A stretch of DNA of 64,000 nucleotides from a virus: IMG/VR virus record IMGVR_UViG_3300025102_000012, positions 1-64,000 of that record, one strand, 5' to 3'. The notes beneath the pieces are model-generated. The model was given only the letters and a program-made list of their open reading frames with translations. It did not search any database and was not told the DNA's origin. The position numbers and the translations under genes were made by a program. Below, piece after piece: positions 1 through 64,000 of the stretch (positions are counted from its first letter, which is position 1; each line of letters begins with the position of its first letter).

Positions 1-126
1 TCTCAAGAGAATAAAGATGAGTTTTTAACAGAAAGACTATTAGAGGCTTTAGAAATTAAAAAGCAATTTGATGAAACTATGGTCAAAATAATTAACAACC
101 TTGTAAGAAGAGAAGATATGAGATAA
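1..126 (+). CDS. Partial CDS (3' end), hypothetical
   Basis: Frame 1 open from base 1 to TAA at 124-126, abutting the SD of the next gene. Confidence 0.55.
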   Translation, partial: SQENKDEFLTERLLEALEIKKQFDETMVKIINNLVRREDMR

Positions 127-136
127 GGTGATTTCA

Positions 137-2200
137 ATGAATTCTGTTTATGCATATTGGTTTGAACTCATAAAGAATCAGCCTGTGCAAGAACTTACTT
201 TATTGACTACTTTATTTAGCGATAAACAAACAAATAATCTAGTTGAGGAATTAAATCGTAGAGAACCTGTTGAAAAACTAAAAGGAATACTATCTAGAAT
301 AAAATCGGGACAACTCACTGTTGAGACTCTTATGGCGAAGTTACCAAATCCTGCCGTATCTAAAGAAGAAATAGAACAAAGACTACAAAAAGTTCTAGAG
401 GCGGCAAGATTTGAAACACTAGGTTCATTAGGGCAACTTTTGGATAAGGTTATATCTCTAAAAACTAACATAGATGACCCTAATACAGAAACTACTGGGA
501 ATGATGTCTCGGAATTAAGTAAGTTAATAGATAAGATTTCTAAAATTCCTAAACCATCTCCCGCAACTCTAAGAAAAGATAAGATTACAAGAGAAAAATT
601 GGCCTATTTTAATAGAGTTATTAGGCCAAAACAAAAATTCACTATAAAATTTAAAGAAATTCCAGAAAACAGACAAGAGTTTGAGGAAAAAATAAATGAA
701 ATTGCTCAAATTGTTGTAAAAGAAGAAAAAGTAGGAGAAGAAACTATCACCACCTACTTAGGAAGGCTAGAGAATGATGAATTTATCACTTCTTTTGACA
801 ATCAAAAAGATTTTTTGCAGTTTTTATCCGAAAGACCCGAAGAAAAGCAAAAGTTTTCCGAAAATGTTGGAAAGTTTTCTCCGGATTTTGGAAATGTTAG
901 AGTTTCACGAAGCAAAAAGAAGAAAAGAAAGCAAATGAGTGAAGAAAAACTACAAGATTTGGTAATTAGAGGAGTAGAATTCCAAACTGCTGAAATAAAC
1001 AGTTTTTCCGGCATTAAAAATTATTTACAAGCGTTAGAAAAAATACCTTACTCTATAACTCCATTTTTACCAACCACTTTAGACTCCGGAAGTGTTGGTG
1101 GTCTTAGCGTTAGACAGAATCTTCCCTCTACTTTCTTTTTGACAAGACAATCAGTAGCAAATTTAGGAACTAGAGGGACTAGAAGTGTAGTTATGAATCC
1201 TTATGCTACTGTTTTGTTACAAAGCACTTATTCTAGTAGTAATTGGTTCCAAACTTTCTTTGCCGATGTAAGAAAGTCACAAGTTATAGGTAGAAACTTA
1301 GCAAACTTGATGGTTTTAGACGATATTTATGATACACTGAAACTAAACAAAGAAAGTCAATATGGTTTTACTAAGGATATGTTTGGCGAAATTAATTTAG
1401 ATGATAGAGAATCCGGAAGGAAAAAATTAAAGGAAATAATATTTACAGATAAGACTCTTAAGAGAGAATTCGATACCCAATCTAGACCAATTACACAAAA
1501 TGCAGGATTATATTTACTAACAGATTTTACAAAAAAAGAAGCAAAAGATTTAGAGAAAAATTGGAATGATGACTTAGAATTTGATTATGGTGAACTAGAA
1601 TTAGTTTACAAAGACTTTCAAGGAGTAACAGATGAGAAAAATTCAAAATATGTTACTATATTAGTGGACGGTAGGGCTAAAAATCCTGAAGAAATTGAAA
1701 GAATTATAAAACGAGAGAATTTAAAAATAGAATTGACTAAGTTAAGACAATTAGCAATAAACTCTAGTAAAGATGAAGAGATAGGAAATAAGTTTGTAGA
1801 ATATATATTATCTTTACCTACTGAAGAAATCACACAAATATTGACTACTTCTGCAAATAATTCTTCTAGTTTCCAAGACAAACTCAACCCTAAAAATAGT
1901 TTAATATTTTTATCTACTATAAGCGATAGATTAGTAGGAGAAAATAAAGGATTAGTAGCAGATGCGTTGGAGAAAGTTACAAAAACAGAAACTTTTGTAG
2001 AAAAACAAGAAATACTAACCGAATTGAATGATAAAATGCCTTCTTTTCTACAGTATTTAAAAAATAAAGTATTTGAAGCGTTCCAATCAGAACTTGATGA
2101 CTTTGCCAAAAACTACATTAGGGTGTCGGGTTCAAGCAAAGACAAGGCAATTAGGGCTATTGAGGTATTCAAGAGGTTTAATCTTTTAAAGGGTGATTAA
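137..2200 (+). CDS. Large hypothetical protein, candidate internal virion protein (N-terminal WFELIK motif)
   Basis: Long ORF; AGGTGA SD before ATG137; charged, helical composition. Confidence 0.7.
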   Translation: MNSVYAYWFELIKNQPVQELTLLTTLFSDKQTNNLVEELNRREPVEKLKGILSRIKSGQLTVETLMAKLPNPAVSKEEIEQRLQKVLEAARFETLGSLGQLLDKVISLKTNIDDPNTETTGNDVSELSKLIDKISKIPKPSPATLRKDKITREKLAYFNRVIRPKQKFTIKFKEIPENRQEFEEKINEIAQIVVKEEKVGEETITTYLGRLENDEFITSFDNQKDFLQFLSERPEEKQKFSENVGKFSPDFGNVRVSRSKKKKRKQMSEEKLQDLVIRGVEFQTAEINSFSGIKNYLQALEKIPYSITPFLPTTLDSGSVGGLSVRQNLPSTFFLTRQSVANLGTRGTRSVVMNPYATVLLQSTYSSSNWFQTFFADVRKSQVIGRNLANLMVLDDIYDTLKLNKESQYGFTKDMFGEINLDDRESGRKKLKEIIFTDKTLKREFDTQSRPITQNAGLYLLTDFTKKEAKDLEKNWNDDLEFDYGELELVYKDFQGVTDEKNSKYVTILVDGRAKNPEEIERIIKRENLKIELTKLRQLAINSSKDEEIGNKFVEYILSLPTEEITQILTTSANNSSSFQDKLNPKNSLIFLSTISDRLVGENKGLVADALEKVTKTETFVEKQEILTELNDKMPSFLQYLKNKVFEAFQSELDDFAKNYIRVSGSSKDKAIRAIEVFKRFNLLKGD

Positions 2201-2201
2201 A

Positions 2202-4646
2202 ATGTTAGAAGAATTAATGCAAGAAATCGAAACTCTAATCGAAACTACTTCATTAGATAGTGCCGCTTACAGACAAAAAAAGAAAGATATTAGGCAACGA
2301 TATGCTGAGTATTTAGACAAAGAAGAAGGATTAACTGCCGATAAAATAAAACCTAAAATTAAAGAGTTGGGTAAATTAATTAGAGGAAAGGAAAATGCTA
2401 AGAAGGTTCTTTCCGGTAAGTTTGTTTTAGACCCGCTTCTTCGTTTGAGAATGAGCGATGAAAAAGGTATTCCTTATGATATAGATGCGATATTAAATAG
2501 TAGATTAGGGCTAGTGAATATTGGAGTAGATAATGAAGAAGTGTCTTCAAAACAGTTTAAAACAACTATAGATAATTATGCTAAAACACTTTCTGAGGAA
2601 CAATCTTCAAATCTAAAAGCAAACTTTACTAAAATTAAAAGAGCCATAACCACTAAAAGCAAAAAAGCAGAAAGAGTTGCTAGAAGTAAAACTGTAAATG
2701 TAGATATTAATACTTACATAGGTGCGACTGATTTATCTAAAGGAATAGTTAGAGAAGATATTTATGAATTTTGGGGCGAAGTTTCTAAAAAATATTCAAA
2801 ATTTAAAACTAATTTAGATAAGTTCTTTGATGAAATTATTTCTAGTAAAGATATAATTGAAGAAATAAGTGGAAAAGATGTTGCAGAAAACATTGTAAAA
2901 GGAATTGTTGAAATCAAAAACAAATACGGGAATAAAAACCTTGAATACATTGTAGACTTTTCTAAAGTTAATATTCCTGTTACAGCAGACCCAAAGAAGA
3001 GACTAATAGCGGCTTTTGATAGAATAATTGATGCTGAACAATTATCTTATAAAACAGAAGAAGTCATTAATTCTGATATAGAAGAAGATGATTATGGCAG
3101 TACCCAAAGGGCTTGGGAGCAAGCATATATGGAAGCAGAAAATACTCTTAACTCTAGTGGAGAAAGAGGAGAAATAGAAATAGGGCTTGCCGGTGATGTT
3201 TTAGATTATGATATCGTTAGTTTACAAGAAGCAGAAAAACAAGATACTGACCCTCTTTTAGCCTATGAAATAATGAAAAATACTAAACTATTAGCACTCG
3301 ATACTAAAAGCGAAGCAATACTGAAAGAGGCTTTAGACGATATGAGAGAGAAAGCACTGTATTTAGATTTTAGAACTGACCTTAAAAGACTAATTGAAGA
3401 ATTAAAAGATACCCTTATCATTGATACTGAAACCTATACTTTACCTATTTCAGTTTTAGACAATAATGATTTTGCTAAGTTCGTAAAGATAGAAGGAACC
3501 TTAACAACTGCTTTAGCAAAAGAAGAAGTAACAAAAGATATATTAGAAGTTCTAGATGATTTGTTTGAGGAGATTCACGGCGTATTGACTACTGAAAAAT
3601 TTGGTTTTGCAGGAGGAGTTAGGGCTACTGGAAGAGGAGGAACTTTAGGAGGAGCATTACCTCCAAGACAAGAAGCAAGAGGAACTTCTATGCAAAGTTT
3701 AGTTAATGAGCCTAAAAGACAAGTTCCTGTTGGTATGGGAACTAGAGGAAAACTAAAACAAGAAATAAAAAATGCTGTAATTAATCCTCTAAAGGATTTA
3801 TTAGAAGCCTATTCGGAGTATTACATAGACCCTCTTTACATTGGTCGTTTACCTATTGAAGTTCCTTCGTATAGCACCGGAAGAGGGGCTAAAGCCCTAT
3901 CTGTATTTTTACAAGATGTAGGTGGAGTTAGCATAACAGCAGATAGCAATATAATGTTAGCAACAACCGAAAAAGCAACATTAAGTGTTCAAACTATGAG
4001 AGATTTGGCAAACTTTTTAGAAAAACTAGATTCTCCAAAAATTACTGTAGATGATGGTTTAGTTAGATTAGCGAAGAATTTTAGTATTGCTATGACTGAT
4101 ATTTTTGGTCAAGAAGAAAAGAATAGAAACTATGCTAGTGCTGTGTTAAAACATTTTATGACATTAACCGATGATGACCAACTAATAGATGAAGAATTAT
4201 TTGGAAGAAGAATAGGAGTTAGAGCAAATGAATGGCAAAGGGAATACAAAAGAAGAGTTCCACAACCCATTTTTGCCTTGCCCTATTTTGTTGATACTCA
4301 ACAGTCATTAATGACTAAAGATTCTAAAAGAAAGCAACAGTATAATAGACTAAGGCAAGTATTAGATGAAGTGGAAAATGATTTACCGCTTATCTTTACT
4401 AAGATGTTAAAGGCTCATGATGCTATTAGAAAGGCTATGGGAAAATCAATAATTTATGGTTTCATGCCTTTGAAACATGAGTCTTATGAAAAAATGATTG
4501 ATGTGTTGTATAAAGAAGAACAAATTGATATGAGTCATTTAGAAGTAAGTAATATAGTAAAGTCGGATGATTCCCATAGCAACCTTTCAAAAGAATATGG
4601 AATAACCACTGAACAAGTCTATTTGATTAAGGCTAACTTTAGGTGA
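2202..4646 (+). CDS. Large hypothetical protein, possible virion protein
   Basis: ~815 aa ORF; GGTGA SD; possible C-terminal HTH-like segment (HSNLSKEYGITTEQVYLIK). Confidence 0.7.
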   Translation: MLEELMQEIETLIETTSLDSAAYRQKKKDIRQRYAEYLDKEEGLTADKIKPKIKELGKLIRGKENAKKVLSGKFVLDPLLRLRMSDEKGIPYDIDAILNSRLGLVNIGVDNEEVSSKQFKTTIDNYAKTLSEEQSSNLKANFTKIKRAITTKSKKAERVARSKTVNVDINTYIGATDLSKGIVREDIYEFWGEVSKKYSKFKTNLDKFFDEIISSKDIIEEISGKDVAENIVKGIVEIKNKYGNKNLEYIVDFSKVNIPVTADPKKRLIAAFDRIIDAEQLSYKTEEVINSDIEEDDYGSTQRAWEQAYMEAENTLNSSGERGEIEIGLAGDVLDYDIVSLQEAEKQDTDPLLAYEIMKNTKLLALDTKSEAILKEALDDMREKALYLDFRTDLKRLIEELKDTLIIDTETYTLPISVLDNNDFAKFVKIEGTLTTALAKEEVTKDILEVLDDLFEEIHGVLTTEKFGFAGGVRATGRGGTLGGALPPRQEARGTSMQSLVNEPKRQVPVGMGTRGKLKQEIKNAVINPLKDLLEAYSEYYIDPLYIGRLPIEVPSYSTGRGAKALSVFLQDVGGVSITADSNIMLATTEKATLSVQTMRDLANFLEKLDSPKITVDDGLVRLAKNFSIAMTDIFGQEEKNRNYASAVLKHFMTLTDDDQLIDEELFGRRIGVRANEWQREYKRRVPQPIFALPYFVDTQQSLMTKDSKRKQQYNRLRQVLDEVENDLPLIFTKMLKAHDAIRKAMGKSIIYGFMPLKHESYEKMIDVLYKEEQIDMSHLEVSNIVKSDDSHSNLSKEYGITTEQVYLIKANFR

Positions 4647-4650
4647 TATT

Positions 4651-5013
4651 GTGACTTGGTTTGACATAATCAAAAACCGTAGGCAACGGCCTAAAGATAT
4701 AGAAGCCGGAGAGCGCTTTGATAGGGCTAGATTCAATTACCGAGGTAGACCCGGTGATGTCGCTAATCGTGGCGGTTCTGTAGATACTAGCAAACCAATT
4801 CAAGAATCATTAGACTCATTAAATTATAGACCTCAATTTGGTAGTTTCTTTGGTTCAATTAATAGAATGGTGCCAAAACATGAGAAGTTTGCACTTAGCG
4901 ATAAAAGGAATGCATCTAAGCATAAGAACTGGGCTAATCTTTTAAGAAACTATCAAAGCGAAGTCAAACAAATGATAGTAGATTCTGAAGCGAGGGAGAA
5001 AAGTGGAAACTAA
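4651..5013 (+). CDS. Hypothetical protein with N-terminal WFDIIK motif
   Basis: AGGTGA SD, GTG start, MTWFDIIK. Confidence 0.7.
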   Translation: MTWFDIIKNRRQRPKDIEAGERFDRARFNYRGRPGDVANRGGSVDTSKPIQESLDSLNYRPQFGSFFGSINRMVPKHEKFALSDKRNASKHKNWANLLRNYQSEVKQMIVDSEAREKSGN

Positions 5014-5518
5014 ACAAATGTCTCGTTCCTCTTTAGAAGATTTGTGGAACAAAACTTATGGAGAAGACCTACCTTCCGGAAGGCCAAAACCTGCTAAAAT
5101 GGATAGTTATTATCCTATTTCTACCATGAATGTGGCTTTAGATGAAGGTAAGCCAGTAGCGTATAGGGGATTTGGTAATATAGGAGATTATAATTTCATA
5201 GGTATGAGTTATACAATGCCCGAATATAGAAATAAAAGTATATATTCTAAATTAGAACCACCAATGCAAGGAAAGGTAATTGTCGGACTATCGCAAAGAA
5301 ACACTGGATTTAAACAAGAAGACTGGGTTAATTACTTCAAAGGAAAAGGATTCACAATTAATCCATCTGATGAAGAATTGGATGAAATGTTTGGTGAAGG
5401 CCATGAAGAAATAACTCATCATTTTATTAGATTTTATAGAAACCATGATAAAAATACATGGGCGGCTAAGAATACATCAGCAATCGCTAAATGGTGGGGA
5501 ATAGTAAAACAAAGGTGA
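5003..5518 (+). CDS. GNAT-fold acetyltransferase-like protein (C-terminal WWGIVK)
   Basis: VALDEGKPVAY beta-hairpin and SYTMPEYRNKSIYSKL resembling GNAT motif A. Confidence 0.55.
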   Translation: METKQMSRSSLEDLWNKTYGEDLPSGRPKPAKMDSYYPISTMNVALDEGKPVAYRGFGNIGDYNFIGMSYTMPEYRNKSIYSKLEPPMQGKVIVGLSQRNTGFKQEDWVNYFKGKGFTINPSDEELDEMFGEGHEEITHHFIRFYRNHDKNTWAAKNTSAIAKWWGIVKQR

Positions 5519-5522
5519 TATT

Positions 5523-5774
5523 ATGAACTGGCAAGATATATTGAAAAGAAAATCAGGTAGAAGAGGCAAGAAAGCCCGTAAGAAAAGAAAAAGAGGCGGA
5601 AAGAAGAAATCATCACCGTATGCAAATCCTAAATTAAGAGCGAGGATTGTTGCTCAAGTTAAAGCCATGAGCATTGGTGATGGTAAGGGTGCTAATGCTT
5701 CCGGTGGTTGGTCGGGTAACAAGGCTATGATTGCCGCAAAAAAATATAAAAAAGCAGGCGGCAGATACAAATGA
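5523..5774 (+). CDS. Very basic protein, DUF5872-like N-half, WQDILK leader
   Basis: YANPKLR...GGWSGNKAMIAAKKYKKAGGRYK resembles the remembered DUF5872 N-terminal consensus; K/R-rich. Confidence 0.55.
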   Translation: MNWQDILKRKSGRRGKKARKKRKRGGKKKSSPYANPKLRARIVAQVKAMSIGDGKGANASGGWSGNKAMIAAKKYKKAGGRYK

Positions 5775-6043
5775 ATTGGCGGCATGTTCTTAAAGCCAAA
5801 ACTAAGACTCAACAAAGTCTTTCGAGATGGATTAAGGAAGATTGGGGAACTCAAACAGAACATAAAGCCAAAGATAAAGGTAAAACTCCAAAGAAAGAAA
5901 AAACAAGAGGGCGTTATATGCCGAGAGCAAAATATAAAACAACCTCAAAGGGAACTTTGGATTATCAAGATAGAAAGAAAAGAAGAAGCGTAAAGGCAGG
6001 TAAAACAACTGCACCAACAGGAAAGAAGTTTAGTCAAAAGTGA
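5771..6043 (+). CDS. Basic protein, DUF5872-like C-half, WRHVLK leader
   Basis: QQSLSRWIKEDWGT...GRYMP resembles the remembered DUF5872 C-terminal consensus. Confidence 0.55.
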   Translation: MNWRHVLKAKTKTQQSLSRWIKEDWGTQTEHKAKDKGKTPKKEKTRGRYMPRAKYKTTSKGTLDYQDRKKRRSVKAGKTTAPTGKKFSQK

Positions 6044-6087
6044 TTATTATGAGTTGGAAACAAAGAAAAAACAAAGAGGATGAAAGC

Positions 6088-6468
6088 ATGACATGGAAAG
6101 ATATACTAAAATTAGACATCGAAGGATATAAGCGTTCTTATCCTTCTTTAAAGAGATTACCAGATGACGCAATAAGAGAGTTTGATAGAAGAATGAATGA
6201 CCCAATGACCAATGCAAATCGTTTAATTAGAGAATTAGAAGAAAAGTATGGAGTTGCTCGAAGACCTGCTGTTGGAAGAATGGTTAAGCAAGACATAAAA
6301 GCAAAAATACTCGCTGAAATTAAAAAAGAAGGCGGAGCATTAGGCATGAAAAACCTAAAACAATTCGGTGAAGAAGCAGAAATAAAAAGAGCCTTAGCCG
6401 AATTAGAAAAAGATGGTGATATATTTATGCATAAAGATGGAGACATTTATACTCATAAACCGAAGTGA
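6088..6468 (+). CDS. Hypothetical protein, WKDILK leader, C-terminal winged-helix-like domain
   Basis: GAGGA before ATG6088; KILAEIKKEGG...IKRALAELEKDGDI pattern. Confidence 0.6.
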   Translation: MTWKDILKLDIEGYKRSYPSLKRLPDDAIREFDRRMNDPMTNANRLIRELEEKYGVARRPAVGRMVKQDIKAKILAEIKKEGGALGMKNLKQFGEEAEIKRALAELEKDGDIFMHKDGDIYTHKPK

Positions 6469-6472
6469 TATT

Positions 6473-7285
6473 ATGACATGGACTAGTATTCTCAAACAAA
6501 CCGCATTGGTTGGTAAAGATGCTAGAAGTCCTAATATTTGGCTACATAGAAAAGCCACCACTAGAAATGTAGGTAGGCCAATGAAATCTAAACCGGAGAA
6601 TCTATCTACAATACCTATCCAAGTTCCTCAAGATAAATTTGAAGAATACTATAGTTTCCTTGCTGAATTTTATGCTGATGGTCGTTGGCAAGAGTTAGCA
6701 CAAGGGACTTTACAACAGGGCATAAACAATAGTAAAGTTAAACAAGTGCTGAAGGATTTTGAAAGAGGCAACATAAAAGTTACTAGACAATATTCGGATG
6801 AATTAGATGAGGCTATAGAAAAGCGATTAGAGAACATTATAAAATTAATGAGAGCAACTGGAGAGTTGATGAAAACTGGTAGTAGAAGTAGAATAAGAGA
6901 AGGTAGAGATTTAATTCGCTATGCTAAACAATTAGAAGAATCTTATGATAAGGGAATTTTAAAACAGGCTTCATATTATGATATTCTAAAAGTTTCATTT
7001 CTAAGTAAAAACTTCAAAATATCAAAAAAGTCCCTACTAGAAGTTGTAGAGGCTATACCGAAGAATCAAAAGTTTTCACTAAATGATATTGATTTTAGAA
7101 ATGAGTTTGCAGAAAAACTTGTTAGTAACGGGGTTAGAAGAAATAATGTAAGCATTAAGAGTTTTGAAAGTGTATATAGAAGATGGGCTATGATGACAGG
7201 TCGTAAAATACTATCAAATTCTTCATTAGTAATTGAAAATTTTAAGCCCAGTGGCGCTAAGACAAGCGAATATATTCGGGTTTGA
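6473..7285 (+). CDS. Hypothetical protein, WTSILK leader, internal YYDILK
   Basis: ATG6473 follows the upstream stop; motif at N-terminus. Confidence 0.65.
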   Translation: MTWTSILKQTALVGKDARSPNIWLHRKATTRNVGRPMKSKPENLSTIPIQVPQDKFEEYYSFLAEFYADGRWQELAQGTLQQGINNSKVKQVLKDFERGNIKVTRQYSDELDEAIEKRLENIIKLMRATGELMKTGSRSRIREGRDLIRYAKQLEESYDKGILKQASYYDILKVSFLSKNFKISKKSLLEVVEAIPKNQKFSLNDIDFRNEFAEKLVSNGVRRNNVSIKSFESVYRRWAMMTGRKILSNSSLVIENFKPSGAKTSEYIRV

Positions 7286-7289
7286 TAAA

Positions 7290-7865
7290 ATGGGTTGGAT
7301 GGATATTCTCAAGAGAAGAAAGTGGCAAGGCACACTTTCTAGTAAGAAAAAAGAAATACTTGAGAGAACTCCAAAAATAAAAATAAATATTCCTAAACTA
7401 AGTTATCCACAAGAAGAAACAGAAATACCTGCCATATTAAAAATAATGAAAGATAAAAAACTTAACTCAAAGCAAATGAAAGATGCAGACCTTAAGCCGG
7501 AAAAAGAGATGTTTGATATTGTCGGTGCAGATAAAGAAGACTATGAAGATTTAATTAAAGATATTAATTATTATGCCATGTCATTAAAAATGAAATACCA
7601 AAGACCAAGACCCCATCAAATAAGTAATAAAATCAAATCCACTAAAACAACTACAGACGATACTCCTGCTTTTCCTAGTGGTCACTCAATGGCCGCACAT
7701 GGTTTAGAAATAGCATTAGGTAAGAAATTCCCAAATAAGAAGAAAGAGTTAAAACAAATGGCTGATAGAATCTCACTATCTAGGGTGCAAATGGGTAGTC
7801 ATTATCCAAGCGATATAGATGCAGGAAATAAATTAGGATATTTAATAGGTGATGCGTATGAGTAA
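7290..7865 (+). CDS. PAP2-superfamily phosphatase (acid phosphatase/haloperoxidase fold), WMDILK leader
   Basis: All three PAP2 motifs: KMKYQRPRP, FPSGH, SRVQMGSHYPSD. Confidence 0.85.
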   Translation: MGWMDILKRRKWQGTLSSKKKEILERTPKIKINIPKLSYPQEETEIPAILKIMKDKKLNSKQMKDADLKPEKEMFDIVGADKEDYEDLIKDINYYAMSLKMKYQRPRPHQISNKIKSTKTTTDDTPAFPSGHSMAAHGLEIALGKKFPNKKKELKQMADRISLSRVQMGSHYPSDIDAGNKLGYLIGDAYE

Positions 7866-8196
7866 CTGGATGAATATTCTCAAAAAGAAAAAGAAACACC
7901 CTGCATTAAAGAGAGCAGGTGTTAGTGGTTTTAGTAAACCAAAGAGAACTCCAAAGCACAAAACCAAATCACATATTGTTGTTGTCAAAGATGGTGATAA
8001 AGTCAAAACTATTAGGTTCGGACAACAAGGAGTTAAAACAAACCAAACAGAAGGGCAACGAAGACAGTTTGAATCAAGACATAAAGAAAATATCAAAAGA
8101 GGTAAAATGTCTGCGGCTTATTGGGCTAATAAAGTAAAATGGAATCGAAAGAAAACCAAAGAAAAGAAAAACAAAAAGTGGCGGAAGGGAAGTTAA
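7858..8196 (+). CDS. Basic viral protein (DUF5754/DUF6321-like), WMNILK leader
   Basis: KTIRFGQQG...RRQFESRH...SAAYWANKVKW pattern; AGGTGA SD. Confidence 0.55.
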   Translation: MSNWMNILKKKKKHPALKRAGVSGFSKPKRTPKHKTKSHIVVVKDGDKVKTIRFGQQGVKTNQTEGQRRQFESRHKENIKRGKMSAAYWANKVKWNRKKTKEKKNKKWRKGS

Positions 8197-8948
8197 TGAA
8201 TTGGAAAGATATACTCAAAGTGGATAATGTCATTTTTGACCCTAAACAAAACGCTAGTGCTTTCTATGACCCGGGTACTAAAGAAATAACTTTGAATCTT
8301 GGTAATTTTCCCTATAAAGAAGGAGATTCTGAAGAAAAAGTGTTTGCTGATTTAGATTTGATTGTCACCCATGAAGCGGCACATAAAGCAGTTGATTCAG
8401 TTCTAGAAGAGAAGATGAATTCATTCGTAAGTGATTTAGGGAACCACATAGTAGACACATTGAATAGAAAAGAAGGTTCAACTAATAGGTTGATTGATAC
8501 GGGAATGAGAATGATGGAAATGATTGCTGTAGATGAAGCCTATGCTTATGCTACTGGTGCAACTACTCAAAAAAAGCCAAAAATCGCTGTTATGGAATCT
8601 ACTGTTGATTCTTTTTTAAGTGCTGTTCATGATATATTAGACCAAATAGCCGAACAAATTAAAAGCCACCGACAAGAATATGGTGAAGAGTTAACTAAAA
8701 ATTCATTAAAAATATTAAGTGCGATAGCGAGAGACTTACAAGAGAAAACATTAGCCGGTAGTGCTATAATAGAACAATCTGTTTCTGAATTTGTTTCTAG
8801 AATGAATAATATGTCGGATGAAGAAAAATATGAATATACTACACGAACTGCTAAAAAAATTAAAAGGGTGCCTTTATCGGAAGCAATAAGAACAAAAGTA
8901 TTGGATTATTTAGACAATAGTTCTAAATTAAATTTGCGTAGGGGATAA
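8196..8948 (+). CDS. Zincin-like (HEXXH) metallopeptidase-domain protein, WKDILK leader
   Basis: AFYDP..KEITL strand, VTHEAAH, downstream DEAYA. Confidence 0.6.
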   Translation: MNWKDILKVDNVIFDPKQNASAFYDPGTKEITLNLGNFPYKEGDSEEKVFADLDLIVTHEAAHKAVDSVLEEKMNSFVSDLGNHIVDTLNRKEGSTNRLIDTGMRMMEMIAVDEAYAYATGATTQKKPKIAVMESTVDSFLSAVHDILDQIAEQIKSHRQEYGEELTKNSLKILSAIARDLQEKTLAGSAIIEQSVSEFVSRMNNMSDEEKYEYTTRTAKKIKRVPLSEAIRTKVLDYLDNSSKLNLRRG

Positions 8949-8999
8949 GTTTGGAATTAAGAAATTGTTTGAATTGCTGAAAGCAGGTAAGTGAAAATA

Positions 9000-9812
9000 A
9001 TGCTAAAGTGGTGGGGTGTCATTAGGAAAGGTGAAGTCAAATACCTTACTAATAAGCAAATAAGAGATAAAGGCTTAAATGTTCCTATAGGTGCTATTGC
9101 ACAATATATTCACCCTACTATTCTTAATAATTACAATGACTCTACTCACGAAGGAGTGATTAGAGTTTATCTTACTGAAATAAAAAATGCAGTAGATATG
9201 ATGGCTCGTAAGAAAGAACTCGACTACAAAAAAGGCGGGGAAGAAATAAAAATAACTGATGAACAGAAAGAAAAAGCAATAGAAGAAATAATTAAGAGAA
9301 CCATATCTCATGAAGCAGGGCATGAAGGATATTTTTATGCTAGGGATTTAGACACACCGAATATATTTAGAGAGTATGATGAGAAACCCGAAAGACAGGA
9401 ATATGCCGCATATACTTCGGAGTTTCCAAACAACCCATATCTAAAATTAAAGAACTACCTAAAACATCCTGCAACAACTGACCCATCAAAGGCTAAATTT
9501 GTTGATAGTTATTTTGGTAAAATAGGTGCAGGAGTCGTTCCATTCAAAACAAATACTAAGGCTATGGCACAATTAGTCGGATGGGTAGATTCTTTAAAGG
9601 TGAAGTCTAAAGGAACTGTTAAGCCATTATCTCTAAAAGATAAGAATAAAATAGTTGCATTTGAGTTAGGTCTTAGAGCAAGAAATGAAGGCATGAGAGG
9701 TAGTGAATTTAGACAACCAGTAATAAAAAATGTAAACGATGCCTATGGAAGATATGGCATACAAAACTTATCAAAAGAAAATAAAACTTTTTTAAAGAGA
9801 ATATTTGGGTGA
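9000..9812 (+). CDS. Zincin-like (HEXXH) protein, WWGVIRK leader
   Basis: ISHEAGH with downstream QEYAAY. Confidence 0.55.
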   Translation: MLKWWGVIRKGEVKYLTNKQIRDKGLNVPIGAIAQYIHPTILNNYNDSTHEGVIRVYLTEIKNAVDMMARKKELDYKKGGEEIKITDEQKEKAIEEIIKRTISHEAGHEGYFYARDLDTPNIFREYDEKPERQEYAAYTSEFPNNPYLKLKNYLKHPATTDPSKAKFVDSYFGKIGAGVVPFKTNTKAMAQLVGWVDSLKVKSKGTVKPLSLKDKNKIVAFELGLRARNEGMRGSEFRQPVIKNVNDAYGRYGIQNLSKENKTFLKRIFG

Positions 9813-9816
9813 TAGC

Positions 9817-11238
9817 ATGGATTTGGATAATTTAAATCTTGAACATCAAATGGATATGAGGCTATCTAAAAACTCGTTTCCTTATTTTTTCCAAAGTGTT
9901 TTAGGATTAGACTTTGCTAACCATCAAAAAGAATGGCATGAATTGATGAATACTACTCAAAGAACCGTAATCATTTGTTCTAGAGGTCACGGTAAATCAG
10001 TATTTATGCATGCTTGGGTCGTTTGGAATTTAGTGTTTCAACCGCCACCTTATCAAATGATATATATTTCATCTAACCAAAAACAGACTATGGTTCACAT
10101 GAGAGATATTGATAAGTTATTTTTACACCCCTTACTTAAAAAATTCAAACCTGTTAGGGGATGGGCAATAGGAAACATTACATTAACTAATGGTAATCAA
10201 ATCTTGGAGCGTTCTGTTGGTTCACAGATTCGTGGACTTCATCCTCAAGAGATTATTATTGACGACCCTTTGAAAGAGTTCAGTATTAGTGGAATTCAAA
10301 AAGTTACAGATTGGTTTTATGGTGACATGATACCAACACTTCACCATACTGCTTCTTTAAGAGTTATTGGAACTCCATTTAGTTATACAGATATTTACCA
10401 ACAACTTGCTGAAAATGAAGTATATACGGTTAGGACTTATCCTTGTGTTAATGCGTTAAACGAACCTTTGTGGCCTAATCGTTGGGATTATGATTCTTTG
10501 ATGGAGAGAAAGAAAGAAATAGGCTCATTGAAATTCACAAGAGAATATATGTGCGTTCCTATCTCTACTGGAACTTCTCTATTCAATCCGGAGCATCTAG
10601 ACAATGCGAAAAACAAAGATTTGGTTTTGAAACCTTTGAAGCGAGAAGGCTACAAATACTTTGTCGGCGTAGACCCTGCTATTTCTACTGATGGAGATTA
10701 CAATGTAATTACTGTTATAGAAATGGATGCTGATGAAAATAAATCAATAGTATATATTGACCGAGCAAAGAATGTAGAGTTTCGTGAAAATATACAGAAG
10801 GTGAAACTCATTGGTCAAATGTTTAGACCCGAAGTTATATTGTTTGAAACCAACACTTTTGCCAAATCTTTTACTCAAGAACTTAGGCAAGTTGCTGATT
10901 TGAATGTTCATGATTTTAATACTACTAGAAGAAAAAAGCAAGAAATTATTTTAAATTTACAAATGACTTTAGAAAACAATAAAATGAATTTTCCATACGG
11001 TAACGAAGAAAGCCGTAGAGTAACATCAGCATTAATAGAAGAATTATCTATGTTTGCTATTACTGAAAGAGGTAAGTTTGAGGGAGTCGGCGCACATGAC
11101 GACATGGTTATGAGTCTAGCATTAGCAAACGCCGCAACATACCAAATGACAGATAACTTCATACTTCTTGATGATATGGGCTTATTCAATGACTCTCCTA
11201 AATCTAAAGTGAATTATGGATTGGGTCTAAATTTTTGA
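9817..11238 (+). CDS. terL: Terminase large subunit
   Basis: Walker A-like SRGHGKS, Walker B IIIDD, GTP motif, nuclease GVDPA and HDDMVMSLALA. Confidence 0.93.
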   Translation: MDLDNLNLEHQMDMRLSKNSFPYFFQSVLGLDFANHQKEWHELMNTTQRTVIICSRGHGKSVFMHAWVVWNLVFQPPPYQMIYISSNQKQTMVHMRDIDKLFLHPLLKKFKPVRGWAIGNITLTNGNQILERSVGSQIRGLHPQEIIIDDPLKEFSISGIQKVTDWFYGDMIPTLHHTASLRVIGTPFSYTDIYQQLAENEVYTVRTYPCVNALNEPLWPNRWDYDSLMERKKEIGSLKFTREYMCVPISTGTSLFNPEHLDNAKNKDLVLKPLKREGYKYFVGVDPAISTDGDYNVITVIEMDADENKSIVYIDRAKNVEFRENIQKVKLIGQMFRPEVILFETNTFAKSFTQELRQVADLNVHDFNTTRRKKQEIILNLQMTLENNKMNFPYGNEESRRVTSALIEELSMFAITERGKFEGVGAHDDMVMSLALANAATYQMTDNFILLDDMGLFNDSPKSKVNYGLGLNF

Positions 11239-11247
11239 GGAATAAAT

Positions 11248-12612
11248 ATGGTTACATCTGAACAATATAGACAGGCCGCTACTCAAATGGAAAGGCTAGC
11301 AGAATTAGAAGATGAGGAAGAAAATACTAAAGATTTAGTAGAAAGAGAATTAGATATTGAATTAAAATTTTCAGTTGGAGAAGTTCTCTCCGAATATGAT
11401 GAAATAAATAAAATTTCCAATATGTATAGTATAAATGCTAGTCAAGCAAGAAATATGCTAGATGTTTTTCCCAAAGAATATGTTGTAGAAGATAAAACTA
11501 TTCCGGATTTAATTAAAACTATGAGAAAATCTAGAAGAAAATTAAAGGGAGAACATAGAGAAAAAATGACTAAGGCTATTGACACAATGATAGATGCTTA
11601 CAGTGACCACTTATTCAAGTGTATAGACTCTATACATTGGTTATCACCTTACAAACAAACACTATTAAAAATGAGATTCAATGAAAAAGATTTACATAAA
11701 TTACATAAGATGAAAGACATATCATCTAGACGAGAAGTAATAGATGCTTTGTGTAAATATTGGGAAGCAGAAATAGAACAAAAAGATATGGCTTATGGAA
11801 AAGATTACGCTAGTTTGTCTAAAACCATGTCATTAGCAAAAAGAGATTTTAGAGGATGTATTTCTAAAATTACTGACCAATCTCTAAATAAATCTAAAAA
11901 GCAAAAACAAGAAGAATTCATAATAAAAATGGTTTGCGAACATCAAGGAATAGGGGCTAAAGCAATACATGAAAGAATGCCAACTAAAATGCATAGAATA
12001 TGTTCTCCTAATGTTATATCAAAAATGATTAAAAAGTTAGACATTGTTTCTTTAGAAGGACAATATTATAAATTCTCTAGTGAAATAAAAAAGAATATTT
12101 GGGCTTATACTGCTGCATTTATTGATTCGGATGGATATATTACTCTTGACCGTAACATGAATCCTAGAGTTGGTTTGATTGCTACAGGAGAAAGAGGAAA
12201 GGCTTTCATGATGGAAATGCATAAATCAATAGGTTATGGTAGGATGCATTTAGACCAAAAATCACCACAGCAGACTCGCCTAATTCAGCGATTAAATTTT
12301 TATTCTCAAGAAGATGTAACTAATCTTTTAACAAAGTGTTTACCTCACTTTAGATTAAAGAAGGGTAATGCTAAGTTATTATTAGAACTTATTCGTATGA
12401 AGAAATCGTATAAGAAAGCCGATTGGTACAAACCAAGATGTGATGAAATTTTTAAATTAATGAAGTGGGAGAATCATAAAGACCATGTAGGCTATGATTG
12501 GTCTAAAGAAAACATTAATCTTGATGATATTTCAAAATACAAAGAAAACTGTAAAGTGTCTTTGATGGATGAAATGGAGCAAATTGGTGGAACTATTCTA
12601 AAGGAGGAATAG
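11248..12612 (+). CDS. Protein with C-terminal LAGLIDADG endonuclease-like domain and long helical N-terminus
   Basis: WAYTAAFIDSDGYI motif; LTKCLPHFRLKKGNA typical of LAGLIDADG C-terminal region. Confidence 0.75.
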   Translation: MVTSEQYRQAATQMERLAELEDEEENTKDLVERELDIELKFSVGEVLSEYDEINKISNMYSINASQARNMLDVFPKEYVVEDKTIPDLIKTMRKSRRKLKGEHREKMTKAIDTMIDAYSDHLFKCIDSIHWLSPYKQTLLKMRFNEKDLHKLHKMKDISSRREVIDALCKYWEAEIEQKDMAYGKDYASLSKTMSLAKRDFRGCISKITDQSLNKSKKQKQEEFIIKMVCEHQGIGAKAIHERMPTKMHRICSPNVISKMIKKLDIVSLEGQYYKFSSEIKKNIWAYTAAFIDSDGYITLDRNMNPRVGLIATGERGKAFMMEMHKSIGYGRMHLDQKSPQQTRLIQRLNFYSQEDVTNLLTKCLPHFRLKKGNAKLLLELIRMKKSYKKADWYKPRCDEIFKLMKWENHKDHVGYDWSKENINLDDISKYKENCKVSLMDEMEQIGGTILKEE

Positions 12613-12614
12613 GG

Positions 12615-13502
12615 CTGGATATAGAAATTTATGAAGTTGGGCCGAGAGATGGCTTACAAAATAGTAATTTTAAAGTATCTACTAATAATAAAGTTAATTT
12701 AATTAATCATTTATACCAAGCGGGATTAAAAAATATGGAAATAACTTCTTTTGTTCATCCTAAAAGAGTACCTAATATGGCTGATGCTGAAGAGGTATTT
12801 CTAAACACAAAAGAGTTAGCAGATTTTGGAGTCTTGATTCCAAATCAACGAGGATTTGAAAGGGCTAAAGCACTAGGAGCAAAAAAATTCAATGTCTTTT
12901 TTTCACCATCAAATGAATTCAACTATAGGAATTTAGGTAAAACTTTAGAAGAAACTTATATCGGGTTAGAAAAAATGCTAGAAGATGAAGATAGAAAAAA
13001 CATTAGAGCATATATTTCTTGTGCTTTTGGTTGCCCATTTGAAGGATTGCCTTCTGATTACAAACTTAAAGACAGTATAGAAAAAGCAAGTAATTTAGCA
13101 GAAGATGTTGTTTTATGTGACACTATTGGAGCGGCATATCCTAGTAAAGTAACTAGAACATTAGAACTAACAAAAAGGATTGATAGTAAAATATCTTTAC
13201 ATTTACATGAAAAAAAGACAGGGAGCAACAATATATTTTCTAATGTTAAATCAGCCTTAGACTGGGGAATAAACTCATTCGATTCTAGTATAAACGGTTT
13301 AGGTGGGTGTCCTTTTATGCCCGATAGTGGAAGTAATTTATCTACAAACCAATTAATAAATTGGGCAAACAATAACGGATATGATACAGGTATTGACCTT
13401 AAGGAACTAACTTATGCAACAGAACTAGTTAGAAGTTTAGAAAAAAGACGACAAAAATTCCCCGAAGGATTCATAACAGAAACAACATCTGTAGCAGAAT
13501 AA
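12615..13502 (+). CDS. hmgL: Hydroxymethylglutaryl-CoA lyase (DRE-TIM), putative auxiliary metabolic gene; CTG start
   Basis: In-frame IYEVGPRDGLQN upstream of the tracked ATG; TSFVHPK.VP.MADA, AFGCPFEG, LCDTIG, HLH, FDSSINGLGGCPF. Confidence 0.88.
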   Translation: MDIEIYEVGPRDGLQNSNFKVSTNNKVNLINHLYQAGLKNMEITSFVHPKRVPNMADAEEVFLNTKELADFGVLIPNQRGFERAKALGAKKFNVFFSPSNEFNYRNLGKTLEETYIGLEKMLEDEDRKNIRAYISCAFGCPFEGLPSDYKLKDSIEKASNLAEDVVLCDTIGAAYPSKVTRTLELTKRIDSKISLHLHEKKTGSNNIFSNVKSALDWGINSFDSSINGLGGCPFMPDSGSNLSTNQLINWANNNGYDTGIDLKELTYATELVRSLEKRRQKFPEGFITETTSVAE

Positions 13503-13515
13503 GGGAGGTAGTGCT

Positions 13516-15165
13516 ATGGTAGAAAAGAAGAGAGGTTTTAGCATAACTAATTTATTTAGAAGGTCAACACCAAAACCTGCTGATAGAGAAATATACAATA
13601 TTGGTATTCAAGAGAAGCAACGAAGTAGTTTAATGACCGCTCCTCTTCTCTATCATTTAGTTCAAAATTCAGTTATTACTAGAACTTGTGTTACTCAACT
13701 TAAGCAAGAAATATTCCGTAGAGGATATGTTTGGGAAAAAGCATATGAAGCATATTGCATGGATTGTAAAAAAGAACATCAAAGACCAGTTTCAGAATGC
13801 TCTAGATGTGGAAGCACTAATCTAAGAAATCCGGATGTAAAACAATTAGAATATGCTGAGAAATTTATAGAAGGCTACATCAATAAATCTGAGCAACTAT
13901 TCATTGATGTTCTAAAAGAACTAGAAGACGATTTAAATATTATGGATGATGCTTACATTGTTTTAGTAAAAGAATATTTTATTGACGGTAATCAAAAAAT
14001 TCGCATGCATAGAATAAAAGAAGTATATAGAGGCGACCCAGTAACTATGGCTATATACTCGGATGAAGTGGGGCAAAGAGGAACTAAGGGGTTTACTTGC
14101 GTAAATCATAGAGGGCAACTAAGAACAGAACCGCATGAAAAATGTGAGGAATGTGGAAGTTCCCTCTACCCCGTCCACTATGTAAATAGGGTTGGAGGAA
14201 AAGACCAGTATTTCTTAAAGGGAGAAGTATTGCATTTTAGCAAATATAGTCCTTCTAGGCTATATGGTATGTCTCCGGTCATTACTCTTTACAATCACAT
14301 TACTACTCTTCTTGCTATGGAAAACTATGTAAATTCTTCTTATACTAAGAGCCGAATGCCTAGAGGACTATTAGCAGTTCAAACTAGAAATATGGATTCA
14401 ATGCGTTCTTTTTGGCGTTCAGTAAAAGAGAAAATGGAAACTGACCCTCACTTTATTCCTGTAATGGGAATAGAAGCAGAAGGAGGAAAGGGTTCTGTTG
14501 AGTGGATTAAATTTATGGATAGTCTAAAAGAAATGGATTATGTTTCTGTTAAAGACGATTTGAGAGATAGAATATCAGCGTTCTATGGTGTAAGTAAAGT
14601 CTTTATGGCTGATAATACTACAAGTGGTGGATTAAATAATGAAGGTATGCAAATACTTGTAACTAATAGAGCAGTTCAAATGGCACAGAATGTTTACAAC
14701 AATTATGTATTTCCATTCTTAATTAAACAATTTGGCATTACTGATTGGGTATTGAAACTTCCTCCAAGCGAAGAAGAAGATGAAATAGCAGTAATAAGAA
14801 AGAGAGAACTGGAAGTAGGTATTGCAGGTCAAATCAAGAATTTAGGATTTGATGTTGAAATGGATGAAGATGGTAACTTTACTTTCTCTAAACCTGAACC
14901 GAAAGAACCACAAGAAGGTGAATCTCCTAAAGGAGACGAATCAGTGGAATTAGACCCACTAGCAGGTTCTAATTTAGACCAAAGAGATTTAGATGAACAA
15001 ACAAGAATGTTTGCAGAAGGTGGCGGTAGTAAACCACAAGAGAACCCGCCAACATCAAGAAGCAAGCCGAGTATGAGTGTCGCCCCCGATAAAAGATTAA
15101 CAGGATTACCAGTAGATGCAGGTAATCAAAATGTAGATAGACGAAATGATAGGAGGATAGGTTGA
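13516..15165 (+). CDS. Portal protein with zinc-ribbon insertions
   Basis: Position after TerL; EVLHFSKYSP..LYGMSPV, MPRGLL, RISAFYGVS motifs of HK97-type portals; CxxC pairs. Confidence 0.85.
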   Translation: MVEKKRGFSITNLFRRSTPKPADREIYNIGIQEKQRSSLMTAPLLYHLVQNSVITRTCVTQLKQEIFRRGYVWEKAYEAYCMDCKKEHQRPVSECSRCGSTNLRNPDVKQLEYAEKFIEGYINKSEQLFIDVLKELEDDLNIMDDAYIVLVKEYFIDGNQKIRMHRIKEVYRGDPVTMAIYSDEVGQRGTKGFTCVNHRGQLRTEPHEKCEECGSSLYPVHYVNRVGGKDQYFLKGEVLHFSKYSPSRLYGMSPVITLYNHITTLLAMENYVNSSYTKSRMPRGLLAVQTRNMDSMRSFWRSVKEKMETDPHFIPVMGIEAEGGKGSVEWIKFMDSLKEMDYVSVKDDLRDRISAFYGVSKVFMADNTTSGGLNNEGMQILVTNRAVQMAQNVYNNYVFPFLIKQFGITDWVLKLPPSEEEDEIAVIRKRELEVGIAGQIKNLGFDVEMDEDGNFTFSKPEPKEPQEGESPKGDESVELDPLAGSNLDQRDLDEQTRMFAEGGGSKPQENPPTSRSKPSMSVAPDKRLTGLPVDAGNQNVDRRNDRRIG

Positions 15166-15392
15166 TGACAGAAGATTTGAGACAAAAGGAAATAAGACTG
15201 AAGAAAGAATTAGCGAAAGTAAAGGCTATTAATGCCAATGCTGATACTAAGATAAAAAAGAATAGGGATTTATCATTAGGGGGATTACCTCCCGATACTT
15301 CTCATAAACCAACTCCAGCATCTAATGATATTCCCGATGTTATATCCTTACCGCCTAAAAGAAGAGGAAGAAAAGAAAACATACCGTTCTGA
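15165..15392 (+). CDS. Hypothetical protein
   Basis: GGAGG SD; coupled to the portal stop. Confidence 0.55.
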   Translation: MTEDLRQKEIRLKKELAKVKAINANADTKIKKNRDLSLGGLPPDTSHKPTPASNDIPDVISLPPKRRGRKENIPF

Positions 15393-15401
15393 GGAAGATA
15401 T

Positions 15402-17210
15402 ATGTACATAGAATTATCTAAAGAAAACTCCTTTGATTCTTTAATATCAAAAATGTCTTTAGACAAAAATACAACGAAGTTAATTGGTAAAGCCACAAAG
15501 GAAGAAATAATTAAATCTCTTTTAGATAATATGAATAATTCTAACATGGCAACATATAGAAAACTTATCGCTAAAGCAGAAAAAGAAATAGATGAAGAAG
15601 AACAAGCCTTCCAAACACAATTAGGAGGAAAAGGTTCACAAAGATATGGAGTAGGAGAATCAAAAGTTGAAGAGGATTCTTTAGAGGAAGATAAAGATAA
15701 AGAAGTTTCTTCCACAAAGTTTGAATATAACCTATTCTTAAAGGCTAGAAAGAAATATGAAATTCTAGAAAATTCATTGAGTTCATTAAAAGATTTATCT
15801 AATCAAGTACAGTTGGAAAAAAATCCAGAACTGTCTTCCGGTTATGAGTTGTTTAATACAGCCAGTTATGATAACTTAGTTAGAAAGAACAGGAATAAAT
15901 CTGATGTTATTTTAAACGCTATGAGTATATTAGAAAGGAATAACAACGCTTTAGTAGAATCCGATAGAAACATTACAGATGGTAAGTTAGTTGCTCCTAC
16001 ACCTCCTAAAAGATTAGATAAAGAAACTCAAGAGTTTGTTTCTAGAAATAAGAAAAAAGATATTGATGTTGCTAATATACAAAAAGAACTACTAACTTTA
16101 ATGGAGAAAAGTTATCCTGTCGAAGGGGAAGAAGATATGTCCTTTGCAGATGTGTATAAGAATCTACATATTAATCAATTTGATAGAACACCTAGAGCAA
16201 GAAGAAGCCCGAAAAAATATTTACAAGCAATAGAAGCGGCTAAGAAAAGCCTAGAAGATAATAGGCCTAAAAATTTTATAGCGAAAATGAATAAATTAAA
16301 ACAATTAATAGCAGAATTAAAAACACTATATGAATTAGAAATACCTCTTATAGAAAGAATTGCTACATTAGAATCGTATGAAGATAAAGAAAATAGAAAA
16401 GAATTAATTGAATTTGCTAACAATAAAATAAAAGAAAGTCTAGAAGTTACTGCCGATTTAAAACCTGAAATATACGGTATAGGAGCAGAAAGTGAAGAAG
16501 TAATATTAGGAAGAAAAGGTATTGATGTTAGAAAAGATAAATTGATGGAAAGAATATTATCTAGTGAAATGACAAAAGCGAAGGAAGAACTATCTAAACT
16601 ACAAAAGACAATAGATGGTATTCAAGAATTTGAAGAATCAATAAAAGAAATAGTGGTATTAATGTCTACAGTAAATCGAATGGATAAAAATATATTTACC
16701 ACAGATAAACAAAAGATAGACAAATTAAAAAATCAATACAAAATTCTTACAGAAAAGTATTTTGAACAAGAACCCGAAGGAACAACTATTAATCCTAATA
16801 GGGTGGAATTTGATAATAGATTAACAGAACTAAATACTCAAATTAAAGATTTAGAAAGTGAAAATGCCCGATACTTTTCAGTTGTTTCTAAATTAAATGA
16901 AAGTTATAATATAATATTTGACAGTAAAGATGAAATGGAAAGAATAAATCAAAACCTAAGAAAATTGAAAAATTCAGGTGAATTGGATGCTGTTAAACTA
17001 GCACAAGATATTAAACTCTCATTGTTAAGAAAAGATACTTCCGATTTAAGAAGTGAAGATTACAAACTAAGATTAACTTCTTTAACAGGAGAAGAGTTAG
17101 AAGAAACTTTATCCAATGCAGATAAGACAATAGACATACTAAGTAAATTAGATATAAATGTAAAGGAAGTAAAACAAACACTAGAGTTAATGAGGAGTGA
17201 AGCAGTATGA
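15402..17210 (+). CDS. Long coiled-coil hypothetical protein
   Basis: 602 aa, E/K-rich heptads, GAGGA SD. Confidence 0.65.
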   Translation: MYIELSKENSFDSLISKMSLDKNTTKLIGKATKEEIIKSLLDNMNNSNMATYRKLIAKAEKEIDEEEQAFQTQLGGKGSQRYGVGESKVEEDSLEEDKDKEVSSTKFEYNLFLKARKKYEILENSLSSLKDLSNQVQLEKNPELSSGYELFNTASYDNLVRKNRNKSDVILNAMSILERNNNALVESDRNITDGKLVAPTPPKRLDKETQEFVSRNKKKDIDVANIQKELLTLMEKSYPVEGEEDMSFADVYKNLHINQFDRTPRARRSPKKYLQAIEAAKKSLEDNRPKNFIAKMNKLKQLIAELKTLYELEIPLIERIATLESYEDKENRKELIEFANNKIKESLEVTADLKPEIYGIGAESEEVILGRKGIDVRKDKLMERILSSEMTKAKEELSKLQKTIDGIQEFEESIKEIVVLMSTVNRMDKNIFTTDKQKIDKLKNQYKILTEKYFEQEPEGTTINPNRVEFDNRLTELNTQIKDLESENARYFSVVSKLNESYNIIFDSKDEMERINQNLRKLKNSGELDAVKLAQDIKLSLLRKDTSDLRSEDYKLRLTSLTGEELEETLSNADKTIDILSKLDINVKEVKQTLELMRSEAV

Positions 17211-17569
17211 CATGGGATTTTTATGGAGAAGGAAAGGATTTTATCCTTAAAGAAAAGAAACAGGTTCCTAAAAGAGTTTTAGATTCTTTAGACGGAAAGG
17301 GAAAGAAGAAACTAAAAAAGACACTTCAAGCGGCTGAACCAACAGAATTTTTTGGTCAAGATTTTACTAAGTTAGGGGACTTAGTTAGTTTGCTAAAAGA
17401 ACTAGATTTGATGAAATCAGATAAAAAACTAAACAAAAAGGTTAAGTCTATGGATGAAAGGAATATTGATATAGTCGCTACCGCTACGAAACTTCGTAAG
17501 GAGTATGAATTACTCTATCGTCAATTAAGAGACTTAATTTATCCCAAAGGACAGGAGGAGAAAAAATGA
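17207..17569 (+). CDS. Hypothetical head-module protein
   Basis: Coupled ORF with GAGGAG SD; DFILK near N-terminus. Confidence 0.65.
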   Translation: MTWDFYGEGKDFILKEKKQVPKRVLDSLDGKGKKKLKKTLQAAEPTEFFGQDFTKLGDLVSLLKELDLMKSDKKLNKKVKSMDERNIDIVATATKLRKEYELLYRQLRDLIYPKGQEEKK

Positions 17570-17808
17570 GTAAAAAAAATACAATTAATGAAGAACTACT
17601 TGCGATTATTAAAGCCCTTAGTGCTAAAATAGAAAGCCTAGAGAAAACAGTATATTCTCAAGATAACATACTTATGAAGTCCGGCTTTGTTGTTACTGAA
17701 ACTCCAGTACCGACTATTGACAACAACATTGGCTCTACAATAACTGATGTTTCAAATATGGATTGGTCTGATATTCACAAGATGGTAGAAAGCGCAGGTG
17801 GTCAATAA
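17566..17808 (+). CDS. Small scaffold-like protein (coiled coil + C-terminal MDWSDIHKMV)
   Basis: C-terminus nearly identical to the protease/scaffold C-terminus MEWNDIHKMV. Confidence 0.6.
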   Translation: MSKKNTINEELLAIIKALSAKIESLEKTVYSQDNILMKSGFVVTETPVPTIDNNIGSTITDVSNMDWSDIHKMVESAGGQ

Positions 17809-18254
17809 TGCCGGAAAGAGTAACAAAAGAAGAAAGAATGATTAGCCTTGCTATCGAAAAGGCTAGAAGTGCTAAAGAATTATTACATCAATCGTTACAA
17901 GGTAATAGATTACCGGATGAAAAAGATGACCGTATGGAAAAAGTGAAGGTAAAACGCCCGAAGGCTCAAAAAGCAGACAAAGTAAAAAACCAAACTAGGA
18001 AAAAAGATGGTTACGGTCTAGGTGGAGAAGAAACTCATTTCAAAAAAGCAATAAAACAATTTGAAAGTGATGCTGAAGAGTTTTATAGAAAAAAATTAGC
18101 AGAAATGCAAACCTTACCCAATAAACAGGTTCAAAGTGATTTTGAATATGAATTAGATAAAATCGCTCAACAAAAAGGTGGACGGCCACTAACATACGCA
18201 GATGTAAACGGTGCTAGTATTAGTGTTTCAAAAACCGGATATAGCCGCAATTGA
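17808..18254 (+). CDS. Hypothetical protein
   Basis: Coupled ORF, 148 aa. Confidence 0.6.
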   Translation: MPERVTKEERMISLAIEKARSAKELLHQSLQGNRLPDEKDDRMEKVKVKRPKAQKADKVKNQTRKKDGYGLGGEETHFKKAIKQFESDAEEFYRKKLAEMQTLPNKQVQSDFEYELDKIAQQKGGRPLTYADVNGASISVSKTGYSRN

Positions 18255-18264
18255 GGAATGCTGA

Positions 18265-21200
18265 ATGAAACTCAGCAGTATTGAGAAGGACAAGCAACCT
18301 TCACAAGAAATACTTCGTTTGTTTGAAAAGGTTAGAGTAGCCTATCTATCTGCTAGAAATGACCCTTCCGAGTATGGCGGAAGATGGAGAAGCGCCATAG
18401 AATTAATTAAAGATTCAGCAGAAGAAATGGACGCTACTAGTAATGAAATGAAAGATTACTTGGATTATGATTTATTAGAATCCGAAGAAGGAAATGACCC
18501 TACTTCTTTACAAGCAAAAAAAATATTTGAATCAATAAAAATGCTAAGGTATTCCTCGGATTTAGTTCAAGACCCTTTTGCTAAAAGATTCAAAGGAAAA
18601 GTTTTGGAGGCGCTTTTAGAAAATCCAGATGTTATGGTTAAGTTTGTTCACTATGCTCTTAGAGAAGATGATAATATATTGCCCGATGAACTTTATGCAA
18701 TAAAAGATATGTCTAGTGATAATATTACTCTTGGTCTTAAGGGTCTTGACCTAGAATCAGATGATGTGGCACTATATATTATTGAGCATTATGGAGACGG
18801 AAAAGACTCCAAATCAGTTGAAAAGAAAGTTAAGTCTGCTTTAGATATGTTAGAACTATTGATGTTATCTAGATATGAACAATCTGATTTAGATGAACTA
18901 ATAGAAATAGATGGGTTTGAAACAGAAAAGAAAGAAAAATCATTTAACATTAAAAAGATAATAAAATCTGAAGAAGAAAAATCATTGACAGATTTTATTG
19001 TTCCGAATAAACCAATGTATAGAATATTTGATATAGAAGATATTAACGAATTAAAAGGCTTTAGCGGTGATTGGTTTGTTCAAGAAAAATATGATGGAAT
19101 GAGAATACAGTTACAAAAAATAGATAATAATGTAAAAATATTTTCATACAATAAGAAAGATATTACAGAAAAGTGTAAAGAAATAGTTAAAGAATTAAAA
19201 GAAAAACAATTCGGTAGTTGTATTTTAGATGCCGAATTAATTCTATTTGATGAGGATGAACCATTACATAGGGCAGATACCATAGCCCATGTATTTAAAA
19301 ATAAATATCCTGATGCTAAACTCAAATGTCATGTCTTCGATATTATGCGACACGATGAACAAAACCTATTAGATGAAGAATTGAGTGATAGGATGACTAT
19401 AATGTTTAATAATTATTCTATGCATTCTTCGGATGCTTTGAATTTTCCTTCAAAGAAAGATACTAGACAAGCAGATAATTTAAAAGATGTAGAAGAGTAT
19501 TCTAAAGACATTATGGAGATGCCAACTTCGGAAGGAGTAGTAATAAAAGACTCTACATCTACTTATTATTTAGGAACAAGAAAGAATCCAAAATGGATTA
19601 AGTGGAAGAAGTTTGTAGATTTAGATGTAATAGTATTAGATAAATCTAAAACTAAAAGTAACTTATATTCTTATACTCTAGGAATATCTACTACCGAAGA
19701 AGAGGGTAAATTCATAGAAGATTATCAAGGTAAAAAATACATGAATGTAGGAAAGGCATTGAATACAAAAATTAATGTTGATATTGGTAGTATAATCAGG
19801 GTTAAGGTAGATGAAGTGAAAAGGGCAGGGGATAGATATACTCTATTCTCGGCAAAGGTAATTGAGATACCGGAAGTTACTGAACCGGATAAAGAAGTAA
19901 CTCTAGAACTATTGGCACAAGACACAAAAAAATCTCTTAATTATTCTATTGATGCTTTGAAGAAAGGTATTGTTTTGACTGACCATATTCATGGTGAAAC
20001 TACTGTTATTGCTAAATCTACTATGGATGGATTTACTGTTTATGGTTTTGAAAAGAATAACTTAATGTCTAAGAATGCTATTAAGGATTTAGATATGTGG
20101 AAACAACAAGTAGAAGAAATAATGAAAACTAAACAAAGTTTGCTTACCAATGCTATTTTTCAATTCTTAAAATTAAATGGAGCCAAATCACCAAAGTCTG
20201 TTCATAATTATTTAGTTGAAAAGCACCCTTCATTATATGAAGATGTATTAGAAAGTGAATTTTCTGAACTAAAGGATTGGTCGGAAAGAAGAGATGGTAT
20301 TGAATTTAGTGATGATAAGTTATTCTCAAATCCAAATAAAATAATGCTCAATGATTCTATTAAAAAAAGACTTAATGATTCTATCAAAAAATCACAAAAG
20401 TTAGAGATGTTATCTAGGTTCATGGATGAAAAAAAAACGCCAATGACTAATGTTCCAGTAACCATTGAAAGACAGAAAGAAATACCTATGGTATCTATGA
20501 TTGGTAGTGGTTCGGAAGACAAATGTTGTAATGAACTAAAGCAAAAAATAATTGGCTTTATTGAAAAACGCATTATGGGTAGTTTTGACGATGTGTTTAA
20601 TATGCTATTTGACATAACTGCTGACTCGGAAGAAGATAGGGACTATTTATTTACTGCCTACCTAGATGGAATTTCGCTTGAGCGTGAATCGGAAGAAGAC
20701 AGAATTACTGAATCATCAAAAGAAAAGATAAAGCACTATACTGCGGCTTATTATGGTGAGGCTTTATTAAATATGCCGTGTGATTCGTTGGTAAATAAAA
20801 TTAGAGAAAAACCATACTTTACTCAAATGACAACTTTTATTGAAGAATATGATAAGTGTAGCACAGGATTTGATTCGGATTTTTCCGATAAATACGCCAT
20901 GTTAAAGTCATATAAAACTCCCGAAGAATATAGAGAAGGAGAATTCAAAATCTATATGAGAAAAGATAACAACCTAAATATTGTAATGAAGTTAGGTGAT
21001 GAATCAATCAATTGGTTAGTAGATATACAAGACGAAGAGGAGTTGTTTGATATGTTTGGTAAAGCGGGCAAATACCCTGCTGAAGTTGCTAAGACTATTG
21101 ACAAAGAAAAGACAATTGATACAGGTAAAGTCGAATTAGGAGTTCAAAGACATGGCTATCATGAATATTTCTTAGAAGGAAATAAGTTTGAAACTAAACT

Positions 21201-21345
21201 ACATATTAGAGTTCTTCCCGTAAAAGATAAGAAAATGTGGTTAGCATGGACTGGATATGAACAAAAACCAGTAGACCAAGAAGAAGATAAAGGTATTTGG
21301 AATATATATGAAGATAAATTCAATTATATTGATATTCCCCGTTAA
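18265..21345 (+). CDS. lig: ATP-dependent DNA ligase with large N- and C-terminal extensions
   Basis: Motif I QEKYDGMR, III LDAELI, IIIa VFDIM, IV EGVVIKD, V WIKWK; OB-fold region follows. Confidence 0.88.
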   Translation: MKLSSIEKDKQPSQEILRLFEKVRVAYLSARNDPSEYGGRWRSAIELIKDSAEEMDATSNEMKDYLDYDLLESEEGNDPTSLQAKKIFESIKMLRYSSDLVQDPFAKRFKGKVLEALLENPDVMVKFVHYALREDDNILPDELYAIKDMSSDNITLGLKGLDLESDDVALYIIEHYGDGKDSKSVEKKVKSALDMLELLMLSRYEQSDLDELIEIDGFETEKKEKSFNIKKIIKSEEEKSLTDFIVPNKPMYRIFDIEDINELKGFSGDWFVQEKYDGMRIQLQKIDNNVKIFSYNKKDITEKCKEIVKELKEKQFGSCILDAELILFDEDEPLHRADTIAHVFKNKYPDAKLKCHVFDIMRHDEQNLLDEELSDRMTIMFNNYSMHSSDALNFPSKKDTRQADNLKDVEEYSKDIMEMPTSEGVVIKDSTSTYYLGTRKNPKWIKWKKFVDLDVIVLDKSKTKSNLYSYTLGISTTEEEGKFIEDYQGKKYMNVGKALNTKINVDIGSIIRVKVDEVKRAGDRYTLFSAKVIEIPEVTEPDKEVTLELLAQDTKKSLNYSIDALKKGIVLTDHIHGETTVIAKSTMDGFTVYGFEKNNLMSKNAIKDLDMWKQQVEEIMKTKQSLLTNAIFQFLKLNGAKSPKSVHNYLVEKHPSLYEDVLESEFSELKDWSERRDGIEFSDDKLFSNPNKIMLNDSIKKRLNDSIKKSQKLEMLSRFMDEKKTPMTNVPVTIERQKEIPMVSMIGSGSEDKCCNELKQKIIGFIEKRIMGSFDDVFNMLFDITADSEEDRDYLFTAYLDGISLERESEEDRITESSKEKIKHYTAAYYGEALLNMPCDSLVNKIREKPYFTQMTTFIEEYDKCSTGFDSDFSDKYAMLKSYKTPEEYREGEFKIYMRKDNNLNIVMKLGDESINWLVDIQDEEELFDMFGKAGKYPAEVAKTIDKEKTIDTGKVELGVQRHGYHEYFLEGNKFETKLHIRVLPVKDKKMWLAWTGYEQKPVDQEEDKGIWNIYEDKFNYIDIPR
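20347..20394 (+). repeat. 24-bp imperfect tandem duplication (LNDSIKK x2)
   Basis: ctcaatgattctattaaaaaaaga / cttaatgattctatcaaaaaatca. Confidence 0.8.
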
Positions 21346-21392
21346 TGGGCTGTTCTTTAAATAGTCGGTTTAACAAGAGGGTGTTGAGGAGA

Positions 21393-22580
21393 ATGAGTTC
21401 CGCTACTGTGGCAAGACCATCTAATGATTTCAGGATTCTCAAAAGTCAAGACGATTTAATGATTGGAGGATATGCAAGCATAGAAATCGTTGATAAACAA
21501 AATGACTTAATTACACTTAAAGCACTACAAGATGCAGTAACAAAATATATGGAGAACCCGAAGTTTAGAAATGTAATGACTAATCATTCTAATGTTCAAG
21601 TCGGGGAAGTAGTAAAATCGTATAGAGACAAAAGCGGAAAAATATGGAAAACCGAAGTTGATGATGTAGGATTCTTTGTAGTGATTAAATTAAGAGACGA
21701 CATAGAAAAAGCCAAAGAAATTAATAGAGGCGTAAGAAAAGGTTCATTGAGGAGTTTTAGTATAGGGGGACAGGCAATTCAAAAAGTAAAGAAAAGCCAC
21801 CCCGAATTAGGACAATACAATGAAATAAGCAAACTAGAGTTACATGAGGTTACGATTTGTGAAAAAGGAATTAACCCGGAAGCAAGGTTTGATATATTGA
21901 AACAAGAAAAGGTAAATAATATGAGTAAATTAGAAAAAGCGCTTGCAGAATTGGACACACTTATGAGTGAGGTCAATTCTCTAAGAAAAGAAGAAATGGA
22001 GAGCATGGATATGAAAGAAGAAGAAAAAATAATGGACGAAAAGATGGATGATGGAGAAATGGCTCCACTAGAAGAGGAAAAAGGCGATTATCAAGATGAT
22101 GAAATGAAAGCCGTTGTTTCTACTCTAGATGGTGCAGGTGTCGAAATCGGAGAACCGGCAGATAGAATAGTTATTGATAATGGAAAACCTAAAGCAACTG
22201 ATATGCCAGTTGTAAAGGCTTTTGATTCAAATGAATTCGATACTCTTGATTTGTCAAATGAAAACATTGAGAAGGCTTACGAGGCTTTCCGTCAAGAGCA
22301 ACTTGAGAAGTTGGCTTACGACAATCTTCAAAAGACATTTGAAACTAGATTTTCAAGTGAAATATCTCTAAGAGAAGACAGGCTAGCAAAGTCGCAATAT
22401 GATGCCGCTAGTGAAATCGCTTCTCTAAAAGAAGAATTCACACAATTAAGAAAGTCTTTAACTGCTGAAAAGGAAACAATCCTAAAAACAGCAGAAGACA
22501 GTAAAGTTACACTCCCATCTTTGGATGAAATTGCAGAAATGGAATGGAATGACATTCACAAAATGGTAGGGGGTTATTAA
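21393..22580 (+). CDS. Prohead (maturation) protease fused to acidic coiled-coil scaffold
   Basis: IGGYAS..IVDKQND, MTNH, SFSIGG, EVTIC..GINPEA (HK97-type); GAGGAG SD before ATG21393; directly upstream of MCP. Confidence 0.88.
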   Translation: MSSATVARPSNDFRILKSQDDLMIGGYASIEIVDKQNDLITLKALQDAVTKYMENPKFRNVMTNHSNVQVGEVVKSYRDKSGKIWKTEVDDVGFFVVIKLRDDIEKAKEINRGVRKGSLRSFSIGGQAIQKVKKSHPELGQYNEISKLELHEVTICEKGINPEARFDILKQEKVNNMSKLEKALAELDTLMSEVNSLRKEEMESMDMKEEEKIMDEKMDDGEMAPLEEEKGDYQDDEMKAVVSTLDGAGVEIGEPADRIVIDNGKPKATDMPVVKAFDSNEFDTLDLSNENIEKAYEAFRQEQLEKLAYDNLQKTFETRFSSEISLREDRLAKSQYDAASEIASLKEEFTQLRKSLTAEKETILKTAEDSKVTLPSLDEIAEMEWNDIHKMVGGY

Positions 22581-22581
22581 A

Positions 22582-23922
22582 ATGTCAGGATATATTAACA
22601 CAATAGCAGATTTAGAAGCACAAACATACGGATTTAGTCTCGGTGGAAGCAGTAACATGCTTTTGAAAACCGCAGGGGCAGTAAGTGGCATTCATGCTGG
22701 TCATGATGCATCTTCCCAAGCACAACCTACTACTGGTGTTGCAGGTAATCTTTACAATGTTCTATACGGACAAAAGGTTTGGTCAATGCTAAACAGGGAA
22801 GTAAATGCTCTATCAGTTATGGCTAAGAGGCCATATACTTCTAGTGGTTGGAGAGTTCTATCAAAAAGACCTGCTGGTGGAAGCGGTAACAAACATGCTT
22901 TCGTTCAAACTGGTGCTTTGGCTACAGCAACTAATCCCGGTGGCGACAACCCAAGATTAGATGTAATTGGTGGTGTAGAAGAAAACGCTTCACTATCTAC
23001 TGGTGGATTAATTGCTATTGCTCCGGAATATTCTGTATTGAATATGTCTCCGAAAATCGTTGCACATCAATTTGATTTCAGCGAATTGGCTATGGAAATG
23101 GCGGCAATTGACGATGGAATTGGTGACATTAGAGCGCAGATGAGAGAAGACATGGGTAAGCACCATGCTGAATCACAGAATCTAATGCTAGTTTCTCCTC
23201 TAGAAGCATATGTACAAGCAGATAAAACTAATGCAGCAGCAAACATTGAAAGAAACTATACTTCACTTTACAAAGTTATTTCTTCAAATGCAGAATTAGA
23301 CAAGATGGTTAGCGATAACTTCCCACAAGGTTCACTTACTGCTGATGGTCACGAAGCATACCACATTTACGGAACTAACCGTGATGATGCTTCTTTCCTA
23401 GATGCAACTATTGATTTTGGTGACGGATATGCAAGTGGAGATTCAAGACCATTTACACTAACAATTATGAACAGTCTATTGCGACAACTCCGTGAAAACG
23501 GTGGTTCTCCAAAGGTTATTCTAACAGGATATGATACTATCCAAACTCTTTCTGACTTGCTACAAAGCCAAGAAAGATTCATGGATAGAAAAGAGATTGT
23601 CCCAACTGTAAACGGTGTTAGAGGAACAAAAGGTGCAGAAGTTGGATTTAGAGTTGCTACTTACTACGATATACCACTAATTCCTGTAGTCTCTATGCAA
23701 AGCACTTCTGTTGACAGTGGAACAATTAGCGATATGCTATTCCTTGATACTGACCATATGTGGCTATCTGTTATGAAACCAACTCAATACTTTGAAGATG
23801 GTATTAGCAATGGAAACCCATTCGGTGTAAATCAACTTGGAAACAAGGCTCTTTACAGAACAATTGCAGAAGTTGGTTGTTCATACTTTAAGGGTCAAGG
23901 CAAAATTACTAACTTAAAGTGA
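22582..23922 (+). CDS. Major capsid protein
   Basis: 446 aa, directly after protease/scaffold; HK97-like C-terminal pattern (YYDIPLIP...MLFLD...GKITNL). Confidence 0.82.
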   Translation: MSGYINTIADLEAQTYGFSLGGSSNMLLKTAGAVSGIHAGHDASSQAQPTTGVAGNLYNVLYGQKVWSMLNREVNALSVMAKRPYTSSGWRVLSKRPAGGSGNKHAFVQTGALATATNPGGDNPRLDVIGGVEENASLSTGGLIAIAPEYSVLNMSPKIVAHQFDFSELAMEMAAIDDGIGDIRAQMREDMGKHHAESQNLMLVSPLEAYVQADKTNAAANIERNYTSLYKVISSNAELDKMVSDNFPQGSLTADGHEAYHIYGTNRDDASFLDATIDFGDGYASGDSRPFTLTIMNSLLRQLRENGGSPKVILTGYDTIQTLSDLLQSQERFMDRKEIVPTVNGVRGTKGAEVGFRVATYYDIPLIPVVSMQSTSVDSGTISDMLFLDTDHMWLSVMKPTQYFEDGISNGNPFGVNQLGNKALYRTIAEVGCSYFKGQGKITNLK

Positions 23923-23932
23923 GGTGTTTTAA

Positions 23933-24295
23933 TTGGGATTAGTTAAAGCAGTTACAATTTTAGCAGACCATAAGGGTATGACTACCCCTAGAGTCTCAGG
24001 AGACGAATACTTCGTTGACGCTATTTGTGATATTACTCAAGTAGTTGCGGCAGGTTCAGTTATACCCGCTTCCGATTTCGGATTAAAGACTATTACTGCG
24101 GTTATGATTACAGGCGACGATAACCCTAACAACAGCACTAATGATATCGGTATTAAAGTAGAATGTTCTGCTACAGGTGCATATGAATCAGCGACATCCG
24201 TTGCTTTTATGCACACAACAGTTGCTAGTGGAACAACACTGTCTAATGATGCTGATGGCGGTACAGTTAGAGTAAGAGTTTACGGAAACCTTTGA
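23933..24295 (+). CDS. Putative minor capsid/decoration protein
   Basis: Beta-rich 120 aa after MCP; GAGGTG SD, TTG start. Confidence 0.5.
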   Translation: MGLVKAVTILADHKGMTTPRVSGDEYFVDAICDITQVVAAGSVIPASDFGLKTITAVMITGDDNPNNSTNDIGIKVECSATGAYESATSVAFMHTTVASGTTLSNDADGGTVRVRVYGNL

Positions 24296-24304
24296 GGTGT
24301 TTAA

Positions 24305-24634
24305 TTGCCTAAAGTATCTCTAAGCGAAGATGCTACAATAACCCGTCTACAAACACCTTTTGGTATTATCTTGAGAAGAGAATCAATTGATGTCCCTGTA
24401 GAATGGGCTTTGTTGCGAATAAAGGATTCTAACCTAATGTTTGTATTTGGCGAAGAAGATAGAAAGGATGTATCTAATGTTGATTCTAGACTATTACCTA
24501 CTCTAAGTAGAGTATTAGGACAGGAAGTAGATGCATCTACTCTATCTTCTCTCCTTCTTCCGATAAAAAAGAAGACAAGAGCAAAAAAAGCATCAACTCC
24601 AAAAAAATCCGTAAAGGCTGAAAAGGCCGAATAA
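24305..24634 (+). CDS. Hypothetical protein with basic C-terminal tail
   Basis: GAGGTG SD, TTG start. Confidence 0.6.
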   Translation: MPKVSLSEDATITRLQTPFGIILRRESIDVPVEWALLRIKDSNLMFVFGEEDRKDVSNVDSRLLPTLSRVLGQEVDASTLSSLLLPIKKKTRAKKASTPKKSVKAEKAE

Positions 24635-24684
24635 GGAGAAACTGTTAAGAGTCTTGGCTCACAACAGTCGAATGAGGGAATGAC

Positions 24685-24984
24685 ATGGGAACGAGTTGTA
24701 GAAGTAGCGGTGTTTTAACAACAGCAACAAATACTGTATTTGTAGGACAATGTAAATTTGTTTCTATTCACGCAGTAGCAACAGATACAGCCGCTACAAC
24801 AATTAGAGTGTTTGATAATGCATCAGCCGCTAGTGGAACAGAAGTGGCTAGACTAATTGTTGGCGGTAGTTATCCATTTACTGCTGAATTTGATATGCAT
24901 GGTGTTATTTGCAGTAATGGACTTACTGCTTCTATATCTACCGGAAGTAATGAAGCGGCAGCAATTACCATAGAATTCTCTTGA
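24685..24984 (+). CDS. Small beta-rich putative virion protein
   Basis: 99 aa, T/A/S-rich, GAGGG SD. Confidence 0.55.
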   Translation: MGTSCRSSGVLTTATNTVFVGQCKFVSIHAVATDTAATTIRVFDNASAASGTEVARLIVGGSYPFTAEFDMHGVICSNGLTASISTGSNEAAAITIEFS

Positions 24985-24993
24985 GGTGTTTTT

Positions 24994-25392
24994 TTGGCGG
25001 CTTTGAATACAGACACTAGACTAGTAATGACTATACTTTTTGTTGGAGCATTAAGTGGAACAAATGTATTTGCTTATGCTCAATTTGGAACAGGATTCCC
25101 ATATGGCGCACTAGCACATTCGCTTCTATTTGGTTTAGGAACAATAGGTGCAATAATGGTAATGAAAGCATTATTTGATTTAGCACTTAATGATAAAATA
25201 GAGATGTGGCTACTAGATAGAAAGATTGCCGCATATTGGGAAAGAAAGGCTAGAGACGAACAACAAAGACAAAAAATGCGTGAAAGCGCAAGACAATACG
25301 GTTCTAATAATCCATTTTATAGTCCTCCTCAACAGACTATGCAAGAAGATGATAATAGCGTAGGGAATGAATTTTTAGCCACTTTACAATGA
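24994..25392 (+). CDS. Membrane protein (2 TM + charged helix)
   Basis: Two hydrophobic segments then KARDEQQRQKMRE; GAGGTG SD. Confidence 0.7.
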   Translation: MAALNTDTRLVMTILFVGALSGTNVFAYAQFGTGFPYGALAHSLLFGLGTIGAIMVMKALFDLALNDKIEMWLLDRKIAAYWERKARDEQQRQKMRESARQYGSNNPFYSPPQQTMQEDDNSVGNEFLATLQ

Positions 25393-25401
25393 GGTGGGTA
25401 G

Positions 25402-25620
25402 ATGGTTTTTGGAGACTTAATGGGATTTAGCGATTCCGATTATGCTTATAATCAAACAAGAGCGCATTCAGCAGATATTTTCTTTTTGAAAATGAGAGCA
25501 TGGTTTTGGGGTAGTTTTACTACTCTTTCTATGTTTCTTGTTGGTAATATAATGGGAGTATTTGATATAAATATAATGGGTTGGATTATAGACGGAGTTA
25601 AAACTTTATGGGGGCATTGA
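25402..25620 (+). CDS. Small membrane protein
   Basis: Hydrophobic segment WFWGSFTTLSMFLVGNIMGVF; GAGGTG SD. Confidence 0.65.
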   Translation: MVFGDLMGFSDSDYAYNQTRAHSADIFFLKMRAWFWGSFTTLSMFLVGNIMGVFDINIMGWIIDGVKTLWGH

Positions 25621-26289
25621 ATGTCTTTAATGACAGGCTTTGCTATATTAGTTGGTGAAGCAGTAATTGGTTTTTGGAAGAAAGTTCACGCAATTAATTT
25701 TGGAGTATATGGGGCGACAATGGTTGGTAAAACAACTTTAAGTCATCAACTTAGAACAAGAGGAGAAGTTCCTCAAATTAATGAAAGAACTGTTGGATTA
25801 CATAGGGCTTCAAGAAAAAATGTTAAAATAGATGGAGACTCACATACAATCAAGAGCGCTGATATAGGAGGAGAAGCGATTTATTGGAAAGAATGGGTCA
25901 AAGATATGCAAAAGCGTAGAGTAAAATATATTATTTTTATGATAGACCATAGACACTTAGACAACAATTCAAATTTAGACCATCAAGTAGCATGGAAATT
26001 TTTAGTAGATACTATTGTTTCTAATCTTTGGCCTACTGGTAGAAAGAAAAAAGATTCGGATTACCCTATGGCTGTAGGTATTTGGGCGAACAAATTCGAC
26101 ATATGGGGAGAAAAATATCCATTGGAGAAAGACCAAACTATAGACAAACATGAAATATTTGAACCTTTTAAGTATGGAATGAGACAACTTAACGATAAAG
26201 GAATACCCTGTTTCAAATATATAGTATCAGCAAAGTCAGACCCGGAAATGGTATATAGAGGCGTAATGACGATGATAAAAGACTACTGA
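25621..26289 (+). CDS. Arf/Sar1-like small GTPase
   Basis: G1 GATMVGKTT, G2 RTVG, G3 DIGGE, IIFMID, G4 NKFD, G5 SAK; N-terminal amphipathic helix. Confidence 0.85.
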   Translation: MSLMTGFAILVGEAVIGFWKKVHAINFGVYGATMVGKTTLSHQLRTRGEVPQINERTVGLHRASRKNVKIDGDSHTIKSADIGGEAIYWKEWVKDMQKRRVKYIIFMIDHRHLDNNSNLDHQVAWKFLVDTIVSNLWPTGRKKKDSDYPMAVGIWANKFDIWGEKYPLEKDQTIDKHEIFEPFKYGMRQLNDKGIPCFKYIVSAKSDPEMVYRGVMTMIKDY

Positions 26290-26299
26290 GGAATGAAAG

Positions 26300-26974
26300 A
26301 TGTATCAGCAACAAATAATAGGGCAAACAGCGCCGCAGAATTTTAACCCGCTACTTAACCCAATAGAGCAAGCAAGAACTAGTGGAAACATTATCGAGTA
26401 TAAGCCTTTAGCAATAAAGCCAAATAAACAAAGAAAAGAATATATCAAGGTATTAACCGCAGAACCTAAAAAGTTTTTATTCATTAAATATGGTAAAAAG
26501 TTCAACATGAAAGATAGGTGTGTAGTGTGTGGAATGCATCATATTTGGGAACAGGGTGATTATCTTAGACCACCAATTCCTCTTGATAAGGTAATCAAAG
26601 GACGGCCTTTGATGGGAACTTATTGTCCTAAACACTCTTCTATATTTACTCAACTAGAAATACTAGACCAACAAATTTTAGCAGAAAAACATGGTCTAGA
26701 ATATAAAGGATTTAAACCTAGAATGCCTAAAATACTTAAAAGTGGGCCAGTTTCTAGCCTATCAAAACAAGACATTGTGGCACTAACGGCAAACGGTTAT
26801 TTAATAAAGCCACCAACTTTAGGGGATAACAGGTCAGCGACTAACGAAGCCGTAGAGATAGTCGGGGAAATAAATATACTAACTGATAGATTAAATTATT
26901 TAATGATAAATAGAGAAGTTAAGGTTGATGACATTAAAAAAGAAGCATCTAAAAAAGAAGAAAATGAGGAATAA
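26300..26974 (+). CDS. Hypothetical protein with putative Zn-binding motif
   Basis: CVVCGMHH...YCPKH. Confidence 0.6.
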   Translation: MYQQQIIGQTAPQNFNPLLNPIEQARTSGNIIEYKPLAIKPNKQRKEYIKVLTAEPKKFLFIKYGKKFNMKDRCVVCGMHHIWEQGDYLRPPIPLDKVIKGRPLMGTYCPKHSSIFTQLEILDQQILAEKHGLEYKGFKPRMPKILKSGPVSSLSKQDIVALTANGYLIKPPTLGDNRSATNEAVEIVGEINILTDRLNYLMINREVKVDDIKKEASKKEENEE

Positions 26975-26976
26975 TA

Positions 26977-27639
26977 ATGGGACTATTAGGGACAAGTAAC
27001 GGAACAGTGCTGGCATCTGTACAACAACAAAGCGACCAACAATTTAAAAATGTAAATAATCTACTTTCTTTACAAGATAACCATGTTGAAGAATTTTTTC
27101 AATATCACGGAGAGCATTTTCTAACCGCTTTTGAAAAATTAATGGAAGATGTTATCGAAAGAGTAGTTTCTAAAATGTTGGCTAAGTTAGAATTTACAAC
27201 TAGTGGCGGAAACATTACTTTGAACAATGAATGTTTAAGAGAATATGAGAGAATAACGCAAGAGAATATAGATTTAGATATTCAATCAATACTTGGTGCG
27301 GCTTTAAATGCAGAAGTAATTAATCAAAGAAAGATGGCTAAACAACAATATTTAGAATCTCAAGGATTTAATAATGGTGGAGGACAAATGCCTATGCAAC
27401 AACCTTCAGCAGGAATGGCATTAGCAAATGTAACTGGGAATACTCAACAATTTAATCAAATGAATGGTGCCATGAATAATGGTAGTGGTTATCCTATTCC
27501 TCCTAGTGGAACAGACGGATATGGTAGGCCATATTGGATTGACCAACAAGGGCAAATGAGTTACGAACCCCCACAAAGCGGATTAGGTCTAGGCGGAGCA
27601 ATACAAAAAACTGCGGCTTGGGCTAAATGGTTAATGTGA
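26977..27639 (+). CDS. Hypothetical protein with Q/G/M/N-rich low-complexity region and amphipathic C-terminus
   Basis: GGGQMPMQQP...; ends AIQKTAAWAKWLM. Confidence 0.65.
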   Translation: MGLLGTSNGTVLASVQQQSDQQFKNVNNLLSLQDNHVEEFFQYHGEHFLTAFEKLMEDVIERVVSKMLAKLEFTTSGGNITLNNECLREYERITQENIDLDIQSILGAALNAEVINQRKMAKQQYLESQGFNNGGGQMPMQQPSAGMALANVTGNTQQFNQMNGAMNNGSGYPIPPSGTDGYGRPYWIDQQGQMSYEPPQSGLGLGGAIQKTAAWAKWLM

Positions 27640-27652
27640 GGAGGAATGTAGT

Positions 27653-28936
27653 TTGGCTGTTCAGTTTAGTTTTGGGGAATCAACAAGAGTTCTTCCCGGT
27701 GATGAAAATATAATGAAAGAAAAGTTTGTTACTTTTTTATCAGAAGATGCAGATATAGAAAACTTTAGAGATAACATAGATATTGCTTTGGCAACTGCTA
27801 GAAGAAACGAAACCGAAAAAGAACTACAAGAAGAACTATCTAAGGTTTTAAAAGAAACATTAGAAGATAACGAGTCATCTTTAAAAATTTATGAATCTGA
27901 TGGAGAAGCGTTTGCAGAATACTTGCGTGGAGATACTGATGAAAATAAAAAATTTGCTAATGAAAATTCTTTATATGAAATTTTTACTGATAACGATAAG
28001 TATTTAGAAATGATAGGCGCTAGTTATTTAAAATACGGAAGAGATTTAAATAAATTACCGGATTATGATATAGATTCTTTTCTTAAGAGAGAAGGATTAG
28101 ACAAAGTATATTCTGAACAATCATCAATTGGTATCACATTACTGTTAGGAGAATATACTTCTGCTATGCAGACCTTATTAGAAGCATTCAAAGATAATCC
28201 TACTGAAGTATTAAAACAGCCGGATTTTATAAATAACCTTACTTTTAGATTCAAAATAGAAAGATTTTCAGAAAACCCCGATTTGTATTTAGAGATACCT
28301 CCTCAACCTTTAGGCGCAGAAAGTATGGCTGAGCAATTAAGAACTGATTATGTGAATTATATTAGAAAAGAATTAGGTATTCGTAGTGGTGGTTTTATAC
28401 CCGAAGGACAATATTATACAAGCGGAGTAGAATCTAAAGTAGAATATAAACCGTATAGTAAAAGAACTATTAGAGTAAATGTTGCTAAGGAGGTAAAAGA
28501 ATCCTTGAATTTGGAAAAAGTAATGAAGAACATAGAAGCCAATCTTTATACTCCTAATAATTTTGAAATGACTATTATGACTAAAAACATTTTTAATGAA
28601 ATATTAAAATCTGATTATATCAAATTCTTAAAAGGAAAACTAGAAAGCATAAAAGAAATTAACTTACTTGAATTACAACTAAACATTTTAACTCCTAAAA
28701 TAAAAAAGAAAGACTGGTCACAAGGAAGTGAAGAAGAAAAACAAAAGGCACTGTTGAGTCCATTCGCAAACTTACAAGTAAATGTAGAACTTAGAGAAGC
28801 AAAGATTGGTAAGTTTGATTTTAGTTATTATTCTAAAGCAGGAGAAATTAAAAAAGATAGAATGAATGACCATCTTAATGAAGTAAGAACTAAGGTAAAA
28901 TATTTGAGAAATTTTGGGGTAGACGGAGGAATATAA
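27653..28936 (+). CDS. Hypothetical protein
   Basis: 427 aa, GAGGAGG SD, TTG start. Confidence 0.65.
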   Translation: MAVQFSFGESTRVLPGDENIMKEKFVTFLSEDADIENFRDNIDIALATARRNETEKELQEELSKVLKETLEDNESSLKIYESDGEAFAEYLRGDTDENKKFANENSLYEIFTDNDKYLEMIGASYLKYGRDLNKLPDYDIDSFLKREGLDKVYSEQSSIGITLLLGEYTSAMQTLLEAFKDNPTEVLKQPDFINNLTFRFKIERFSENPDLYLEIPPQPLGAESMAEQLRTDYVNYIRKELGIRSGGFIPEGQYYTSGVESKVEYKPYSKRTIRVNVAKEVKESLNLEKVMKNIEANLYTPNNFEMTIMTKNIFNEILKSDYIKFLKGKLESIKEINLLELQLNILTPKIKKKDWSQGSEEEKQKALLSPFANLQVNVELREAKIGKFDFSYYSKAGEIKKDRMNDHLNEVRTKVKYLRNFGVDGGI

Positions 28937-28937
28937 A

Positions 28938-30278
28938 TTGTCAATAACCTCCTCCCCAAGTGACTATGCTTTAGCAGGGACTCCTGACTATTCTGCTGGA
29001 ATTGGTTTCTATACTGATTATATACAAGTTGCTGATTTATTACAAATTCCACATTTCGATGTTTCTGCTACTTATCCAACAAGAGCGCAAGTTGGTAATA
29101 TAATTAAAAGAGTAGAAGGAATGGTAGATGATAAATTAAAAAGAAGTTATAGACCTATTATTACTAAAAAAGAAATTCATAACTTTGAATATACTAATAG
29201 ACCGGGTAATACTCTTTTCGGAGGATATGTCGGGTTTATTCAATTAAGACAAATGAAGATACAAAAAATTATTTCTCTACAAGTTTGGTCGGGAAGCGGA
29301 TATAAAGAACTAGCATCGGCTCAATCAAAAATAGAATTATTAGAAGGATATAGAGATATTACTTCTATTATTTTACAATTACCAAATGAGAGTATAGAGT
29401 TTACAATGGCTTCAGAAAACAATGTTGCTAATTTAGGCAGTAATGAATTTTCAAATACCTTTGGAGTTAAAACAAGTGCTAATGATATAGTTTCATTAAT
29501 TAACGAAGAATTCCCTTCAATTAGACAATATACAAATGCTAGTGCTAAAAAGACCCTATTAGGAACACAAGTTTCCGACCCGTCAGTAAGTTCTAGTTTG
29601 TCCGTTTCAGACTTTTTCTTTGCTCAAAAAGAGGAAGGAAATGGGGCTAACATTCTCATTTCATCCCTACTTTCGGGGGACGATGGTTCGGACTGTATAG
29701 TAAAAATACAGACACAGCAGACTTGTACTGCAAATCTTAGTTCGGCAAACTTGACAGTGGCCGATTCTTCTAAACTAGCAGTTGGGATGATTGTTCAAGG
29801 AGCAGGAATTACCGGAAGCAAAACAATTTCTTCAATCACCGATGCAACTACAGTAGTTTTAGATAGTGGTTCGGGAATAACTAATAATAGTGGAACTTAT
29901 ACTTTTACGGCAGTAAATATTAGTGTCCCTAATGTGGCTAATGTTGTACCATTTACAGATAAAGAAGATATGAAAAGAAATGGAGATTATTGGCTATTAA
30001 GAGAAGAAGGAAGGATATTCTTTTTACAAGATTATCCGTACCATACTAGAAATTCAGTTTTTGTTTCTTACATGGCTGGAAATAATAGAGTTCCTGCGGC
30101 TGTTCACGAAGCGGCTACAAAATTAGTTGCGGCTGAAATTATACGACATGATGACCAAAGTGTGCTAATTACTGAAACAGGAGCAAATATTTCTACAAAA
30201 GAAAAATATGATATTCTTAAAAATGAGGCTATGGGCATTCTAAACGGAAAATCAGACATTGTTTACTTTATTGATTGA
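28938..30278 (+). CDS. Putative head-tail adaptor with inserted beta domains
   Basis: N-terminal YTDYIQVADLL...IKRVEGMVD and C-terminal VSYMAG...VPAAVHEAATKLVA resemble gp6/gp15-type adaptors. Confidence 0.6.
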   Translation: MSITSSPSDYALAGTPDYSAGIGFYTDYIQVADLLQIPHFDVSATYPTRAQVGNIIKRVEGMVDDKLKRSYRPIITKKEIHNFEYTNRPGNTLFGGYVGFIQLRQMKIQKIISLQVWSGSGYKELASAQSKIELLEGYRDITSIILQLPNESIEFTMASENNVANLGSNEFSNTFGVKTSANDIVSLINEEFPSIRQYTNASAKKTLLGTQVSDPSVSSSLSVSDFFFAQKEEGNGANILISSLLSGDDGSDCIVKIQTQQTCTANLSSANLTVADSSKLAVGMIVQGAGITGSKTISSITDATTVVLDSGSGITNNSGTYTFTAVNISVPNVANVVPFTDKEDMKRNGDYWLLREEGRIFFLQDYPYHTRNSVFVSYMAGNNRVPAAVHEAATKLVAAEIIRHDDQSVLITETGANISTKEKYDILKNEAMGILNGKSDIVYFID

Positions 30279-30288
30279 GGTGCATAAA

Positions 30289-30498
30289 ATGAATCTTGAT
30301 AATAAAAGAATGAAAGAATTTCTTAATATACAAAAAGAAAGACAATTAGCAATGAAAGAACTTTCTCAAATATTAGGAATAGATATTTCATTTTCAGAAA
30401 AAGAAATAATACAAAATGCTCAAGAGGAATATGCTAAATATGTTACAAAGGAAATTGAAAAGGAGGTATCGTCATTGATGAAGTCTCTCTTCTCATAG
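30289..30498 (+). CDS. Hypothetical neck-region protein
   Basis: GAGGTG SD before ATG30289. Confidence 0.55.
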   Translation: MNLDNKRMKEFLNIQKERQLAMKELSQILGIDISFSEKEIIQNAQEEYAKYVTKEIEKEVSSLMKSLFS

Positions 30499-30986
30499 AT
30501 TTAATTAATTCTAATTGGTCTAGTAGTGCTATTGCTTTAGAGGCTGATGGCACTATTCCTGCTTCCCATGCAGTTACTCCCGAAGTTATTGACATTAGGA
30601 GCATTACTGCAAACAAAGCACAAAGAGTTGATTTAGGTAAGTTTCCGGCAACAATTGTTATTTTTGAAGATTCTCAAAATATAGAATATCCTACAATTCA
30701 CTATGAAATTAGAAATGAAACTTATTCCTTTACTTTACATATTAGAGTGCTACATGATGAAAGGTCGGGCTTCGATTCCTCTTATGGTAAAGATAGGCTA
30801 AGGGCTATATACTTGATATTGCGTAGAGTGCTTGAAGGTAGTCGTAAAGGCTATACTGCAAGTGATGGCTCTAAATTCAGTCAATTGTTTGTAGGTTCAA
30901 GAAGCGAAAGTAATGACCGAGCAAAAAGATTATTCGGATATAAGGTGAGTTTAGAAGCAAAACGATTTAATTTAAGTATTCCCTAA
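30474..30986 (+). CDS. Putative tail completion/terminator protein; non-canonical ATT start
   Basis: Frame of tracked ORF 30747-30986 is open back to ATT30474 (DEVSLLIDLINSNW...), 6 nt after GGAGGT; lies just before the tail tube. Confidence 0.6.
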   Translation: MDEVSLLIDLINSNWSSSAIALEADGTIPASHAVTPEVIDIRSITANKAQRVDLGKFPATIVIFEDSQNIEYPTIHYEIRNETYSFTLHIRVLHDERSGFDSSYGKDRLRAIYLILRRVLEGSRKGYTASDGSKFSQLFVGSRSESNDRAKRLFGYKVSLEAKRFNLSIP

Positions 30987-31017
30987 GTAAGTAAGTAGGA
31001 AAAGGGGGAGATATAAA

Positions 31018-33246
31018 ATGGTAAATAGAGACATATTTTTAGGAAGCGGGGCAAGTTTAACTTTTGTTCCCGAAACAGACATAGCGATAACAACGAATGG
31101 AACAACGGGCGATTTAAGCACAATAACATTTTCATCAACATTCACAACAGATTTTTCACTCGTAAATAATCTATATGTTGGTTGTATAATAAAGAGATAC
31201 GCTAACGGAACTAACGCTTTCAAAAGTTCTCATAGAGTAACTGGAAATACTGCTACTACCGTTGATATTTCTCCTGCCGCTAAAAGCGTATTAAATAATG
31301 ATTATTTTGTTATTGAGGCTTATGGTGCGCCAACTCCCGGTGGTAAAGACGGCACTATCAAACACTTACTTGCTGATGAATGGTTAGGTATTGTAGAGAG
31401 TGCAACATTTCCTACAACTGAAGTCGAAACAAAACAAATGAATCTATCATTAGGAGGAAGTAGAAATAAAACATACCAATACAAAGGAATCGAAACTGCT
31501 AGTGGTGGTAATTTTGCATTTGTGGCTAATCATGCTTCTTTCTTGTATTACTTCTTTGGAAGATGCACAGAATTAGTATGCACTACAACTGCCGCTAGTG
31601 GAAGTATAACTGCAACTGCTGTTGATTCGGGCGATACTGGTAAATTCCATATTGATACAAATGGAGTATCTTTAACAAATGGTTCTACAAGTGCATTTGT
31701 AGAAACTGGGCCAATATTTACTAGAGCAATTTTAACAACCCCAACTCCACATTTTAATCCTGCAATTATTGGAGGAAGTGCTAGTGCAACATTAGCAACT
31801 CCTACAATATCAAACGCAGGAGCGCAAATAGAAGCAGATAATTCCATTATAACTGATTTTACTGGTGTCGGAGGATTAACAATTACTGGTGGAGAATTAG
31901 TCCTTACTCTAAGTGCCGAAACCTCTACTGTTACTTTCCCTGCTGAAAGTGGCTCAAACTATAATAGTGGATTTTTAACAATTAATTTGGCTAGTCCTAG
32001 TGGAGCAAATGGAGTTACTACCTTAGATATACTATTTGATGCTAGAAGCGCAACAGTAGCAACATCTACTGGTGAAGATTCAGTTACAGTATTAATTCAA
32101 AACAGCGCTACTGGTGCTGAAATAGCACAATCAGTATTAACAGCATTAGCAGGAAAAGATGTAACTGTTACAAGAAGTGGAGCAATTTTAACTATTACAA
32201 ATAAAACTGGAGGATATGTCGGTGCTGCTCATATTACTGAAACTACTACTACTGCTACAACTGAAACAATGGGAAGCGTAGCCGGAGGAATTGTTACGGC
32301 AGTTTCGGTTACAGATGCAGGTTCTTCTGTTAGCGGAAGTGGAAATCTAACTTTAACAGCCAATACTACTGGCGGAACAAATATTGATGCAGTAATAGCA
32401 TTAGCCGCACAAAGCGCAAATCCTCTTACTGGTTTAACTGTTCTAACAGAACCAACAGAATCATCGGGATTAATACAGAATCACATAGAATATACCTTTG
32501 GTGAACAAGATGGTGATTTACTTCCTTCATTCGCAATAGAACAAGTATTCAGTAAACTGGCGACAACTACCAATACATACAGAACAGAAACAGATAATGC
32601 TGATGAGAGCCTAAACTTTGTTAAGATTGCTAGAGGTTGTAGAGTTAATACTCTAACAATGACCGCTAATGCAAACGAAGAAGTTAAAATGACTATGGAT
32701 TATAATACTAGAAATGTTCATTCATTAGAAAGAACAGAACCTTACGAAGCAAGAAGGGGCATAGAAACCGAAACTGATTTCATTAACTATACTAGTTCTA
32801 GTATTGCCCCAACCTTCCTAGAACCGTTTTTCTTTTCTGATGGAACCTTCAGTATTTTTGGAGAGAGTTTCCTAAAGATAACAACAATGAGTTTAACCAT
32901 GAATAACAATCTTCAAGATAAAAGATTCTTAGGTGTAGGAAGTAAATCCATTCAAGAGGCTATTCCTGCTGAAAGAACTTATGAATTACAATTTAATGGC
33001 CATGTTACTAATGATAAACTATACACTGAATTACTAAAAACTCAAGAAAACACTACTCAAGATATAGAATTAATATTTGCTAAAGCAAATGGAGAATCTA
33101 TCACTCTCAAATTTAAGGATTATTTTGTTTCGGCAAATAATTTCCCAATACCCGATGATAAGGGAGCAATTGAAGTAGAAACTACTGTTATGCCTAGAAA
33201 TCTAGCAGAATGTAAAGTTAAAACTCATTGGATTCTACAGGGGTGA
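31018..33246 (+). CDS. Major tail (tube) protein with large T/G/A-rich insertion
   Basis: ARGCRVNTLTMTA...PFFFSDG...SLTMNNNL motifs of tube proteins; upstream of chaperones and TMP. Confidence 0.7.
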   Translation: MVNRDIFLGSGASLTFVPETDIAITTNGTTGDLSTITFSSTFTTDFSLVNNLYVGCIIKRYANGTNAFKSSHRVTGNTATTVDISPAAKSVLNNDYFVIEAYGAPTPGGKDGTIKHLLADEWLGIVESATFPTTEVETKQMNLSLGGSRNKTYQYKGIETASGGNFAFVANHASFLYYFFGRCTELVCTTTAASGSITATAVDSGDTGKFHIDTNGVSLTNGSTSAFVETGPIFTRAILTTPTPHFNPAIIGGSASATLATPTISNAGAQIEADNSIITDFTGVGGLTITGGELVLTLSAETSTVTFPAESGSNYNSGFLTINLASPSGANGVTTLDILFDARSATVATSTGEDSVTVLIQNSATGAEIAQSVLTALAGKDVTVTRSGAILTITNKTGGYVGAAHITETTTTATTETMGSVAGGIVTAVSVTDAGSSVSGSGNLTLTANTTGGTNIDAVIALAAQSANPLTGLTVLTEPTESSGLIQNHIEYTFGEQDGDLLPSFAIEQVFSKLATTTNTYRTETDNADESLNFVKIARGCRVNTLTMTANANEEVKMTMDYNTRNVHSLERTEPYEARRGIETETDFINYTSSSIAPTFLEPFFFSDGTFSIFGESFLKITTMSLTMNNNLQDKRFLGVGSKSIQEAIPAERTYELQFNGHVTNDKLYTELLKTQENTTQDIELIFAKANGESITLKFKDYFVSANNFPIPDDKGAIEVETTVMPRNLAECKVKTHWILQG

Positions 33247-33250
33247 TTAA

Positions 33251-33364
33251 GTGGTTTCAAAATATACAAAACATTTACAGATTCTAGAAAAAAGTAAGGA
33301 GGTTGTTGAGGAAAAGCCCGCTAAGAAAAAAAGGGCGACTAAACCTAAGACAACCAAAAAATAA
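33251..33364 (+). CDS. Small basic peptide (37 aa)
   Basis: GGTGA SD, GTG start, K-rich C-terminus. Confidence 0.4.
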   Translation: MVSKYTKHLQILEKSKEVVEEKPAKKKRATKPKTTKK

Positions 33365-33413
33365 TATTCCACCAACACCGTTTGTTTGTTTGTTGGTTTA
33401 GAGGTGGAGAAAT

Positions 33414-33776
33414 ATGGATAAGAAAATAATACAGGATAAAAGTGCGCTATTTGCGCTAACTGAGCCTATGCTACATTATGTAAAAGTAGCGCCCGAACAA
33501 GAAGAATACCTCAAGGTATGGGTAAAAGAACCCACATGGATTGAGGTAGATAGAGCCATGAATAACATGATGAAGATTGATGCTAAGAATCAAGATATTG
33601 AATTAGACATCAATGCTATGTTTAAATTCATGGTAGAAAATTTTATTGTTAAGACGGAACCAAGTCTTTCAGCAATAGAAGTATTAAGACTCACTCCCTA
33701 TATAGGGAATCAATTAAAAGAAATTCTTCCGAACCCCTTTACGGCATTTGAAGAGGACTCGGAAAAAAACGACTAG
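33414..33776 (+). CDS. Tail assembly chaperone (gpG-like)
   Basis: Between tube and TMP; ends with slippery A AAA AAC. Confidence 0.7.
   Translation: MDKKIIQDKSALFALTEPMLHYVKVAPEQEEYLKVWVKEPTWIEVDRAMNNMMKIDAKNQDIELDINAMFKFMVENFIVKTEPSLSAIEVLRLTPYIGNQLKEILPNPFTAFEEDSEKND
33764..33770 (+). promoter_or_regulatory. Programmed -1 ribosomal frameshift slippery heptamer A AAA AAC
   Basis: X XXY YYZ in correct phase; -1 frame reads AAA AAA CGA CTA GTG into ORF 33776-33985. Confidence 0.75.
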
Positions 33777-33985
33777 TGAGAGGAGCATTAAGAGGAAGCA
33801 AATCTAGTCCAAAGATTGCTTCTCTCATAGTTGTTTATTCACTTTCAAAGGCTTTGGGAATAAGCCCGATGGAAGTGTACAAAATGCCAATGAGTCTTGT
33901 AAAAGACTTACTAATGGTGCATAAGGAAGTAGAAGAACTACAAGCAGAAGAAATGGATAAAATAATGAAAAAATCAAAGATGTGA
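33776..33985 (+). CDS. Tail chaperone frameshift extension (gpT-like)
   Basis: -1 frame relative to upstream ORF; LGISPMEVYKMP motif; no clear SD of its own. Confidence 0.65.
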   Translation: MRGALRGSKSSPKIASLIVVYSLSKALGISPMEVYKMPMSLVKDLLMVHKEVEELQAEEMDKIMKKSKM

Positions 33986-33989
33986 TAGA

Positions 33990-35696
33990 ATGACAGTAAA
34001 TCTCAATGCTATGCAAGGCGCAGTAAACGCTATGAAAAAAGCAATTGATGATTTAGATAAATCCTTTAATGTTTCAAAAGAAACTGTAAAAGAAACTACC
34101 AAAACAATAAAAGAAGCCGAAAAAGCACAAGTGGCCTTTACTAGAAGAACTACTATATTTAGAAGAGTTGCTAAAGATAATGCGGGAGTCGTAAAGTTTG
34201 GCTACAAAACTCTCAAAGAGTTTACTGACGGTAAAGGCGGAACAAGAGAAGCAGGAACAGCATTAGAGTATTTGGCCGGGTTTCTTTCAGGTTCAAGCGA
34301 ACAGTTGCGAATATTTGGTTTTGAAGTTTCGGGCGTTAGAAGATTTCTTTACGGATTTATGCCAGCAGGAACTTTTAGTTTACTAAATAGAACCGCTACT
34401 ATTTTTAATACTATAGGTGGAGCAGTTCGTTTCTTTAGAGGCAATTTAGATGATACAAAAGGTTCTCTCAAGGGTTCTTTAAAAATGATGAAATCACTAC
34501 TGCCTTCATTTTCAGGATTTGGCAGAAGCGAACTAATGAAATCATCTAAAAAAGGAATGAAATTCTATGATAAAAAACTAAGAAATACAGAAAGAGCATT
34601 ACAAGGCTCTAACTTAAGTCAATCTACTAGAGATGAATTAATTTCCGCAAGGGGTAGGTTCCAAAAAAGAAGAGATACTAATAGAGAAACTTTTCTAAAT
34701 CAGAAAAGACTTCGTAGAAGCGGTATGTTTAATGATATGACAGGAGGATTCTTCAAAGGAATAGGAAGTGGTAAAGAATTCTTAGGAGGAGAAAAGGGAG
34801 ATAGTATGAAAAATATACTAAAGAAATCTCCTATAGTAAAAATGACTATGGGTTTGTTTACTGTATTAAAAGGTATTAAATGGCGAGAACTAATAGGAGG
34901 AGGATTGAAAAAACTATTCAAAGGAGCAGGTATGTTCTTTGTAACAGTTATGAGATTTACTTTATATTTCACTTTAATGATTACTGCGGCCTTTATTTTA
35001 TTCCATGCTCTAAAAACACCTATCATGGAAGCCTTTGAATACTTAAAAACAACACTTACTTTCGCATTTGCTATTATAGGTGCTGGATTTGCGACTATAT
35101 GGGAAGGAATTAGCGAAATATATACTGCATTTAAGAATGGAGATTTCTTTGGCGTATTGATGGGAGTTTGGACTATTGTGTGGGGCGTATTACAAATAGC
35201 GGGTGGACTCTTTATTGCTGTATTAGGCGGTTTAGGAGCATTAATAGTTGGGTTTATTGCAGGTCTTGGAAGAGGAATATTCAATTTCTTCACCGATTGG
35301 AAAGGAGGCTTACAAAAGAATATCGGTAAAGTTGTTATACTAGTTGGTGTTATATTAGGTTTACTTTTCGGTTGGCCTATTGTTATAGCAGGATTAATAT
35401 TTGCGGCTGTTGGTGCTTTGTTTAAGAAATTAAAATTCTTTGGAGATGGTGGTGTTTCTAGTGGAGGGATGGCCGTTGTTGGAGAAAGAGGCCCCGAATT
35501 AGTTAATCTACCAAGAGGAAGTAGAGTTCATAGTAGCACCCAAAGTAGAAAGATGTCAAGTAGTTCTAATGTCTTCAATATTACAATTAATGCTAGAGAT
35601 ACTTCGGATTCTGAACTACGAAGAATTGCTGATAAAATAGGAAACATGGTAAATAATAAAGTGAATCGAAGAACAGGTTCGGGAACATTAGGGTGA
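33990..35696 (+). CDS. Tape measure protein
   Basis: Helical, hydrophobic G-rich central region; C-terminal FGDGG...VVGERGPELV motif. Confidence 0.8.
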   Translation: MTVNLNAMQGAVNAMKKAIDDLDKSFNVSKETVKETTKTIKEAEKAQVAFTRRTTIFRRVAKDNAGVVKFGYKTLKEFTDGKGGTREAGTALEYLAGFLSGSSEQLRIFGFEVSGVRRFLYGFMPAGTFSLLNRTATIFNTIGGAVRFFRGNLDDTKGSLKGSLKMMKSLLPSFSGFGRSELMKSSKKGMKFYDKKLRNTERALQGSNLSQSTRDELISARGRFQKRRDTNRETFLNQKRLRRSGMFNDMTGGFFKGIGSGKEFLGGEKGDSMKNILKKSPIVKMTMGLFTVLKGIKWRELIGGGLKKLFKGAGMFFVTVMRFTLYFTLMITAAFILFHALKTPIMEAFEYLKTTLTFAFAIIGAGFATIWEGISEIYTAFKNGDFFGVLMGVWTIVWGVLQIAGGLFIAVLGGLGALIVGFIAGLGRGIFNFFTDWKGGLQKNIGKVVILVGVILGLLFGWPIVIAGLIFAAVGALFKKLKFFGDGGVSSGGMAVVGERGPELVNLPRGSRVHSSTQSRKMSSSSNVFNITINARDTSDSELRRIADKIGNMVNNKVNRRTGSGTLG

Positions 35697-35700
35697 TTAA

Positions 35701-36324
35701 ATGGCATCAAGAGACTATTATGTATATTTAAAACTACAATCGTATAAAGGTAGTAACATACAAGTAAACACTATACCATTAAGAGTGAATTCTGTAGGTG
35801 TAACAACTGATAAAACAATACCTGCGTTTGGTATTCCATTTAGTTCTTTAGCCACAGGAGAGTCAGTAACTTTAGCCTTAGACCTAGCCAAATCAAATAA
35901 ACAACTAAACCTAAGGGGGATTATAACCGATATGCCAATTACTAAAAAATTTGGAAAAAATCCCGCTATTACTAGGGACTTTACTGGTGCTGAAATAGCG
36001 CAGATGATTGCTTCGGGTGTAGACGCTACTGGTATTGCTATAAACCAAGCGTTTCAAGAATTAGTCGTATTAATACCTTCAAAGGTAGATTCTAATTATA
36101 ATGCTAGAAGTTCCGAATTATTTGTTCCACTTAATTTTTCTGCTAGAGGAGATGCTTTAGAATTTGATAATCAAAGAGTAGTTGCTCCAATATCGTCATT
36201 CCCCGATTCAGAAACGGCCAAAGGACTACCGGGATTTATTCGTAATTTTAATTTTACACTAAATGCAGAAACAGTAGAAATAGAATTTACTATGGATTTC
36301 CAAGTCGCTACTATTTTACCATGA
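35701..36324 (+). CDS. Putative distal tail protein
   Basis: Directly after TMP; beta-rich. Confidence 0.5.
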   Translation: MASRDYYVYLKLQSYKGSNIQVNTIPLRVNSVGVTTDKTIPAFGIPFSSLATGESVTLALDLAKSNKQLNLRGIITDMPITKKFGKNPAITRDFTGAEIAQMIASGVDATGIAINQAFQELVVLIPSKVDSNYNARSSELFVPLNFSARGDALEFDNQRVVAPISSFPDSETAKGLPGFIRNFNFTLNAETVEIEFTMDFQVATILP

Positions 36325-36333
36325 GGTGATTAA

Positions 36334-37485
36334 TTGTATAATATATTAGCAGGTAATCAAAGAGCATTGATATTTCCTGTTTTATGTAATGGATTTGTTA
36401 AAGTAGATTATGAAGATAATATATCCGATACTAATTCAAATAACGATAACACCGATGATGTGGCTTATGGTCTTTGGTCGCACAGTGGTTCATTTACTTT
36501 TGAAGCAATCGTTACGCCTTATGATATAAACGGATATGGGACTTATAGTTCTAGAACTCAACCAACTATTACTAACAATAGAAGAATAATGCCAGCATTA
36601 CAAGCAGCGATATATGCCTCAGGAAATAAAAATAATTATCAAAGCGAAATATATCTATCTAGAACCGCTAGACTAACACACGAAATGCGACTATTTACTA
36701 GTGATAATTTTACTATATCTTTAGTGAATGATACTAAGCATAATGAAAACAACCCTGCTAGGTTTAAACTAAAAGCAACTCTTAAATTAGGAACTGCTGC
36801 AATAGAAACCTTTGAGACTCCTGTGTGTATTTCTCCTACCTTTTCTAAACAATTTAATTATGTTAATTCTAATAGTCTTAAAGGGTTTGATTCGGAAGGA
36901 AGGCAAAAGTTTGAGTTTATTGGAACATTAACTTCTCATAGTGGGGCAACATTAGATAATTCAAATAACGATTATACAACAACTAATCTTTTTAACGGTG
37001 ATAATTTAGAAATGTTCTATAAAGATGGATTTAATTATGTTTCATTAGGCACAATATCTACTGCTACTGCTTCACAAATCGTATTAACAAATTCTTTTTC
37101 TACTCAATTAAGTAGCCTAACTGAATTATATATTAAGTCAGATACAGAACCTACTTACATAAATGAGTCATTTCATATTGGTTTTGTTTTTAATATTACT
37201 GATAAAGCAGTTAATTTTTACATAAACGGAAATCTATTTTCTCAACATACTTATTCTGATACAGCAGAAGATTTTACATTTGGAAAGAATGATTGTTTTA
37301 TTGGCGCTACAGGTAGTGGGGCAAAGGGTACAGGTAGTGCAACAACCAATAAGCAATTTATGGGAGAGTTACATGAATTAAGTATGATGGGAGTTGCTAG
37401 GAATAATATACCATTTATTTCTAATTTATTACCAAACTATAATGACACTCTTCTTTATCTTAGGTTTGAGGAGGTAGACGAGTAA
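36334..37485 (+). CDS. Tail protein with LamG/concanavalin-like domain
   Basis: SFTFEAIV, FHIGFVF...FYING...FIGA...FMGELHEL pattern. Confidence 0.6.
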   Translation: MYNILAGNQRALIFPVLCNGFVKVDYEDNISDTNSNNDNTDDVAYGLWSHSGSFTFEAIVTPYDINGYGTYSSRTQPTITNNRRIMPALQAAIYASGNKNNYQSEIYLSRTARLTHEMRLFTSDNFTISLVNDTKHNENNPARFKLKATLKLGTAAIETFETPVCISPTFSKQFNYVNSNSLKGFDSEGRQKFEFIGTLTSHSGATLDNSNNDYTTTNLFNGDNLEMFYKDGFNYVSLGTISTATASQIVLTNSFSTQLSSLTELYIKSDTEPTYINESFHIGFVFNITDKAVNFYINGNLFSQHTYSDTAEDFTFGKNDCFIGATGSGAKGTGSATTNKQFMGELHELSMMGVARNNIPFISNLLPNYNDTLLYLRFEEVDE

Positions 37486-40400
37486 TGGCGCTAAAACTAT
37501 TTCAAAAGGGACAAAGTTCTAGCCTAACCAACTTTAACATTGATGTCCCTACTAATCCAAAAGCCACTACTGAAAGTGCTTCTTTATCGGGTAGAATATT
37601 TTCCGCTATTTATCCCGATGATTCTACTTCAGATAATTTTGAAGAAATAATTAATGGTGCAGGTATTACTACACCATATTCTAACTTAACAACAACAAAC
37701 GGATTTAGAATAAACTGTTATGATAGTACCTCTCAAGTAGGTATTCGTTTAAATTCTCTAAACATATCATCAGATTCTTTTGAATATTATGTATTAATTC
37801 ATTCCGATAATCATTTAAAGCATCACTTTGCTAAAATAACTGAAATAATAAAGAGCGATGTAACTGGTGATTCTTTTGATTTTACTCCTAAATTAGGAAA
37901 TGAAATACTAAAAGATACTAAATTTATGTTATTTAAATTCCCAAAAAATTCGACAGCAATAGCCGTAAGTGCAGGGTTATCTTTAGATTTACAAAATGAA
38001 TTAATTATATCAAGACCACACTATTTTTTTAGATTAAGCACTGATAAAAAGGATGAATTAGACCACAATACTAAATATTTTATGAGAGTAAAAGACGGTT
38101 CATCTAGTCCTATTACATTAGATAATACAATTACTCTAAAGACTACTTTTTTAACAGCGCAGGATTATGATTTAGGACTAATAGATTATAGTAAATACAC
38201 TCTTAAAGTTAAGATGGTAGACACTCTTAGGACACTAGATTTACAAGGAACTATTACTTTATCAGATGGTTCTATTTATAATATTGCTACTTCGGGTAGT
38301 CCCACTATTACAAACTTAAATCCAACACTAGATACATCTCAAATATTTGTTGGTATGGCCATTAACCATGCAAGGTTTTCAGGAATACCTAAAATAGTTT
38401 CTATTGGAACTAATGAGATAACACTATCTCAAAATGCTATTTCTACGGGAGTTAGCCCTATTCTATTTTTTAGTGGAAACGAAGGACAACAAAATAATAC
38501 TCTTGATTATACAGATTATAAAGATGCTTTTCCACATGCAAGAGCAGACGGTGATAACTTGTTATTACCTGTTTCTAATAACTTTACTTCAACTGGAGAA
38601 AGAAGATATTTGCATTACGATTTCTCTCCGGAAAAATGTAATAAATTACCCAACGCTATGGATTCTATTATATACGAATCAGCAGGAAATAGAGGGGCTT
38701 TTGCTGAAGTAAAGGCAGTAGATTCATTTAGAATCCTTCCCAAGAAAATTGTAGAATTTAACAAACTAAAGGCTAGGCATATTTTACATAGAGGGACTTT
38801 ATCAGATTTTAAAGAGTTTGATTGGGCTATTACAAATATATCTACTTTAACTATAACATTAGATACTAATAATGCTAATTTACATTTTGTGGCAGGTAAT
38901 GAAATAAAAATTGGAAACTTAATTTGTTTGGTAGATTCAGTTACTACTGATACAATAGTTCTAGAATCTGCTTTTAGATTAGAAGAAGAAAGTACCTTTA
39001 CTTCGGGAACTCCGCCAATAACATCAACCGATAAAGTCTCTAGAAGGGCATATAATCATGCTAATAATACATTGATGACGGATTTAACTTTGGTAAGTGA
39101 TAGAAGCGATTCTTTATTTGTTACTTTTATAGATGTTAATTTTATAGAACACTACGCTACGGTAACAGCCGTTAATTCTAAACAAAAACTTTTGACTTTA
39201 TCTCTAAACAGTTCTGCTTATACTGCTAATCAAACTCTATTTATAGATGGGCAATATTTAATAGAATATCAAAAGTTTGATGGAGAAATAGAATCAATAG
39301 ATTCTTATCAACAAGATGGTCAAACTTTAATAGAATTAAAAGGTAGAAATAAATTTAATAAATTACTTTCACCTATAATAAACAAATCAACTCTATTTAG
39401 TGATGATATATTATATTCTAGCGAAACCTTTTATTCAGAATTAGAAAGAATAAAAGATGGAGCCACTGATGCTTTTTTAACTGCAAGTTATGGTAGTGAT
39501 TTCGTAAATTTCACTGATAGTCTTGGTAATGGCATTTCTGTTACTACTTCTACTGGTGATAATCTTTTTATAAAAACAAAAGCAGGAAATATCAAATATG
39601 TTGGAAAAATATTATCCGGCAGCAGCGGAGGCGGCGCTAAACAATTAGAAACACTAGCAAATACTCAAACTAGTATGGGTATTAATGGTGATGATACTAT
39701 CGCAGTATATAAACAAAAGAAAAAGGAATATGTTTTCAATAAAGCGTTGGCTAGTAGTCATTTAGTTCCTTCTAGTACATCTCTATCAGGTTCTTCCAAT
39801 AAAGGTGTTTTCTTTACAGGAGGAAGAAAATTAGTAGGTGGTAATGAAAGCACTAGATTAGTTGGTAGTTCATTCGATAATAATCCTAATGCGGTAGGTT
39901 ATCACATTAGCAACATTAGAAATATGAAAAGCGACAACTTTTTTCAGTCTACATTAGGGAATGATGCGGATAGTGAAACTTATCAAAATTTTGATACAGT
40001 AAATACTCTTATGGATTTTACTGTTGTTAATGTTTCTAATAGCGGGGCTAATAAATTAGTGGAGATTGCTCCATATATACCTTTATCATTAGCCTCAATT
40101 AAACATAATTACGCAAATACAAGAGACATTACTAATGCTACACAATTTAGTAGTCAAAATTTAGGAACAATAAGCGCTATTCAAGACACTTTTAAAATAG
40201 TAACTTTAGATTTTGGATTTTGTTCTACCAATGCTGACAAAAGAAGGCTTCATAATAAGCCATTATATGTTAGCACATTGGGACAAACAGACTATACTTT
40301 TGTAGGATTTATTTTACAAGTAAATAGATACGGCACTACTGGTTCTTCTAAAACAATCATTTCTCTTGATAGGGGTGTTGTTGCTACTGTAGGACAGCAA

Positions 40401-43400
40401 CTATCAATTTTAGAACCGACTACTGCGGTTAGTGATAATGAATTTACCACTTCTGATAATAAATTAAATCACGAATTAAACATAATAAATGCAGGACATT
40501 TACATACCGGAAAAACAATTTCTTTGGTTCATCCTTCTTTTGGTGCAGATGGTCTTCCAAAAAACTTCGATGTGGATTTAGAAAACAGCGTAGCAAGCGT
40601 AGAAACTACTAGTTTTAGGAAATATGGAGATTCTGTTTATAGATTATTTAACATAGAAAAGGGAGACATCAAAACAAAAGAACATGGATTATTGGGTTTA
40701 TCAAGCAGATTTTCAAAAGCAAGCGAACAAAAAGCAAGTGTTCCCTTTTATGCTTCCGGATATAGATTAGGGGCAGGTTATAATTACGAAAGTTCTTTTG
40801 ATAATGGTTTACAGCCTGTAAATAAAATAACTACCCATAGCAATATTTATGCTTTGAACAATTTACCAATCGAAAGTAGGGGACAGGCAAGTGCAGGTTC
40901 TAGGTTCTTTGATAGTAATATTTTCCCTGCCGGAAATGAGGACTTTTCACTCTTCTTCCCAACCTTTGCGACTACCGATACCGAGCATGTTTCTCCAACA
41001 AATGATGATTACCTAAAATTAGTTCCATATTCTGTTAAAGAATATTTGAATATTTTAGATATAAGCACTAAGAGAATGTTTTTGTTTTCTAATTGTGATA
41101 TTTCTCCTTATTCTAGAAAAAGAACAACAAGCCTATTATTTGGAACTAAAACGATAGGCGACTACTCTATACTAGGGATAAAAGAACCCTTTTCATCCGG
41201 ACGCTCCGATGTAAAAGATGATGTATTATCTACTGAAACTATTAACCTAAATGACGATTCTTATTCTTCTAGTAACATTGTAGAAGCCAATAAAACCATA
41301 ACTAACCTAAAGGGTTTTTCTATGATGAGGCTTACTGAAGTGTGTTTAGATTGGGCTTTTAATCAAGTAAATCCTGAATCACCAATAGATAAAAAAGCAA
41401 CAATACCACAATTAGATACCGCAGGTTATTCCTTTTCATCTATAGGAACTGGGATAACTGTTACTGCTAGTAATTATGAAGTTAATGCATTAGGTAATTA
41501 TTCACAAAACTCATTTGGGATATTAGCCGATGGCAATGCAAATTGGGCGGCTACTCCGGGTGGTGGTCATTCTTTGGTTGTAGGAGATATAATTACAGAC
41601 GGTAATGGAAGATACATAGGAACTGTGGCGAGTTTTGCATCACCGGGAGCAACAACCAATTCAGTTTGTATGTTAGATAGAATACCATACAGAACAGATG
41701 GTGATAATTACTTTACCGGACAAGTATTCAAAATAAGAAGAAGTGATATTCTTACAGATTTACAAATCAACGGTAAAGGAGGTGTAGATACCTTTACTTC
41801 AGTAGAAGAAGATATTCATATGTTTAAATCGGCTTTTATGAGTCGTGGAAAGTTTGAATTTATGAAACAAAAAGTTGCCTTTACTGTTAGTGCCACAGCA
41901 AATGACATAGATACTGGTTCTGAGTTTCTATTAATAACATTACCAAAAGAAGACGGCACTACTGCTAATTTTTACATTTATTATAGTATTGGTGGGAGTA
42001 GTGCGCCTTCTTCTCATGCATCTACATATCCCACTTACGGCCTTATTGAAGTCCCTATTGATGGAATAAATAGCGTTGCTTATTCAGACAAACAGGCAAG
42101 ACTATTAGCATTATATAATGCTCTAATAGGTAACTCAACTTTTATGTCCCATGTATACAGTATTGGTCATGCAAGCAATACCATACATCTAATTCCTGTA
42201 ATAACTGTTGAGGCTTTTAATAATCCTACAATTTTTGATATGACTGGTTTTCCTACTAATCCTATTGGTGAATATTCTGCACCTACCTCTACAATGGGAG
42301 GAGTTCACAAAATGGGATATGGTCAAGATGGGACTGTTAGTTTCAACAATGATGAGATATTAAATACAGCAATAATTATAACTGGTTCACATACTTTTAG
42401 TGCAGGAGAAGGCTATGGAGGAAGTAAAGATAGTTCTTGGCGACAAAAATCCGATGAAACATTAGGTGGTAAAATAACAGATGAATCTTATATTATGCAT
42501 TCTGTTTTACCAATTACTACTAATTTAAATCAAGCACGAATATTTTATCCATTTAGTATTTTTAGATGGTTGGCTAATCTTCCTAAAAGTGACAAAACCA
42601 TATCTAGTAAAGGTCTTGGTCTAAGAACAACAACTACTGGGTATTGGGAATTCCTCTACAAATTCTTTAATACGGTGTGTTTAGAAAGGTATGATATTGA
42701 GGATAATGTTGGTGCTAAGGCCGTAGCAGGAATGTCTACACCTTATATTAGAGGAATATTTAGAAAAGAATACACAACTTCATTGAATAAAGCACTGTAT
42801 GGAATAAATTATCTTGGAGGTAGTTTTGGTGATTTATTAGTCACTGAAGCCAATACCATAACAAAAGCCGGTACTAGTGTATTTCCTAGAGAAAGATTTC
42901 AATTGACTGATAATCAAGAATTCGCACTAAAAGAATTTGACGGTAATCCTTCAACAACTGGATATAATCAAGAACTAAGAGAGGCTGATGGTGCTTTAAC
43001 AGTATTTAAGCCAAAACTATTTGTTAGTGCTGATGTGTTTGCGACAGAATCAACACAAATAGGTCTAGGAAACCATACTCAATATAAATACACTTTTACT
43101 AGTGGGAATTATCGTGGTGCATCTACAAATGTTTCTCAATACACTTGGTTAAATTTTGTAGATTTAACTGGTTGTTATTTAGCCTCTAGCCGAGGAAAGA
43201 AATATAGAACAGATGGTTCCTCTACAATTACAGACACAACCGGACTTAGTGTTCCGTCTTCTAAAACAACCGACTATACACCCGAAACATTAGCCTATGT
43301 TTTATCACATGAATTAGATACTACTAATGCAGTAAATAAACACATTATTATTGTAGATAAACGATTGAATACAAATGAACTTTATTCATTATTACAGCCA

Positions 43401-44792
43401 AACCACAGATTCTCACATAGTTTTAGTCCCAACAATATTAGATTGAATGAACTTTCAAGCAAATATACAAAGTTAGCAAATGAAAATTCTATGTATAAAA
43501 ACATTAAAAATTACTCGGCTTTATCTAATGCTTTAGAAATAAACGGAGAAAGAGAAGGTGTAATGTCAATGTATGTTATTGCTGATATAGACGGACAAAC
43601 TAATAGTGGAGAAATAGTGATACGCAACCCAAATACTCTCTCAGATAATAATGAAAGTATTATTGATTTACCTCCTAATATGATAATCAGTGATGGAGAA
43701 AACACACATAAAGTATCAGTAGAGATGGAAAATTTAGGAGACACTATTGGGTATTATCTTTCTTTATCGGATATGTATGACCTAAAAGGAATAATAAGTT
43801 TAACAGAATCTATTACTTTAACAGTAGGAAAAGAATTCGATAGCGAATCAAAGAGATGTTTAATTGGTTCCGGAGTAAAAATATGCAATGAAGCAGAAGA
43901 CTTGATTAACAATCTATTAGAAGAGGAAGGATTAGAATTTAATTTAGATTCTGTTGATTATCCTTTATTTGTTGCTCCAAACTTTCAAGGCTCAACGCTT
44001 ATGGATGCTTTACACTTTTTAACAGAAAAGAAAGATAAAACTATTGTTTATGAAAATGATTTGTTTTCTATAAAAGATAAAGAATCTAATGATTTCTTTT
44101 CTAACATATTGATTAACGATACAGGAGAGTATCAGATACTAGAATATGAAAAAGTTAGAACTACTTTTGACTTACACAATGAAATTATAGTTTATGGAAA
44201 TAGTCATAAAGCAACTAAAAAGGATTTAAGAAGCATACAGAAAAGAGGAAGAAAAACTCTAGAAGTTTTTGAAAGAGAATTAATTACTCAAGATGAAGTA
44301 AATAAAAGAGCAAAAAACCTTCTAAAGATTCATTCTACACTCAATACCAAATTAATAATCACTGTCAGTTCTAAAGGATTAGGACAACTAAAAGCAGGAG
44401 ACTTAATTCAAGTACAAATAGAAAGAGAGAATATAGAAAGAGGTCAATTTTTAGTATTGCAAATAGAGCATAAGATGACTGGTCTATTAAAATTAGAACT
44501 AGGAAGATACTCAAAGCAATTAGAAGATAGATTTGCAGAACTACTAATTGCTAATAAGAAAACTAATTCAGCCATTCGCAATCAAAAATTCAGTGAACCG
44601 ACTACTGGCTTTGACTTCATAGATAACACAAGCGTTAAAGAAATAAGGTTGCACATTAGAAAAAGAACAACTAGTGGAACAGTATTAACATTAGGTTTTG
44701 GAACAACCCTAAATACAAGCACTATAGAACTAGGGTTTGAAGGTGGGGGCAGTATCACTCTCACCACTTTGATTGATGAGGATTTGCTATGA
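37485..44792 (+). CDS. Giant tail tip/hub protein (2435 aa)
   Basis: FDGEIESI...IELKGRN hub motif; C-terminal NEIIVYG...LKAGDLIQV...VLQIEH...LELG; tail module position. Confidence 0.7.
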   Translation: MALKLFQKGQSSSLTNFNIDVPTNPKATTESASLSGRIFSAIYPDDSTSDNFEEIINGAGITTPYSNLTTTNGFRINCYDSTSQVGIRLNSLNISSDSFEYYVLIHSDNHLKHHFAKITEIIKSDVTGDSFDFTPKLGNEILKDTKFMLFKFPKNSTAIAVSAGLSLDLQNELIISRPHYFFRLSTDKKDELDHNTKYFMRVKDGSSSPITLDNTITLKTTFLTAQDYDLGLIDYSKYTLKVKMVDTLRTLDLQGTITLSDGSIYNIATSGSPTITNLNPTLDTSQIFVGMAINHARFSGIPKIVSIGTNEITLSQNAISTGVSPILFFSGNEGQQNNTLDYTDYKDAFPHARADGDNLLLPVSNNFTSTGERRYLHYDFSPEKCNKLPNAMDSIIYESAGNRGAFAEVKAVDSFRILPKKIVEFNKLKARHILHRGTLSDFKEFDWAITNISTLTITLDTNNANLHFVAGNEIKIGNLICLVDSVTTDTIVLESAFRLEEESTFTSGTPPITSTDKVSRRAYNHANNTLMTDLTLVSDRSDSLFVTFIDVNFIEHYATVTAVNSKQKLLTLSLNSSAYTANQTLFIDGQYLIEYQKFDGEIESIDSYQQDGQTLIELKGRNKFNKLLSPIINKSTLFSDDILYSSETFYSELERIKDGATDAFLTASYGSDFVNFTDSLGNGISVTTSTGDNLFIKTKAGNIKYVGKILSGSSGGGAKQLETLANTQTSMGINGDDTIAVYKQKKKEYVFNKALASSHLVPSSTSLSGSSNKGVFFTGGRKLVGGNESTRLVGSSFDNNPNAVGYHISNIRNMKSDNFFQSTLGNDADSETYQNFDTVNTLMDFTVVNVSNSGANKLVEIAPYIPLSLASIKHNYANTRDITNATQFSSQNLGTISAIQDTFKIVTLDFGFCSTNADKRRLHNKPLYVSTLGQTDYTFVGFILQVNRYGTTGSSKTIISLDRGVVATVGQQLSILEPTTAVSDNEFTTSDNKLNHELNIINAGHLHTGKTISLVHPSFGADGLPKNFDVDLENSVASVETTSFRKYGDSVYRLFNIEKGDIKTKEHGLLGLSSRFSKASEQKASVPFYASGYRLGAGYNYESSFDNGLQPVNKITTHSNIYALNNLPIESRGQASAGSRFFDSNIFPAGNEDFSLFFPTFATTDTEHVSPTNDDYLKLVPYSVKEYLNILDISTKRMFLFSNCDISPYSRKRTTSLLFGTKTIGDYSILGIKEPFSSGRSDVKDDVLSTETINLNDDSYSSSNIVEANKTITNLKGFSMMRLTEVCLDWAFNQVNPESPIDKKATIPQLDTAGYSFSSIGTGITVTASNYEVNALGNYSQNSFGILADGNANWAATPGGGHSLVVGDIITDGNGRYIGTVASFASPGATTNSVCMLDRIPYRTDGDNYFTGQVFKIRRSDILTDLQINGKGGVDTFTSVEEDIHMFKSAFMSRGKFEFMKQKVAFTVSATANDIDTGSEFLLITLPKEDGTTANFYIYYSIGGSSAPSSHASTYPTYGLIEVPIDGINSVAYSDKQARLLALYNALIGNSTFMSHVYSIGHASNTIHLIPVITVEAFNNPTIFDMTGFPTNPIGEYSAPTSTMGGVHKMGYGQDGTVSFNNDEILNTAIIITGSHTFSAGEGYGGSKDSSWRQKSDETLGGKITDESYIMHSVLPITTNLNQARIFYPFSIFRWLANLPKSDKTISSKGLGLRTTTTGYWEFLYKFFNTVCLERYDIEDNVGAKAVAGMSTPYIRGIFRKEYTTSLNKALYGINYLGGSFGDLLVTEANTITKAGTSVFPRERFQLTDNQEFALKEFDGNPSTTGYNQELREADGALTVFKPKLFVSADVFATESTQIGLGNHTQYKYTFTSGNYRGASTNVSQYTWLNFVDLTGCYLASSRGKKYRTDGSSTITDTTGLSVPSSKTTDYTPETLAYVLSHELDTTNAVNKHIIIVDKRLNTNELYSLLQPNHRFSHSFSPNNIRLNELSSKYTKLANENSMYKNIKNYSALSNALEINGEREGVMSMYVIADIDGQTNSGEIVIRNPNTLSDNNESIIDLPPNMIISDGENTHKVSVEMENLGDTIGYYLSLSDMYDLKGIISLTESITLTVGKEFDSESKRCLIGSGVKICNEAEDLINNLLEEEGLEFNLDSVDYPLFVAPNFQGSTLMDALHFLTEKKDKTIVYENDLFSIKDKESNDFFSNILINDTGEYQILEYEKVRTTFDLHNEIIVYGNSHKATKKDLRSIQKRGRKTLEVFERELITQDEVNKRAKNLLKIHSTLNTKLIITVSSKGLGQLKAGDLIQVQIERENIERGQFLVLQIEHKMTGLLKLELGRYSKQLEDRFAELLIANKKTNSAIRNQKFSEPTTGFDFIDNTSVKEIRLHIRKRTTSGTVLTLGFGTTLNTSTIELGFEGGGSITLTTLIDEDLL

Positions 44793-45139
44793 TAACAAAC
44801 AAATTAAGAGAACTTTTGGCTACACAAGTAAAAACATTAGCAGATGCTGGTAGTGGTCAAGTTGGCTACGGAGGCAACTCTACAAGTCCGTTCTCTAGTG
44901 TTCTTGATGTACCTGCGGGAGTGGGTGTTCCAGTATCAATAGTAACAGCAAATGCTGATGAAAATGTTATTGAAATAAAAGCAAGCGTTGATGGCGCAAA
45001 TGTTACTGGGCGTGTTTTAAGAGAACTGGGTATTTTTGATGGGTCATCAAACATGCTTACTAGAGTTAATTTTGACGGTATCGGGCCATTTTCAGCAGGA
45101 GAAACAATTGAATTTTTTATAACGATAGAGGTAGAATAA
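44789..45139 (+). CDS. Tail/baseplate protein
   Basis: LRELGIFD motif common in fibre-attachment domains. Confidence 0.55.
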   Translation: MITNKLRELLATQVKTLADAGSGQVGYGGNSTSPFSSVLDVPAGVGVPVSIVTANADENVIEIKASVDGANVTGRVLRELGIFDGSSNMLTRVNFDGIGPFSAGETIEFFITIEVE

Positions 45140-45140
45140 T

Positions 45141-47297
45141 ATGAGCCAAACAGAAAACAATAAACATAAATTTACACAAAGTTCAACTGGATTAACTTTG
45201 TCAGAAATACAAGACGGTGTTGATTTTCCGCATACTGGACTATTAAAATCACTACTTCAAACCGCCAAAGGAAACCATGTAGTTAAAACAGGAAATGGTA
45301 ATTCAAATGATGATTTTGCTATAACTAGAAGTAATTCTACAACTATAACGGTAAAAGGAGGTTCTTATTATAGGAATAATAAATTACACACTATTACTGA
45401 TTCTGATGCTTCTCCTACGGTTACTCTTACTTTAGGATTTACTACGGCTAATGCTTATCATCTTTTAGTAATAAACGAAGCAGGTCAATTCGCAATAAGA
45501 AATCCAACTGCCGCAAATAAAGTAGCAGATACAGAATTGAATGATGTTATTGTTGCCGTATTAACTTATACGGGTGCTGATATTCATGTTCAATACTTAA
45601 CAAATGACAAATCTGCTAATTCTTTGAGTATTGCTCATGATAATGGAGGTTCACAAGCGACGGCTGTTTATACTGAAGTTGGTGAAATAGCGCATGACTC
45701 AGCAACAAATGGAGTTAAATTCAAAGTAACAGCAGGTGATTTAACAATTGAAAATGATGCGGCTGATGGCGATATTATCTTCAAAGGTAACGATTCAGAT
45801 GGAACTGCTGATTTAACTGCATTAAGTCTTAATATGAGTCTTAATGGAAAGGCTACATTTAGCGGAGATGTTGTTTCGGGTACAACAACATTAACTGGCG
45901 GTAGTGTTGCTAATGAAGGCAATAATAGAGTCACTACCTCTACTGGTAGTAATGGTGATTTAAATGCAGAAGCAAACTTAGTTTTTGATGGTTCTAGTTT
46001 AGGAATAGGAACTGCAACTCCGGGATTTACATTAGATGTAGTAGGAGGAATTAGGTCTAGTCTTAATATGTTTTCACAGACAGACATTTCAGCAAGTAAT
46101 GGAACTGTTAGTGGAGATAATATAGCAGCAACAACTAATCTTTCTAATAGCGGTTCAAGAACCAAAAGCAAATTAAAAGCCGCTAGAGTACAAGGACATG
46201 CTGCTGCATCTGTATATGCCCATGCAACTATAAGTCAAGCGGTACAACATGGCGGTTTAATTGATGCCGCAAAAGAAATATATTATGTTGGTATGAATAC
46301 TAATAGTGGTGCCTCTCATCAAAATACTCTTCTAAATGGTATACCTGTAAATGCCGGTAGCAATAACCCTTCAGATTTTTATACAATAACAGAAGCAAAT
46401 TACAATGTATTGAATTCCGGTGATGTAGTAAATGGCCATACTTATGTTGCAGAAAGTGTTTTTGGAGGCGGAGCAATATTTGTAGGTTTAGTAGCGCCTG
46501 AATATGCATCGGATAAGGAAGTAATAATACATAATGTAACAGGGTTTGCATTATATGTTATTGCTATTAATCCTGCTATAGACCCAAGCAATTTTGACCA
46601 CATAGCAAGAAATAGATTTAATGGAGGTTATCATCATCATACTCAGTTTGCTAATGTTACTGGTAATGATAGGCTTTTTGATTTAGGAAGACTATTATTA
46701 GGAGCGCCTTCTGCTTCTAATTTTAATTTTTCACCGGGCATACCAGTAGCGCCACATAATAATCCTTACAATAAAGATGCTATTCTAATAAAACCAAGAG
46801 AATCAGTAAGGCTAACTGCAATGAAATCCTCAACAGGAGAAGGCGGTACTAACTTTGAAACAGATTGGCATATTCAACAAGGACTATTAAATGTTTTTTC
46901 CGGAGACTTTCTATCTTCTCAATGGATGATTACTTCTTCTTCTAGTGGTACTGATAAAGCACAAATGGTAGAATTATTAGATTCATTTATGCATGTTCCT
47001 GTACATTATACTGGAACAACTTTTATTTGCGAAGGAGATAATGAAATAGTATTGCCCAATTATCCCGAAGATGGTACACAATTTGCTTTTTTATGTATAC
47101 AAGGTACGACAACAATTACTTTACCAACAACATCAAACGCAATTTCTCAATTTGGGCAAAATATGCTTCCTCCTTCTTTTTTTGAAGTAGGTACAAACCC
47201 TGCTTCAAGTATAACTTTAACTGCCGGAGATGCTCGTACTTTTGTTCATTATACTTCTCAAATCGCTAGTACAAGAGGCTATCAAGTAATAGGTTGA
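45141..47297 (+). CDS. Tail fibre protein
   Basis: DGDIIFKGND and LGIGTATPGFTLDVVG fibre-type repeats; N/T/S/G-rich. Confidence 0.65.
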   Translation: MSQTENNKHKFTQSSTGLTLSEIQDGVDFPHTGLLKSLLQTAKGNHVVKTGNGNSNDDFAITRSNSTTITVKGGSYYRNNKLHTITDSDASPTVTLTLGFTTANAYHLLVINEAGQFAIRNPTAANKVADTELNDVIVAVLTYTGADIHVQYLTNDKSANSLSIAHDNGGSQATAVYTEVGEIAHDSATNGVKFKVTAGDLTIENDAADGDIIFKGNDSDGTADLTALSLNMSLNGKATFSGDVVSGTTTLTGGSVANEGNNRVTTSTGSNGDLNAEANLVFDGSSLGIGTATPGFTLDVVGGIRSSLNMFSQTDISASNGTVSGDNIAATTNLSNSGSRTKSKLKAARVQGHAAASVYAHATISQAVQHGGLIDAAKEIYYVGMNTNSGASHQNTLLNGIPVNAGSNNPSDFYTITEANYNVLNSGDVVNGHTYVAESVFGGGAIFVGLVAPEYASDKEVIIHNVTGFALYVIAINPAIDPSNFDHIARNRFNGGYHHHTQFANVTGNDRLFDLGRLLLGAPSASNFNFSPGIPVAPHNNPYNKDAILIKPRESVRLTAMKSSTGEGGTNFETDWHIQQGLLNVFSGDFLSSQWMITSSSSGTDKAQMVELLDSFMHVPVHYTGTTFICEGDNEIVLPNYPEDGTQFAFLCIQGTTTITLPTTSNAISQFGQNMLPPSFFEVGTNPASSITLTAGDARTFVHYTSQIASTRGYQVIG

Positions 47298-47302
47298 TTA
47301 AA

Positions 47303-47962
47303 ATGAATCCACTTTTTCTTATTACTAAAGGCATTAAAGCCAAAAAGAAAAGATTAGCAGGAGGAGGAGGCGGCGGTGGTATTTCTGCTGGAACTAAATT
47401 AATCGCACGAACAAGTAAAGTTAGCCCGGTTACAAATCATGCTGAAGTAGTTTTACAAATAGAAGATATGACCAACGGACAATTCCATGTAGACCCAATA
47501 AGCGGTTCTTTAATTAGAAATGTTGTTGTTAGTGATGCTGTTGCCATTTCTAATTCTGTTGCTGGAACTTCGGCAGTATTAACTAATGGTACTGCTACAT
47601 TAAGTATTGGTAATGATTATGAAATAAGACCTGACGCTTTTTATGGTAGTGCTAGTTCAGCAAGCCCCACAGGAACAGAACAATTAACTGTTTCAGTAAT
47701 ACAAGATACTGCTAATAATGTATCAAATGGTCATGTTGGCATTGGTGGACTTAATCTTGCTGGCGGTCTAACTTTTAGTTTAAGCCACCCATATAGGTCA
47801 ACTTTTAATATAGGTAATATAGGAATTAGTTCTAATGCTTTAGCAGGAAATCTTACTTTTAAATTACAAATAGTAGGAGGAACAACCGATACAGATGCAA
47901 ATGTACTTGCTGGAACTGCGGCAACTTCCGATAGTTATTATTTGAGGGTAATTTTACAATGA
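47303..47962 (+). CDS. Putative fibre-tip/adhesin protein with poly-Gly linker
   Basis: AGGGGGGG after a short basic N-terminus; beta-rich; follows fibre gene. Confidence 0.5.
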   Translation: MNPLFLITKGIKAKKKRLAGGGGGGGISAGTKLIARTSKVSPVTNHAEVVLQIEDMTNGQFHVDPISGSLIRNVVVSDAVAISNSVAGTSAVLTNGTATLSIGNDYEIRPDAFYGSASSASPTGTEQLTVSVIQDTANNVSNGHVGIGGLNLAGGLTFSLSHPYRSTFNIGNIGISSNALAGNLTFKLQIVGGTTDTDANVLAGTAATSDSYYLRVILQ

Positions 47963-47974
47963 AGTTTTGATTTT

Positions 47975-48100
47975 ATGTTTATTAAACTATTAATATACTT
48001 TTTACTTAGTTTTATCGTTGGTTATTTAACAGTTAGCGCACTATTAGTTGAAAATAAACCATTAGGTTTTATTATTTTAGAAGAAAAAAATCTTGATTAG
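47975..48100 (+). CDS. Small single-TM protein (41 aa)
   Basis: MFIKLLIYFLLSFIVGYLTVSALLVENKPLGFIILEEKNLD; last ORF of + arm. Confidence 0.45.
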   Translation: MFIKLLIYFLLSFIVGYLTVSALLVENKPLGFIILEEKNLD

Positions 48101-48123
48101 CCCAACAAAATTGAATTTTAAGT

Positions 48124-48178
48124 GTTTTTTTAAAAAGACCAAAAAAAAATCGAGGGCGGGGCTTATGCCCCTACCCTC
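48124..48178. terminator. Convergent terminator region
   Basis: T-tract on + (~48124-48131); on -, hairpin GAGGGTAGGGGC-ATAA-GCCCCGCCCTC followed by T9. Confidence 0.65.
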
Positions 48179-48312
48179 TTATTAGACCAAATGGCTAAAC
48201 AATTTCTACATTCCCATAATTTAATTTGTTCGTTTGAACCAACATAAAAACCAAGTATTCTTTTGGCTACTGTTGCTTCTTTACAATACGGACAAATTTG
48301 TTTAAGGCTCAT
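48163..48312 (-). CDS. Small zinc-ribbon protein (49 aa)
   Basis: MSLKQICPYC...LWECRNCLAIW. Confidence 0.6.
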   Translation of the reverse strand: MSLKQICPYCKEATVAKRILGFYVGSNEQIKLWECRNCLAIWSNKRVGA

Positions 48313-48454
48313 TTTTATCGCCAATATCCATCAAACGCTTCATATATTCCTCTACGCTTTCGTCGGTAACGCTAGTTCCTCCAAAGGCGGCAAAGAACAA
48401 AAGCATTAGAACAGTGACAAAAACGAACAAGCCGAACCATTCCCAACCAGTCAT
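48302..48454 (-). CDS. Small membrane protein (50 aa)
   Basis: MTGWEWFGLFVFVTVLMLLFFAAFGG...; coupled to upstream stop. Confidence 0.55.
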   Translation of the reverse strand: MTGWEWFGLFVFVTVLMLLFFAAFGGTSVTDESVEEYMKRLMDIGDKNEP

Positions 48455-49056
48455 TACCACTTCACCTCCAAGTCTTTTTGTTTTTCTTTTTCAATAGAAA
48501 ACGCCTTTACTATACCGTTTTCTTTACCATATTGCCATAAATCATATACTAACTTTGTATCTTTCATACAATAATCAACAACTTCATTGTATTTTCCCAT
48601 CTTCCACAGTTTTGGTGCATCTGCACTATCCATTAGTTTAGAATCTTGCATTGTGCATTTCACTAAATTCTTAAGTTGGAATCTCTCACCGTGTTCTTTT
48701 AATAAGATTTTAGAAGTGTCTATGTATTGTTTTTCTTCTAAAAACTTTCTAATACAATATATATCTAAAGAGTCCCTAAGTATGGGTAAGTCAAACGCTA
48801 CTATATTATGTCCTAATAGTTTTACACCCTTTTGTAGATGTTCATCTAAATCAAACTTAAGTTGTCTTAGGGGCTTAACGATAAAATTAGATTTATTAAT
48901 GCTATCTAATCCTTCATCTAAATACACAGTACCAGTGTTACCATCCCAAGTAGCAACAGTAGAAACTTGAAACATATGCGTATTAGAAAAGCCGCCTATT
49001 TCATAAGACATATTCTTTGTCTCTATATCAAGAGCCAAAACCGACATACTTCTCAT
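48454..49056 (-). CDS. RNase H-like DEDD 3'-5' exonuclease (YprB/PolB-exo-like)
   Basis: LALDIET, GHNIVAFDLPIL, YCMKD. Confidence 0.8.
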   Translation of the reverse strand: MRSMSVLALDIETKNMSYEIGGFSNTHMFQVSTVATWDGNTGTVYLDEGLDSINKSNFIVKPLRQLKFDLDEHLQKGVKLLGHNIVAFDLPILRDSLDIYCIRKFLEEKQYIDTSKILLKEHGERFQLKNLVKCTMQDSKLMDSADAPKLWKMGKYNEVVDYCMKDTKLVYDLWQYGKENGIVKAFSIEKEKQKDLEVKW

Positions 49057-49286
49057 TCCTTTGAAGGACTAGACCAAAGTTTTGCGACTTTCTGTTCTTC
49101 CTTATTGACTGTAGGTTCTGCATCTATGTCTGTTCTTCTTTTTAAGAAACAAACTATTTGCGAACCGGCTACAATCAATTGAGAACAACATTCCCATCCT
49201 TCGTCACCATAAGTATTCAATGTATCTATAATTACTTTCGGCCCCTTTGCTACTTCAAAAACTAGGTATGTATTTTCCCACTTCAT
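49053..49286 (-). CDS. DUF4177-like protein
   Basis: MKWE...LNTYGDEGWEC...FLKR. Confidence 0.6.
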   Translation of the reverse strand: MKWENTYLVFEVAKGPKVIIDTLNTYGDEGWECCSQLIVAGSQIVCFLKRRTDIDAEPTVNKEEQKVAKLWSSPSKE

Positions 49287-50752
49287 TTATCTTCACCTCT
49301 CATTACTAACTTAATATAAGTGCTTCTTCCTTCTCTTACTTCTTCAAACTTATGTTTAATGATATCATAATATCTGTATATTTGTGACCTTGATTTTTTT
49401 GCTTTCTTTCTAACATCGGTTAAGAACAGGCTTTTGTTTATATATCCATTTTCGTCTTTCTTTATTTTATCGTATGTTGCTAGGAATAGTGGTTCTAGTG
49501 AATTCTCGGCTATACTTTGCCTCTTGACCTTTAGGCTTTGCTCTAACCACATAACCAATGTCTTATAACATTGTTGCACAAGAAGGGATGCTTGATGCAC
49601 ATGAACACCACTTACAATGAAGCGGTCTTTCTTAGAAGTAATGGAGGGAGCGGAAGCAACTGAACATAAAACGGACATCTTAATCATTATTTTCATTAAT
49701 CTAGTTGTGAAATTAGAACAAATCTTAGCAACATCCGGTCTAGTATTTTGTAGTTCAATGTTCATTTTAGTATATTCTAACTTCAATGCTTGTCTAAAGT
49801 CCGGACTATAAGTGATAGTCTTGAGTGGATTTTTACCTACCTCGTCATATCTCTCTCTAACTAAGTTGTATATGGCTACCAAAGAATCAGCGAACTTATC
49901 AACGGGTGCATTTACTTCTTCTATAGTTCCTGCTTTGTCAATCTGCTCTATTCTCATTTCATCTTGAATGTATTGTGGAACATCCCAAACATAAAGAAGC
50001 ATCCTTTGTAGAACACCTTTTTCTGCCATAATAGTATTTAGATTATTAGGGGGATAAGTCATTGCTAATACTGACCTCTCACAATAACAATTCATTGTTT
50101 GACCATCCATTGAGTCTAAGGCTTTTGAGATGACCCAAGATTCTCCGGCTAATGAATTCATTAAAGTATTCAAATAAACAATGCTTTGTTCTTTATGTTG
50201 AGATTGTTTAAATATTCCCGAATATTCAAATTCATCCCAATGGGCTAAACCATTTCCTTCAAGAATACCCGGTCTTCTTCTCCAATCCACCTCACCATCT
50301 TCATTTTCATCTTTAACATATTTACCAATCAAGACTGAATCAGTATAATCGGTTACTGAAAATGTATTGAAAATTCTTTCCATAGGGAGATTATTTTCAT
50401 TTCTGTATGGTGGATGTTTGCCTATCGCATTTATTTTCTCAAATGTCTTGTTTGCTACTTTACCCACAAAGTTCCAAAGAGTAGATTTACCCGTTCCCGA
50501 TGTTTGAACCCAACAAAAATGTATTCTGCTATCTTCAATATTTCTGCCATTTGGAATCCTAATAAAATCTTTACAGATTTGTCCTAACATAACAAAGTAG
50601 GATATACTAGCCGGTATTGGATTTGAGTGTGATACTTCAAGTGCCGAGTTTTTAAATTCTCTAACTACATAAGGTAGGGCTTGGTTCAAAATCTTTGCGT
50701 CTTCTTCAAAGGAATCGTATTCCTCATTTTCTATATTTTCTTCTTCATTCAT
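49283..50752 (-). CDS. AAA+ ATPase, putative divergent MCM-like replicative helicase
   Basis: Walker A SGTGKS, RRPGILEG, Walker B HWDEF, LQRML, TTR; C-terminal wH-like region. Confidence 0.65.
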   Translation of the reverse strand: MNEEENIENEEYDSFEEDAKILNQALPYVVREFKNSALEVSHSNPIPASISYFVMLGQICKDFIRIPNGRNIEDSRIHFCWVQTSGTGKSTLWNFVGKVANKTFEKINAIGKHPPYRNENNLPMERIFNTFSVTDYTDSVLIGKYVKDENEDGEVDWRRRPGILEGNGLAHWDEFEYSGIFKQSQHKEQSIVYLNTLMNSLAGESWVISKALDSMDGQTMNCYCERSVLAMTYPPNNLNTIMAEKGVLQRMLLYVWDVPQYIQDEMRIEQIDKAGTIEEVNAPVDKFADSLVAIYNLVRERYDEVGKNPLKTITYSPDFRQALKLEYTKMNIELQNTRPDVAKICSNFTTRLMKIMIKMSVLCSVASAPSITSKKDRFIVSGVHVHQASLLVQQCYKTLVMWLEQSLKVKRQSIAENSLEPLFLATYDKIKKDENGYINKSLFLTDVRKKAKKSRSQIYRYYDIIKHKFEEVREGRSTYIKLVMRGEDK

Positions 50753-51438
50753 ATTTTCACCTTCTCTTCCGAGTTTAATGTGGAGAGTATTCTGTTGGCT
50801 AGGGCTTCTCCAATCCCGTCAATTACTTGGAGTTGATACTCCGAGCATTCTCCTATTTCCATAATAGAGCCAAATTCTTTTATTAGTGCTTTTGCTTTTT
50901 TAATTGATATTCCTTTAATACTGGTTAATAAATCTAATCTTAAATCATCTGTTGTTATTCTTTTAAACACTTGTGGGGATATTGTATTTCTTGTTATTGG
51001 TTTCATTTTGCTTACTGCTGTTATTATTAATGCTGCTTCTTCTTCATTACTTACCCAAATGGGTTTTATGTCTGTATCTAATATTATTCTTCCTAATGCT
51101 CCTAAAAACTTATTATTTAGCATTACCTTTCTTGAAGAAATAGGCATTTTTGTCTTTGAATTAGCCAAGATATTTAAAATTGCTTCTTCTAAAGACCCAT
51201 GTATAATGACTACATTTGTTTTGTAGTGTCTATCCATATTATCTAATTGAGTCCAAAGCCTTTTTGACAAAACTGAACCTAAGAAATCTATAGTAGACTT
51301 TGCTTCAAAACAAACATCATCATATACATAATCACCTATTTCAATCCATTTCTTTTCATGGGGTATATTAAGAGCCTTAGCCTTCTTCATTACCAATTCA
51401 GCAAGATTTGACTTTTCTCTTGAATCAATTACTAGCAC
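50749..51438 (-). CDS. ERCC4/XPF-type nuclease with HhH motifs
   Basis: IDSRE, IGDY, EAKSTIDFLGS, IKGISIKKA, IDGIGEALA. Confidence 0.85.
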   Translation of the reverse strand: MLVIDSREKSNLAELVMKKAKALNIPHEKKWIEIGDYVYDDVCFEAKSTIDFLGSVLSKRLWTQLDNMDRHYKTNVVIIHGSLEEAILNILANSKTKMPISSRKVMLNNKFLGALGRIILDTDIKPIWVSNEEEAALIITAVSKMKPITRNTISPQVFKRITTDDLRLDLLTSIKGISIKKAKALIKEFGSIMEIGECSEYQLQVIDGIGEALANRILSTLNSEEKVKI

Positions 51439-52465
51439 TGTGATACCTCCAACATTTACCAACACAAAATCCTTCGCTAATTAACTTGTCACAATGAGGG
51501 GTATTATAATTATTGAATACTGTAAACTTTGCATGTTTTTTTGTGGTATGTTTATCCCAATCTAACCAAACTGTATCTGAATCTCCAAAAACTCTTTCTA
51601 ACTCTTCTATTACCAAATCTAATGTTTTTTGTTTTTCTTCAATAATTGTTAAATCACGATAGCCCGAAATCAAATCCCTATACCAAGATACTAGATATGC
51701 TCTTGCTATGTGGGAAGGATTCTCCGTCATGACAGCATTGTGTAAACAAGGCAACATGGGTAATTTTCCTACCGTATCGGGAACAGAAACTTCCCCTTCA
51801 ATCTCTTGAATAGGGGGTGCTTCGGGAAATACCACTAGTTTTTTTCCCTGTTTTTTGAAGGGTATATGGCGAGGTTCTTTTGCTAATAAAACCAATTGAC
51901 TGAGAGGCAGTTTTAAGTCTTCTTTTAGTAAAGGAATGCAATAATATGGCATTTTATTTTCGTCGGATGATGACATATTTACTGTGTTAGGAACTCTTCG
52001 CAATCTAGTAGTTTGACCTACTCTATCATCTAATGAATTGTTTTCACCTACTTTAGAAACTAAGTGAGTTTTTATCTCTCTAAACTTTATCTGTATGTTT
52101 CTCATATTATGAGTTTCTTCACCAAATAAGAACAAATGGAAGCCTCTTCCTGAAAAGAAAAGAGTATGTTCATACTCTTTAGAATATACTAATTCCATTA
52201 CTATTTTTAAATCATTCCATGCTTTTTCTAAGTCATCTTCGTGAGCATCAAAGTCTAAAAAAATTCTATCTAATATTACAGTAGAATCTATCTTTGCTTT
52301 TTCAGTAAATTGTCTAAAATCATATACAGTGGTATAGACATTCATCCTATTGTTTTGAGCATTAACAAAACCAATGTACTCATTTCTATTGAATACTATT
52401 CTTCTCTTCATCTGTGGAGCGTTCTTTATGTGACTCCCCGCCCACACTTCCCTCGGAAACTTCAT
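51425..52465 (-). CDS. priS: Archaeo-eukaryotic primase, PriS fused to PriL-CTD-like Fe-S domain
   Basis: FLDFD, FSGRGFH, RRVPNT; LPCL...SHIAR...CDKL...FCVGKC. Confidence 0.8.
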   Translation of the reverse strand: MKFPREVWAGSHIKNAPQMKRRIVFNRNEYIGFVNAQNNRMNVYTTVYDFRQFTEKAKIDSTVILDRIFLDFDAHEDDLEKAWNDLKIVMELVYSKEYEHTLFFSGRGFHLFLFGEETHNMRNIQIKFREIKTHLVSKVGENNSLDDRVGQTTRLRRVPNTVNMSSSDENKMPYYCIPLLKEDLKLPLSQLVLLAKEPRHIPFKKQGKKLVVFPEAPPIQEIEGEVSVPDTVGKLPMLPCLHNAVMTENPSHIARAYLVSWYRDLISGYRDLTIIEEKQKTLDLVIEELERVFGDSDTVWLDWDKHTTKKHAKFTVFNNYNTPHCDKLISEGFCVGKCWRYHSASN

Positions 52466-52751
52466 TTTTATTACCTCCAAAATTTACTGTTGCTGTACCT
52501 AGCATTTGTTTTATTACTTCTGCTACATCAGCCTGTATTTGTATTAACCCAATGTCTCTAAAGACATCTTCATATGCTTTTCCTAGCATATTATCATTTA
52601 TTCTAATTTCTCTTACTAAGTCAAATCTTTCTTTAAGCGATAGTTCAATGTATATCTCTTTGGCCAAAAGACCAATAGAGTTTGCTAAATCACTTACTTC
52701 TAGAAATGACCAGTTCTTAGACAGCACCTTACTTTTAATTAAATCTTTCAT
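52386..52751 (-). CDS. Hypothetical protein
   Basis: MKDLIKSK start right after the Cas4-like stop; 3' end overlaps primase start by ~80 nt. Confidence 0.5.
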   Translation of the reverse strand: MKDLIKSKVLSKNWSFLEVSDLANSIGLLAKEIYIELSLKERFDLVREIRINDNMLGKAYEDVFRDIGLIQIQADVAEVIKQMLGTATVNFGGNKNEVSEGSVGGESHKERSTDEEKNSIQ

Positions 52752-52755
52752 ATTA

Positions 52756-53661
52756 TCACAACCATGTATCTTCATTCGCACCATCACATATTCCAAAATA
52801 ACTACAGTGTTGGCACATTCTATAAAAGAACTTATGAGGAAATTCCTTCCTTTCATAAGCATATATCAATTTAGCAATATTGTTCATTACAGAAGTCATT
52901 GAAGCCTTCTTAATTGGTTCGGCATAAACATAATTAGAAACAGGATAATACCAACCCCAATGACTAACTTTCATGTCTCTAGTTAATCCGTTTTTAATTA
53001 GAACTTCATCGGGTGCATTCTCTATTAGAAGTTGATAGAAAGCCATTTCTTGCCTCATAGAAGTTGTTTTGTAGTCTTTCCAGCCACCAGTTTTATATTC
53101 AAAAGGAATTAACTTACCATCTTCGATGAAGATTCGGTCAATTATGCCTTGAATATGTATAACATAATCTCTAGATAATGTGAATTTTTTATTCGTATCT
53201 GCCCTAATTGTAATCTCAGCATCAAACTTTCCTTCATTTGAGATAGGTAAGAACTCATGGGTTTTATTTTCAGATACTGATTCAATGAATCTTTGGGCTT
53301 CAAAGGCCGCTACTGTTAAAGATATGTCAAAATATTCATCTACTGGCATTAAACCAGTGGCATATTCTACTATTTCTGAATTATTCATAGTAGTGGCTTT
53401 TTGTATATCAAAATCATTAAAGAAATTTTCTCTATGATTATGTAATATTGTACCTTTACGCATTGCTTCTGTTTGGTCTTGTGGTAATCTTTCAATGTAG
53501 TTATATTTATATTTTAAACTACACCAGTTAAAAGAACCTAGAGAAGATTTAGTTATCTTCAAAATAGGTTGTGATGGGTCATCGAAATTATCGGGTTGCC
53601 ACTGATATGTGTAATCTTTCATTGTTGCTATTTTTGCATTATATTTTTCATCTGTATTCAT
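52756..53661 (-). CDS. Cas4/RecB-like PD-(D/E)xK exonuclease with 4-Cys cluster
   Basis: SSL..FNWC, GTILH, GIIDRI, EYKTG, QEMAFY, CQHCSYFGIC. Confidence 0.82.
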   Translation of the reverse strand: MNTDEKYNAKIATMKDYTYQWQPDNFDDPSQPILKITKSSLGSFNWCSLKYKYNYIERLPQDQTEAMRKGTILHNHRENFFNDFDIQKATTMNNSEIVEYATGLMPVDEYFDISLTVAAFEAQRFIESVSENKTHEFLPISNEGKFDAEITIRADTNKKFTLSRDYVIHIQGIIDRIFIEDGKLIPFEYKTGGWKDYKTTSMRQEMAFYQLLIENAPDEVLIKNGLTRDMKVSHWGWYYPVSNYVYAEPIKKASMTSVMNNIAKLIYAYERKEFPHKFFYRMCQHCSYFGICDGANEDTWL

Positions 53662-53791
53662 CTTTTATTTCCCCTATAATAAAAATCATATAATCTTCAA
53701 AATCATAGTCCTCAAAATATCCTTCAACTTGTGCTGATTGATAGTCTTTCCATAACTCTTCTTTTCTTTTATCTAATTCTTCTCTATTCAT

Positions 53792-54706
53792 TTAAAACCA
53801 CTCCGTTAAGGACATTGGAATCCAACCTGTTCTAATACTTGAAATATCCCAATCCATAGCCTCATAGATTGGTTTTGCTTTTTTGATAATTTGCTCGGCA
53901 TAATGTTCATGAGCAGGAATTTGTTTCTTAAAATCAGTAGCGATGTTACCTGCTACGAACTCTACATTCTTTTTCTCTTTGGTTAGAGGATTAATATAAG
54001 TTTCATTTAAAGGTCTTACTTTCATAAACAAATAAGAATCTTCAAAATTATCTTCTCCCTTTTGCCAAGAATATAAAACACCTGCTATTCCCGAACCAAT
54101 AGAAGGTCTTTTCTGTTCTATCGTTAGAAACTCACTTACAGGAGTTCCACATTTATGGGTTCCTGCTCTACCTTCATTTTCACCACATAAGGCTAATTTA
54201 GTCAAATTTTTGAGATGATATTTTCTCTTACAGGATTGACACTGAACCATAAATCTAGATTCTTTAAGTCTACTTCTTTTTAATAGGAGAGAATTATCTA
54301 CTTCCCCACTAAGAATATTATTGTAAATAGTGCTAAGGTAATCGTTTATTTCTTTCATGCTTCTTTTAGTGACCCACATTTTAAGAGCCGTTGTTTGAAC
54401 ATCTTTTTCTAATTGTGTGGCGCTGACTCTTTTGGCAGTAAACCCAGTCATAACAAACTCCGGTTCGTCTAACCATTCTCCATCTTTCCATGTAATCATA
54501 CCTGCATTTCTATTCTTAGTTGTGCCTACCCCTAATGCTGAATAATATTTCTCAAACTCTAACACAACAGGGTGTTGTTCTAATCCCATAACATTAGGAA
54601 AGTGTTCTCTTACACTAGTCTCAATCTCTTTGATTACTTCTTCGGCTTTCTCAACAGAATCTATTTGCACATAGATTGAATCTGTGTGTCCGTAAACTAC
54701 TTTCAT
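53792..54706 (-). CDS. polB: Family B DNA polymerase, C-terminal part (palm motif C, thumb)
   Basis: VVYGHTDSIYV, LEFEKYY, KNRNAG. Confidence 0.85.
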   Translation of the reverse strand: MKVVYGHTDSIYVQIDSVEKAEEVIKEIETSVREHFPNVMGLEQHPVVLEFEKYYSALGVGTTKNRNAGMITWKDGEWLDEPEFVMTGFTAKRVSATQLEKDVQTTALKMWVTKRSMKEINDYLSTIYNNILSGEVDNSLLLKRSRLKESRFMVQCQSCKRKYHLKNLTKLALCGENEGRAGTHKCGTPVSEFLTIEQKRPSIGSGIAGVLYSWQKGEDNFEDSYLFMKVRPLNETYINPLTKEKKNVEFVAGNIATDFKKQIPAHEHYAEQIIKKAKPIYEAMDWDISSIRTGWIPMSLTEWF

Positions 54707-54850
54707 TTTAACCAATCCTTTGATGTGTAATAATACCTATTCTTTTGCCATTGACATATAAAGATACTATGTCGTTATTAACCATAACAGTAGTAACATC
54801 ATCTACATATCTTTTCATCCAACCAATAAGTTCTCTTTCTGTTTTCTTAT

Positions 54851-55051
54851 TCATGACATTCCCACCCTAGTTGGTGCAAGTATCTTATTAATAGGATAAA
54901 AGTCGCCTTTATCTCTAAGATACTCTTGTATCTCACATACTGCTCTTGCTAATTTAGCATTGTCTATCTCAAATAATGTATCTAGGTCTTTTTCTAAACC
55001 TTTGATTTTATTTTCTAAATTTTCTATTCTTCTTTTTGTATTTTCATTCAT
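54851..55051 (-). CDS. Small coiled-coil hypothetical protein
   Basis: Tracked ORF, coupled to neighbours. Confidence 0.5.
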   Translation of the reverse strand: MNENTKRRIENLENKIKGLEKDLDTLFEIDNAKLARAVCEIQEYLRDKGDFYPINKILAPTRVGMS

Positions 55052-55326
55052 AATATCACCGTTATTATAGTTATGATGGTTGCTATGTTTACGATATTTA
55101 CCATCATTAATATCTTATTACTTCTTGCTATCATAGCCAGCAATTCTTCTAATAACTCATTCGTTCTGTCCATCATCATTTTTATCTACTCCTTGTTCGA
55201 TGTCAATGATAACAGCATTACGCTTCAAATTATTCATCATTTGAAATATCTCCTCAACTTCTTGTAAAGTAATAACCCAAGTTTCTTCTGTATCATAAGA
55301 TACCTTTACTGTTACATATTTTGTCT

Positions 55327-55533
55327 TCATAGTTCTTTCCTCCTATATACTCCGTTTCTTAACTTCTCTACATTAGGAAGCCTGTTCAATAACCAACCAA
55401 TTGCTGATGCGGTTCCTATACTAGAAGTATTTCCTTTATTATGAATAATTCTATCTAGAATTTGACCGGAAGTAAACTCCCCGTTCATAGTTTCTACCGT
55501 TTCTGTTATCCATTTTCTAAATATCTTATTCAT
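55327..55533 (-). CDS. Small winged-helix-like protein
   Basis: EFTSGQILDRI...SAIGWLLNRLPNVEKLRNGVYR. Confidence 0.5.
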   Translation of the reverse strand: MNKIFRKWITETVETMNGEFTSGQILDRIIHNKGNTSSIGTASAIGWLLNRLPNVEKLRNGVYRRKEL

Positions 55534-55632
55534 CGTTAGACCTCATTTTTAATTCTTCTGCACATCTTTTACAATGAAACTTACCCTCAAATTGGGGATT
55601 GTGTACTAATGGTTTCATACATTTTATTCTAT

Positions 55633-57282
55633 TCACACTTGCAACTCCTTAGCCTTAAACGCTGCCAATCTAATTGCTTCTCTTGCACTAGCAGTAATGC
55701 TAGCGGCTAAATCTACATCAGCCCATCCGAACCCTTGAAACGCTAATACACCATAGAAAGAAGCCATTAGTCTTTTTACTGCCATTTGGTTATTGTACCA
55801 TTTAGAGTATTCATTGTTGTCTTTGGCACCTTTCATTCTTTTCTTGTATTCATTTCTTAGTTCCTTTAATTCAAGAACTGCTCTAGGTAAAAGACCTAAA
55901 CTATCTGTTTTGTAGTAGAGCATTTCTTGATTAGTTATAGCAGTAAAGTCTCTAGGAGTTGATATATTTACACCAAATTCGGTAGGTGTTTCACTCTTAG
56001 TTTCCCAAGATATGTTTCTAGCAACCATCATTGAAGGATATAGTTGTGCAAAATCAAAAGCCGCTACATTAAGATGAAGACCTTGAGTTTGTTCACTTAA
56101 AGGGTCATAAATCATAGCCCCATCATATTCTTTTCTCTCTACATTTCTATCTCCAGTTGGTGCTTTCCACCAAGCATTTCTCATAAAGTAAATACTTCCC
56201 ATATGAGAAGCATAGAAACAAGCATCGAATGGTGCTTTTAGTAGTCTTTGTAATGACAATATTGCTTCGCTACAATAATTCATTTCATCAATTCTAACAA
56301 TAAGTTCTACATCTTTTAGAGCGTATTCAAGATAAGTTTCTGTATCTTCTAACCAAGCCCTACGGAAAAACTCATTCTTATCGCTGAATTTACTTTCTTT
56401 TACCTTACCTTCTTCAAAGAGTAATTGAGATACATATTCTAAAGATAAAGATGGTAGTGTTCCTCTTTGGGAATCAGTCCATTGCCTTTCAAATGCTACT
56501 TCAAGAGAGAGCGTTATGCGGCCTCCTATAGGTTGTTCTATTGAATTGAATCCTCTTTCAGCATTAGCAAAAGAAAAGCCCTCAGTAGTCTTCTTAACTC
56601 CCTTAACATAGGCAATAGGAGACATTATTTGTGGGTCTAATCCTACAGCACATGCCCTATCTATTAGTTTAGGAATATCAGCAAAGTTACCAAACCAAGC
56701 AATTAACATATCAGGGTCTTTTACAACCATTGTAGTCATGAAGTCTTCAAGCATATCTTTTTCATTATCAAAGACTCTTTCTTTGTCATGAAAATAAATA
56801 CCGCCTGTATTAACACTGTTGGGAAACCAAGCCCACTGATAGTATTCTTTATCATAATTATCATATGCTACAATAGTAGTAATACAATCGTGATAATCTC
56901 CACCTTGTTGCCATTCCATATCCCAATACCATTTTCTTAAATCATATTCGGGCATTTCATCAATACAATCAACTGCATATCTAAAATGAAAAGGAACATC
57001 TGCTTCATAAGTTTTTTTAAACTTTCTTTTTGCCTTTTCCAAATCATAAGAATTTTCTACATAAACTCGCTTTAATTGTTTTTTATTCAAGTTTAAAAAA
57101 TCGCCCTTTTCATACTCAAAATCTCTTTCAATATATTTGGAAGCATTGTATGAAGTAGGTTCTTTTACCTTATCGGCAATATAGAAATATGGCTTGTATT
57201 CTTCTATCTTGTGTTCTTTTATGCCGTTTGTTCTCCAAGAAGTATAGATGCTTTTTCCATCGTTACATCTACTTATTATCAT
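55633..57282 (-). CDS. polB: Family B DNA polymerase, N-terminal part (exonuclease, motifs A and B)
   Basis: WDMEW (ExoI), YALKD (ExoIII), YDGA, FDFAQLYPSMM, KRLMASFYG. Confidence 0.9.
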   Translation of the reverse strand: MIISRCNDGKSIYTSWRTNGIKEHKIEEYKPYFYIADKVKEPTSYNASKYIERDFEYEKGDFLNLNKKQLKRVYVENSYDLEKAKRKFKKTYEADVPFHFRYAVDCIDEMPEYDLRKWYWDMEWQQGGDYHDCITTIVAYDNYDKEYYQWAWFPNSVNTGGIYFHDKERVFDNEKDMLEDFMTTMVVKDPDMLIAWFGNFADIPKLIDRACAVGLDPQIMSPIAYVKGVKKTTEGFSFANAERGFNSIEQPIGGRITLSLEVAFERQWTDSQRGTLPSLSLEYVSQLLFEEGKVKESKFSDKNEFFRRAWLEDTETYLEYALKDVELIVRIDEMNYCSEAILSLQRLLKAPFDACFYASHMGSIYFMRNAWWKAPTGDRNVERKEYDGAMIYDPLSEQTQGLHLNVAAFDFAQLYPSMMVARNISWETKSETPTEFGVNISTPRDFTAITNQEMLYYKTDSLGLLPRAVLELKELRNEYKKRMKGAKDNNEYSKWYNNQMAVKRLMASFYGVLAFQGFGWADVDLAASITASAREAIRLAAFKAKELQV

Positions 57283-58055
57283 CAATTACCACCGACATGG
57301 GGTGCTTTCATCAACATTCTATCGTTTGCTACTATCATCATAGGAAACTCATCTCTTACATAGAAGTTCAACAATTGGTCTTTCTTGAAGAAAGAATACA
57401 ACGGAGAACTAAAATCTAGAGTTGCTGATTCTCCAGTATTAAAAACAGCAGGTAAAACCTCTCTATACGAATTGGTGGCGTTGGTTGAAGAAGATATAAC
57501 TACTTCTCCGTTATGGTAATTCAAATTATAAATTCCTTCACCGACTAATTCACAATTACGCAAACAACTTTGGAAGTCTTTTTGGTTTAAAGTAAAAGAA
57601 CCTTCATAGTTTAAATTACTAAATGTGAAAAGAGTTGTTGGTTGTGGCTCATATCTTATGTGGCTAGTCATTTCAATTAATCTAGACAATGCTTCTTCAT
57701 GTGGATGATTAACTATCTTAGGAATACTAGCGGTTTTACTACCATTAGAAATAAGTATAAAATCACCAACAGTAATAGTTACAGTGCCATTAAATGATTT
57801 AAGGTACGGTAGAATAAGAGAAGCATCAGCATTACAGGTTCCTGTTTCGTGACCTTCTGTAGCAACCTCTAATGCTATCTTCAGCATAAAAGTAGAATCA
57901 CCGTTTACTAAAAGAAGTTGATTATCAACTAAATTAGCAGTAAAGACAGAACCAAAATTACCGGAACTAAATCCATTATTTGTTAGTCTCTTTCCTTTAA
58001 CCTGTAGGCTTTCTAATGCTTCTTTAAGTTCAATACTATCTATTGTGAATCTCAT
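57282..58055 (-). CDS. pcn: PCNA-like sliding clamp
   Basis: 257 aa, two-domain pattern, C-terminal EFPMMI...LMKAP; adjacent to PolB with RFC nearby. Confidence 0.7.
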   Translation of the reverse strand: MRFTIDSIELKEALESLQVKGKRLTNNGFSSGNFGSVFTANLVDNQLLLVNGDSTFMLKIALEVATEGHETGTCNADASLILPYLKSFNGTVTITVGDFILISNGSKTASIPKIVNHPHEEALSRLIEMTSHIRYEPQPTTLFTFSNLNYEGSFTLNQKDFQSCLRNCELVGEGIYNLNYHNGEVVISSSTNATNSYREVLPAVFNTGESATLDFSSPLYSFFKKDQLLNFYVRDEFPMMIVANDRMLMKAPHVGGN

Positions 58056-58870
58056 AATTTACCATCTCTCAGTTCGGGAATACCATTCCAATTTACATTT
58101 CCATTTTTTATTTCTAAAGATTCCCAAACCTTTCCTACAAGGTTGGTATTTGTTTTACTACTCAGTAGTTCTGCTTTATACACTACATTCCCCTTACGGA
58201 GTGTTCTTCGTGTATTGACTACTTGGAATAAGTAATCTCCCCAATTGTGCCAATTAGGTTTTGTTCCTACTACTTCTCCGGTTGCACCGTAGTCAGCCTT
58301 TGAATGAGTAATGTAGATTTGGTCACAATTAAGATTCTTACACATTGCTAATAATGAATAGAATGGAGCATTTCTTTTACCCCACTCAAACTTCATCTTT
58401 TGTGGTTTACCAATCTTAGAACTTCCTGTAACATGAAGCGTACAACAATCTAACCATTTATCTACACCATCAAATACAAAAAGAACATCTTCTCCTTCTT
58501 CTATTTTAGACTTAACAAAAAGAACAAAATCTTCCGAGTTTGCTTCCGACCTTTGTATATCTAGTTCACCATTAGCATTTCTAATTTCAGGATTCCAAAG
58601 TGTGATTCTATCTGTCATTTCGTGGTTTTGTCTCCATGTTGGTTCACAACCATCATCCCAATCCAAAACATAAATTTGTTTATCGGGGAAATCTAGTGCT
58701 AGACCGCTTTTTACAGTTTTAGGTTCTCCCCAAATACCGCAAACTAATCTGCTGTTTCTTCCTTTTCTTTCGGTTAGTTGCTTAATCAATTTATCTTGAA
58801 AGGCAACCACTCTTGCGTTATTATTCATTTCGTTACTTACTGCTTTTCCTTTATTACTACTTAATCCCAT
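58052..58870 (-). CDS. RecA/Sak4-like P-loop ATPase
   Basis: GIWGEPKTVKS (variant Walker A), YVLDWD, FVFDG, YITH. Confidence 0.65.
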   Translation of the reverse strand: MGLSSNKGKAVSNEMNNNARVVAFQDKLIKQLTERKGRNSRLVCGIWGEPKTVKSGLALDFPDKQIYVLDWDDGCEPTWRQNHEMTDRITLWNPEIRNANGELDIQRSEANSEDFVLFVKSKIEEGEDVLFVFDGVDKWLDCCTLHVTGSSKIGKPQKMKFEWGKRNAPFYSLLAMCKNLNCDQIYITHSKADYGATGEVVGTKPNWHNWGDYLFQVVNTRRTLRKGNVVYKAELLSSKTNTNLVGKVWESLEIKNGNVNWNGIPELRDGKL

Positions 58871-58871
58871 T

Positions 58872-59138
58872 TTAATACCTCCTATTTGTGTATTCTATTT
58901 CTTCTTTATTGAAGAATATGTTTTTCATGCTTTTTGATGAAGCCCAATTCTCTAGAATCGTTATTGTTTCATCTAATGATTTAGTCATATATCTTGCTTC
59001 TTTTGCACCCATATGAAACTTCATTTGCCATCTTTCGGGCTTATCTTCGTTTTGAGTATATGTTATAAAATCAACATTGTTGAAATCTATTACATATGCT
59101 CCTTTTTTGTTTAAAAATCTCTCTTCTTTTATATTCAT
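58872..59138 (-). CDS. Hypothetical protein
   Basis: GAGGT SD, 88 aa. Confidence 0.55.
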   Translation of the reverse strand: MNIKEERFLNKKGAYVIDFNNVDFITYTQNEDKPERWQMKFHMGAKEARYMTKSLDETITILENWASSKSMKNIFFNKEEIEYTNRRY

Positions 59139-59323
59139 ATTATTACCTCATTTAAGATAGGCTTCGCACCTATTCGAGTGTCAATTGTTTCCACAAGTTC
59201 ACACTTACACTTGCCTCGTTTTATTTCCAACATGAATTCTGTAATGTTGCCAACACATCATACCGCAATTTACCCGACTATATCAAAGCCGCAACATTCC
59301 TACGGGGAAATAAAGGAATCTAA

Positions 59324-60532
59324 TCAAAACCAGTCGAAGTCTTCCTCCGTTGGCTGATTTACTTCTACCGCAGAACCGTGTCTATCTGTACATAATAGTC
59401 CAGTAGTATTGATAGTAGCATTTTCAATTACACCATCAACAGTTCTTTGGCTTGTTCTTCCAACAATAATCACATTAGAGCCGATACCGAAGTCTAATTC
59501 AAGATGTTCGGGAATCCAACAAGTAAAGATACCTGTTTCATCTTCATCTAATGTTGCATCCAAGTCAGAAATATTTATTATTCTGTTACCATTCTTAGTA
59601 GGTATCATATTCATAGTGATAACTGTTCCATCAGTAACAATAAATCTCTCCTTAGAAGGCAAAGCCTGTCTTTGGATATGTGCTTTATCTAATTCCACAA
59701 GAGGAATAATGTGACTATCAAAGTTATCTTGTAGACACTTTTGGAAGTCAAAATCACCCATATCTCGGAACGCTTCATTTTCAGGGTCTAGAGAACTATT
59801 AAGAGTTAAACTGTTAATAGTCATATCTGTAGCACCGTAAATGTCTGTTCCATTAGAACCTTCAATACATAGGAAATGAACCCATTCAAATGTATTTGGC
59901 TTGAAGTCTAATCCGCCTTGATTCTTGTAAGAGAAATAATACATTTTCATTTCTTCTTGACCAACAGAACCAAAGAAGATGCCCGACCTTCTAAATTGTT
60001 CTTTAGGTAGGGGAGTACCGTATTTGTTGTTCTTTCCGCCATTCATATATGTAGCAGTATTATCCAAAGGAATAAATGTTCTACCATCTTCTAGAATTTC
60101 TGCTCCTTCCGGTAGGCTTGATAGAACTGCTTCTTTATATTCGCCATTATGATATCTAGATACAGTAAATTTACCAATAGCATTTTCATTTGCTACGGCA
60201 ACAATTCCCTGTTCTAAAGCGTTATCGGAGTCTCGCAAAAACTCTTCTTTTGCTTTTGCTCTATTCCAACTCATCATATCTCTAGGTGTTTCTAGAGCGA
60301 TAAAGAAACCGAATGCATTCTTATAGTAAGAGTCATTATTGTTTTGGTTTCCACTTTTTTGGCTTCTTCTTGCATTAGCCACATAGTTTCTCCAAAGACC
60401 CAAACCGATTCGGTTGTCCTTTTCTATTCCGTTCTCTTGACAAAGTTCTTCGTACTTTGCCATTGCCTCATCTTGAGTAAGTCCCAAGACTTCGGCTCCT
60501 TTCTGTATTTCTTTTTTCGTATTTTCATCCAT
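59324..60532 (-). CDS. Putative ssDNA-binding protein (RPA-like OB folds)
   Basis: C-terminal OB pattern (IINISD...CWIP...GSNVIIVGR) and acidic/aromatic tail EEDFDWF. Confidence 0.6.
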   Translation of the reverse strand: MDENTKKEIQKGAEVLGLTQDEAMAKYEELCQENGIEKDNRIGLGLWRNYVANARRSQKSGNQNNNDSYYKNAFGFFIALETPRDMMSWNRAKAKEEFLRDSDNALEQGIVAVANENAIGKFTVSRYHNGEYKEAVLSSLPEGAEILEDGRTFIPLDNTATYMNGGKNNKYGTPLPKEQFRRSGIFFGSVGQEEMKMYYFSYKNQGGLDFKPNTFEWVHFLCIEGSNGTDIYGATDMTINSLTLNSSLDPENEAFRDMGDFDFQKCLQDNFDSHIIPLVELDKAHIQRQALPSKERFIVTDGTVITMNMIPTKNGNRIINISDLDATLDEDETGIFTCWIPEHLELDFGIGSNVIIVGRTSQRTVDGVIENATINTTGLLCTDRHGSAVEVNQPTEEDFDWF

Positions 60533-60558
60533 AGTTTTTCACCTCATTTTTCTTTAAT

Positions 60559-61470
60559 TTACAATAGTTGTCCCACCATCCATGATATTAGCACTTTTGG
60601 GGTCATACTATTGGAACGCCATTCTGTTTCTCCTATTGTTCTTAACAATTTGAATTTCAACATCGTATCTAATCCCTCCGAATTAACGATGACATCATGT
60701 AATCCATTACAGATTTCCTTGATGGTTTTTCCTTGATAGAGTAAGTCATGTATTTCACCTAGTATATTTTGATTCTTATTTGTTATTTTTATTAGCAGTT
60801 CATTATATTCGCTAAGTGATACTTCTACTTGTTTTTTGAGTGTGCTATTGCTAGACTTTGCGGCTTGGATTTCCGTGATTGCCCTCCGCATATCACCATT
60901 CATGGAGTATAAAAAGCCCCCTAACTCCTCGTCCGAGAATCGAGTGATTTTTTCTTTCGATAAAATTTCTTTTATCATATCTAACATTTTATCATTAGAT
61001 AAAGGCTTAAAGTTATAATTAGCACATCTACTTTGTAATGCAAAGATAATTTTGTTTTTATCATTACAAGTGATAATAAATCTAATATTAGAAGAATATC
61101 TTTCCATTATTCTCTTTAATGCTCCTTGAGCATCAGAAGTCATATTCTCCATTTCATCTAATAAACATATTCTAAATGGTACATCGCCTAACGAGGCACT
61201 TTGAGCCGCTTGTTTGATTGTAGTCCTAACAGTTTCTAATCTTCTATCATCGCTAGCATTAATTTCAAAGAAATTGTCTTTGAATCCTTCGCCTAATATT
61301 TCTTTAGCAAGGACTATTCCTGCCGTTGTTTTACCATTACCGGGATTGCCGTATAATAATACATTAGGCATGTTTCTTTCTTCTTTCCATGATTGAGCAT
61401 CCATAACAAAGTTTTCTTGTCCGTAGATATCTCCTATTCTTTGTGGTCTATATTTTTCAGTCCATAACAT
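60559..61470 (-). CDS. rfcS: Replication factor C small subunit
   Basis: LWTEKYRP, GNPGNGKTT, EINASD, LDEMENMT..AQ.AL.R, SRC, GDMRRAI. Confidence 0.92.
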   Translation of the reverse strand: MLWTEKYRPQRIGDIYGQENFVMDAQSWKEERNMPNVLLYGNPGNGKTTAGIVLAKEILGEGFKDNFFEINASDDRRLETVRTTIKQAAQSASLGDVPFRICLLDEMENMTSDAQGALKRIMERYSSNIRFIITCNDKNKIIFALQSRCANYNFKPLSNDKMLDMIKEILSKEKITRFSDEELGGFLYSMNGDMRRAITEIQAAKSSNSTLKKQVEVSLSEYNELLIKITNKNQNILGEIHDLLYQGKTIKEICNGLHDVIVNSEGLDTMLKFKLLRTIGETEWRSNSMTPKVLISWMVGQLL

Positions 61471-61471
61471 T

Positions 61472-61756
61472 TTAGTTACCTCCTATGTGGTGTTTTGGGT
61501 ATTTGTGTGTTCTTCGATAAGCAATCCTATGATTATTTATCTTTCTTCTTTCTATTAAGCCTATATCGCATAGGTATTTGAAAAAGGTTCTACAAGCATC
61601 TATTCCAAATTTAGTATTAGAATACTTCAGTATTTCTCTAATAGATTTCCAATCGGTGTCTATATTAAGCAATACTTCTAACCAATCAGCATCTAAAAAT
61701 GCATTCTCGCCAAATTCTATGGATGTTACAAATCCTCTTTTACTTTTTATTTTCAT
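61472..61756 (-). CDS. Winged-helix-like protein
   Basis: WKSIREI...FKYLCDIGLIERR. Confidence 0.5.
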   Translation of the reverse strand: MKIKSKRGFVTSIEFGENAFLDADWLEVLLNIDTDWKSIREILKYSNTKFGIDACRTFFKYLCDIGLIERRKINNHRIAYRRTHKYPKHHIGGN

Positions 61757-61758
61757 AA

Positions 61759-62610
61759 TTAAGCCTCCTTAACAAACTGAAATAAAGAAGACTGTTGTAA
61801 TTTAACAGGTTCTAATTTCTTTCTTTTTCTCTTTTCTCCTAAACTTAGTAGTCTGCAATCAGTGTTATTAAGTTTAGATTTAGCCCATTCTTTAAATTCA
61901 TTATCTCTCAATAATTGGCGTAATACTTTGGGTTCTTTAACGCCTAACTTTCTAGATAAGTAAGGTACTTTGCTGTACTTTCCTCTTTTAGGAAACTCTA
62001 CTCTACCGAAGAAGTCTCCGCTATGAGTATATGCTAAAATGTCGTAGAAATATTTCATACTCCATCTTCTGCGAACCACTCCGTCTACAAACAGTAGGCG
62101 ATTAGGTGGCATATTGCCCGATAGCCAAGTTAGTATTTGAGTATCTGCGGGCTTATTGAAATGTAATAGTTTTCTAACTAGTTCTCTATCTTTTATTTTA
62201 AGATAGTCAAAAACTAATTTGTAAGTATCTCTTTGATAAGAAAGAGGTTTATCGCTTCTAGGAGCGATTTCTTTGAGTTGTTCTTCTAAGAAGTTCTTAG
62301 AACCTGCTCTTTTAATTCTGCACATTGACTTTATACTGCTAGGGACAGATTTTTCATCAATAGAAGTAATAACTATTTGTCCTTTGTAAGTCCTAAGTAT
62401 GTTTAGAATACCGTCTTTATCAGGTTTAATATGTATATCTTCTATAATAATACCATTATCAGTAGGTATAGACAATATATCATAATCAACATCATCTGCA
62501 TATAGAATAACTGGGTCATTAACGAAGGTTTTCGCCTTCGTAGACTTTCCTGTTCCTGTTTTTCCTGTAAGGAGAATTGCTCTTTTTGTTTCTAAATTAG
62601 TGAAGCCCAT
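61759..62610 (-). CDS. rfcL: Clamp-loader large-subunit-like AAA+ protein
   Basis: LLTGKTGTGKST, IIIEDI, SMC; C-terminal PIP-box-like QSSLFQF. Confidence 0.6.
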   Translation of the reverse strand: MGFTNLETKRAILLTGKTGTGKSTKAKTFVNDPVILYADDVDYDILSIPTDNGIIIEDIHIKPDKDGILNILRTYKGQIVITSIDEKSVPSSIKSMCRIKRAGSKNFLEEQLKEIAPRSDKPLSYQRDTYKLVFDYLKIKDRELVRKLLHFNKPADTQILTWLSGNMPPNRLLFVDGVVRRRWSMKYFYDILAYTHSGDFFGRVEFPKRGKYSKVPYLSRKLGVKEPKVLRQLLRDNEFKEWAKSKLNNTDCRLLSLGEKRKRKKLEPVKLQQSSLFQFVKEA

Positions 62611-63005
62611 TACAATACACCTTTTATTTTCATTAGCATTTCTAAACCATTAAGGGTTTTATGCTTATTTTTATTTATAATATCTACTATTTGTTTGAAT
62701 TCGTTTAAATCATTCCTATAATTAGGAACAATTGGTAATAAATCACTTATTATCTTTAAGTTCACTATACCAGTAATTTTTAAGAGAGGTCTTTTTCTTC
62801 TGGAGGATTCCTCCAATTTTATTTTTGACTTAACTCCAAATTGTAATAATGAGCGTTTAACTGCCATTAAAAATAATTCATCACCTCTTATGTTTAAAGA
62901 GAAATTAACACTATAGCCTAATTTAGCCTTTTCATTAGCATAAATAGTTAGGTTATGTCTAGCAACTCCTAGTAAAATACCCCTTAGTACATCATTACTA
63001 TACAT
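62610..63005 (-). CDS. Degenerate LAGLIDADG-fold protein
   Basis: VLRGILLG helix, LLQFGVKSKI, NKNKHKTLNGL resembling LAGLIDADG C-termini; catalytic acidic residue not evident. Confidence 0.45.
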   Translation of the reverse strand: MYSNDVLRGILLGVARHNLTIYANEKAKLGYSVNFSLNIRGDELFLMAVKRSLLQFGVKSKIKLEESSRRKRPLLKITGIVNLKIISDLLPIVPNYRNDLNEFKQIVDIINKNKHKTLNGLEMLMKIKGVL

Positions 63006-63360
63006 TGCTTTTCACCTCTTTTGCTCCTAAGTATTCTGCTTTGTATCTTAAATATTCTATACCATCTAGAATAATAGTTTTGACTATTGTTTCTAAGTCT
63101 TCTTGTGTAGCAAAGGCAAAAGTAAGTATTGCTCCTCTATAACAATTAAAAGCAACTGCTCTTTCTTCGCTAATTTCTTCCGCAACAACTAGTGCATCTC
63201 CTTTCTCTAGTTTCCCTAGAAACTGAACATAAAGACCTCTTGCTAACATAGCAACTTCAGGTTCTTCGGGTAGGCCAAAGATTAGAAACCGATAGGTTTG
63301 AACAGTCTCATTAGCATTAATGAAATCTAATAAATCCCTTTCTATCTCAATATCGTTCAT
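62998..63360 (-). CDS. Hypothetical protein
   Basis: 120 aa, GGTGA SD. Confidence 0.55.
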   Translation of the reverse strand: MNDIEIERDLLDFINANETVQTYRFLIFGLPEEPEVAMLARGLYVQFLGKLEKGDALVVAEEISEERAVAFNCYRGAILTFAFATQEDLETIVKTIILDGIEYLRYKAEYLGAKEVKSNV

Positions 63361-63364
63361 TCAT

Positions 63365-63805
63365 TCACCCTTTAATATAATTCTCATTATCTTTCCAATA
63401 GCCTTCTACCGCATAGTTTGTTTCCACCCAATAGATATGTGCCGCAGTAATTCTAGAATGACCAAGCCTAATAGCGTTTTTCTCCGCATTACTAACTACA
63501 TTGGCAACTGCTGTCTCCAACCATTCCATCAAAAAGTTCTTTGCTGAACGAGATATTTGTAAATCAGTGTTCTCCCTTATTAGAGAACTGAGGTTTACTT
63601 TGCTTTTGGTTCTAGGCTTTTTTACTACTATCTTTTCGGGAACAATCAACTGATTATCTTTAACAAAGGGACATTCATCTACTTTAATTTTTTTAGCCCT
63701 TCCTTGTTCATGAAGAATGTTCTTTAGATAAGCAAAACCCTCTTCTATTTTTATACAAAGATAAGTGGTGGTTCCTATCATTGTTAGTTGTCCTTTCTCA
63801 ATCAT
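63365..63805 (-). CDS. Protein with C-terminal archaeal histone-fold domain
   Basis: LSSLIRENTDLQISRSAKNFLMEWLE...NAEKNAIRLGHSRITAAHI parallels the HMf-type fold. Confidence 0.65.
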   Translation of the reverse strand: MIEKGQLTMIGTTTYLCIKIEEGFAYLKNILHEQGRAKKIKVDECPFVKDNQLIVPEKIVVKKPRTKSKVNLSSLIRENTDLQISRSAKNFLMEWLETAVANVVSNAEKNAIRLGHSRITAAHIYWVETNYAVEGYWKDNENYIKG

Positions 63806-64000
63806 TCTGATTCCCCATTGAACAAAAAAGGCCTTCTATTCATTACTGATTCATATGCGTCAATTAACTTTTTAGCATTCCATATTTCGTCTGCGTGTAT
63901 TGTGCCATTAATAATAAGTGCCTGTAATATCATACGAGCCTCTACATCATGTATAACGGAGTTCTTGATTTTTTTTAGGTAAATATTTGCTCTTGTTTTT

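Follow-up and report, generated by a model that had tools for sequence, protein, structure and literature searches.

A short peptide leader on unrelated small proteins of a magrovirus-like archaeal virus as a candidate capsid-loading label

The window analysed here is a stretch of 64,000 nucleotides, the first 64 kb of the complete 92.8-kb genome of an uncultured archaeal tailed virus (magrovirus-like, from the ocean), in which terminase, portal, protease and tail genes are present. The genome ends overlap by 138 bp; thus, an array of small genes is contiguous across the ends, starting at 87.5 kb and ending at 9.8 kb, a short way before the large terminase. In this array, otherwise unrelated ORFs begin with the octapeptide M-x-W-x-[DE]-I-L-K, hereafter the tag. 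A peptide of partly similar sequence, hereafter the tail, ends two proteins encoded further downstream. The features of the window are as follows.

128..2200, + strand: 690-aa ORF with a degenerate, displaced tag, AYWFELIK, 10 residues in (W at 158)
4651..5013, + strand: 120-aa tagged ORF with a GTG start, V(GTG)TWFDIIK
5003..5518, + strand: 171-aa weakly GNAT-like ORF with a C-terminal tag-like KWWGIVKQR-stop (5489-5509)
5523..5774, + strand: 83-aa very basic tagged ORF, MNWQDILK, pI 11.8
5771..6043, + strand: 90-aa basic tagged ORF, MNWRHVLK
6088..6468, + strand: 126-aa tagged ORF, MTWKDILK
6473..7285, + strand: 270-aa tagged ORF, MTWTSILK
7290..7865, + strand: 191-aa tagged soluble PAP2-type phosphatase, MGWMDILK
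7858..8196, + strand: 112-aa basic tagged ORF, MSNWMNILK, W being residue 4
8196..8948, + strand: 250-aa acidic tagged ORF, MNWKDILK
9000..9812, + strand: 270-aa ORF with the weak tag variant MLKWWGVIRK, immediately preceding the large terminase
17207..17569, + strand: 120-aa ORF of the head module, MTWDFYGEGKDFILK, whose tag variant contains an insertion
17566..17808, + strand: 80-aa ORF with the scaffold-type tail MDWSDIHKMV at 17758-17787
21345..22580, + strand: prohead protease with a scaffold-like C-terminal half, Peptidase_S78 at residues 39-194, tail MEWNDIHKMV at 22539-22568
22582..23922, + strand: major capsid protein, phrog_24667 and SU10_MCP matches, HVTV-1-like

The N- and C-terminal motifs picked out in the initial annotation are all present at their positions. 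That annotation counted about 11 unrelated proteins; the unrelatedness stands, with no pairwise BLAST similarity between the tagged-protein bodies at E <= 0.01, and the count rises to about 20 small genes beside the head-assembly genes, as 10 further N-terminal copies lie beyond the window at 87.6-92.6 kb of the same genome. The tag opens 18 of the 27 array ORFs and none of the approximately 117 ORFs elsewhere in the genome. It is thus enriched over other genes and confined to the structural-gene arm, and its absence from tail genes and minus-strand replication genes, also suspected at the outset, holds over the whole genome. The strict pattern W.DI[LIH]K has 7 matches, where shuffled sequences would yield 0.07, and every one falls within a genuine + strand ORF. 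In this genome the array opens the arm, ahead of the terminase, and could be an early or middle operon, which would tell against capsid loading.

The tag behaves as an add-on to the proteins that carry it: PHROG profiles and bacteriophage homologues start exactly past it. The phrog_17747 profile aligns with the ORF at 5523..5774 solely past the tag, phrog_14910 opens at residue 9 of the ORF at 5771..6043, right behind the tag, and phrog_7595 (E = 3.5e-29) opens at residue 10 of the ORF at 7858..8196, whose body is 50-70% identical in marine bacteriophages that encode it without the tag. Orthologues of the ORF at 5771..6043 retain the tag, some with GTG starts; tag retention was judged by body-only homologue search, as families chosen by the tag would bias the comparison of tag and body conservation. 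The atypical copies also have tagged relatives. The ORF at 128..2200 is homologous to a 645-811-aa family starting MNWFDVVK, and the BLAST alignment opens W3 to W11; the weak variant of the ORF at 9000..9812 is kept in three orthologues; and the ORF at 17207..17569 has canonically tagged orthologues, starting MTWQEILK in clade B and MTWFEVIK in clade C. The ORF at 6088..6468 belongs to the largest tagged family (57 unique members), the ORF at 4651..5013 has neither a Pfam nor a PHROG match, and family and PHROG profile searches gave no family match for the ORF at 8196..8948.

The proposed enzymatic cargo fared unevenly. The phosphatase is well founded: the ORF at 7290..7865 matches PAP2 (E = 5.7e-13 over residues 98-187) with the catalytic motifs KX6RP, PSGH and SRX5HX3D intact and no membrane segment, and its clade B orthologues begin (V)SWFDTIK. 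The acetyltransferase call at 5003..5518 is weak, the Acetyltransf_1 match (E = 0.0076) being short of the Pfam cut-off; in homologues of this ORF (401-485 aa), the same tag is internal, near residue 170, and a second module comes after it. For the peptidases, the sole trace is a faint DUF6782 match on a relative.

Related genomes carry the same peptide on many more proteins. In 320 related IMG/VR loci, we found about 700 tag copies, all on the gene strand and 0 on the opposite strand (644 N-terminal, 47 internal and 8 C-terminal), and a strict DNA-level pattern matches 6-16 times per complete genome in clades A-C, compared with 0-1 times for a reversed-pattern control. The tagged proteins of these loci form at least 168 unrelated BLAST families and are almost always soluble, with a membrane-like segment in just 2 of 449, in line with the earlier view that the label is portable, is defined at the peptide level and sits on unrelated proteins. 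In clades B and C, the tagged genes lie inside the head module, in the interval between portal and protease and in that between the capsid protein and tail genes. Clade D has a different tag, A-F-[DE]-x-A-W-x-[VL]-L-K, still ending in [VL]-L-K, and W...[ILV]-L-K is the part invariant in all clades. Behind the tag Lys, the P1' residue is unconserved, and the following residues are charged, often poly-Lys/Arg. The tag also occurs at the module junctions of fused proteins: 9 of the 22 modules downstream of internal tags have stand-alone N-tagged homologues, which start right behind their own tag. Some of the internal-tag fusions could be assembly or frameshift artefacts.

The 411-aa ORF at 21345..22580 matches PF04586 (E = 6e-9, residues 39-194) and head maturation protease PHROGs, and it abuts the capsid protein gene, as an HK97-type (S78) protease with a fused scaffold does. 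In the capsid protein, L28-K29 (..NMLLK/TAG, 22660-22668, the slash marking the candidate cut) is preceded by an N-terminal helix, which is conserved, and by a Gly-rich stretch, which varies. All four clades, A-D, have one invariant hydrophobic-L-K per capsid protein N-terminus, 25-35 residues in, with the variant SDILK in clade C. HK97 gp5 is cleaved after Lys103. Judged from its sequence, the capsid protein L-L-K is a candidate maturation cut and a likely site for the HK97-type protease, and the tag end, [ILV]-L-K, resembles it. Two further sites, FRILK/S (residues 31-35) and FDILK/Q (residues 184-188), bracket the protease domain. In distant homologues, too, FDILK closes the S78 fold as a conserved element, so that resemblance alone is weak evidence. 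A further caveat for the cut site is that the Lys-rich, AT-rich proteome of this virus has many I-L-K tripeptides. An AlphaFold2 model of the capsid protein from a 28-sequence alignment reached a mean pLDDT of 40.5, a profile search of the PDB found no relative, and no relatives of P0013 were found in IMG/VR. Both the tag and the tail motif are absent from HVTV-1, which by capsid protein is the closest cultured relative; thus, its virion proteomics is not transferable.

We propose the following. The octapeptide would be a portable leader, usually N-terminal and sometimes at the junctions of fused modules, and in magrovirus-like archaeal tailed viruses it would single out a large, rapidly changing repertoire of small, soluble accessory proteins as procapsid contents. 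First, the leader would draw the protein into the assembling prohead. Second, the HK97-type (S78) prohead protease, active only inside proheads, would cut behind the leader Lys, at the same [ILV]-L-K as in the predicted cut of the capsid protein N-terminus. Third, the trimmed proteins (basic DNA binders, the PAP2 phosphatase and many of unknown function) would remain in the head and may enter the next host cell along with the DNA. On present sequence evidence, capsid loading is the best available reading of the tag. As for its full form, in which a leader resembling the capsid targeting sequence (CTS) of phage T4 acts as an address-and-cut label and brings soluble proteins, from a set that changes fast, into the capsid, we consider it about evenly poised between right and wrong. 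The general version is a more tentative proposal: magroviruses may use a modular address-and-cut code, in which the octapeptide, at the start of any protein or at a polyprotein junction, brings prohead loading and trimming by the head protease, the cargo is swappable, and the clades have their own dialects, MSWxDILK versus AFDxAWxVLK.

The two halves of this label can be separated. It is possible, and in our judgement unlikely, that the tag is a cleavage site of the prohead protease or another protease and has no addressing role, so that head entry, if any, depends on other features. The internal tags at module junctions would suit such a site, as would the [ILV]-L-K common to the capsid protein site and the sites bracketing the protease domain. 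However, an 8-residue N-terminal propeptide whose Trp, five residues ahead of the cut, never varies, and which is kept in more than 168 families, exceeds a minimal cut site, and a prohead protease reaches just those substrates that are already inside.

A role away from the capsid seems similarly unlikely. The tag would then be a short linear motif through which the proteins dock to a hub of the host or virus (a chaperone, the proteasome, a replication or membrane-remodelling factor), or a timing degron on takeover proteins. W-x-x-hydrophobic motifs are common as docking motifs, and the tagged genes recall phage early genes in being small, hypervariable and for the most part without a known function; in this genome, they form a block at the arm start. 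Yet the tag is restricted to the structural arm, lies within the head module itself in clades B and C, and resembles both the capsid protein site and the scaffold tail, whereas membrane or secretion features are absent. A secretion or membrane signal (Sec, Tat or class III) was ruled out, as the tag has no hydrophobic core and is followed by charged residues.

The scaffold tail itself was the basis of the original proposal, in which the tag mimics the scaffold. Without any processing, the tag would copy the coat-binding tail and fit into the pocket that the tail uses on the inside of the capsid protein. Capsid-docking C-terminal tails are known in HK97 gp4, in the 80alpha scaffold and SaPI1 CpmB, and in the helix-turn-helix of the P22 scaffold. 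The sequences of these tails are unrelated to the one described here; the arrangement in 80alpha and CpmB is parallel, as the protease-scaffold and the 80-aa protein share M-[DS]-W-x-[DE]-[IV]-H near the C-terminus. The tail motif is ancient in S78 protease-scaffold fusions, its duplication on a small protein recalls the 80alpha tail shared with CpmB, and clades A-D all retain a small ORF ending in a scaffold-type tail. Tag and tail are in register in clades A-C, with the common core M-x-W-x-[DE]-[IV], and this part of the mimicry claim stands. The rest of the peptide does not follow: the tag keeps I-L-K in clades A, B and C while the tail goes from IHKM to IHNL to I[NH]AL, position 7 is consistently L in N-terminal tags and H in tails, and no covariation of tag and tail was found across the clades, L-K being fixed in the tag and HK, HN or NA standing in the tail. 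In clade D, the tail MSWDEVHxLA and the tag AFDxAWxVLK are alike only in W-x-x-hydrophobic. The resemblance (M-x-W-x-D-I-x-K) thus appears partly lineage-specific, and shared docking tails differ from the tag, whose likeness to the scaffold tail is partial and does not covary. The constant part of the tag matches the capsid protein L-L-K, which points to protease processing rather than mimicry. Mimicry without processing is quite improbable, and we infer that the tail, as found on the 80-aa protein and the protease-scaffold, represents a docking peptide in its own right, older than the tag and only partly like it.

An element in the nucleic acid (a translation-initiation or regulatory RNA or DNA motif) or simple paralogy is hardly credible: the motif does sit at start codons just 3' of GGTGAT-type ribosome-binding sites, but it is also internal and C-terminal, its W is residue 2, 3 or 4 behind ATG, GTG or TTG starts, positions 5-8 use all synonymous codons (all six for Leu, ATA/ATT/ATC and AAA/AAG) in near-background proportions, and the bodies are unrelated. 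Both were ruled out, the former by the varying codons and the latter by the unrelated bodies; the codon variation means that selection acts on the peptide, as the initial annotation had assumed.

An address-and-cut label of the proposed kind has its closest known counterpart in T4. To our knowledge, the tag has no sequence likeness to the T4 leader, and the tag system is an analogue, not a homologue, of the CTS/gp21 system. The T4 internal proteins (IPI-III, Alt and the polymorphic T-even internal-protein genes) are diverse and fast-evolving, and they likewise have in common only a short N-terminal peptide, the CTS, which is removed by the prohead protease (PMC3012670, PMC7411985). The tag on 18 of the 27 array ORFs is such a short N-terminal peptide on unrelated proteins of one virus. 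In T4, a bacterial-phage system, the CTS proteins are loaded into the prohead core and travel with the DNA, whereas for the present set, from a virus with an archaeal host, both steps are proposed. The T4 protease gp21 cuts after Glu; here, the protease is of the HK97-type S78 family, with a probable Lys at P1. T4 has about 4 tagged genes, in contrast to about 20 per genome and more than 168 families here, and the tags at fused-module junctions are a further difference from the CTS. About 20 cargo species per virion would be far above T4, a point against the proposal.

Other head-loading systems are more distant. The propeptide of the SPN3US protease has been described (PMC7411985), and the Dar proteins of phage P1 and the ejection proteins of giant phages likewise represent multiple accessory proteins in the head, some with protease-removed N-terminal propeptides; these are long, however, have no common octapeptide, and incorporation proceeds by ordered protein-protein interactions (PMC9024508, PMC7411985). 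Encapsulin cargo-loading peptides are also short terminal peptides that steer diverse enzymes into an HK97-fold shell. Unlike the N-terminal tag, with which they share no sequence similarity, they are mostly C-terminal, Gly/Ser/Leu-rich and not proteolytically removed; furthermore, encapsulins have no protease, portal or DNA, whereas the present genome is that of a complete tailed virus.

In the surface ocean, magroviruses rank among the most abundant viruses of archaea. We found no description of the leader peptide in the literature, and the motif is unmentioned in the magrovirus papers PMC5434244, PMC10160649 and PMC11706807. If the proposal is true, no capsid-targeting or processing leader would have been known from an archaeal virus before, and no other known cargo repertoire of this kind would come near it in size (about 20 genes per genome, in hundreds of families). 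The tag would then provide a compact means of loading foreign proteins into HK97-fold shells, and virion-internal proteins of uncultured viruses could be predicted from sequence alone. A tenth or more of the gene set would be swappable cargo, delivered into the host with the DNA, and would be a source of candidate proteins for takeover of, or anti-defence against, Poseidoniales-type hosts.

The tag, an N-terminal octapeptide M-x-W-x-[DE]-I-L-K, is conserved at the peptide level and is portable. All the motifs that the initial annotation had listed are found in the sequence, and the full consensus takes in the start codon, M-[STN]-W-x-[DENS]-[IV]-[LI]-K. A strict regular expression gives seven matches against 0.07 expected from shuffles, all seven within real plus-strand ORFs. 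The listed copies stand, but the set was not complete, as 10 further N-terminal copies lie at 87.6-92.6 kb. The window forms the initial 64 kb of a single-contig virus record of 92,808 bp, whose two ends share a 138-bp overlap (window 1-138 with genome 92671-92808, 137/138 identical). This means that the assembly is complete, circular or terminally redundant, and that the copies at 87.6-92.6 kb and those in the window make up a single array. Starting at 87.5 kb, the array crosses the origin and stops at 9.8 kb, where the terminase gene follows; by a crude gene call, the tag is on 18 of its 27 ORFs and on 0 of the ~117 others, the untagged ORFs including all 68 on the minus strand. Among the bodies of the tagged proteins, no pairwise similarity was found at E <= 0.01. 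Codons vary from copy to copy within the tag, and 595 distinct copies in relatives use all six Leu, three Ile and both Lys codons, near background proportions; thus, selection acts on the peptide.

Pfam and PHROG searches place the head genes as follows:

9805-11238, large terminase, T4-type
13516-15165, portal
21345-22580, prohead protease, HK97-type Peptidase_S78, with a ~215-residue C-terminal extension
22582-23922, major capsid protein

Among cultured viruses, the capsid protein has its closest relatives in the haloarchaeal tailed viruses HVTV-1 and HCTV-1 (~26% identity) and in methanogen viruses. A close relative of the protease is encoded on more than 589 marine IMG/VR contigs, many of which, among the matches listed, are 90-100 kb. 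These features are consistent with a magrovirus, a virus of Marine Group II archaea (PMC5434244). Between terminase and portal lies an HMGL-like gene (HMG-CoA lyase family, 12735-13502, Pfam E = 4e-13), an unusual metabolic gene in a head module, preceded by a 454-aa ORF (11248-12612) with a weak HNH-endonuclease PHROG match (E = 4e-5, residues 286-416). Directly 5' of the protease is a 1026-aa ORF (18265-21345) whose residues 263-448 match an ATP-dependent DNA ligase domain (E = 9e-30); ORFs of 851-854 aa take the equivalent position in clades B and C of related loci.

Across the 160 loci of clade A, to which the window belongs, 505 N-terminal tag copies are on the gene strand versus one on the opposite strand. 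The tagged proteins (449 unique sequences) fall into 168 BLAST families, 105 of them singletons; their median length is 117 residues, they span acidic to very basic pI values (4.6-11.2 from the 5th to the 95th percentile), and a membrane-like segment is present in only 2 of the 449. Clades B (L161-240) and C (L241-320), defined by proteases 43-51% identical to that of the window, bear the same tag. Complete genomes of clades A-C each hold 6-16 strict DNA-pattern matches, nearly all on one strand, against 0-1 for a reversed-pattern control. A slightly looser expression, applied over these three clades, matches only on the gene strand, with 644 copies at N-termini, 47 internal and 8 at C-termini. 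The head module itself contains the tagged genes of clades B and C, in two intervals: from portal to protease and from capsid protein to tail genes. The window ORF at 17207-17569, which starts MTWDFYGEGKDFILK, is an orthologue of canonically tagged genes there. The tag keeps to the structural arm and the head module, and the proteins that bear it are soluble.

The tag is an add-on to protein bodies. In homologue searches with tag-less bodies, orthologues retain the tag, starting with ATG, GTG or TTG and with W as residue 2, 3 or 4; the phrog_7595 and phrog_14910 profiles begin at residue 9-10 of tagged proteins, and the PAP2 protein has its domain from residue 98, with catalytic motifs intact. 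The body of ORF 7858-8196 (compare L404:4013-4282) shares 50-70% identity with small hypothetical proteins from marine bacteriophages (roseophage SIO1, CRP phages, Celeribacter phage P12053L gp37 and cyanophages), all without the tag, and the P12053L homologue begins, MPSKKKDPRL, precisely at the end of the magrovirus tag. For an archaeal and a bacterial virus, this sharing is unusually close.

Copies inside ORFs lie between modules, and thus the tag marks module boundaries. The weakly GNAT-like ORF 5003-5518 ends in KWWGIVKQR*, and its homologues of 401-485 aa carry an internal KKWFSILK or KGWWNIIK near residue ~170; the second module that comes after it has 44% identity to a stand-alone N-tagged protein. 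Of 22 distinct modules 3' of internal tags, nine have non-self stand-alone tagged homologues, aligned from directly after their own tag. In clade D, two tags lie within an 883-aa ORF, and a 479-aa ORF has the leader at an internal junction. Such a boundary-marking tag fits a cut site; some fusions could be assembly artefacts. A basic module of ~35 residues (PIRKVKGGYKWG..AAAYASGYKKS) precedes the internal tag in some relatives (L172:3971 and L111:6133 regions); in L111, basic module, tag and PAP2 body form one reading frame.

The initial annotation had proposed that the tag mimics the C-terminal tail of the scaffold. In clade A, the protease-scaffold and an ~80-aa ORF both terminate in M-D-W-[SN]-[DE]-I-H-K-M-[VA], and clade D (P0010-like, ~46% identity, L322-401) also has a small ORF ending in its own scaffold tail. 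Many distant S78 protease-scaffold fusions end similarly, in M-[SD]-W-x-[DE]-[IV]-[HNE]-x-[LMA], so the tail is old.

Scaffold tail and N-terminal tag in each clade
Clade A: tail MDWSDIHKMVGG; tag M-x-W-x-[DE]-I-L-K
Clade B: tail MSWGDIHNLARR; tag M-x-W-x-[DE]-I-L-K
Clade C: tail MDWSDI[NH]ALVER; tag M-x-W-x-[DE]-I-L-K
Clade D: tail MSWDEVHxLA; tag (M)-x-A-F-[DE]-x-A-W-x-[VLI]-L-K

In clades A-C, M-x-W-x-[DE]-[IV] is common to tag and tail, positions 7-8 of the tag stay L-K, and the tail varies. The clade D tag is on the protease strand, at N-termini and internal junctions of long ORFs (A-F-[DE]-x-A-W-x-[VLI]-L-K in L396-L401 of genome G004, minus strand, e.g. 3.9-8.9 kb and 91-101 kb). The resemblance of tag to tail is therefore partial and is not kept up from lineage to lineage, which argues against strict scaffold mimicry.

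W-x(1-2)-[ILV]-L-K is the part of the tag that stays constant in clades A-D, and its end is identical to a conserved site in the capsid protein. The capsid protein N-terminus consists of a conserved helix (YINTIADLEAATYG), a variable Gly-rich stretch and an invariant L-L-K with A, Q or S as the next residue. This L-L-K is the sole conserved hydrophobic-hydrophobic-Lys in the protein.

Capsid protein L-L-K site (slash, candidate cut)
Clade A: NQLLK/AQG
Clade B: NALLK/AAG
Clade C: NSLLK/SAG; one variant SDILK/SGG
Clade D: SELLK/ADS

A maturation cut would be predicted at this position. The HK97 S78 protease cleaves its capsid protein after Lys103. The window protease itself has FRILK/S (21435-21449) before the S78 domain and FDILK/Q (21894-21908) after it; FDILK carries little weight because it is a conserved last fold element in distant homologues too. 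TILK/T occurs in the scaffold half (residues 379-383), and hydrophobic-L-K-small is also present among the first 10-30 residues of many distant protease homologues.

The best-supported reading, to which we assign about an even chance, is that the tag is an address-and-cut leader similar to the capsid targeting sequence (CTS) of phage T4 internal proteins (PMC3012670, PMC7411985). Such a leader would bring soluble accessory proteins into the prohead, and the S78 protease would trim it inside. We infer that tagged proteins may be loaded, cleaved, retained in the virion and delivered to the host. No description of the tag was found in the magrovirus papers searched or by keyword search. CTS-type capsid loading is of an already known kind, and under the best-supported reading the magrovirus tag would be a variant of it.

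Follow-up and report, generated by a model that had tools for sequence, protein, structure and literature searches.

A conserved cassette of five genes around an anchored Arf-like small GTPase in magroviruses, a candidate module for membrane remodelling and release

In Haloferax volcanii, vesicle formation is driven by the ArvA-ArvB-ArvC operon (PMC10927574). Its small GTPase, ArvA, has a hydrophobic helix at the N-terminus and is encoded together with two small partners, one of them a Zn-ribbon protein with a Zn-binding motif; the system has the cell membrane as its target. Arf-type GTPases have also been found in an Asgard genome, within a region that resembles a mobile element (PMC11529989); these are recent captures, still recognisable by sequence, as are the Rab (mimivirus, PDB 5XC5), Ras and Ran proteins that giant viruses have recently taken from their hosts. 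In SR-beta, an N-terminal hydrophobic anchor leads directly into an Arf-like G domain. Clusters of small transmembrane (TM) proteins are likewise present in the late operons of tailed viruses, in the form of the holin/antiholin/spanin cassettes of phages, and we know of no lysis cassette that contains a GTPase. To our knowledge, the release route of the tailed viruses of marine archaea has not been established, nor have lysis genes been named in this group. A pair of holin and amidase has been reported in Adrikavirales (PMC11706807).

In this work, we describe a cassette in which an Arf-like GTPase is accompanied by two membrane proteins and two further partners. The analyzed window, 64,000 nucleotides long (positions 1 to 64,000 of IMG/VR record IMGVR_UViG_3300025102_000012), belongs to a complete 92.8-kb magrovirus genome, whose relatives are viruses of Poseidoniales, the abundant marine group II archaea. 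The haloarchaeal setting, in which a preliminary description made from the window alone had framed the cassette, has to be abandoned, because the GC content of the DNA is about 33% and its relatives are Poseidoniales viruses, indicating marine group II archaea as hosts. A literature search retrieved no published description of such a cassette and, as far as our searches reach, no cassette of this kind, with a small GTPase, has been described in any tailed prokaryotic virus.

Organization and genomic contexts of the cassette

The five genes, here called g1 to g5, occupy positions 24994-27639, all on the + strand, and all open reading frames are exactly where they had been placed. They are indeed tightly packed, with intergenic gaps of 0-10 nt, and a GAGG-type ribosome-binding site precedes four of the five. 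In the source genome the cassette lies within a one-strand structural array, in the head-to-tail region: the prohead protease and the capsid protein (22582-23922) upstream of it were both confirmed, three small proteins being encoded between the latter and the cassette, while the first recognizable tail gene downstream encodes the tail tube protein (31018-33246). The genes immediately downstream, previously called neck genes, correspond to no assignable family; the placement between capsid and neck genes applies solely to the branch of the source genome (branch A). Scans for bacterial-type promoters and terminators gave counts no higher than in shuffled sequences, and the 50-nt gap at 24635-24684 shows no promoter of its own; only from gene position do we infer that the cassette is expressed late.

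The five genes are co-linear in all of the 63 close loci considered, only loci holding all five being counted. The same order (TM protein, small TM protein, GTPase, g4 homologue, g5 homologue) recurs in three other branches, B, C and D. In B and C the coding sequence of the small TM protein runs up to the GTPase start; in branch D an additional gene lies between the two. For the GTPase, g4 and g5, both homology and gene order are maintained across the four deeply divergent branches (hhalign gives 99.9% for the GTPases of branches A and B), with TM proteins always ahead of them; no homology could be demonstrated between g1 or g2 and their positional counterparts in the other branches. The neighbours of the block differ: in branch A the capsid protein lies upstream, in branch B the block is preceded by a giant ORF and followed by an HTH/Cys-motif protein, and in branch C it comes directly after a thermosome-type chaperonin. 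No recognizable capsid gene was found beside the cassette, within 8-kb flanks, in branches other than A. The co-conservation of the cassette, whose absence had been named at the outset as grounds for refutation, thus holds across four branches with differing neighbours, and gene order and homology show the block to travel whole from one genomic setting to another among four divergent magrovirus lineages. Since the order TM protein, GTPase, g4, g5 is conserved throughout, the neighbours of the GTPase are not incidental.

These contexts bear on two alternative explanations. In the first, the cassette would form a membrane-bound platform for assembly or packaging, recruiting or organizing procapsids, chaperonin or tail parts and taking no part in release. 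Its position in branch A, inside the head-to-tail array and immediately downstream of the protease and capsid genes and of three small ones, agrees with such a role, as does the chaperonin adjacency of branch C, an arrangement equally compatible with egress. A weak match of g5 to the PHROG "virion structural protein" family points in the same direction, but its E value of 0.0046 is below any safe threshold of significance. However, the composition of the cassette remains constant while its structural neighbours change, and we know of no need for a membrane in the assembly of tailed viruses; we consider this platform an unlikely explanation. In the second, the GTPase would be a structural or packaged virion protein, injected for instance into the next host, and its TM neighbours would be unrelated to it. 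Its location in the structural module of branch A is compatible with this, but the gene order common to four branches, the lack of recognizable capsid genes in the flanks of the other branches, and a hydrophobic anchor and TM neighbours that are hard to square with a soluble packaged protein make it highly improbable.

The GTPase and its family

The third gene, g3 (25621-26289, + strand), encodes a 222-aa Arf-like small GTPase with intact G1-G5 motifs: G1 GATMVGKT (residues 31-38, nt 25711-25734), the switch-I RTVG (residues 56-59, nt 25786-25797), G3 DIGGE (residues 81-85, nt 25861-25875), W92, 11 residues after D81 (within nt 25882-25896), IDHRH (nt 25942-25956), as part of IFMIDHRH, G4 NKFD (residues 157-160, nt 26089-26100) and G5 SAK (residues 203-205, nt 26227-26235), all on the + strand. 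G1, D[ILV]GGE, the Trp at D+11, NKxD and SAK are all present in 66 out of 66 unique close relatives, a degree of motif conservation which, in a sequence comparison, is far beyond chance. G1 and NKxD are invariant in the 68 divergent sequences as well as in the 66 close ones, and the Trp at D+11 is found in all 66 branch-A GTPases and in 64 of the 68 from branch B. The Glu reported at the catalytic position is real in branch A (Glu85 in g3, and Glu in all 66 sequences), but it is a feature of that branch: the residue is Q in 42, E in 13, D in 6 and H in 1 of the branch-B sequences, and H in branch C. Arf proteins carry Gln at this position, and Sar1 and SR-beta His. The dN/dS ratio of g3, 0.07, is the lowest of the neighbourhood (0.10-0.16 for the partners, 0.20 for the capsid protein), and codon comparison thus shows the gene to be under very strong purifying selection.

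The AF2 model of g3 is confident (pLDDT 86) and has the fold of a small GTPase, and the solved structures closest to it are members of the Arf family. By primary sequence, g3 falls below every Pfam small-GTPase threshold, with no Arf match at E <= 0.1, and no Pfam Arf match was obtained at E <= 0.01 in the whole source genome. A phmmer search with g3 against PDB sequences returned chance matches only, and a comparison with PDB sequences required a family profile rather than a single sequence. The SRPRB profile (PF09439) is weakly matched by 5 of 17 family members, the best at 8e-5 and all below threshold; g3 itself reaches 13.7 bits, the cut-off being 25. Among the distant relatives two, P0167 and P0168, exceed the Pfam PF00025 Arf cut-off (57.2 and 27.2 bits vs 22.3); both are singletons, each on a 1.6-kb contig, for which neither IMG/VR nor the word-indexed database contains relatives. 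The sequences P0179 and P0132 have no match in IMG/VR, the latter having been recovered among metagenome contigs. Fold, DxGGx6W signature and the Arf matches of the two distant relatives show g3 to be a small GTPase of the Arf/Sar/SR-beta structural type, in line with its initial assignment. The Trp at D+11 spacing is specific to Arf/Sar/G-alpha, SR-beta featuring DxPGH and lacking this residue.

Within this type, the viral protein is clearly set apart from Arf. Its identity to Arf1, Arf6, Arl1, Arl3, Arl6, Sar1 and the Asgard ArfR (PDB 8OUM, 8OUK) is about 15-21%, and it lacks the Gly2 myristoylation site, residue 2 being Ser. Two traits of the viral family, its own IDHRH motif and a loop of about 20 residues ahead of G4, are foreign to Arf, and the ArfGAP or Sec7-type partners of Arf systems are absent from the cassette. 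The N-terminal helix (residues 1-22, nt 25621-25686, + strand) had been described as amphipathic, as it is in Arf; it is, instead, uniformly hydrophobic (Eisenberg <H> 0.70 and muH 0.18 for residues 2-22) and followed by Lys-Lys, and is better described as an SR-beta-like anchor. With this anchor leading directly into an Arf-like G domain, the protein shares the architecture of SR-beta.

Only 63 representatives of the family were found in 1.8 billion proteins, and a search of 185,579 species genomes produced a single match, on a 12-kb contig of a MAG of Maricaulis, an alphaproteobacterium, which we read as mis-binned. A profile search of a set of 5.8 billion proteins gave no cellular relatives among the 120 matches listed, and tblastn searches of 50,697 deposited phage records with the GTPases of branches A and B gave no match. 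In a viral fold library, the best 50 matches to the GTPase are solely Rab, Ras and Ran proteins of giant viruses, which agrees with the earlier remark that small GTPases are unusual in tailed prokaryotic viruses. As far as can be judged by sequence searches, the family is virus-specific, confined to tailed archaeal viruses and highly diverged. Unlike the captures of giant viruses and of the Asgard mobile region, it resides in a fixed five-gene cassette.

Membrane proteins and other partners

Hydropathy bears out the two membrane proteins described ahead of the GTPase. The first, g1 (24994-25392, + strand), is a 132-aa protein with two hydrophobic helices, at residues 9-29 (nt 25018-25080) and 38-65 (nt 25105-25188), followed by a charged helical stretch and an acidic tail; its start codon is a TTG, about 5 nt downstream of GAGGTG. 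It is found in 78 of 80 close relatives, with a dN/dS of 0.10, and its profile similarity to the TM proteins that occupy its place in branches B, C and D is marginal (hhalign 34%, E 4e-4, over 70 columns). The second, g2 (25402-25620, + strand), 72 aa long, features a single hydrophobic segment, at about residues 37-63 (nt 25510-25590), and is found in 79 of 80 close relatives, with a dN/dS of 0.13; homology to the small TM proteins of the other branches is not supported (hhalign 16%). A low dS initially obtained for g2 proved to be an artefact of pair filtering, the third-position divergence of matched pairs being equal to that of the neighbours. The TGA stop of g2 immediately adjoins the ATG of the GTPase, which suggests translational coupling of the two genes; coupling is not obligatory, since extra DNA splits them in 12 of 79 close relatives.

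The gene after the GTPase, g4 (26300-26974, + strand), encodes a 224-aa soluble protein with a pair of Cys/His knuckles, C74-x2-C77 and C109-P-K-H112 (nt 26519-26635, + strand). The four residues are invariant in 63 out of 63 branch-A relatives, and in alignments C74 and a GTYCPxH motif are kept across branches A, B and C. The knuckle pair, noted earlier as a Zn motif, is probably a Zn site. Branches A and B are connected by hhalign (94.6%, E 7e-8), and the g4 HMM also matches branches C and D. No Pfam, PHROG or NCBIfam family corresponds to g4; its AF2 model, from a 22-row alignment, is poor (pLDDT 48, pTM 0.26), and its co-fold with the GTPase, GTP and Mg scored 0.00, a value that speaks neither for nor against binding. 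In a protein atlas, its best match, 0.86, is under the lead threshold, and nothing usable was obtained for g5.

The last protein, g5 (26977-27639, + strand), is a soluble protein 220 aa long and rich in Q, G, N and P. An N-terminal helical part is followed by a disordered, low-complexity region, residues 125-200 (nt 27349-27576) being 53% Q/G/N/P, as anticipated from its Q/G-rich appearance, and by a Gly/Trp-rich C-terminal tail, GLGLGGAIQKTAAWAKWLM (nt 27580-27636). The amphipathic character attributed to this tail is weak in branch A (muH about 0.2-0.27), but stronger in branch B (0.42). The g5 proteins of branches A and B are related by hhalign (62.6%, E 7e-5), jackhmmer connects those of A, B and C, and the branch-B HMM matches branch D at 4.5e-13, all of these scores being somewhat inflated by low complexity. 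The dN/dS of g5 is 0.13.

The composition of the cassette bears on a third alternative, in which its proteins would take over the host membrane without releasing virions, by mimicking or blocking an ArvA-like pathway, by superinfection exclusion, or by SR-beta-like targeting of membrane proteins. The SR-beta architecture of g3, the weak SRPRB matches in its family, and the precedent of a vesicle-forming haloarchaeal operon with a GTPase and a Zn-ribbon protein (PMC10927574) are in its favour. On the other hand, TM proteins are an addition of the viral cassette with respect to ArvABC, and neither g1, g2, g4 and g5 in Pfam searches, nor 22 members of the g4 family at E <= 1, match DUF2073 (ArvB) or DUF2072 (ArvC). 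No SR-alpha (SRX) or longin-like family was recognized among the cassette proteins. The position among late structural genes in the source genome would also be unusual, takeover and exclusion genes being typically early in tailed phages and, by extension, in archaeal viruses. Altogether, we find this alternative even less probable than an assembly platform.

A possible role in virion release

We are highly confident of what the cassette is, a self-contained membrane module, specific to viruses and organized around an Arf-like switch. That its job is the GTP-controlled remodelling or rupture of membranes for virion release is a more tentative proposal, which we put forward as a fair possibility and somewhat short of an even chance. 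Anatomy and context suggest a possible role in egress or membrane remodelling. Virion release appears the most likely job, a membrane-bound step of virion assembly being the next best, because the cassette lies in a late one-strand structural array, no other membrane-acting genes are recognizable, and the hosts, marine group II archaea, lack the peptidoglycan on which an endolysin would act. No holin, endolysin or other lysis family was found for g1 to g5 in Pfam, PHROG and NCBIfam, and small TM proteins alone do not define membership in a lysis cassette.

In the proposed release mechanism, the GTPase would sit at the host membrane on its cytoplasmic side, with the N-terminal helix as anchor and g1 and g2 next to it, in the topology of SR-beta, and would alternate between GTP and GDP states. 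The g4 and g5 proteins might act as its regulator and effector, the tail of g5 providing a second membrane contact. Late in infection, GTP-controlled remodelling or rupture of the host membrane would then let virions out. In its strongest form, the proposal depicts the cassette as a minimal viral membrane-remodelling machine of the Sar1/Arf type, which would set the moment at which tailed archaeal viruses are released and carry the release out, combining a membrane-anchored GTPase switch with TM partners, a regulator bearing the Zn knuckle, and a disordered effector whose tail binds membranes; so specific a picture is, at present, rather unlikely to be right in full.

Should it be right, it would be the first release mechanism known among the tailed viruses of marine archaea and, in any prokaryotic virus, the first to be driven by a GTPase. 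Even if the role turned out to be in assembly or host takeover, the cassette is, within the reach of our searches, a previously undescribed one, and it extends what is known of Arf-like GTPases beyond eukaryotes and Asgard archaea. It also offers a compact five-protein system in which the action of a small GTPase on an archaeal membrane may be studied. A conserved, virus-specific, anchored Arf-like GTPase with fixed partners represents a concrete, cloneable candidate for the release step, and the cassette as a whole a testable one for how these viruses act on, and perhaps exit through, the membrane of their hosts.

Virus and gene layout

The record is a complete linear virus of 92.8 kb, and the window covers its first 64 kb, with a GC content of about 33% and genes including those for the large terminase, portal, ATP-dependent ligase, prohead protease, HK97-type capsid protein and tail tube protein. 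Because its GTPase has hundreds of marine metagenome proteins as close relatives, one of them named from 'Poseidoniales virus YSH_150918', the virus is assigned on sequence grounds to the magroviruses, which are tailed viruses infecting marine group II archaea, rather than to the haloarchaeal setting assumed in the preliminary description. The ATP-dependent DNA ligase domain (E 9e-30) is carried by a 1,026-aa protein (18265-21345), located inside the head module between the portal region and the prohead protease.

The five tightly packed + strand ORFs were found at exactly the coordinates first proposed: g1 (24994-25392), with two hydrophobic helices; g2 (25402-25620), with one; the GTPase g3 (25621-26289); the Cys/His-motif protein g4 (26300-26974); and the Q/G/N/P-rich protein g5 (26977-27639). 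Their spacing is 0-10 nt, the g2 stop codon abutting the GTPase ATG, and a GAGG-type ribosome-binding site precedes four of the five genes. The cassette lies within the single-strand late structural array, and no separate promoter for it was found in the window genome. In 12 of 79 close relatives the g2-GTPase spacing is enlarged by about 250-940 nt of extra DNA, so small genes can insert inside the cassette.

Among close relatives, the GTPase has the lowest dN/dS of the neighbourhood (0.067, Nei-Gojobori), followed by the other four cassette genes (0.10-0.16), the capsid protein (0.20) and three small upstream genes (0.30-0.42); only the ranking of these values is safe, because synonymous sites are close to saturation. 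Codon-position differences in matched pairs give the same ranking.

An Arf-like GTPase with a predicted membrane anchor

The 222-aa GTPase features G1 (GATMVGKT), switch-I (RTVG), G3 (DIGGE), NKFD and SAK motifs, and is weakly recognisable by sequence alone. None of its Pfam matches (MMR_HSR1, Roc, SRPRB, Ras) reaches the threshold, a PDB search with the single sequence gave no match, and just 63 relatives were found at E <= 0.001 among 1.8 billion representative proteins, with no large body of cellular GTPases in that set. In a 17-member alignment D81, G84 and D109 are invariant and G31, G36, K37, T39, W92 and K158 nearly so; the derived profile matches Rab33B, Ras and Arl3 sequences at 2e-8 to 2e-6, and two relatives, among the most distant, score above the Pfam Arf threshold. 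A Trp eleven residues past the G3 Asp is found in 66 of 66 sequences of branch A (this virus and its close relatives) and in 64 of 68 of branch B, one of the deeper magrovirus lineages B, C and D; this spacing is known from Arf, Sar1 and G-alpha, not from Ras, Rab or Rho. We conclude that fold and signature place g3 among the Arf-like small GTPases, its divergence being too great for Pfam Arf assignment by score.

The only match in a search of 185,579 species genomes, 93% identical in the GTPase, is a 12.2-kb contig (NZMJ01000024.1) binned in a MAG of the alphaproteobacterium Maricaulis, almost certainly a mis-binned magrovirus fragment.

The N-terminal helix, originally described as amphipathic, turned out otherwise: residues 2-22 have an Eisenberg mean hydrophobicity of 0.70 and a moment of 0.18, and are directly followed by Lys-Lys. 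This is the predicted profile of a membrane anchor, like that of SR-beta (signal recognition particle receptor beta subunit) and unlike the in-plane helix of Arf and Sar1; in branch B the helix is less hydrophobic (0.45). The Glu noted at the catalytic Gln position is fixed in branch A but not elsewhere, branch B being mixed (Q in 42 sequences, E in 13, D in 6, H in 1) and branch C having His, as does Sar1. The residue is always polar, which fits a predicted working enzyme hydrolysing GTP.

Conservation of the cassette and its neighbours

Lack of co-conservation had been named beforehand as what would refute the reading, and the cassette withstands this test: the five genes are co-linear and compact in the 63 close loci having all five. 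The deeper branches were sampled as 80 IMG/VR loci (B; GTPase 35-40% identical, GC 0.47), four loci (C; GC 0.45-0.53) and metagenome contigs (D; GC about 0.44). Branches B, C and D share the order TM protein, small TM protein, GTPase, g4 homologue and Q/G/N/P-rich g5 homologue; in B and D an extra 2-TM protein follows g5. Branch D also carries, directly before the GTPase gene, a protein of about 250 aa whose C-terminus is strongly acidic (L167:7229-7999, L176:7217-7999, L172:6435-7181), for which jackhmmer found no relatives in other branches.

Between branches A and B, profile-profile comparison scored the GTPase at 99.9%, g4 at 94.6% (E 7e-8) and g5 at 62.6% (E 7e-5). Iterative searches connect g5 of branches A, B and C, and do the same for the two TM proteins upstream of the GTPase in B, C and D. 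Branch A g1 and g2 match their counterparts only marginally (34% and 16%), and are treated as positional and topological equivalents, not established homologues.

No family match in Pfam, PHROG or NCBIfam was found for g1, g2, g4 or g5. In g4, residues C74, C77, C109 and H112 are invariant in 63 of 63 relatives and the 'GTYCPxH' knuckle is kept in every branch aligned; these residues very probably form a metal site. The g5 protein begins with a helical part, continues with a region of 53% Q/G/N/P and ends in a Gly/Trp-rich tail.

The placement between capsid and neck genes holds for branch A only, in which the capsid protein lies upstream; branches B and C have other neighbours. Branch B cassettes are flanked upstream by a single giant ORF (L085:12-7079, L111:261-7109; 2,282-2,356 aa), with no match in Pfam or PHROG, and downstream by an HTH/Cys-motif protein. 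In branch C a full-length thermosome-type chaperonin (L162:5250-6782, L165:4820-6478; Cpn60_TCP1, E 1e-133 to 1e-140) lies upstream, separated by one short ORF at most. Since neighbours differ among branches, the cassette is an independent unit, not bound to the capsid-neck junction.

The gene directly 3' of the cassette (27653-28936, 427 aa) is homologous among close relatives and highly variable in length (377 to 770 aa; intervals from g5 to the next conserved gene, 1.1-2.5 kb); with the window copy as phmmer query it was found in just 6 of 80 loci. Possibly it is a surface protein, or one that interacts with the host, and evolves fast.

Candidate role

At the centre of the cassette is a switch GTPase anchored in the membrane; its TM neighbours are obligate, its two soluble partners are conserved, and constraint is strong. 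GTP-controlled remodelling or rupture of the host membrane, which would lead to virion release, is tentatively ranked first, because the genes occupy the late structural array and lack their own promoter, the literature examined names no lysis genes for this virus group, and the hosts, as is established, lack peptidoglycan. The same proteins could serve a membrane-bound assembly step, ranked second and unlikely, or another takeover of the host membrane, slightly less likely again; that the GTPase is a packaged virion protein, ranked fourth, seems improbable.

The closest functional analogue of the cassette in archaea is the haloarchaeal vesiculation operon ArvA-ArvB-ArvC (PMC10927574); searches of the cassette proteins gave no match to ArvB or ArvC. 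Small GTPases are already known in giant eukaryotic viruses, and an Asgard genome has Arf-type genes in a mobile-like region (PMC11529989). In the magrovirus and archaeal tailed-virus papers examined, the main texts mention no GTPase; the homologue is a 'hypothetical protein' in the NCBI record, and some homologues bear the automatic JGI label 'GTPase SAR1 family protein'.

The five-gene membrane cassette around an Arf-like GTPase is real, conserved and, in the papers examined, undescribed. Its identity is well supported, and the candidate role that we infer for it is directly testable.
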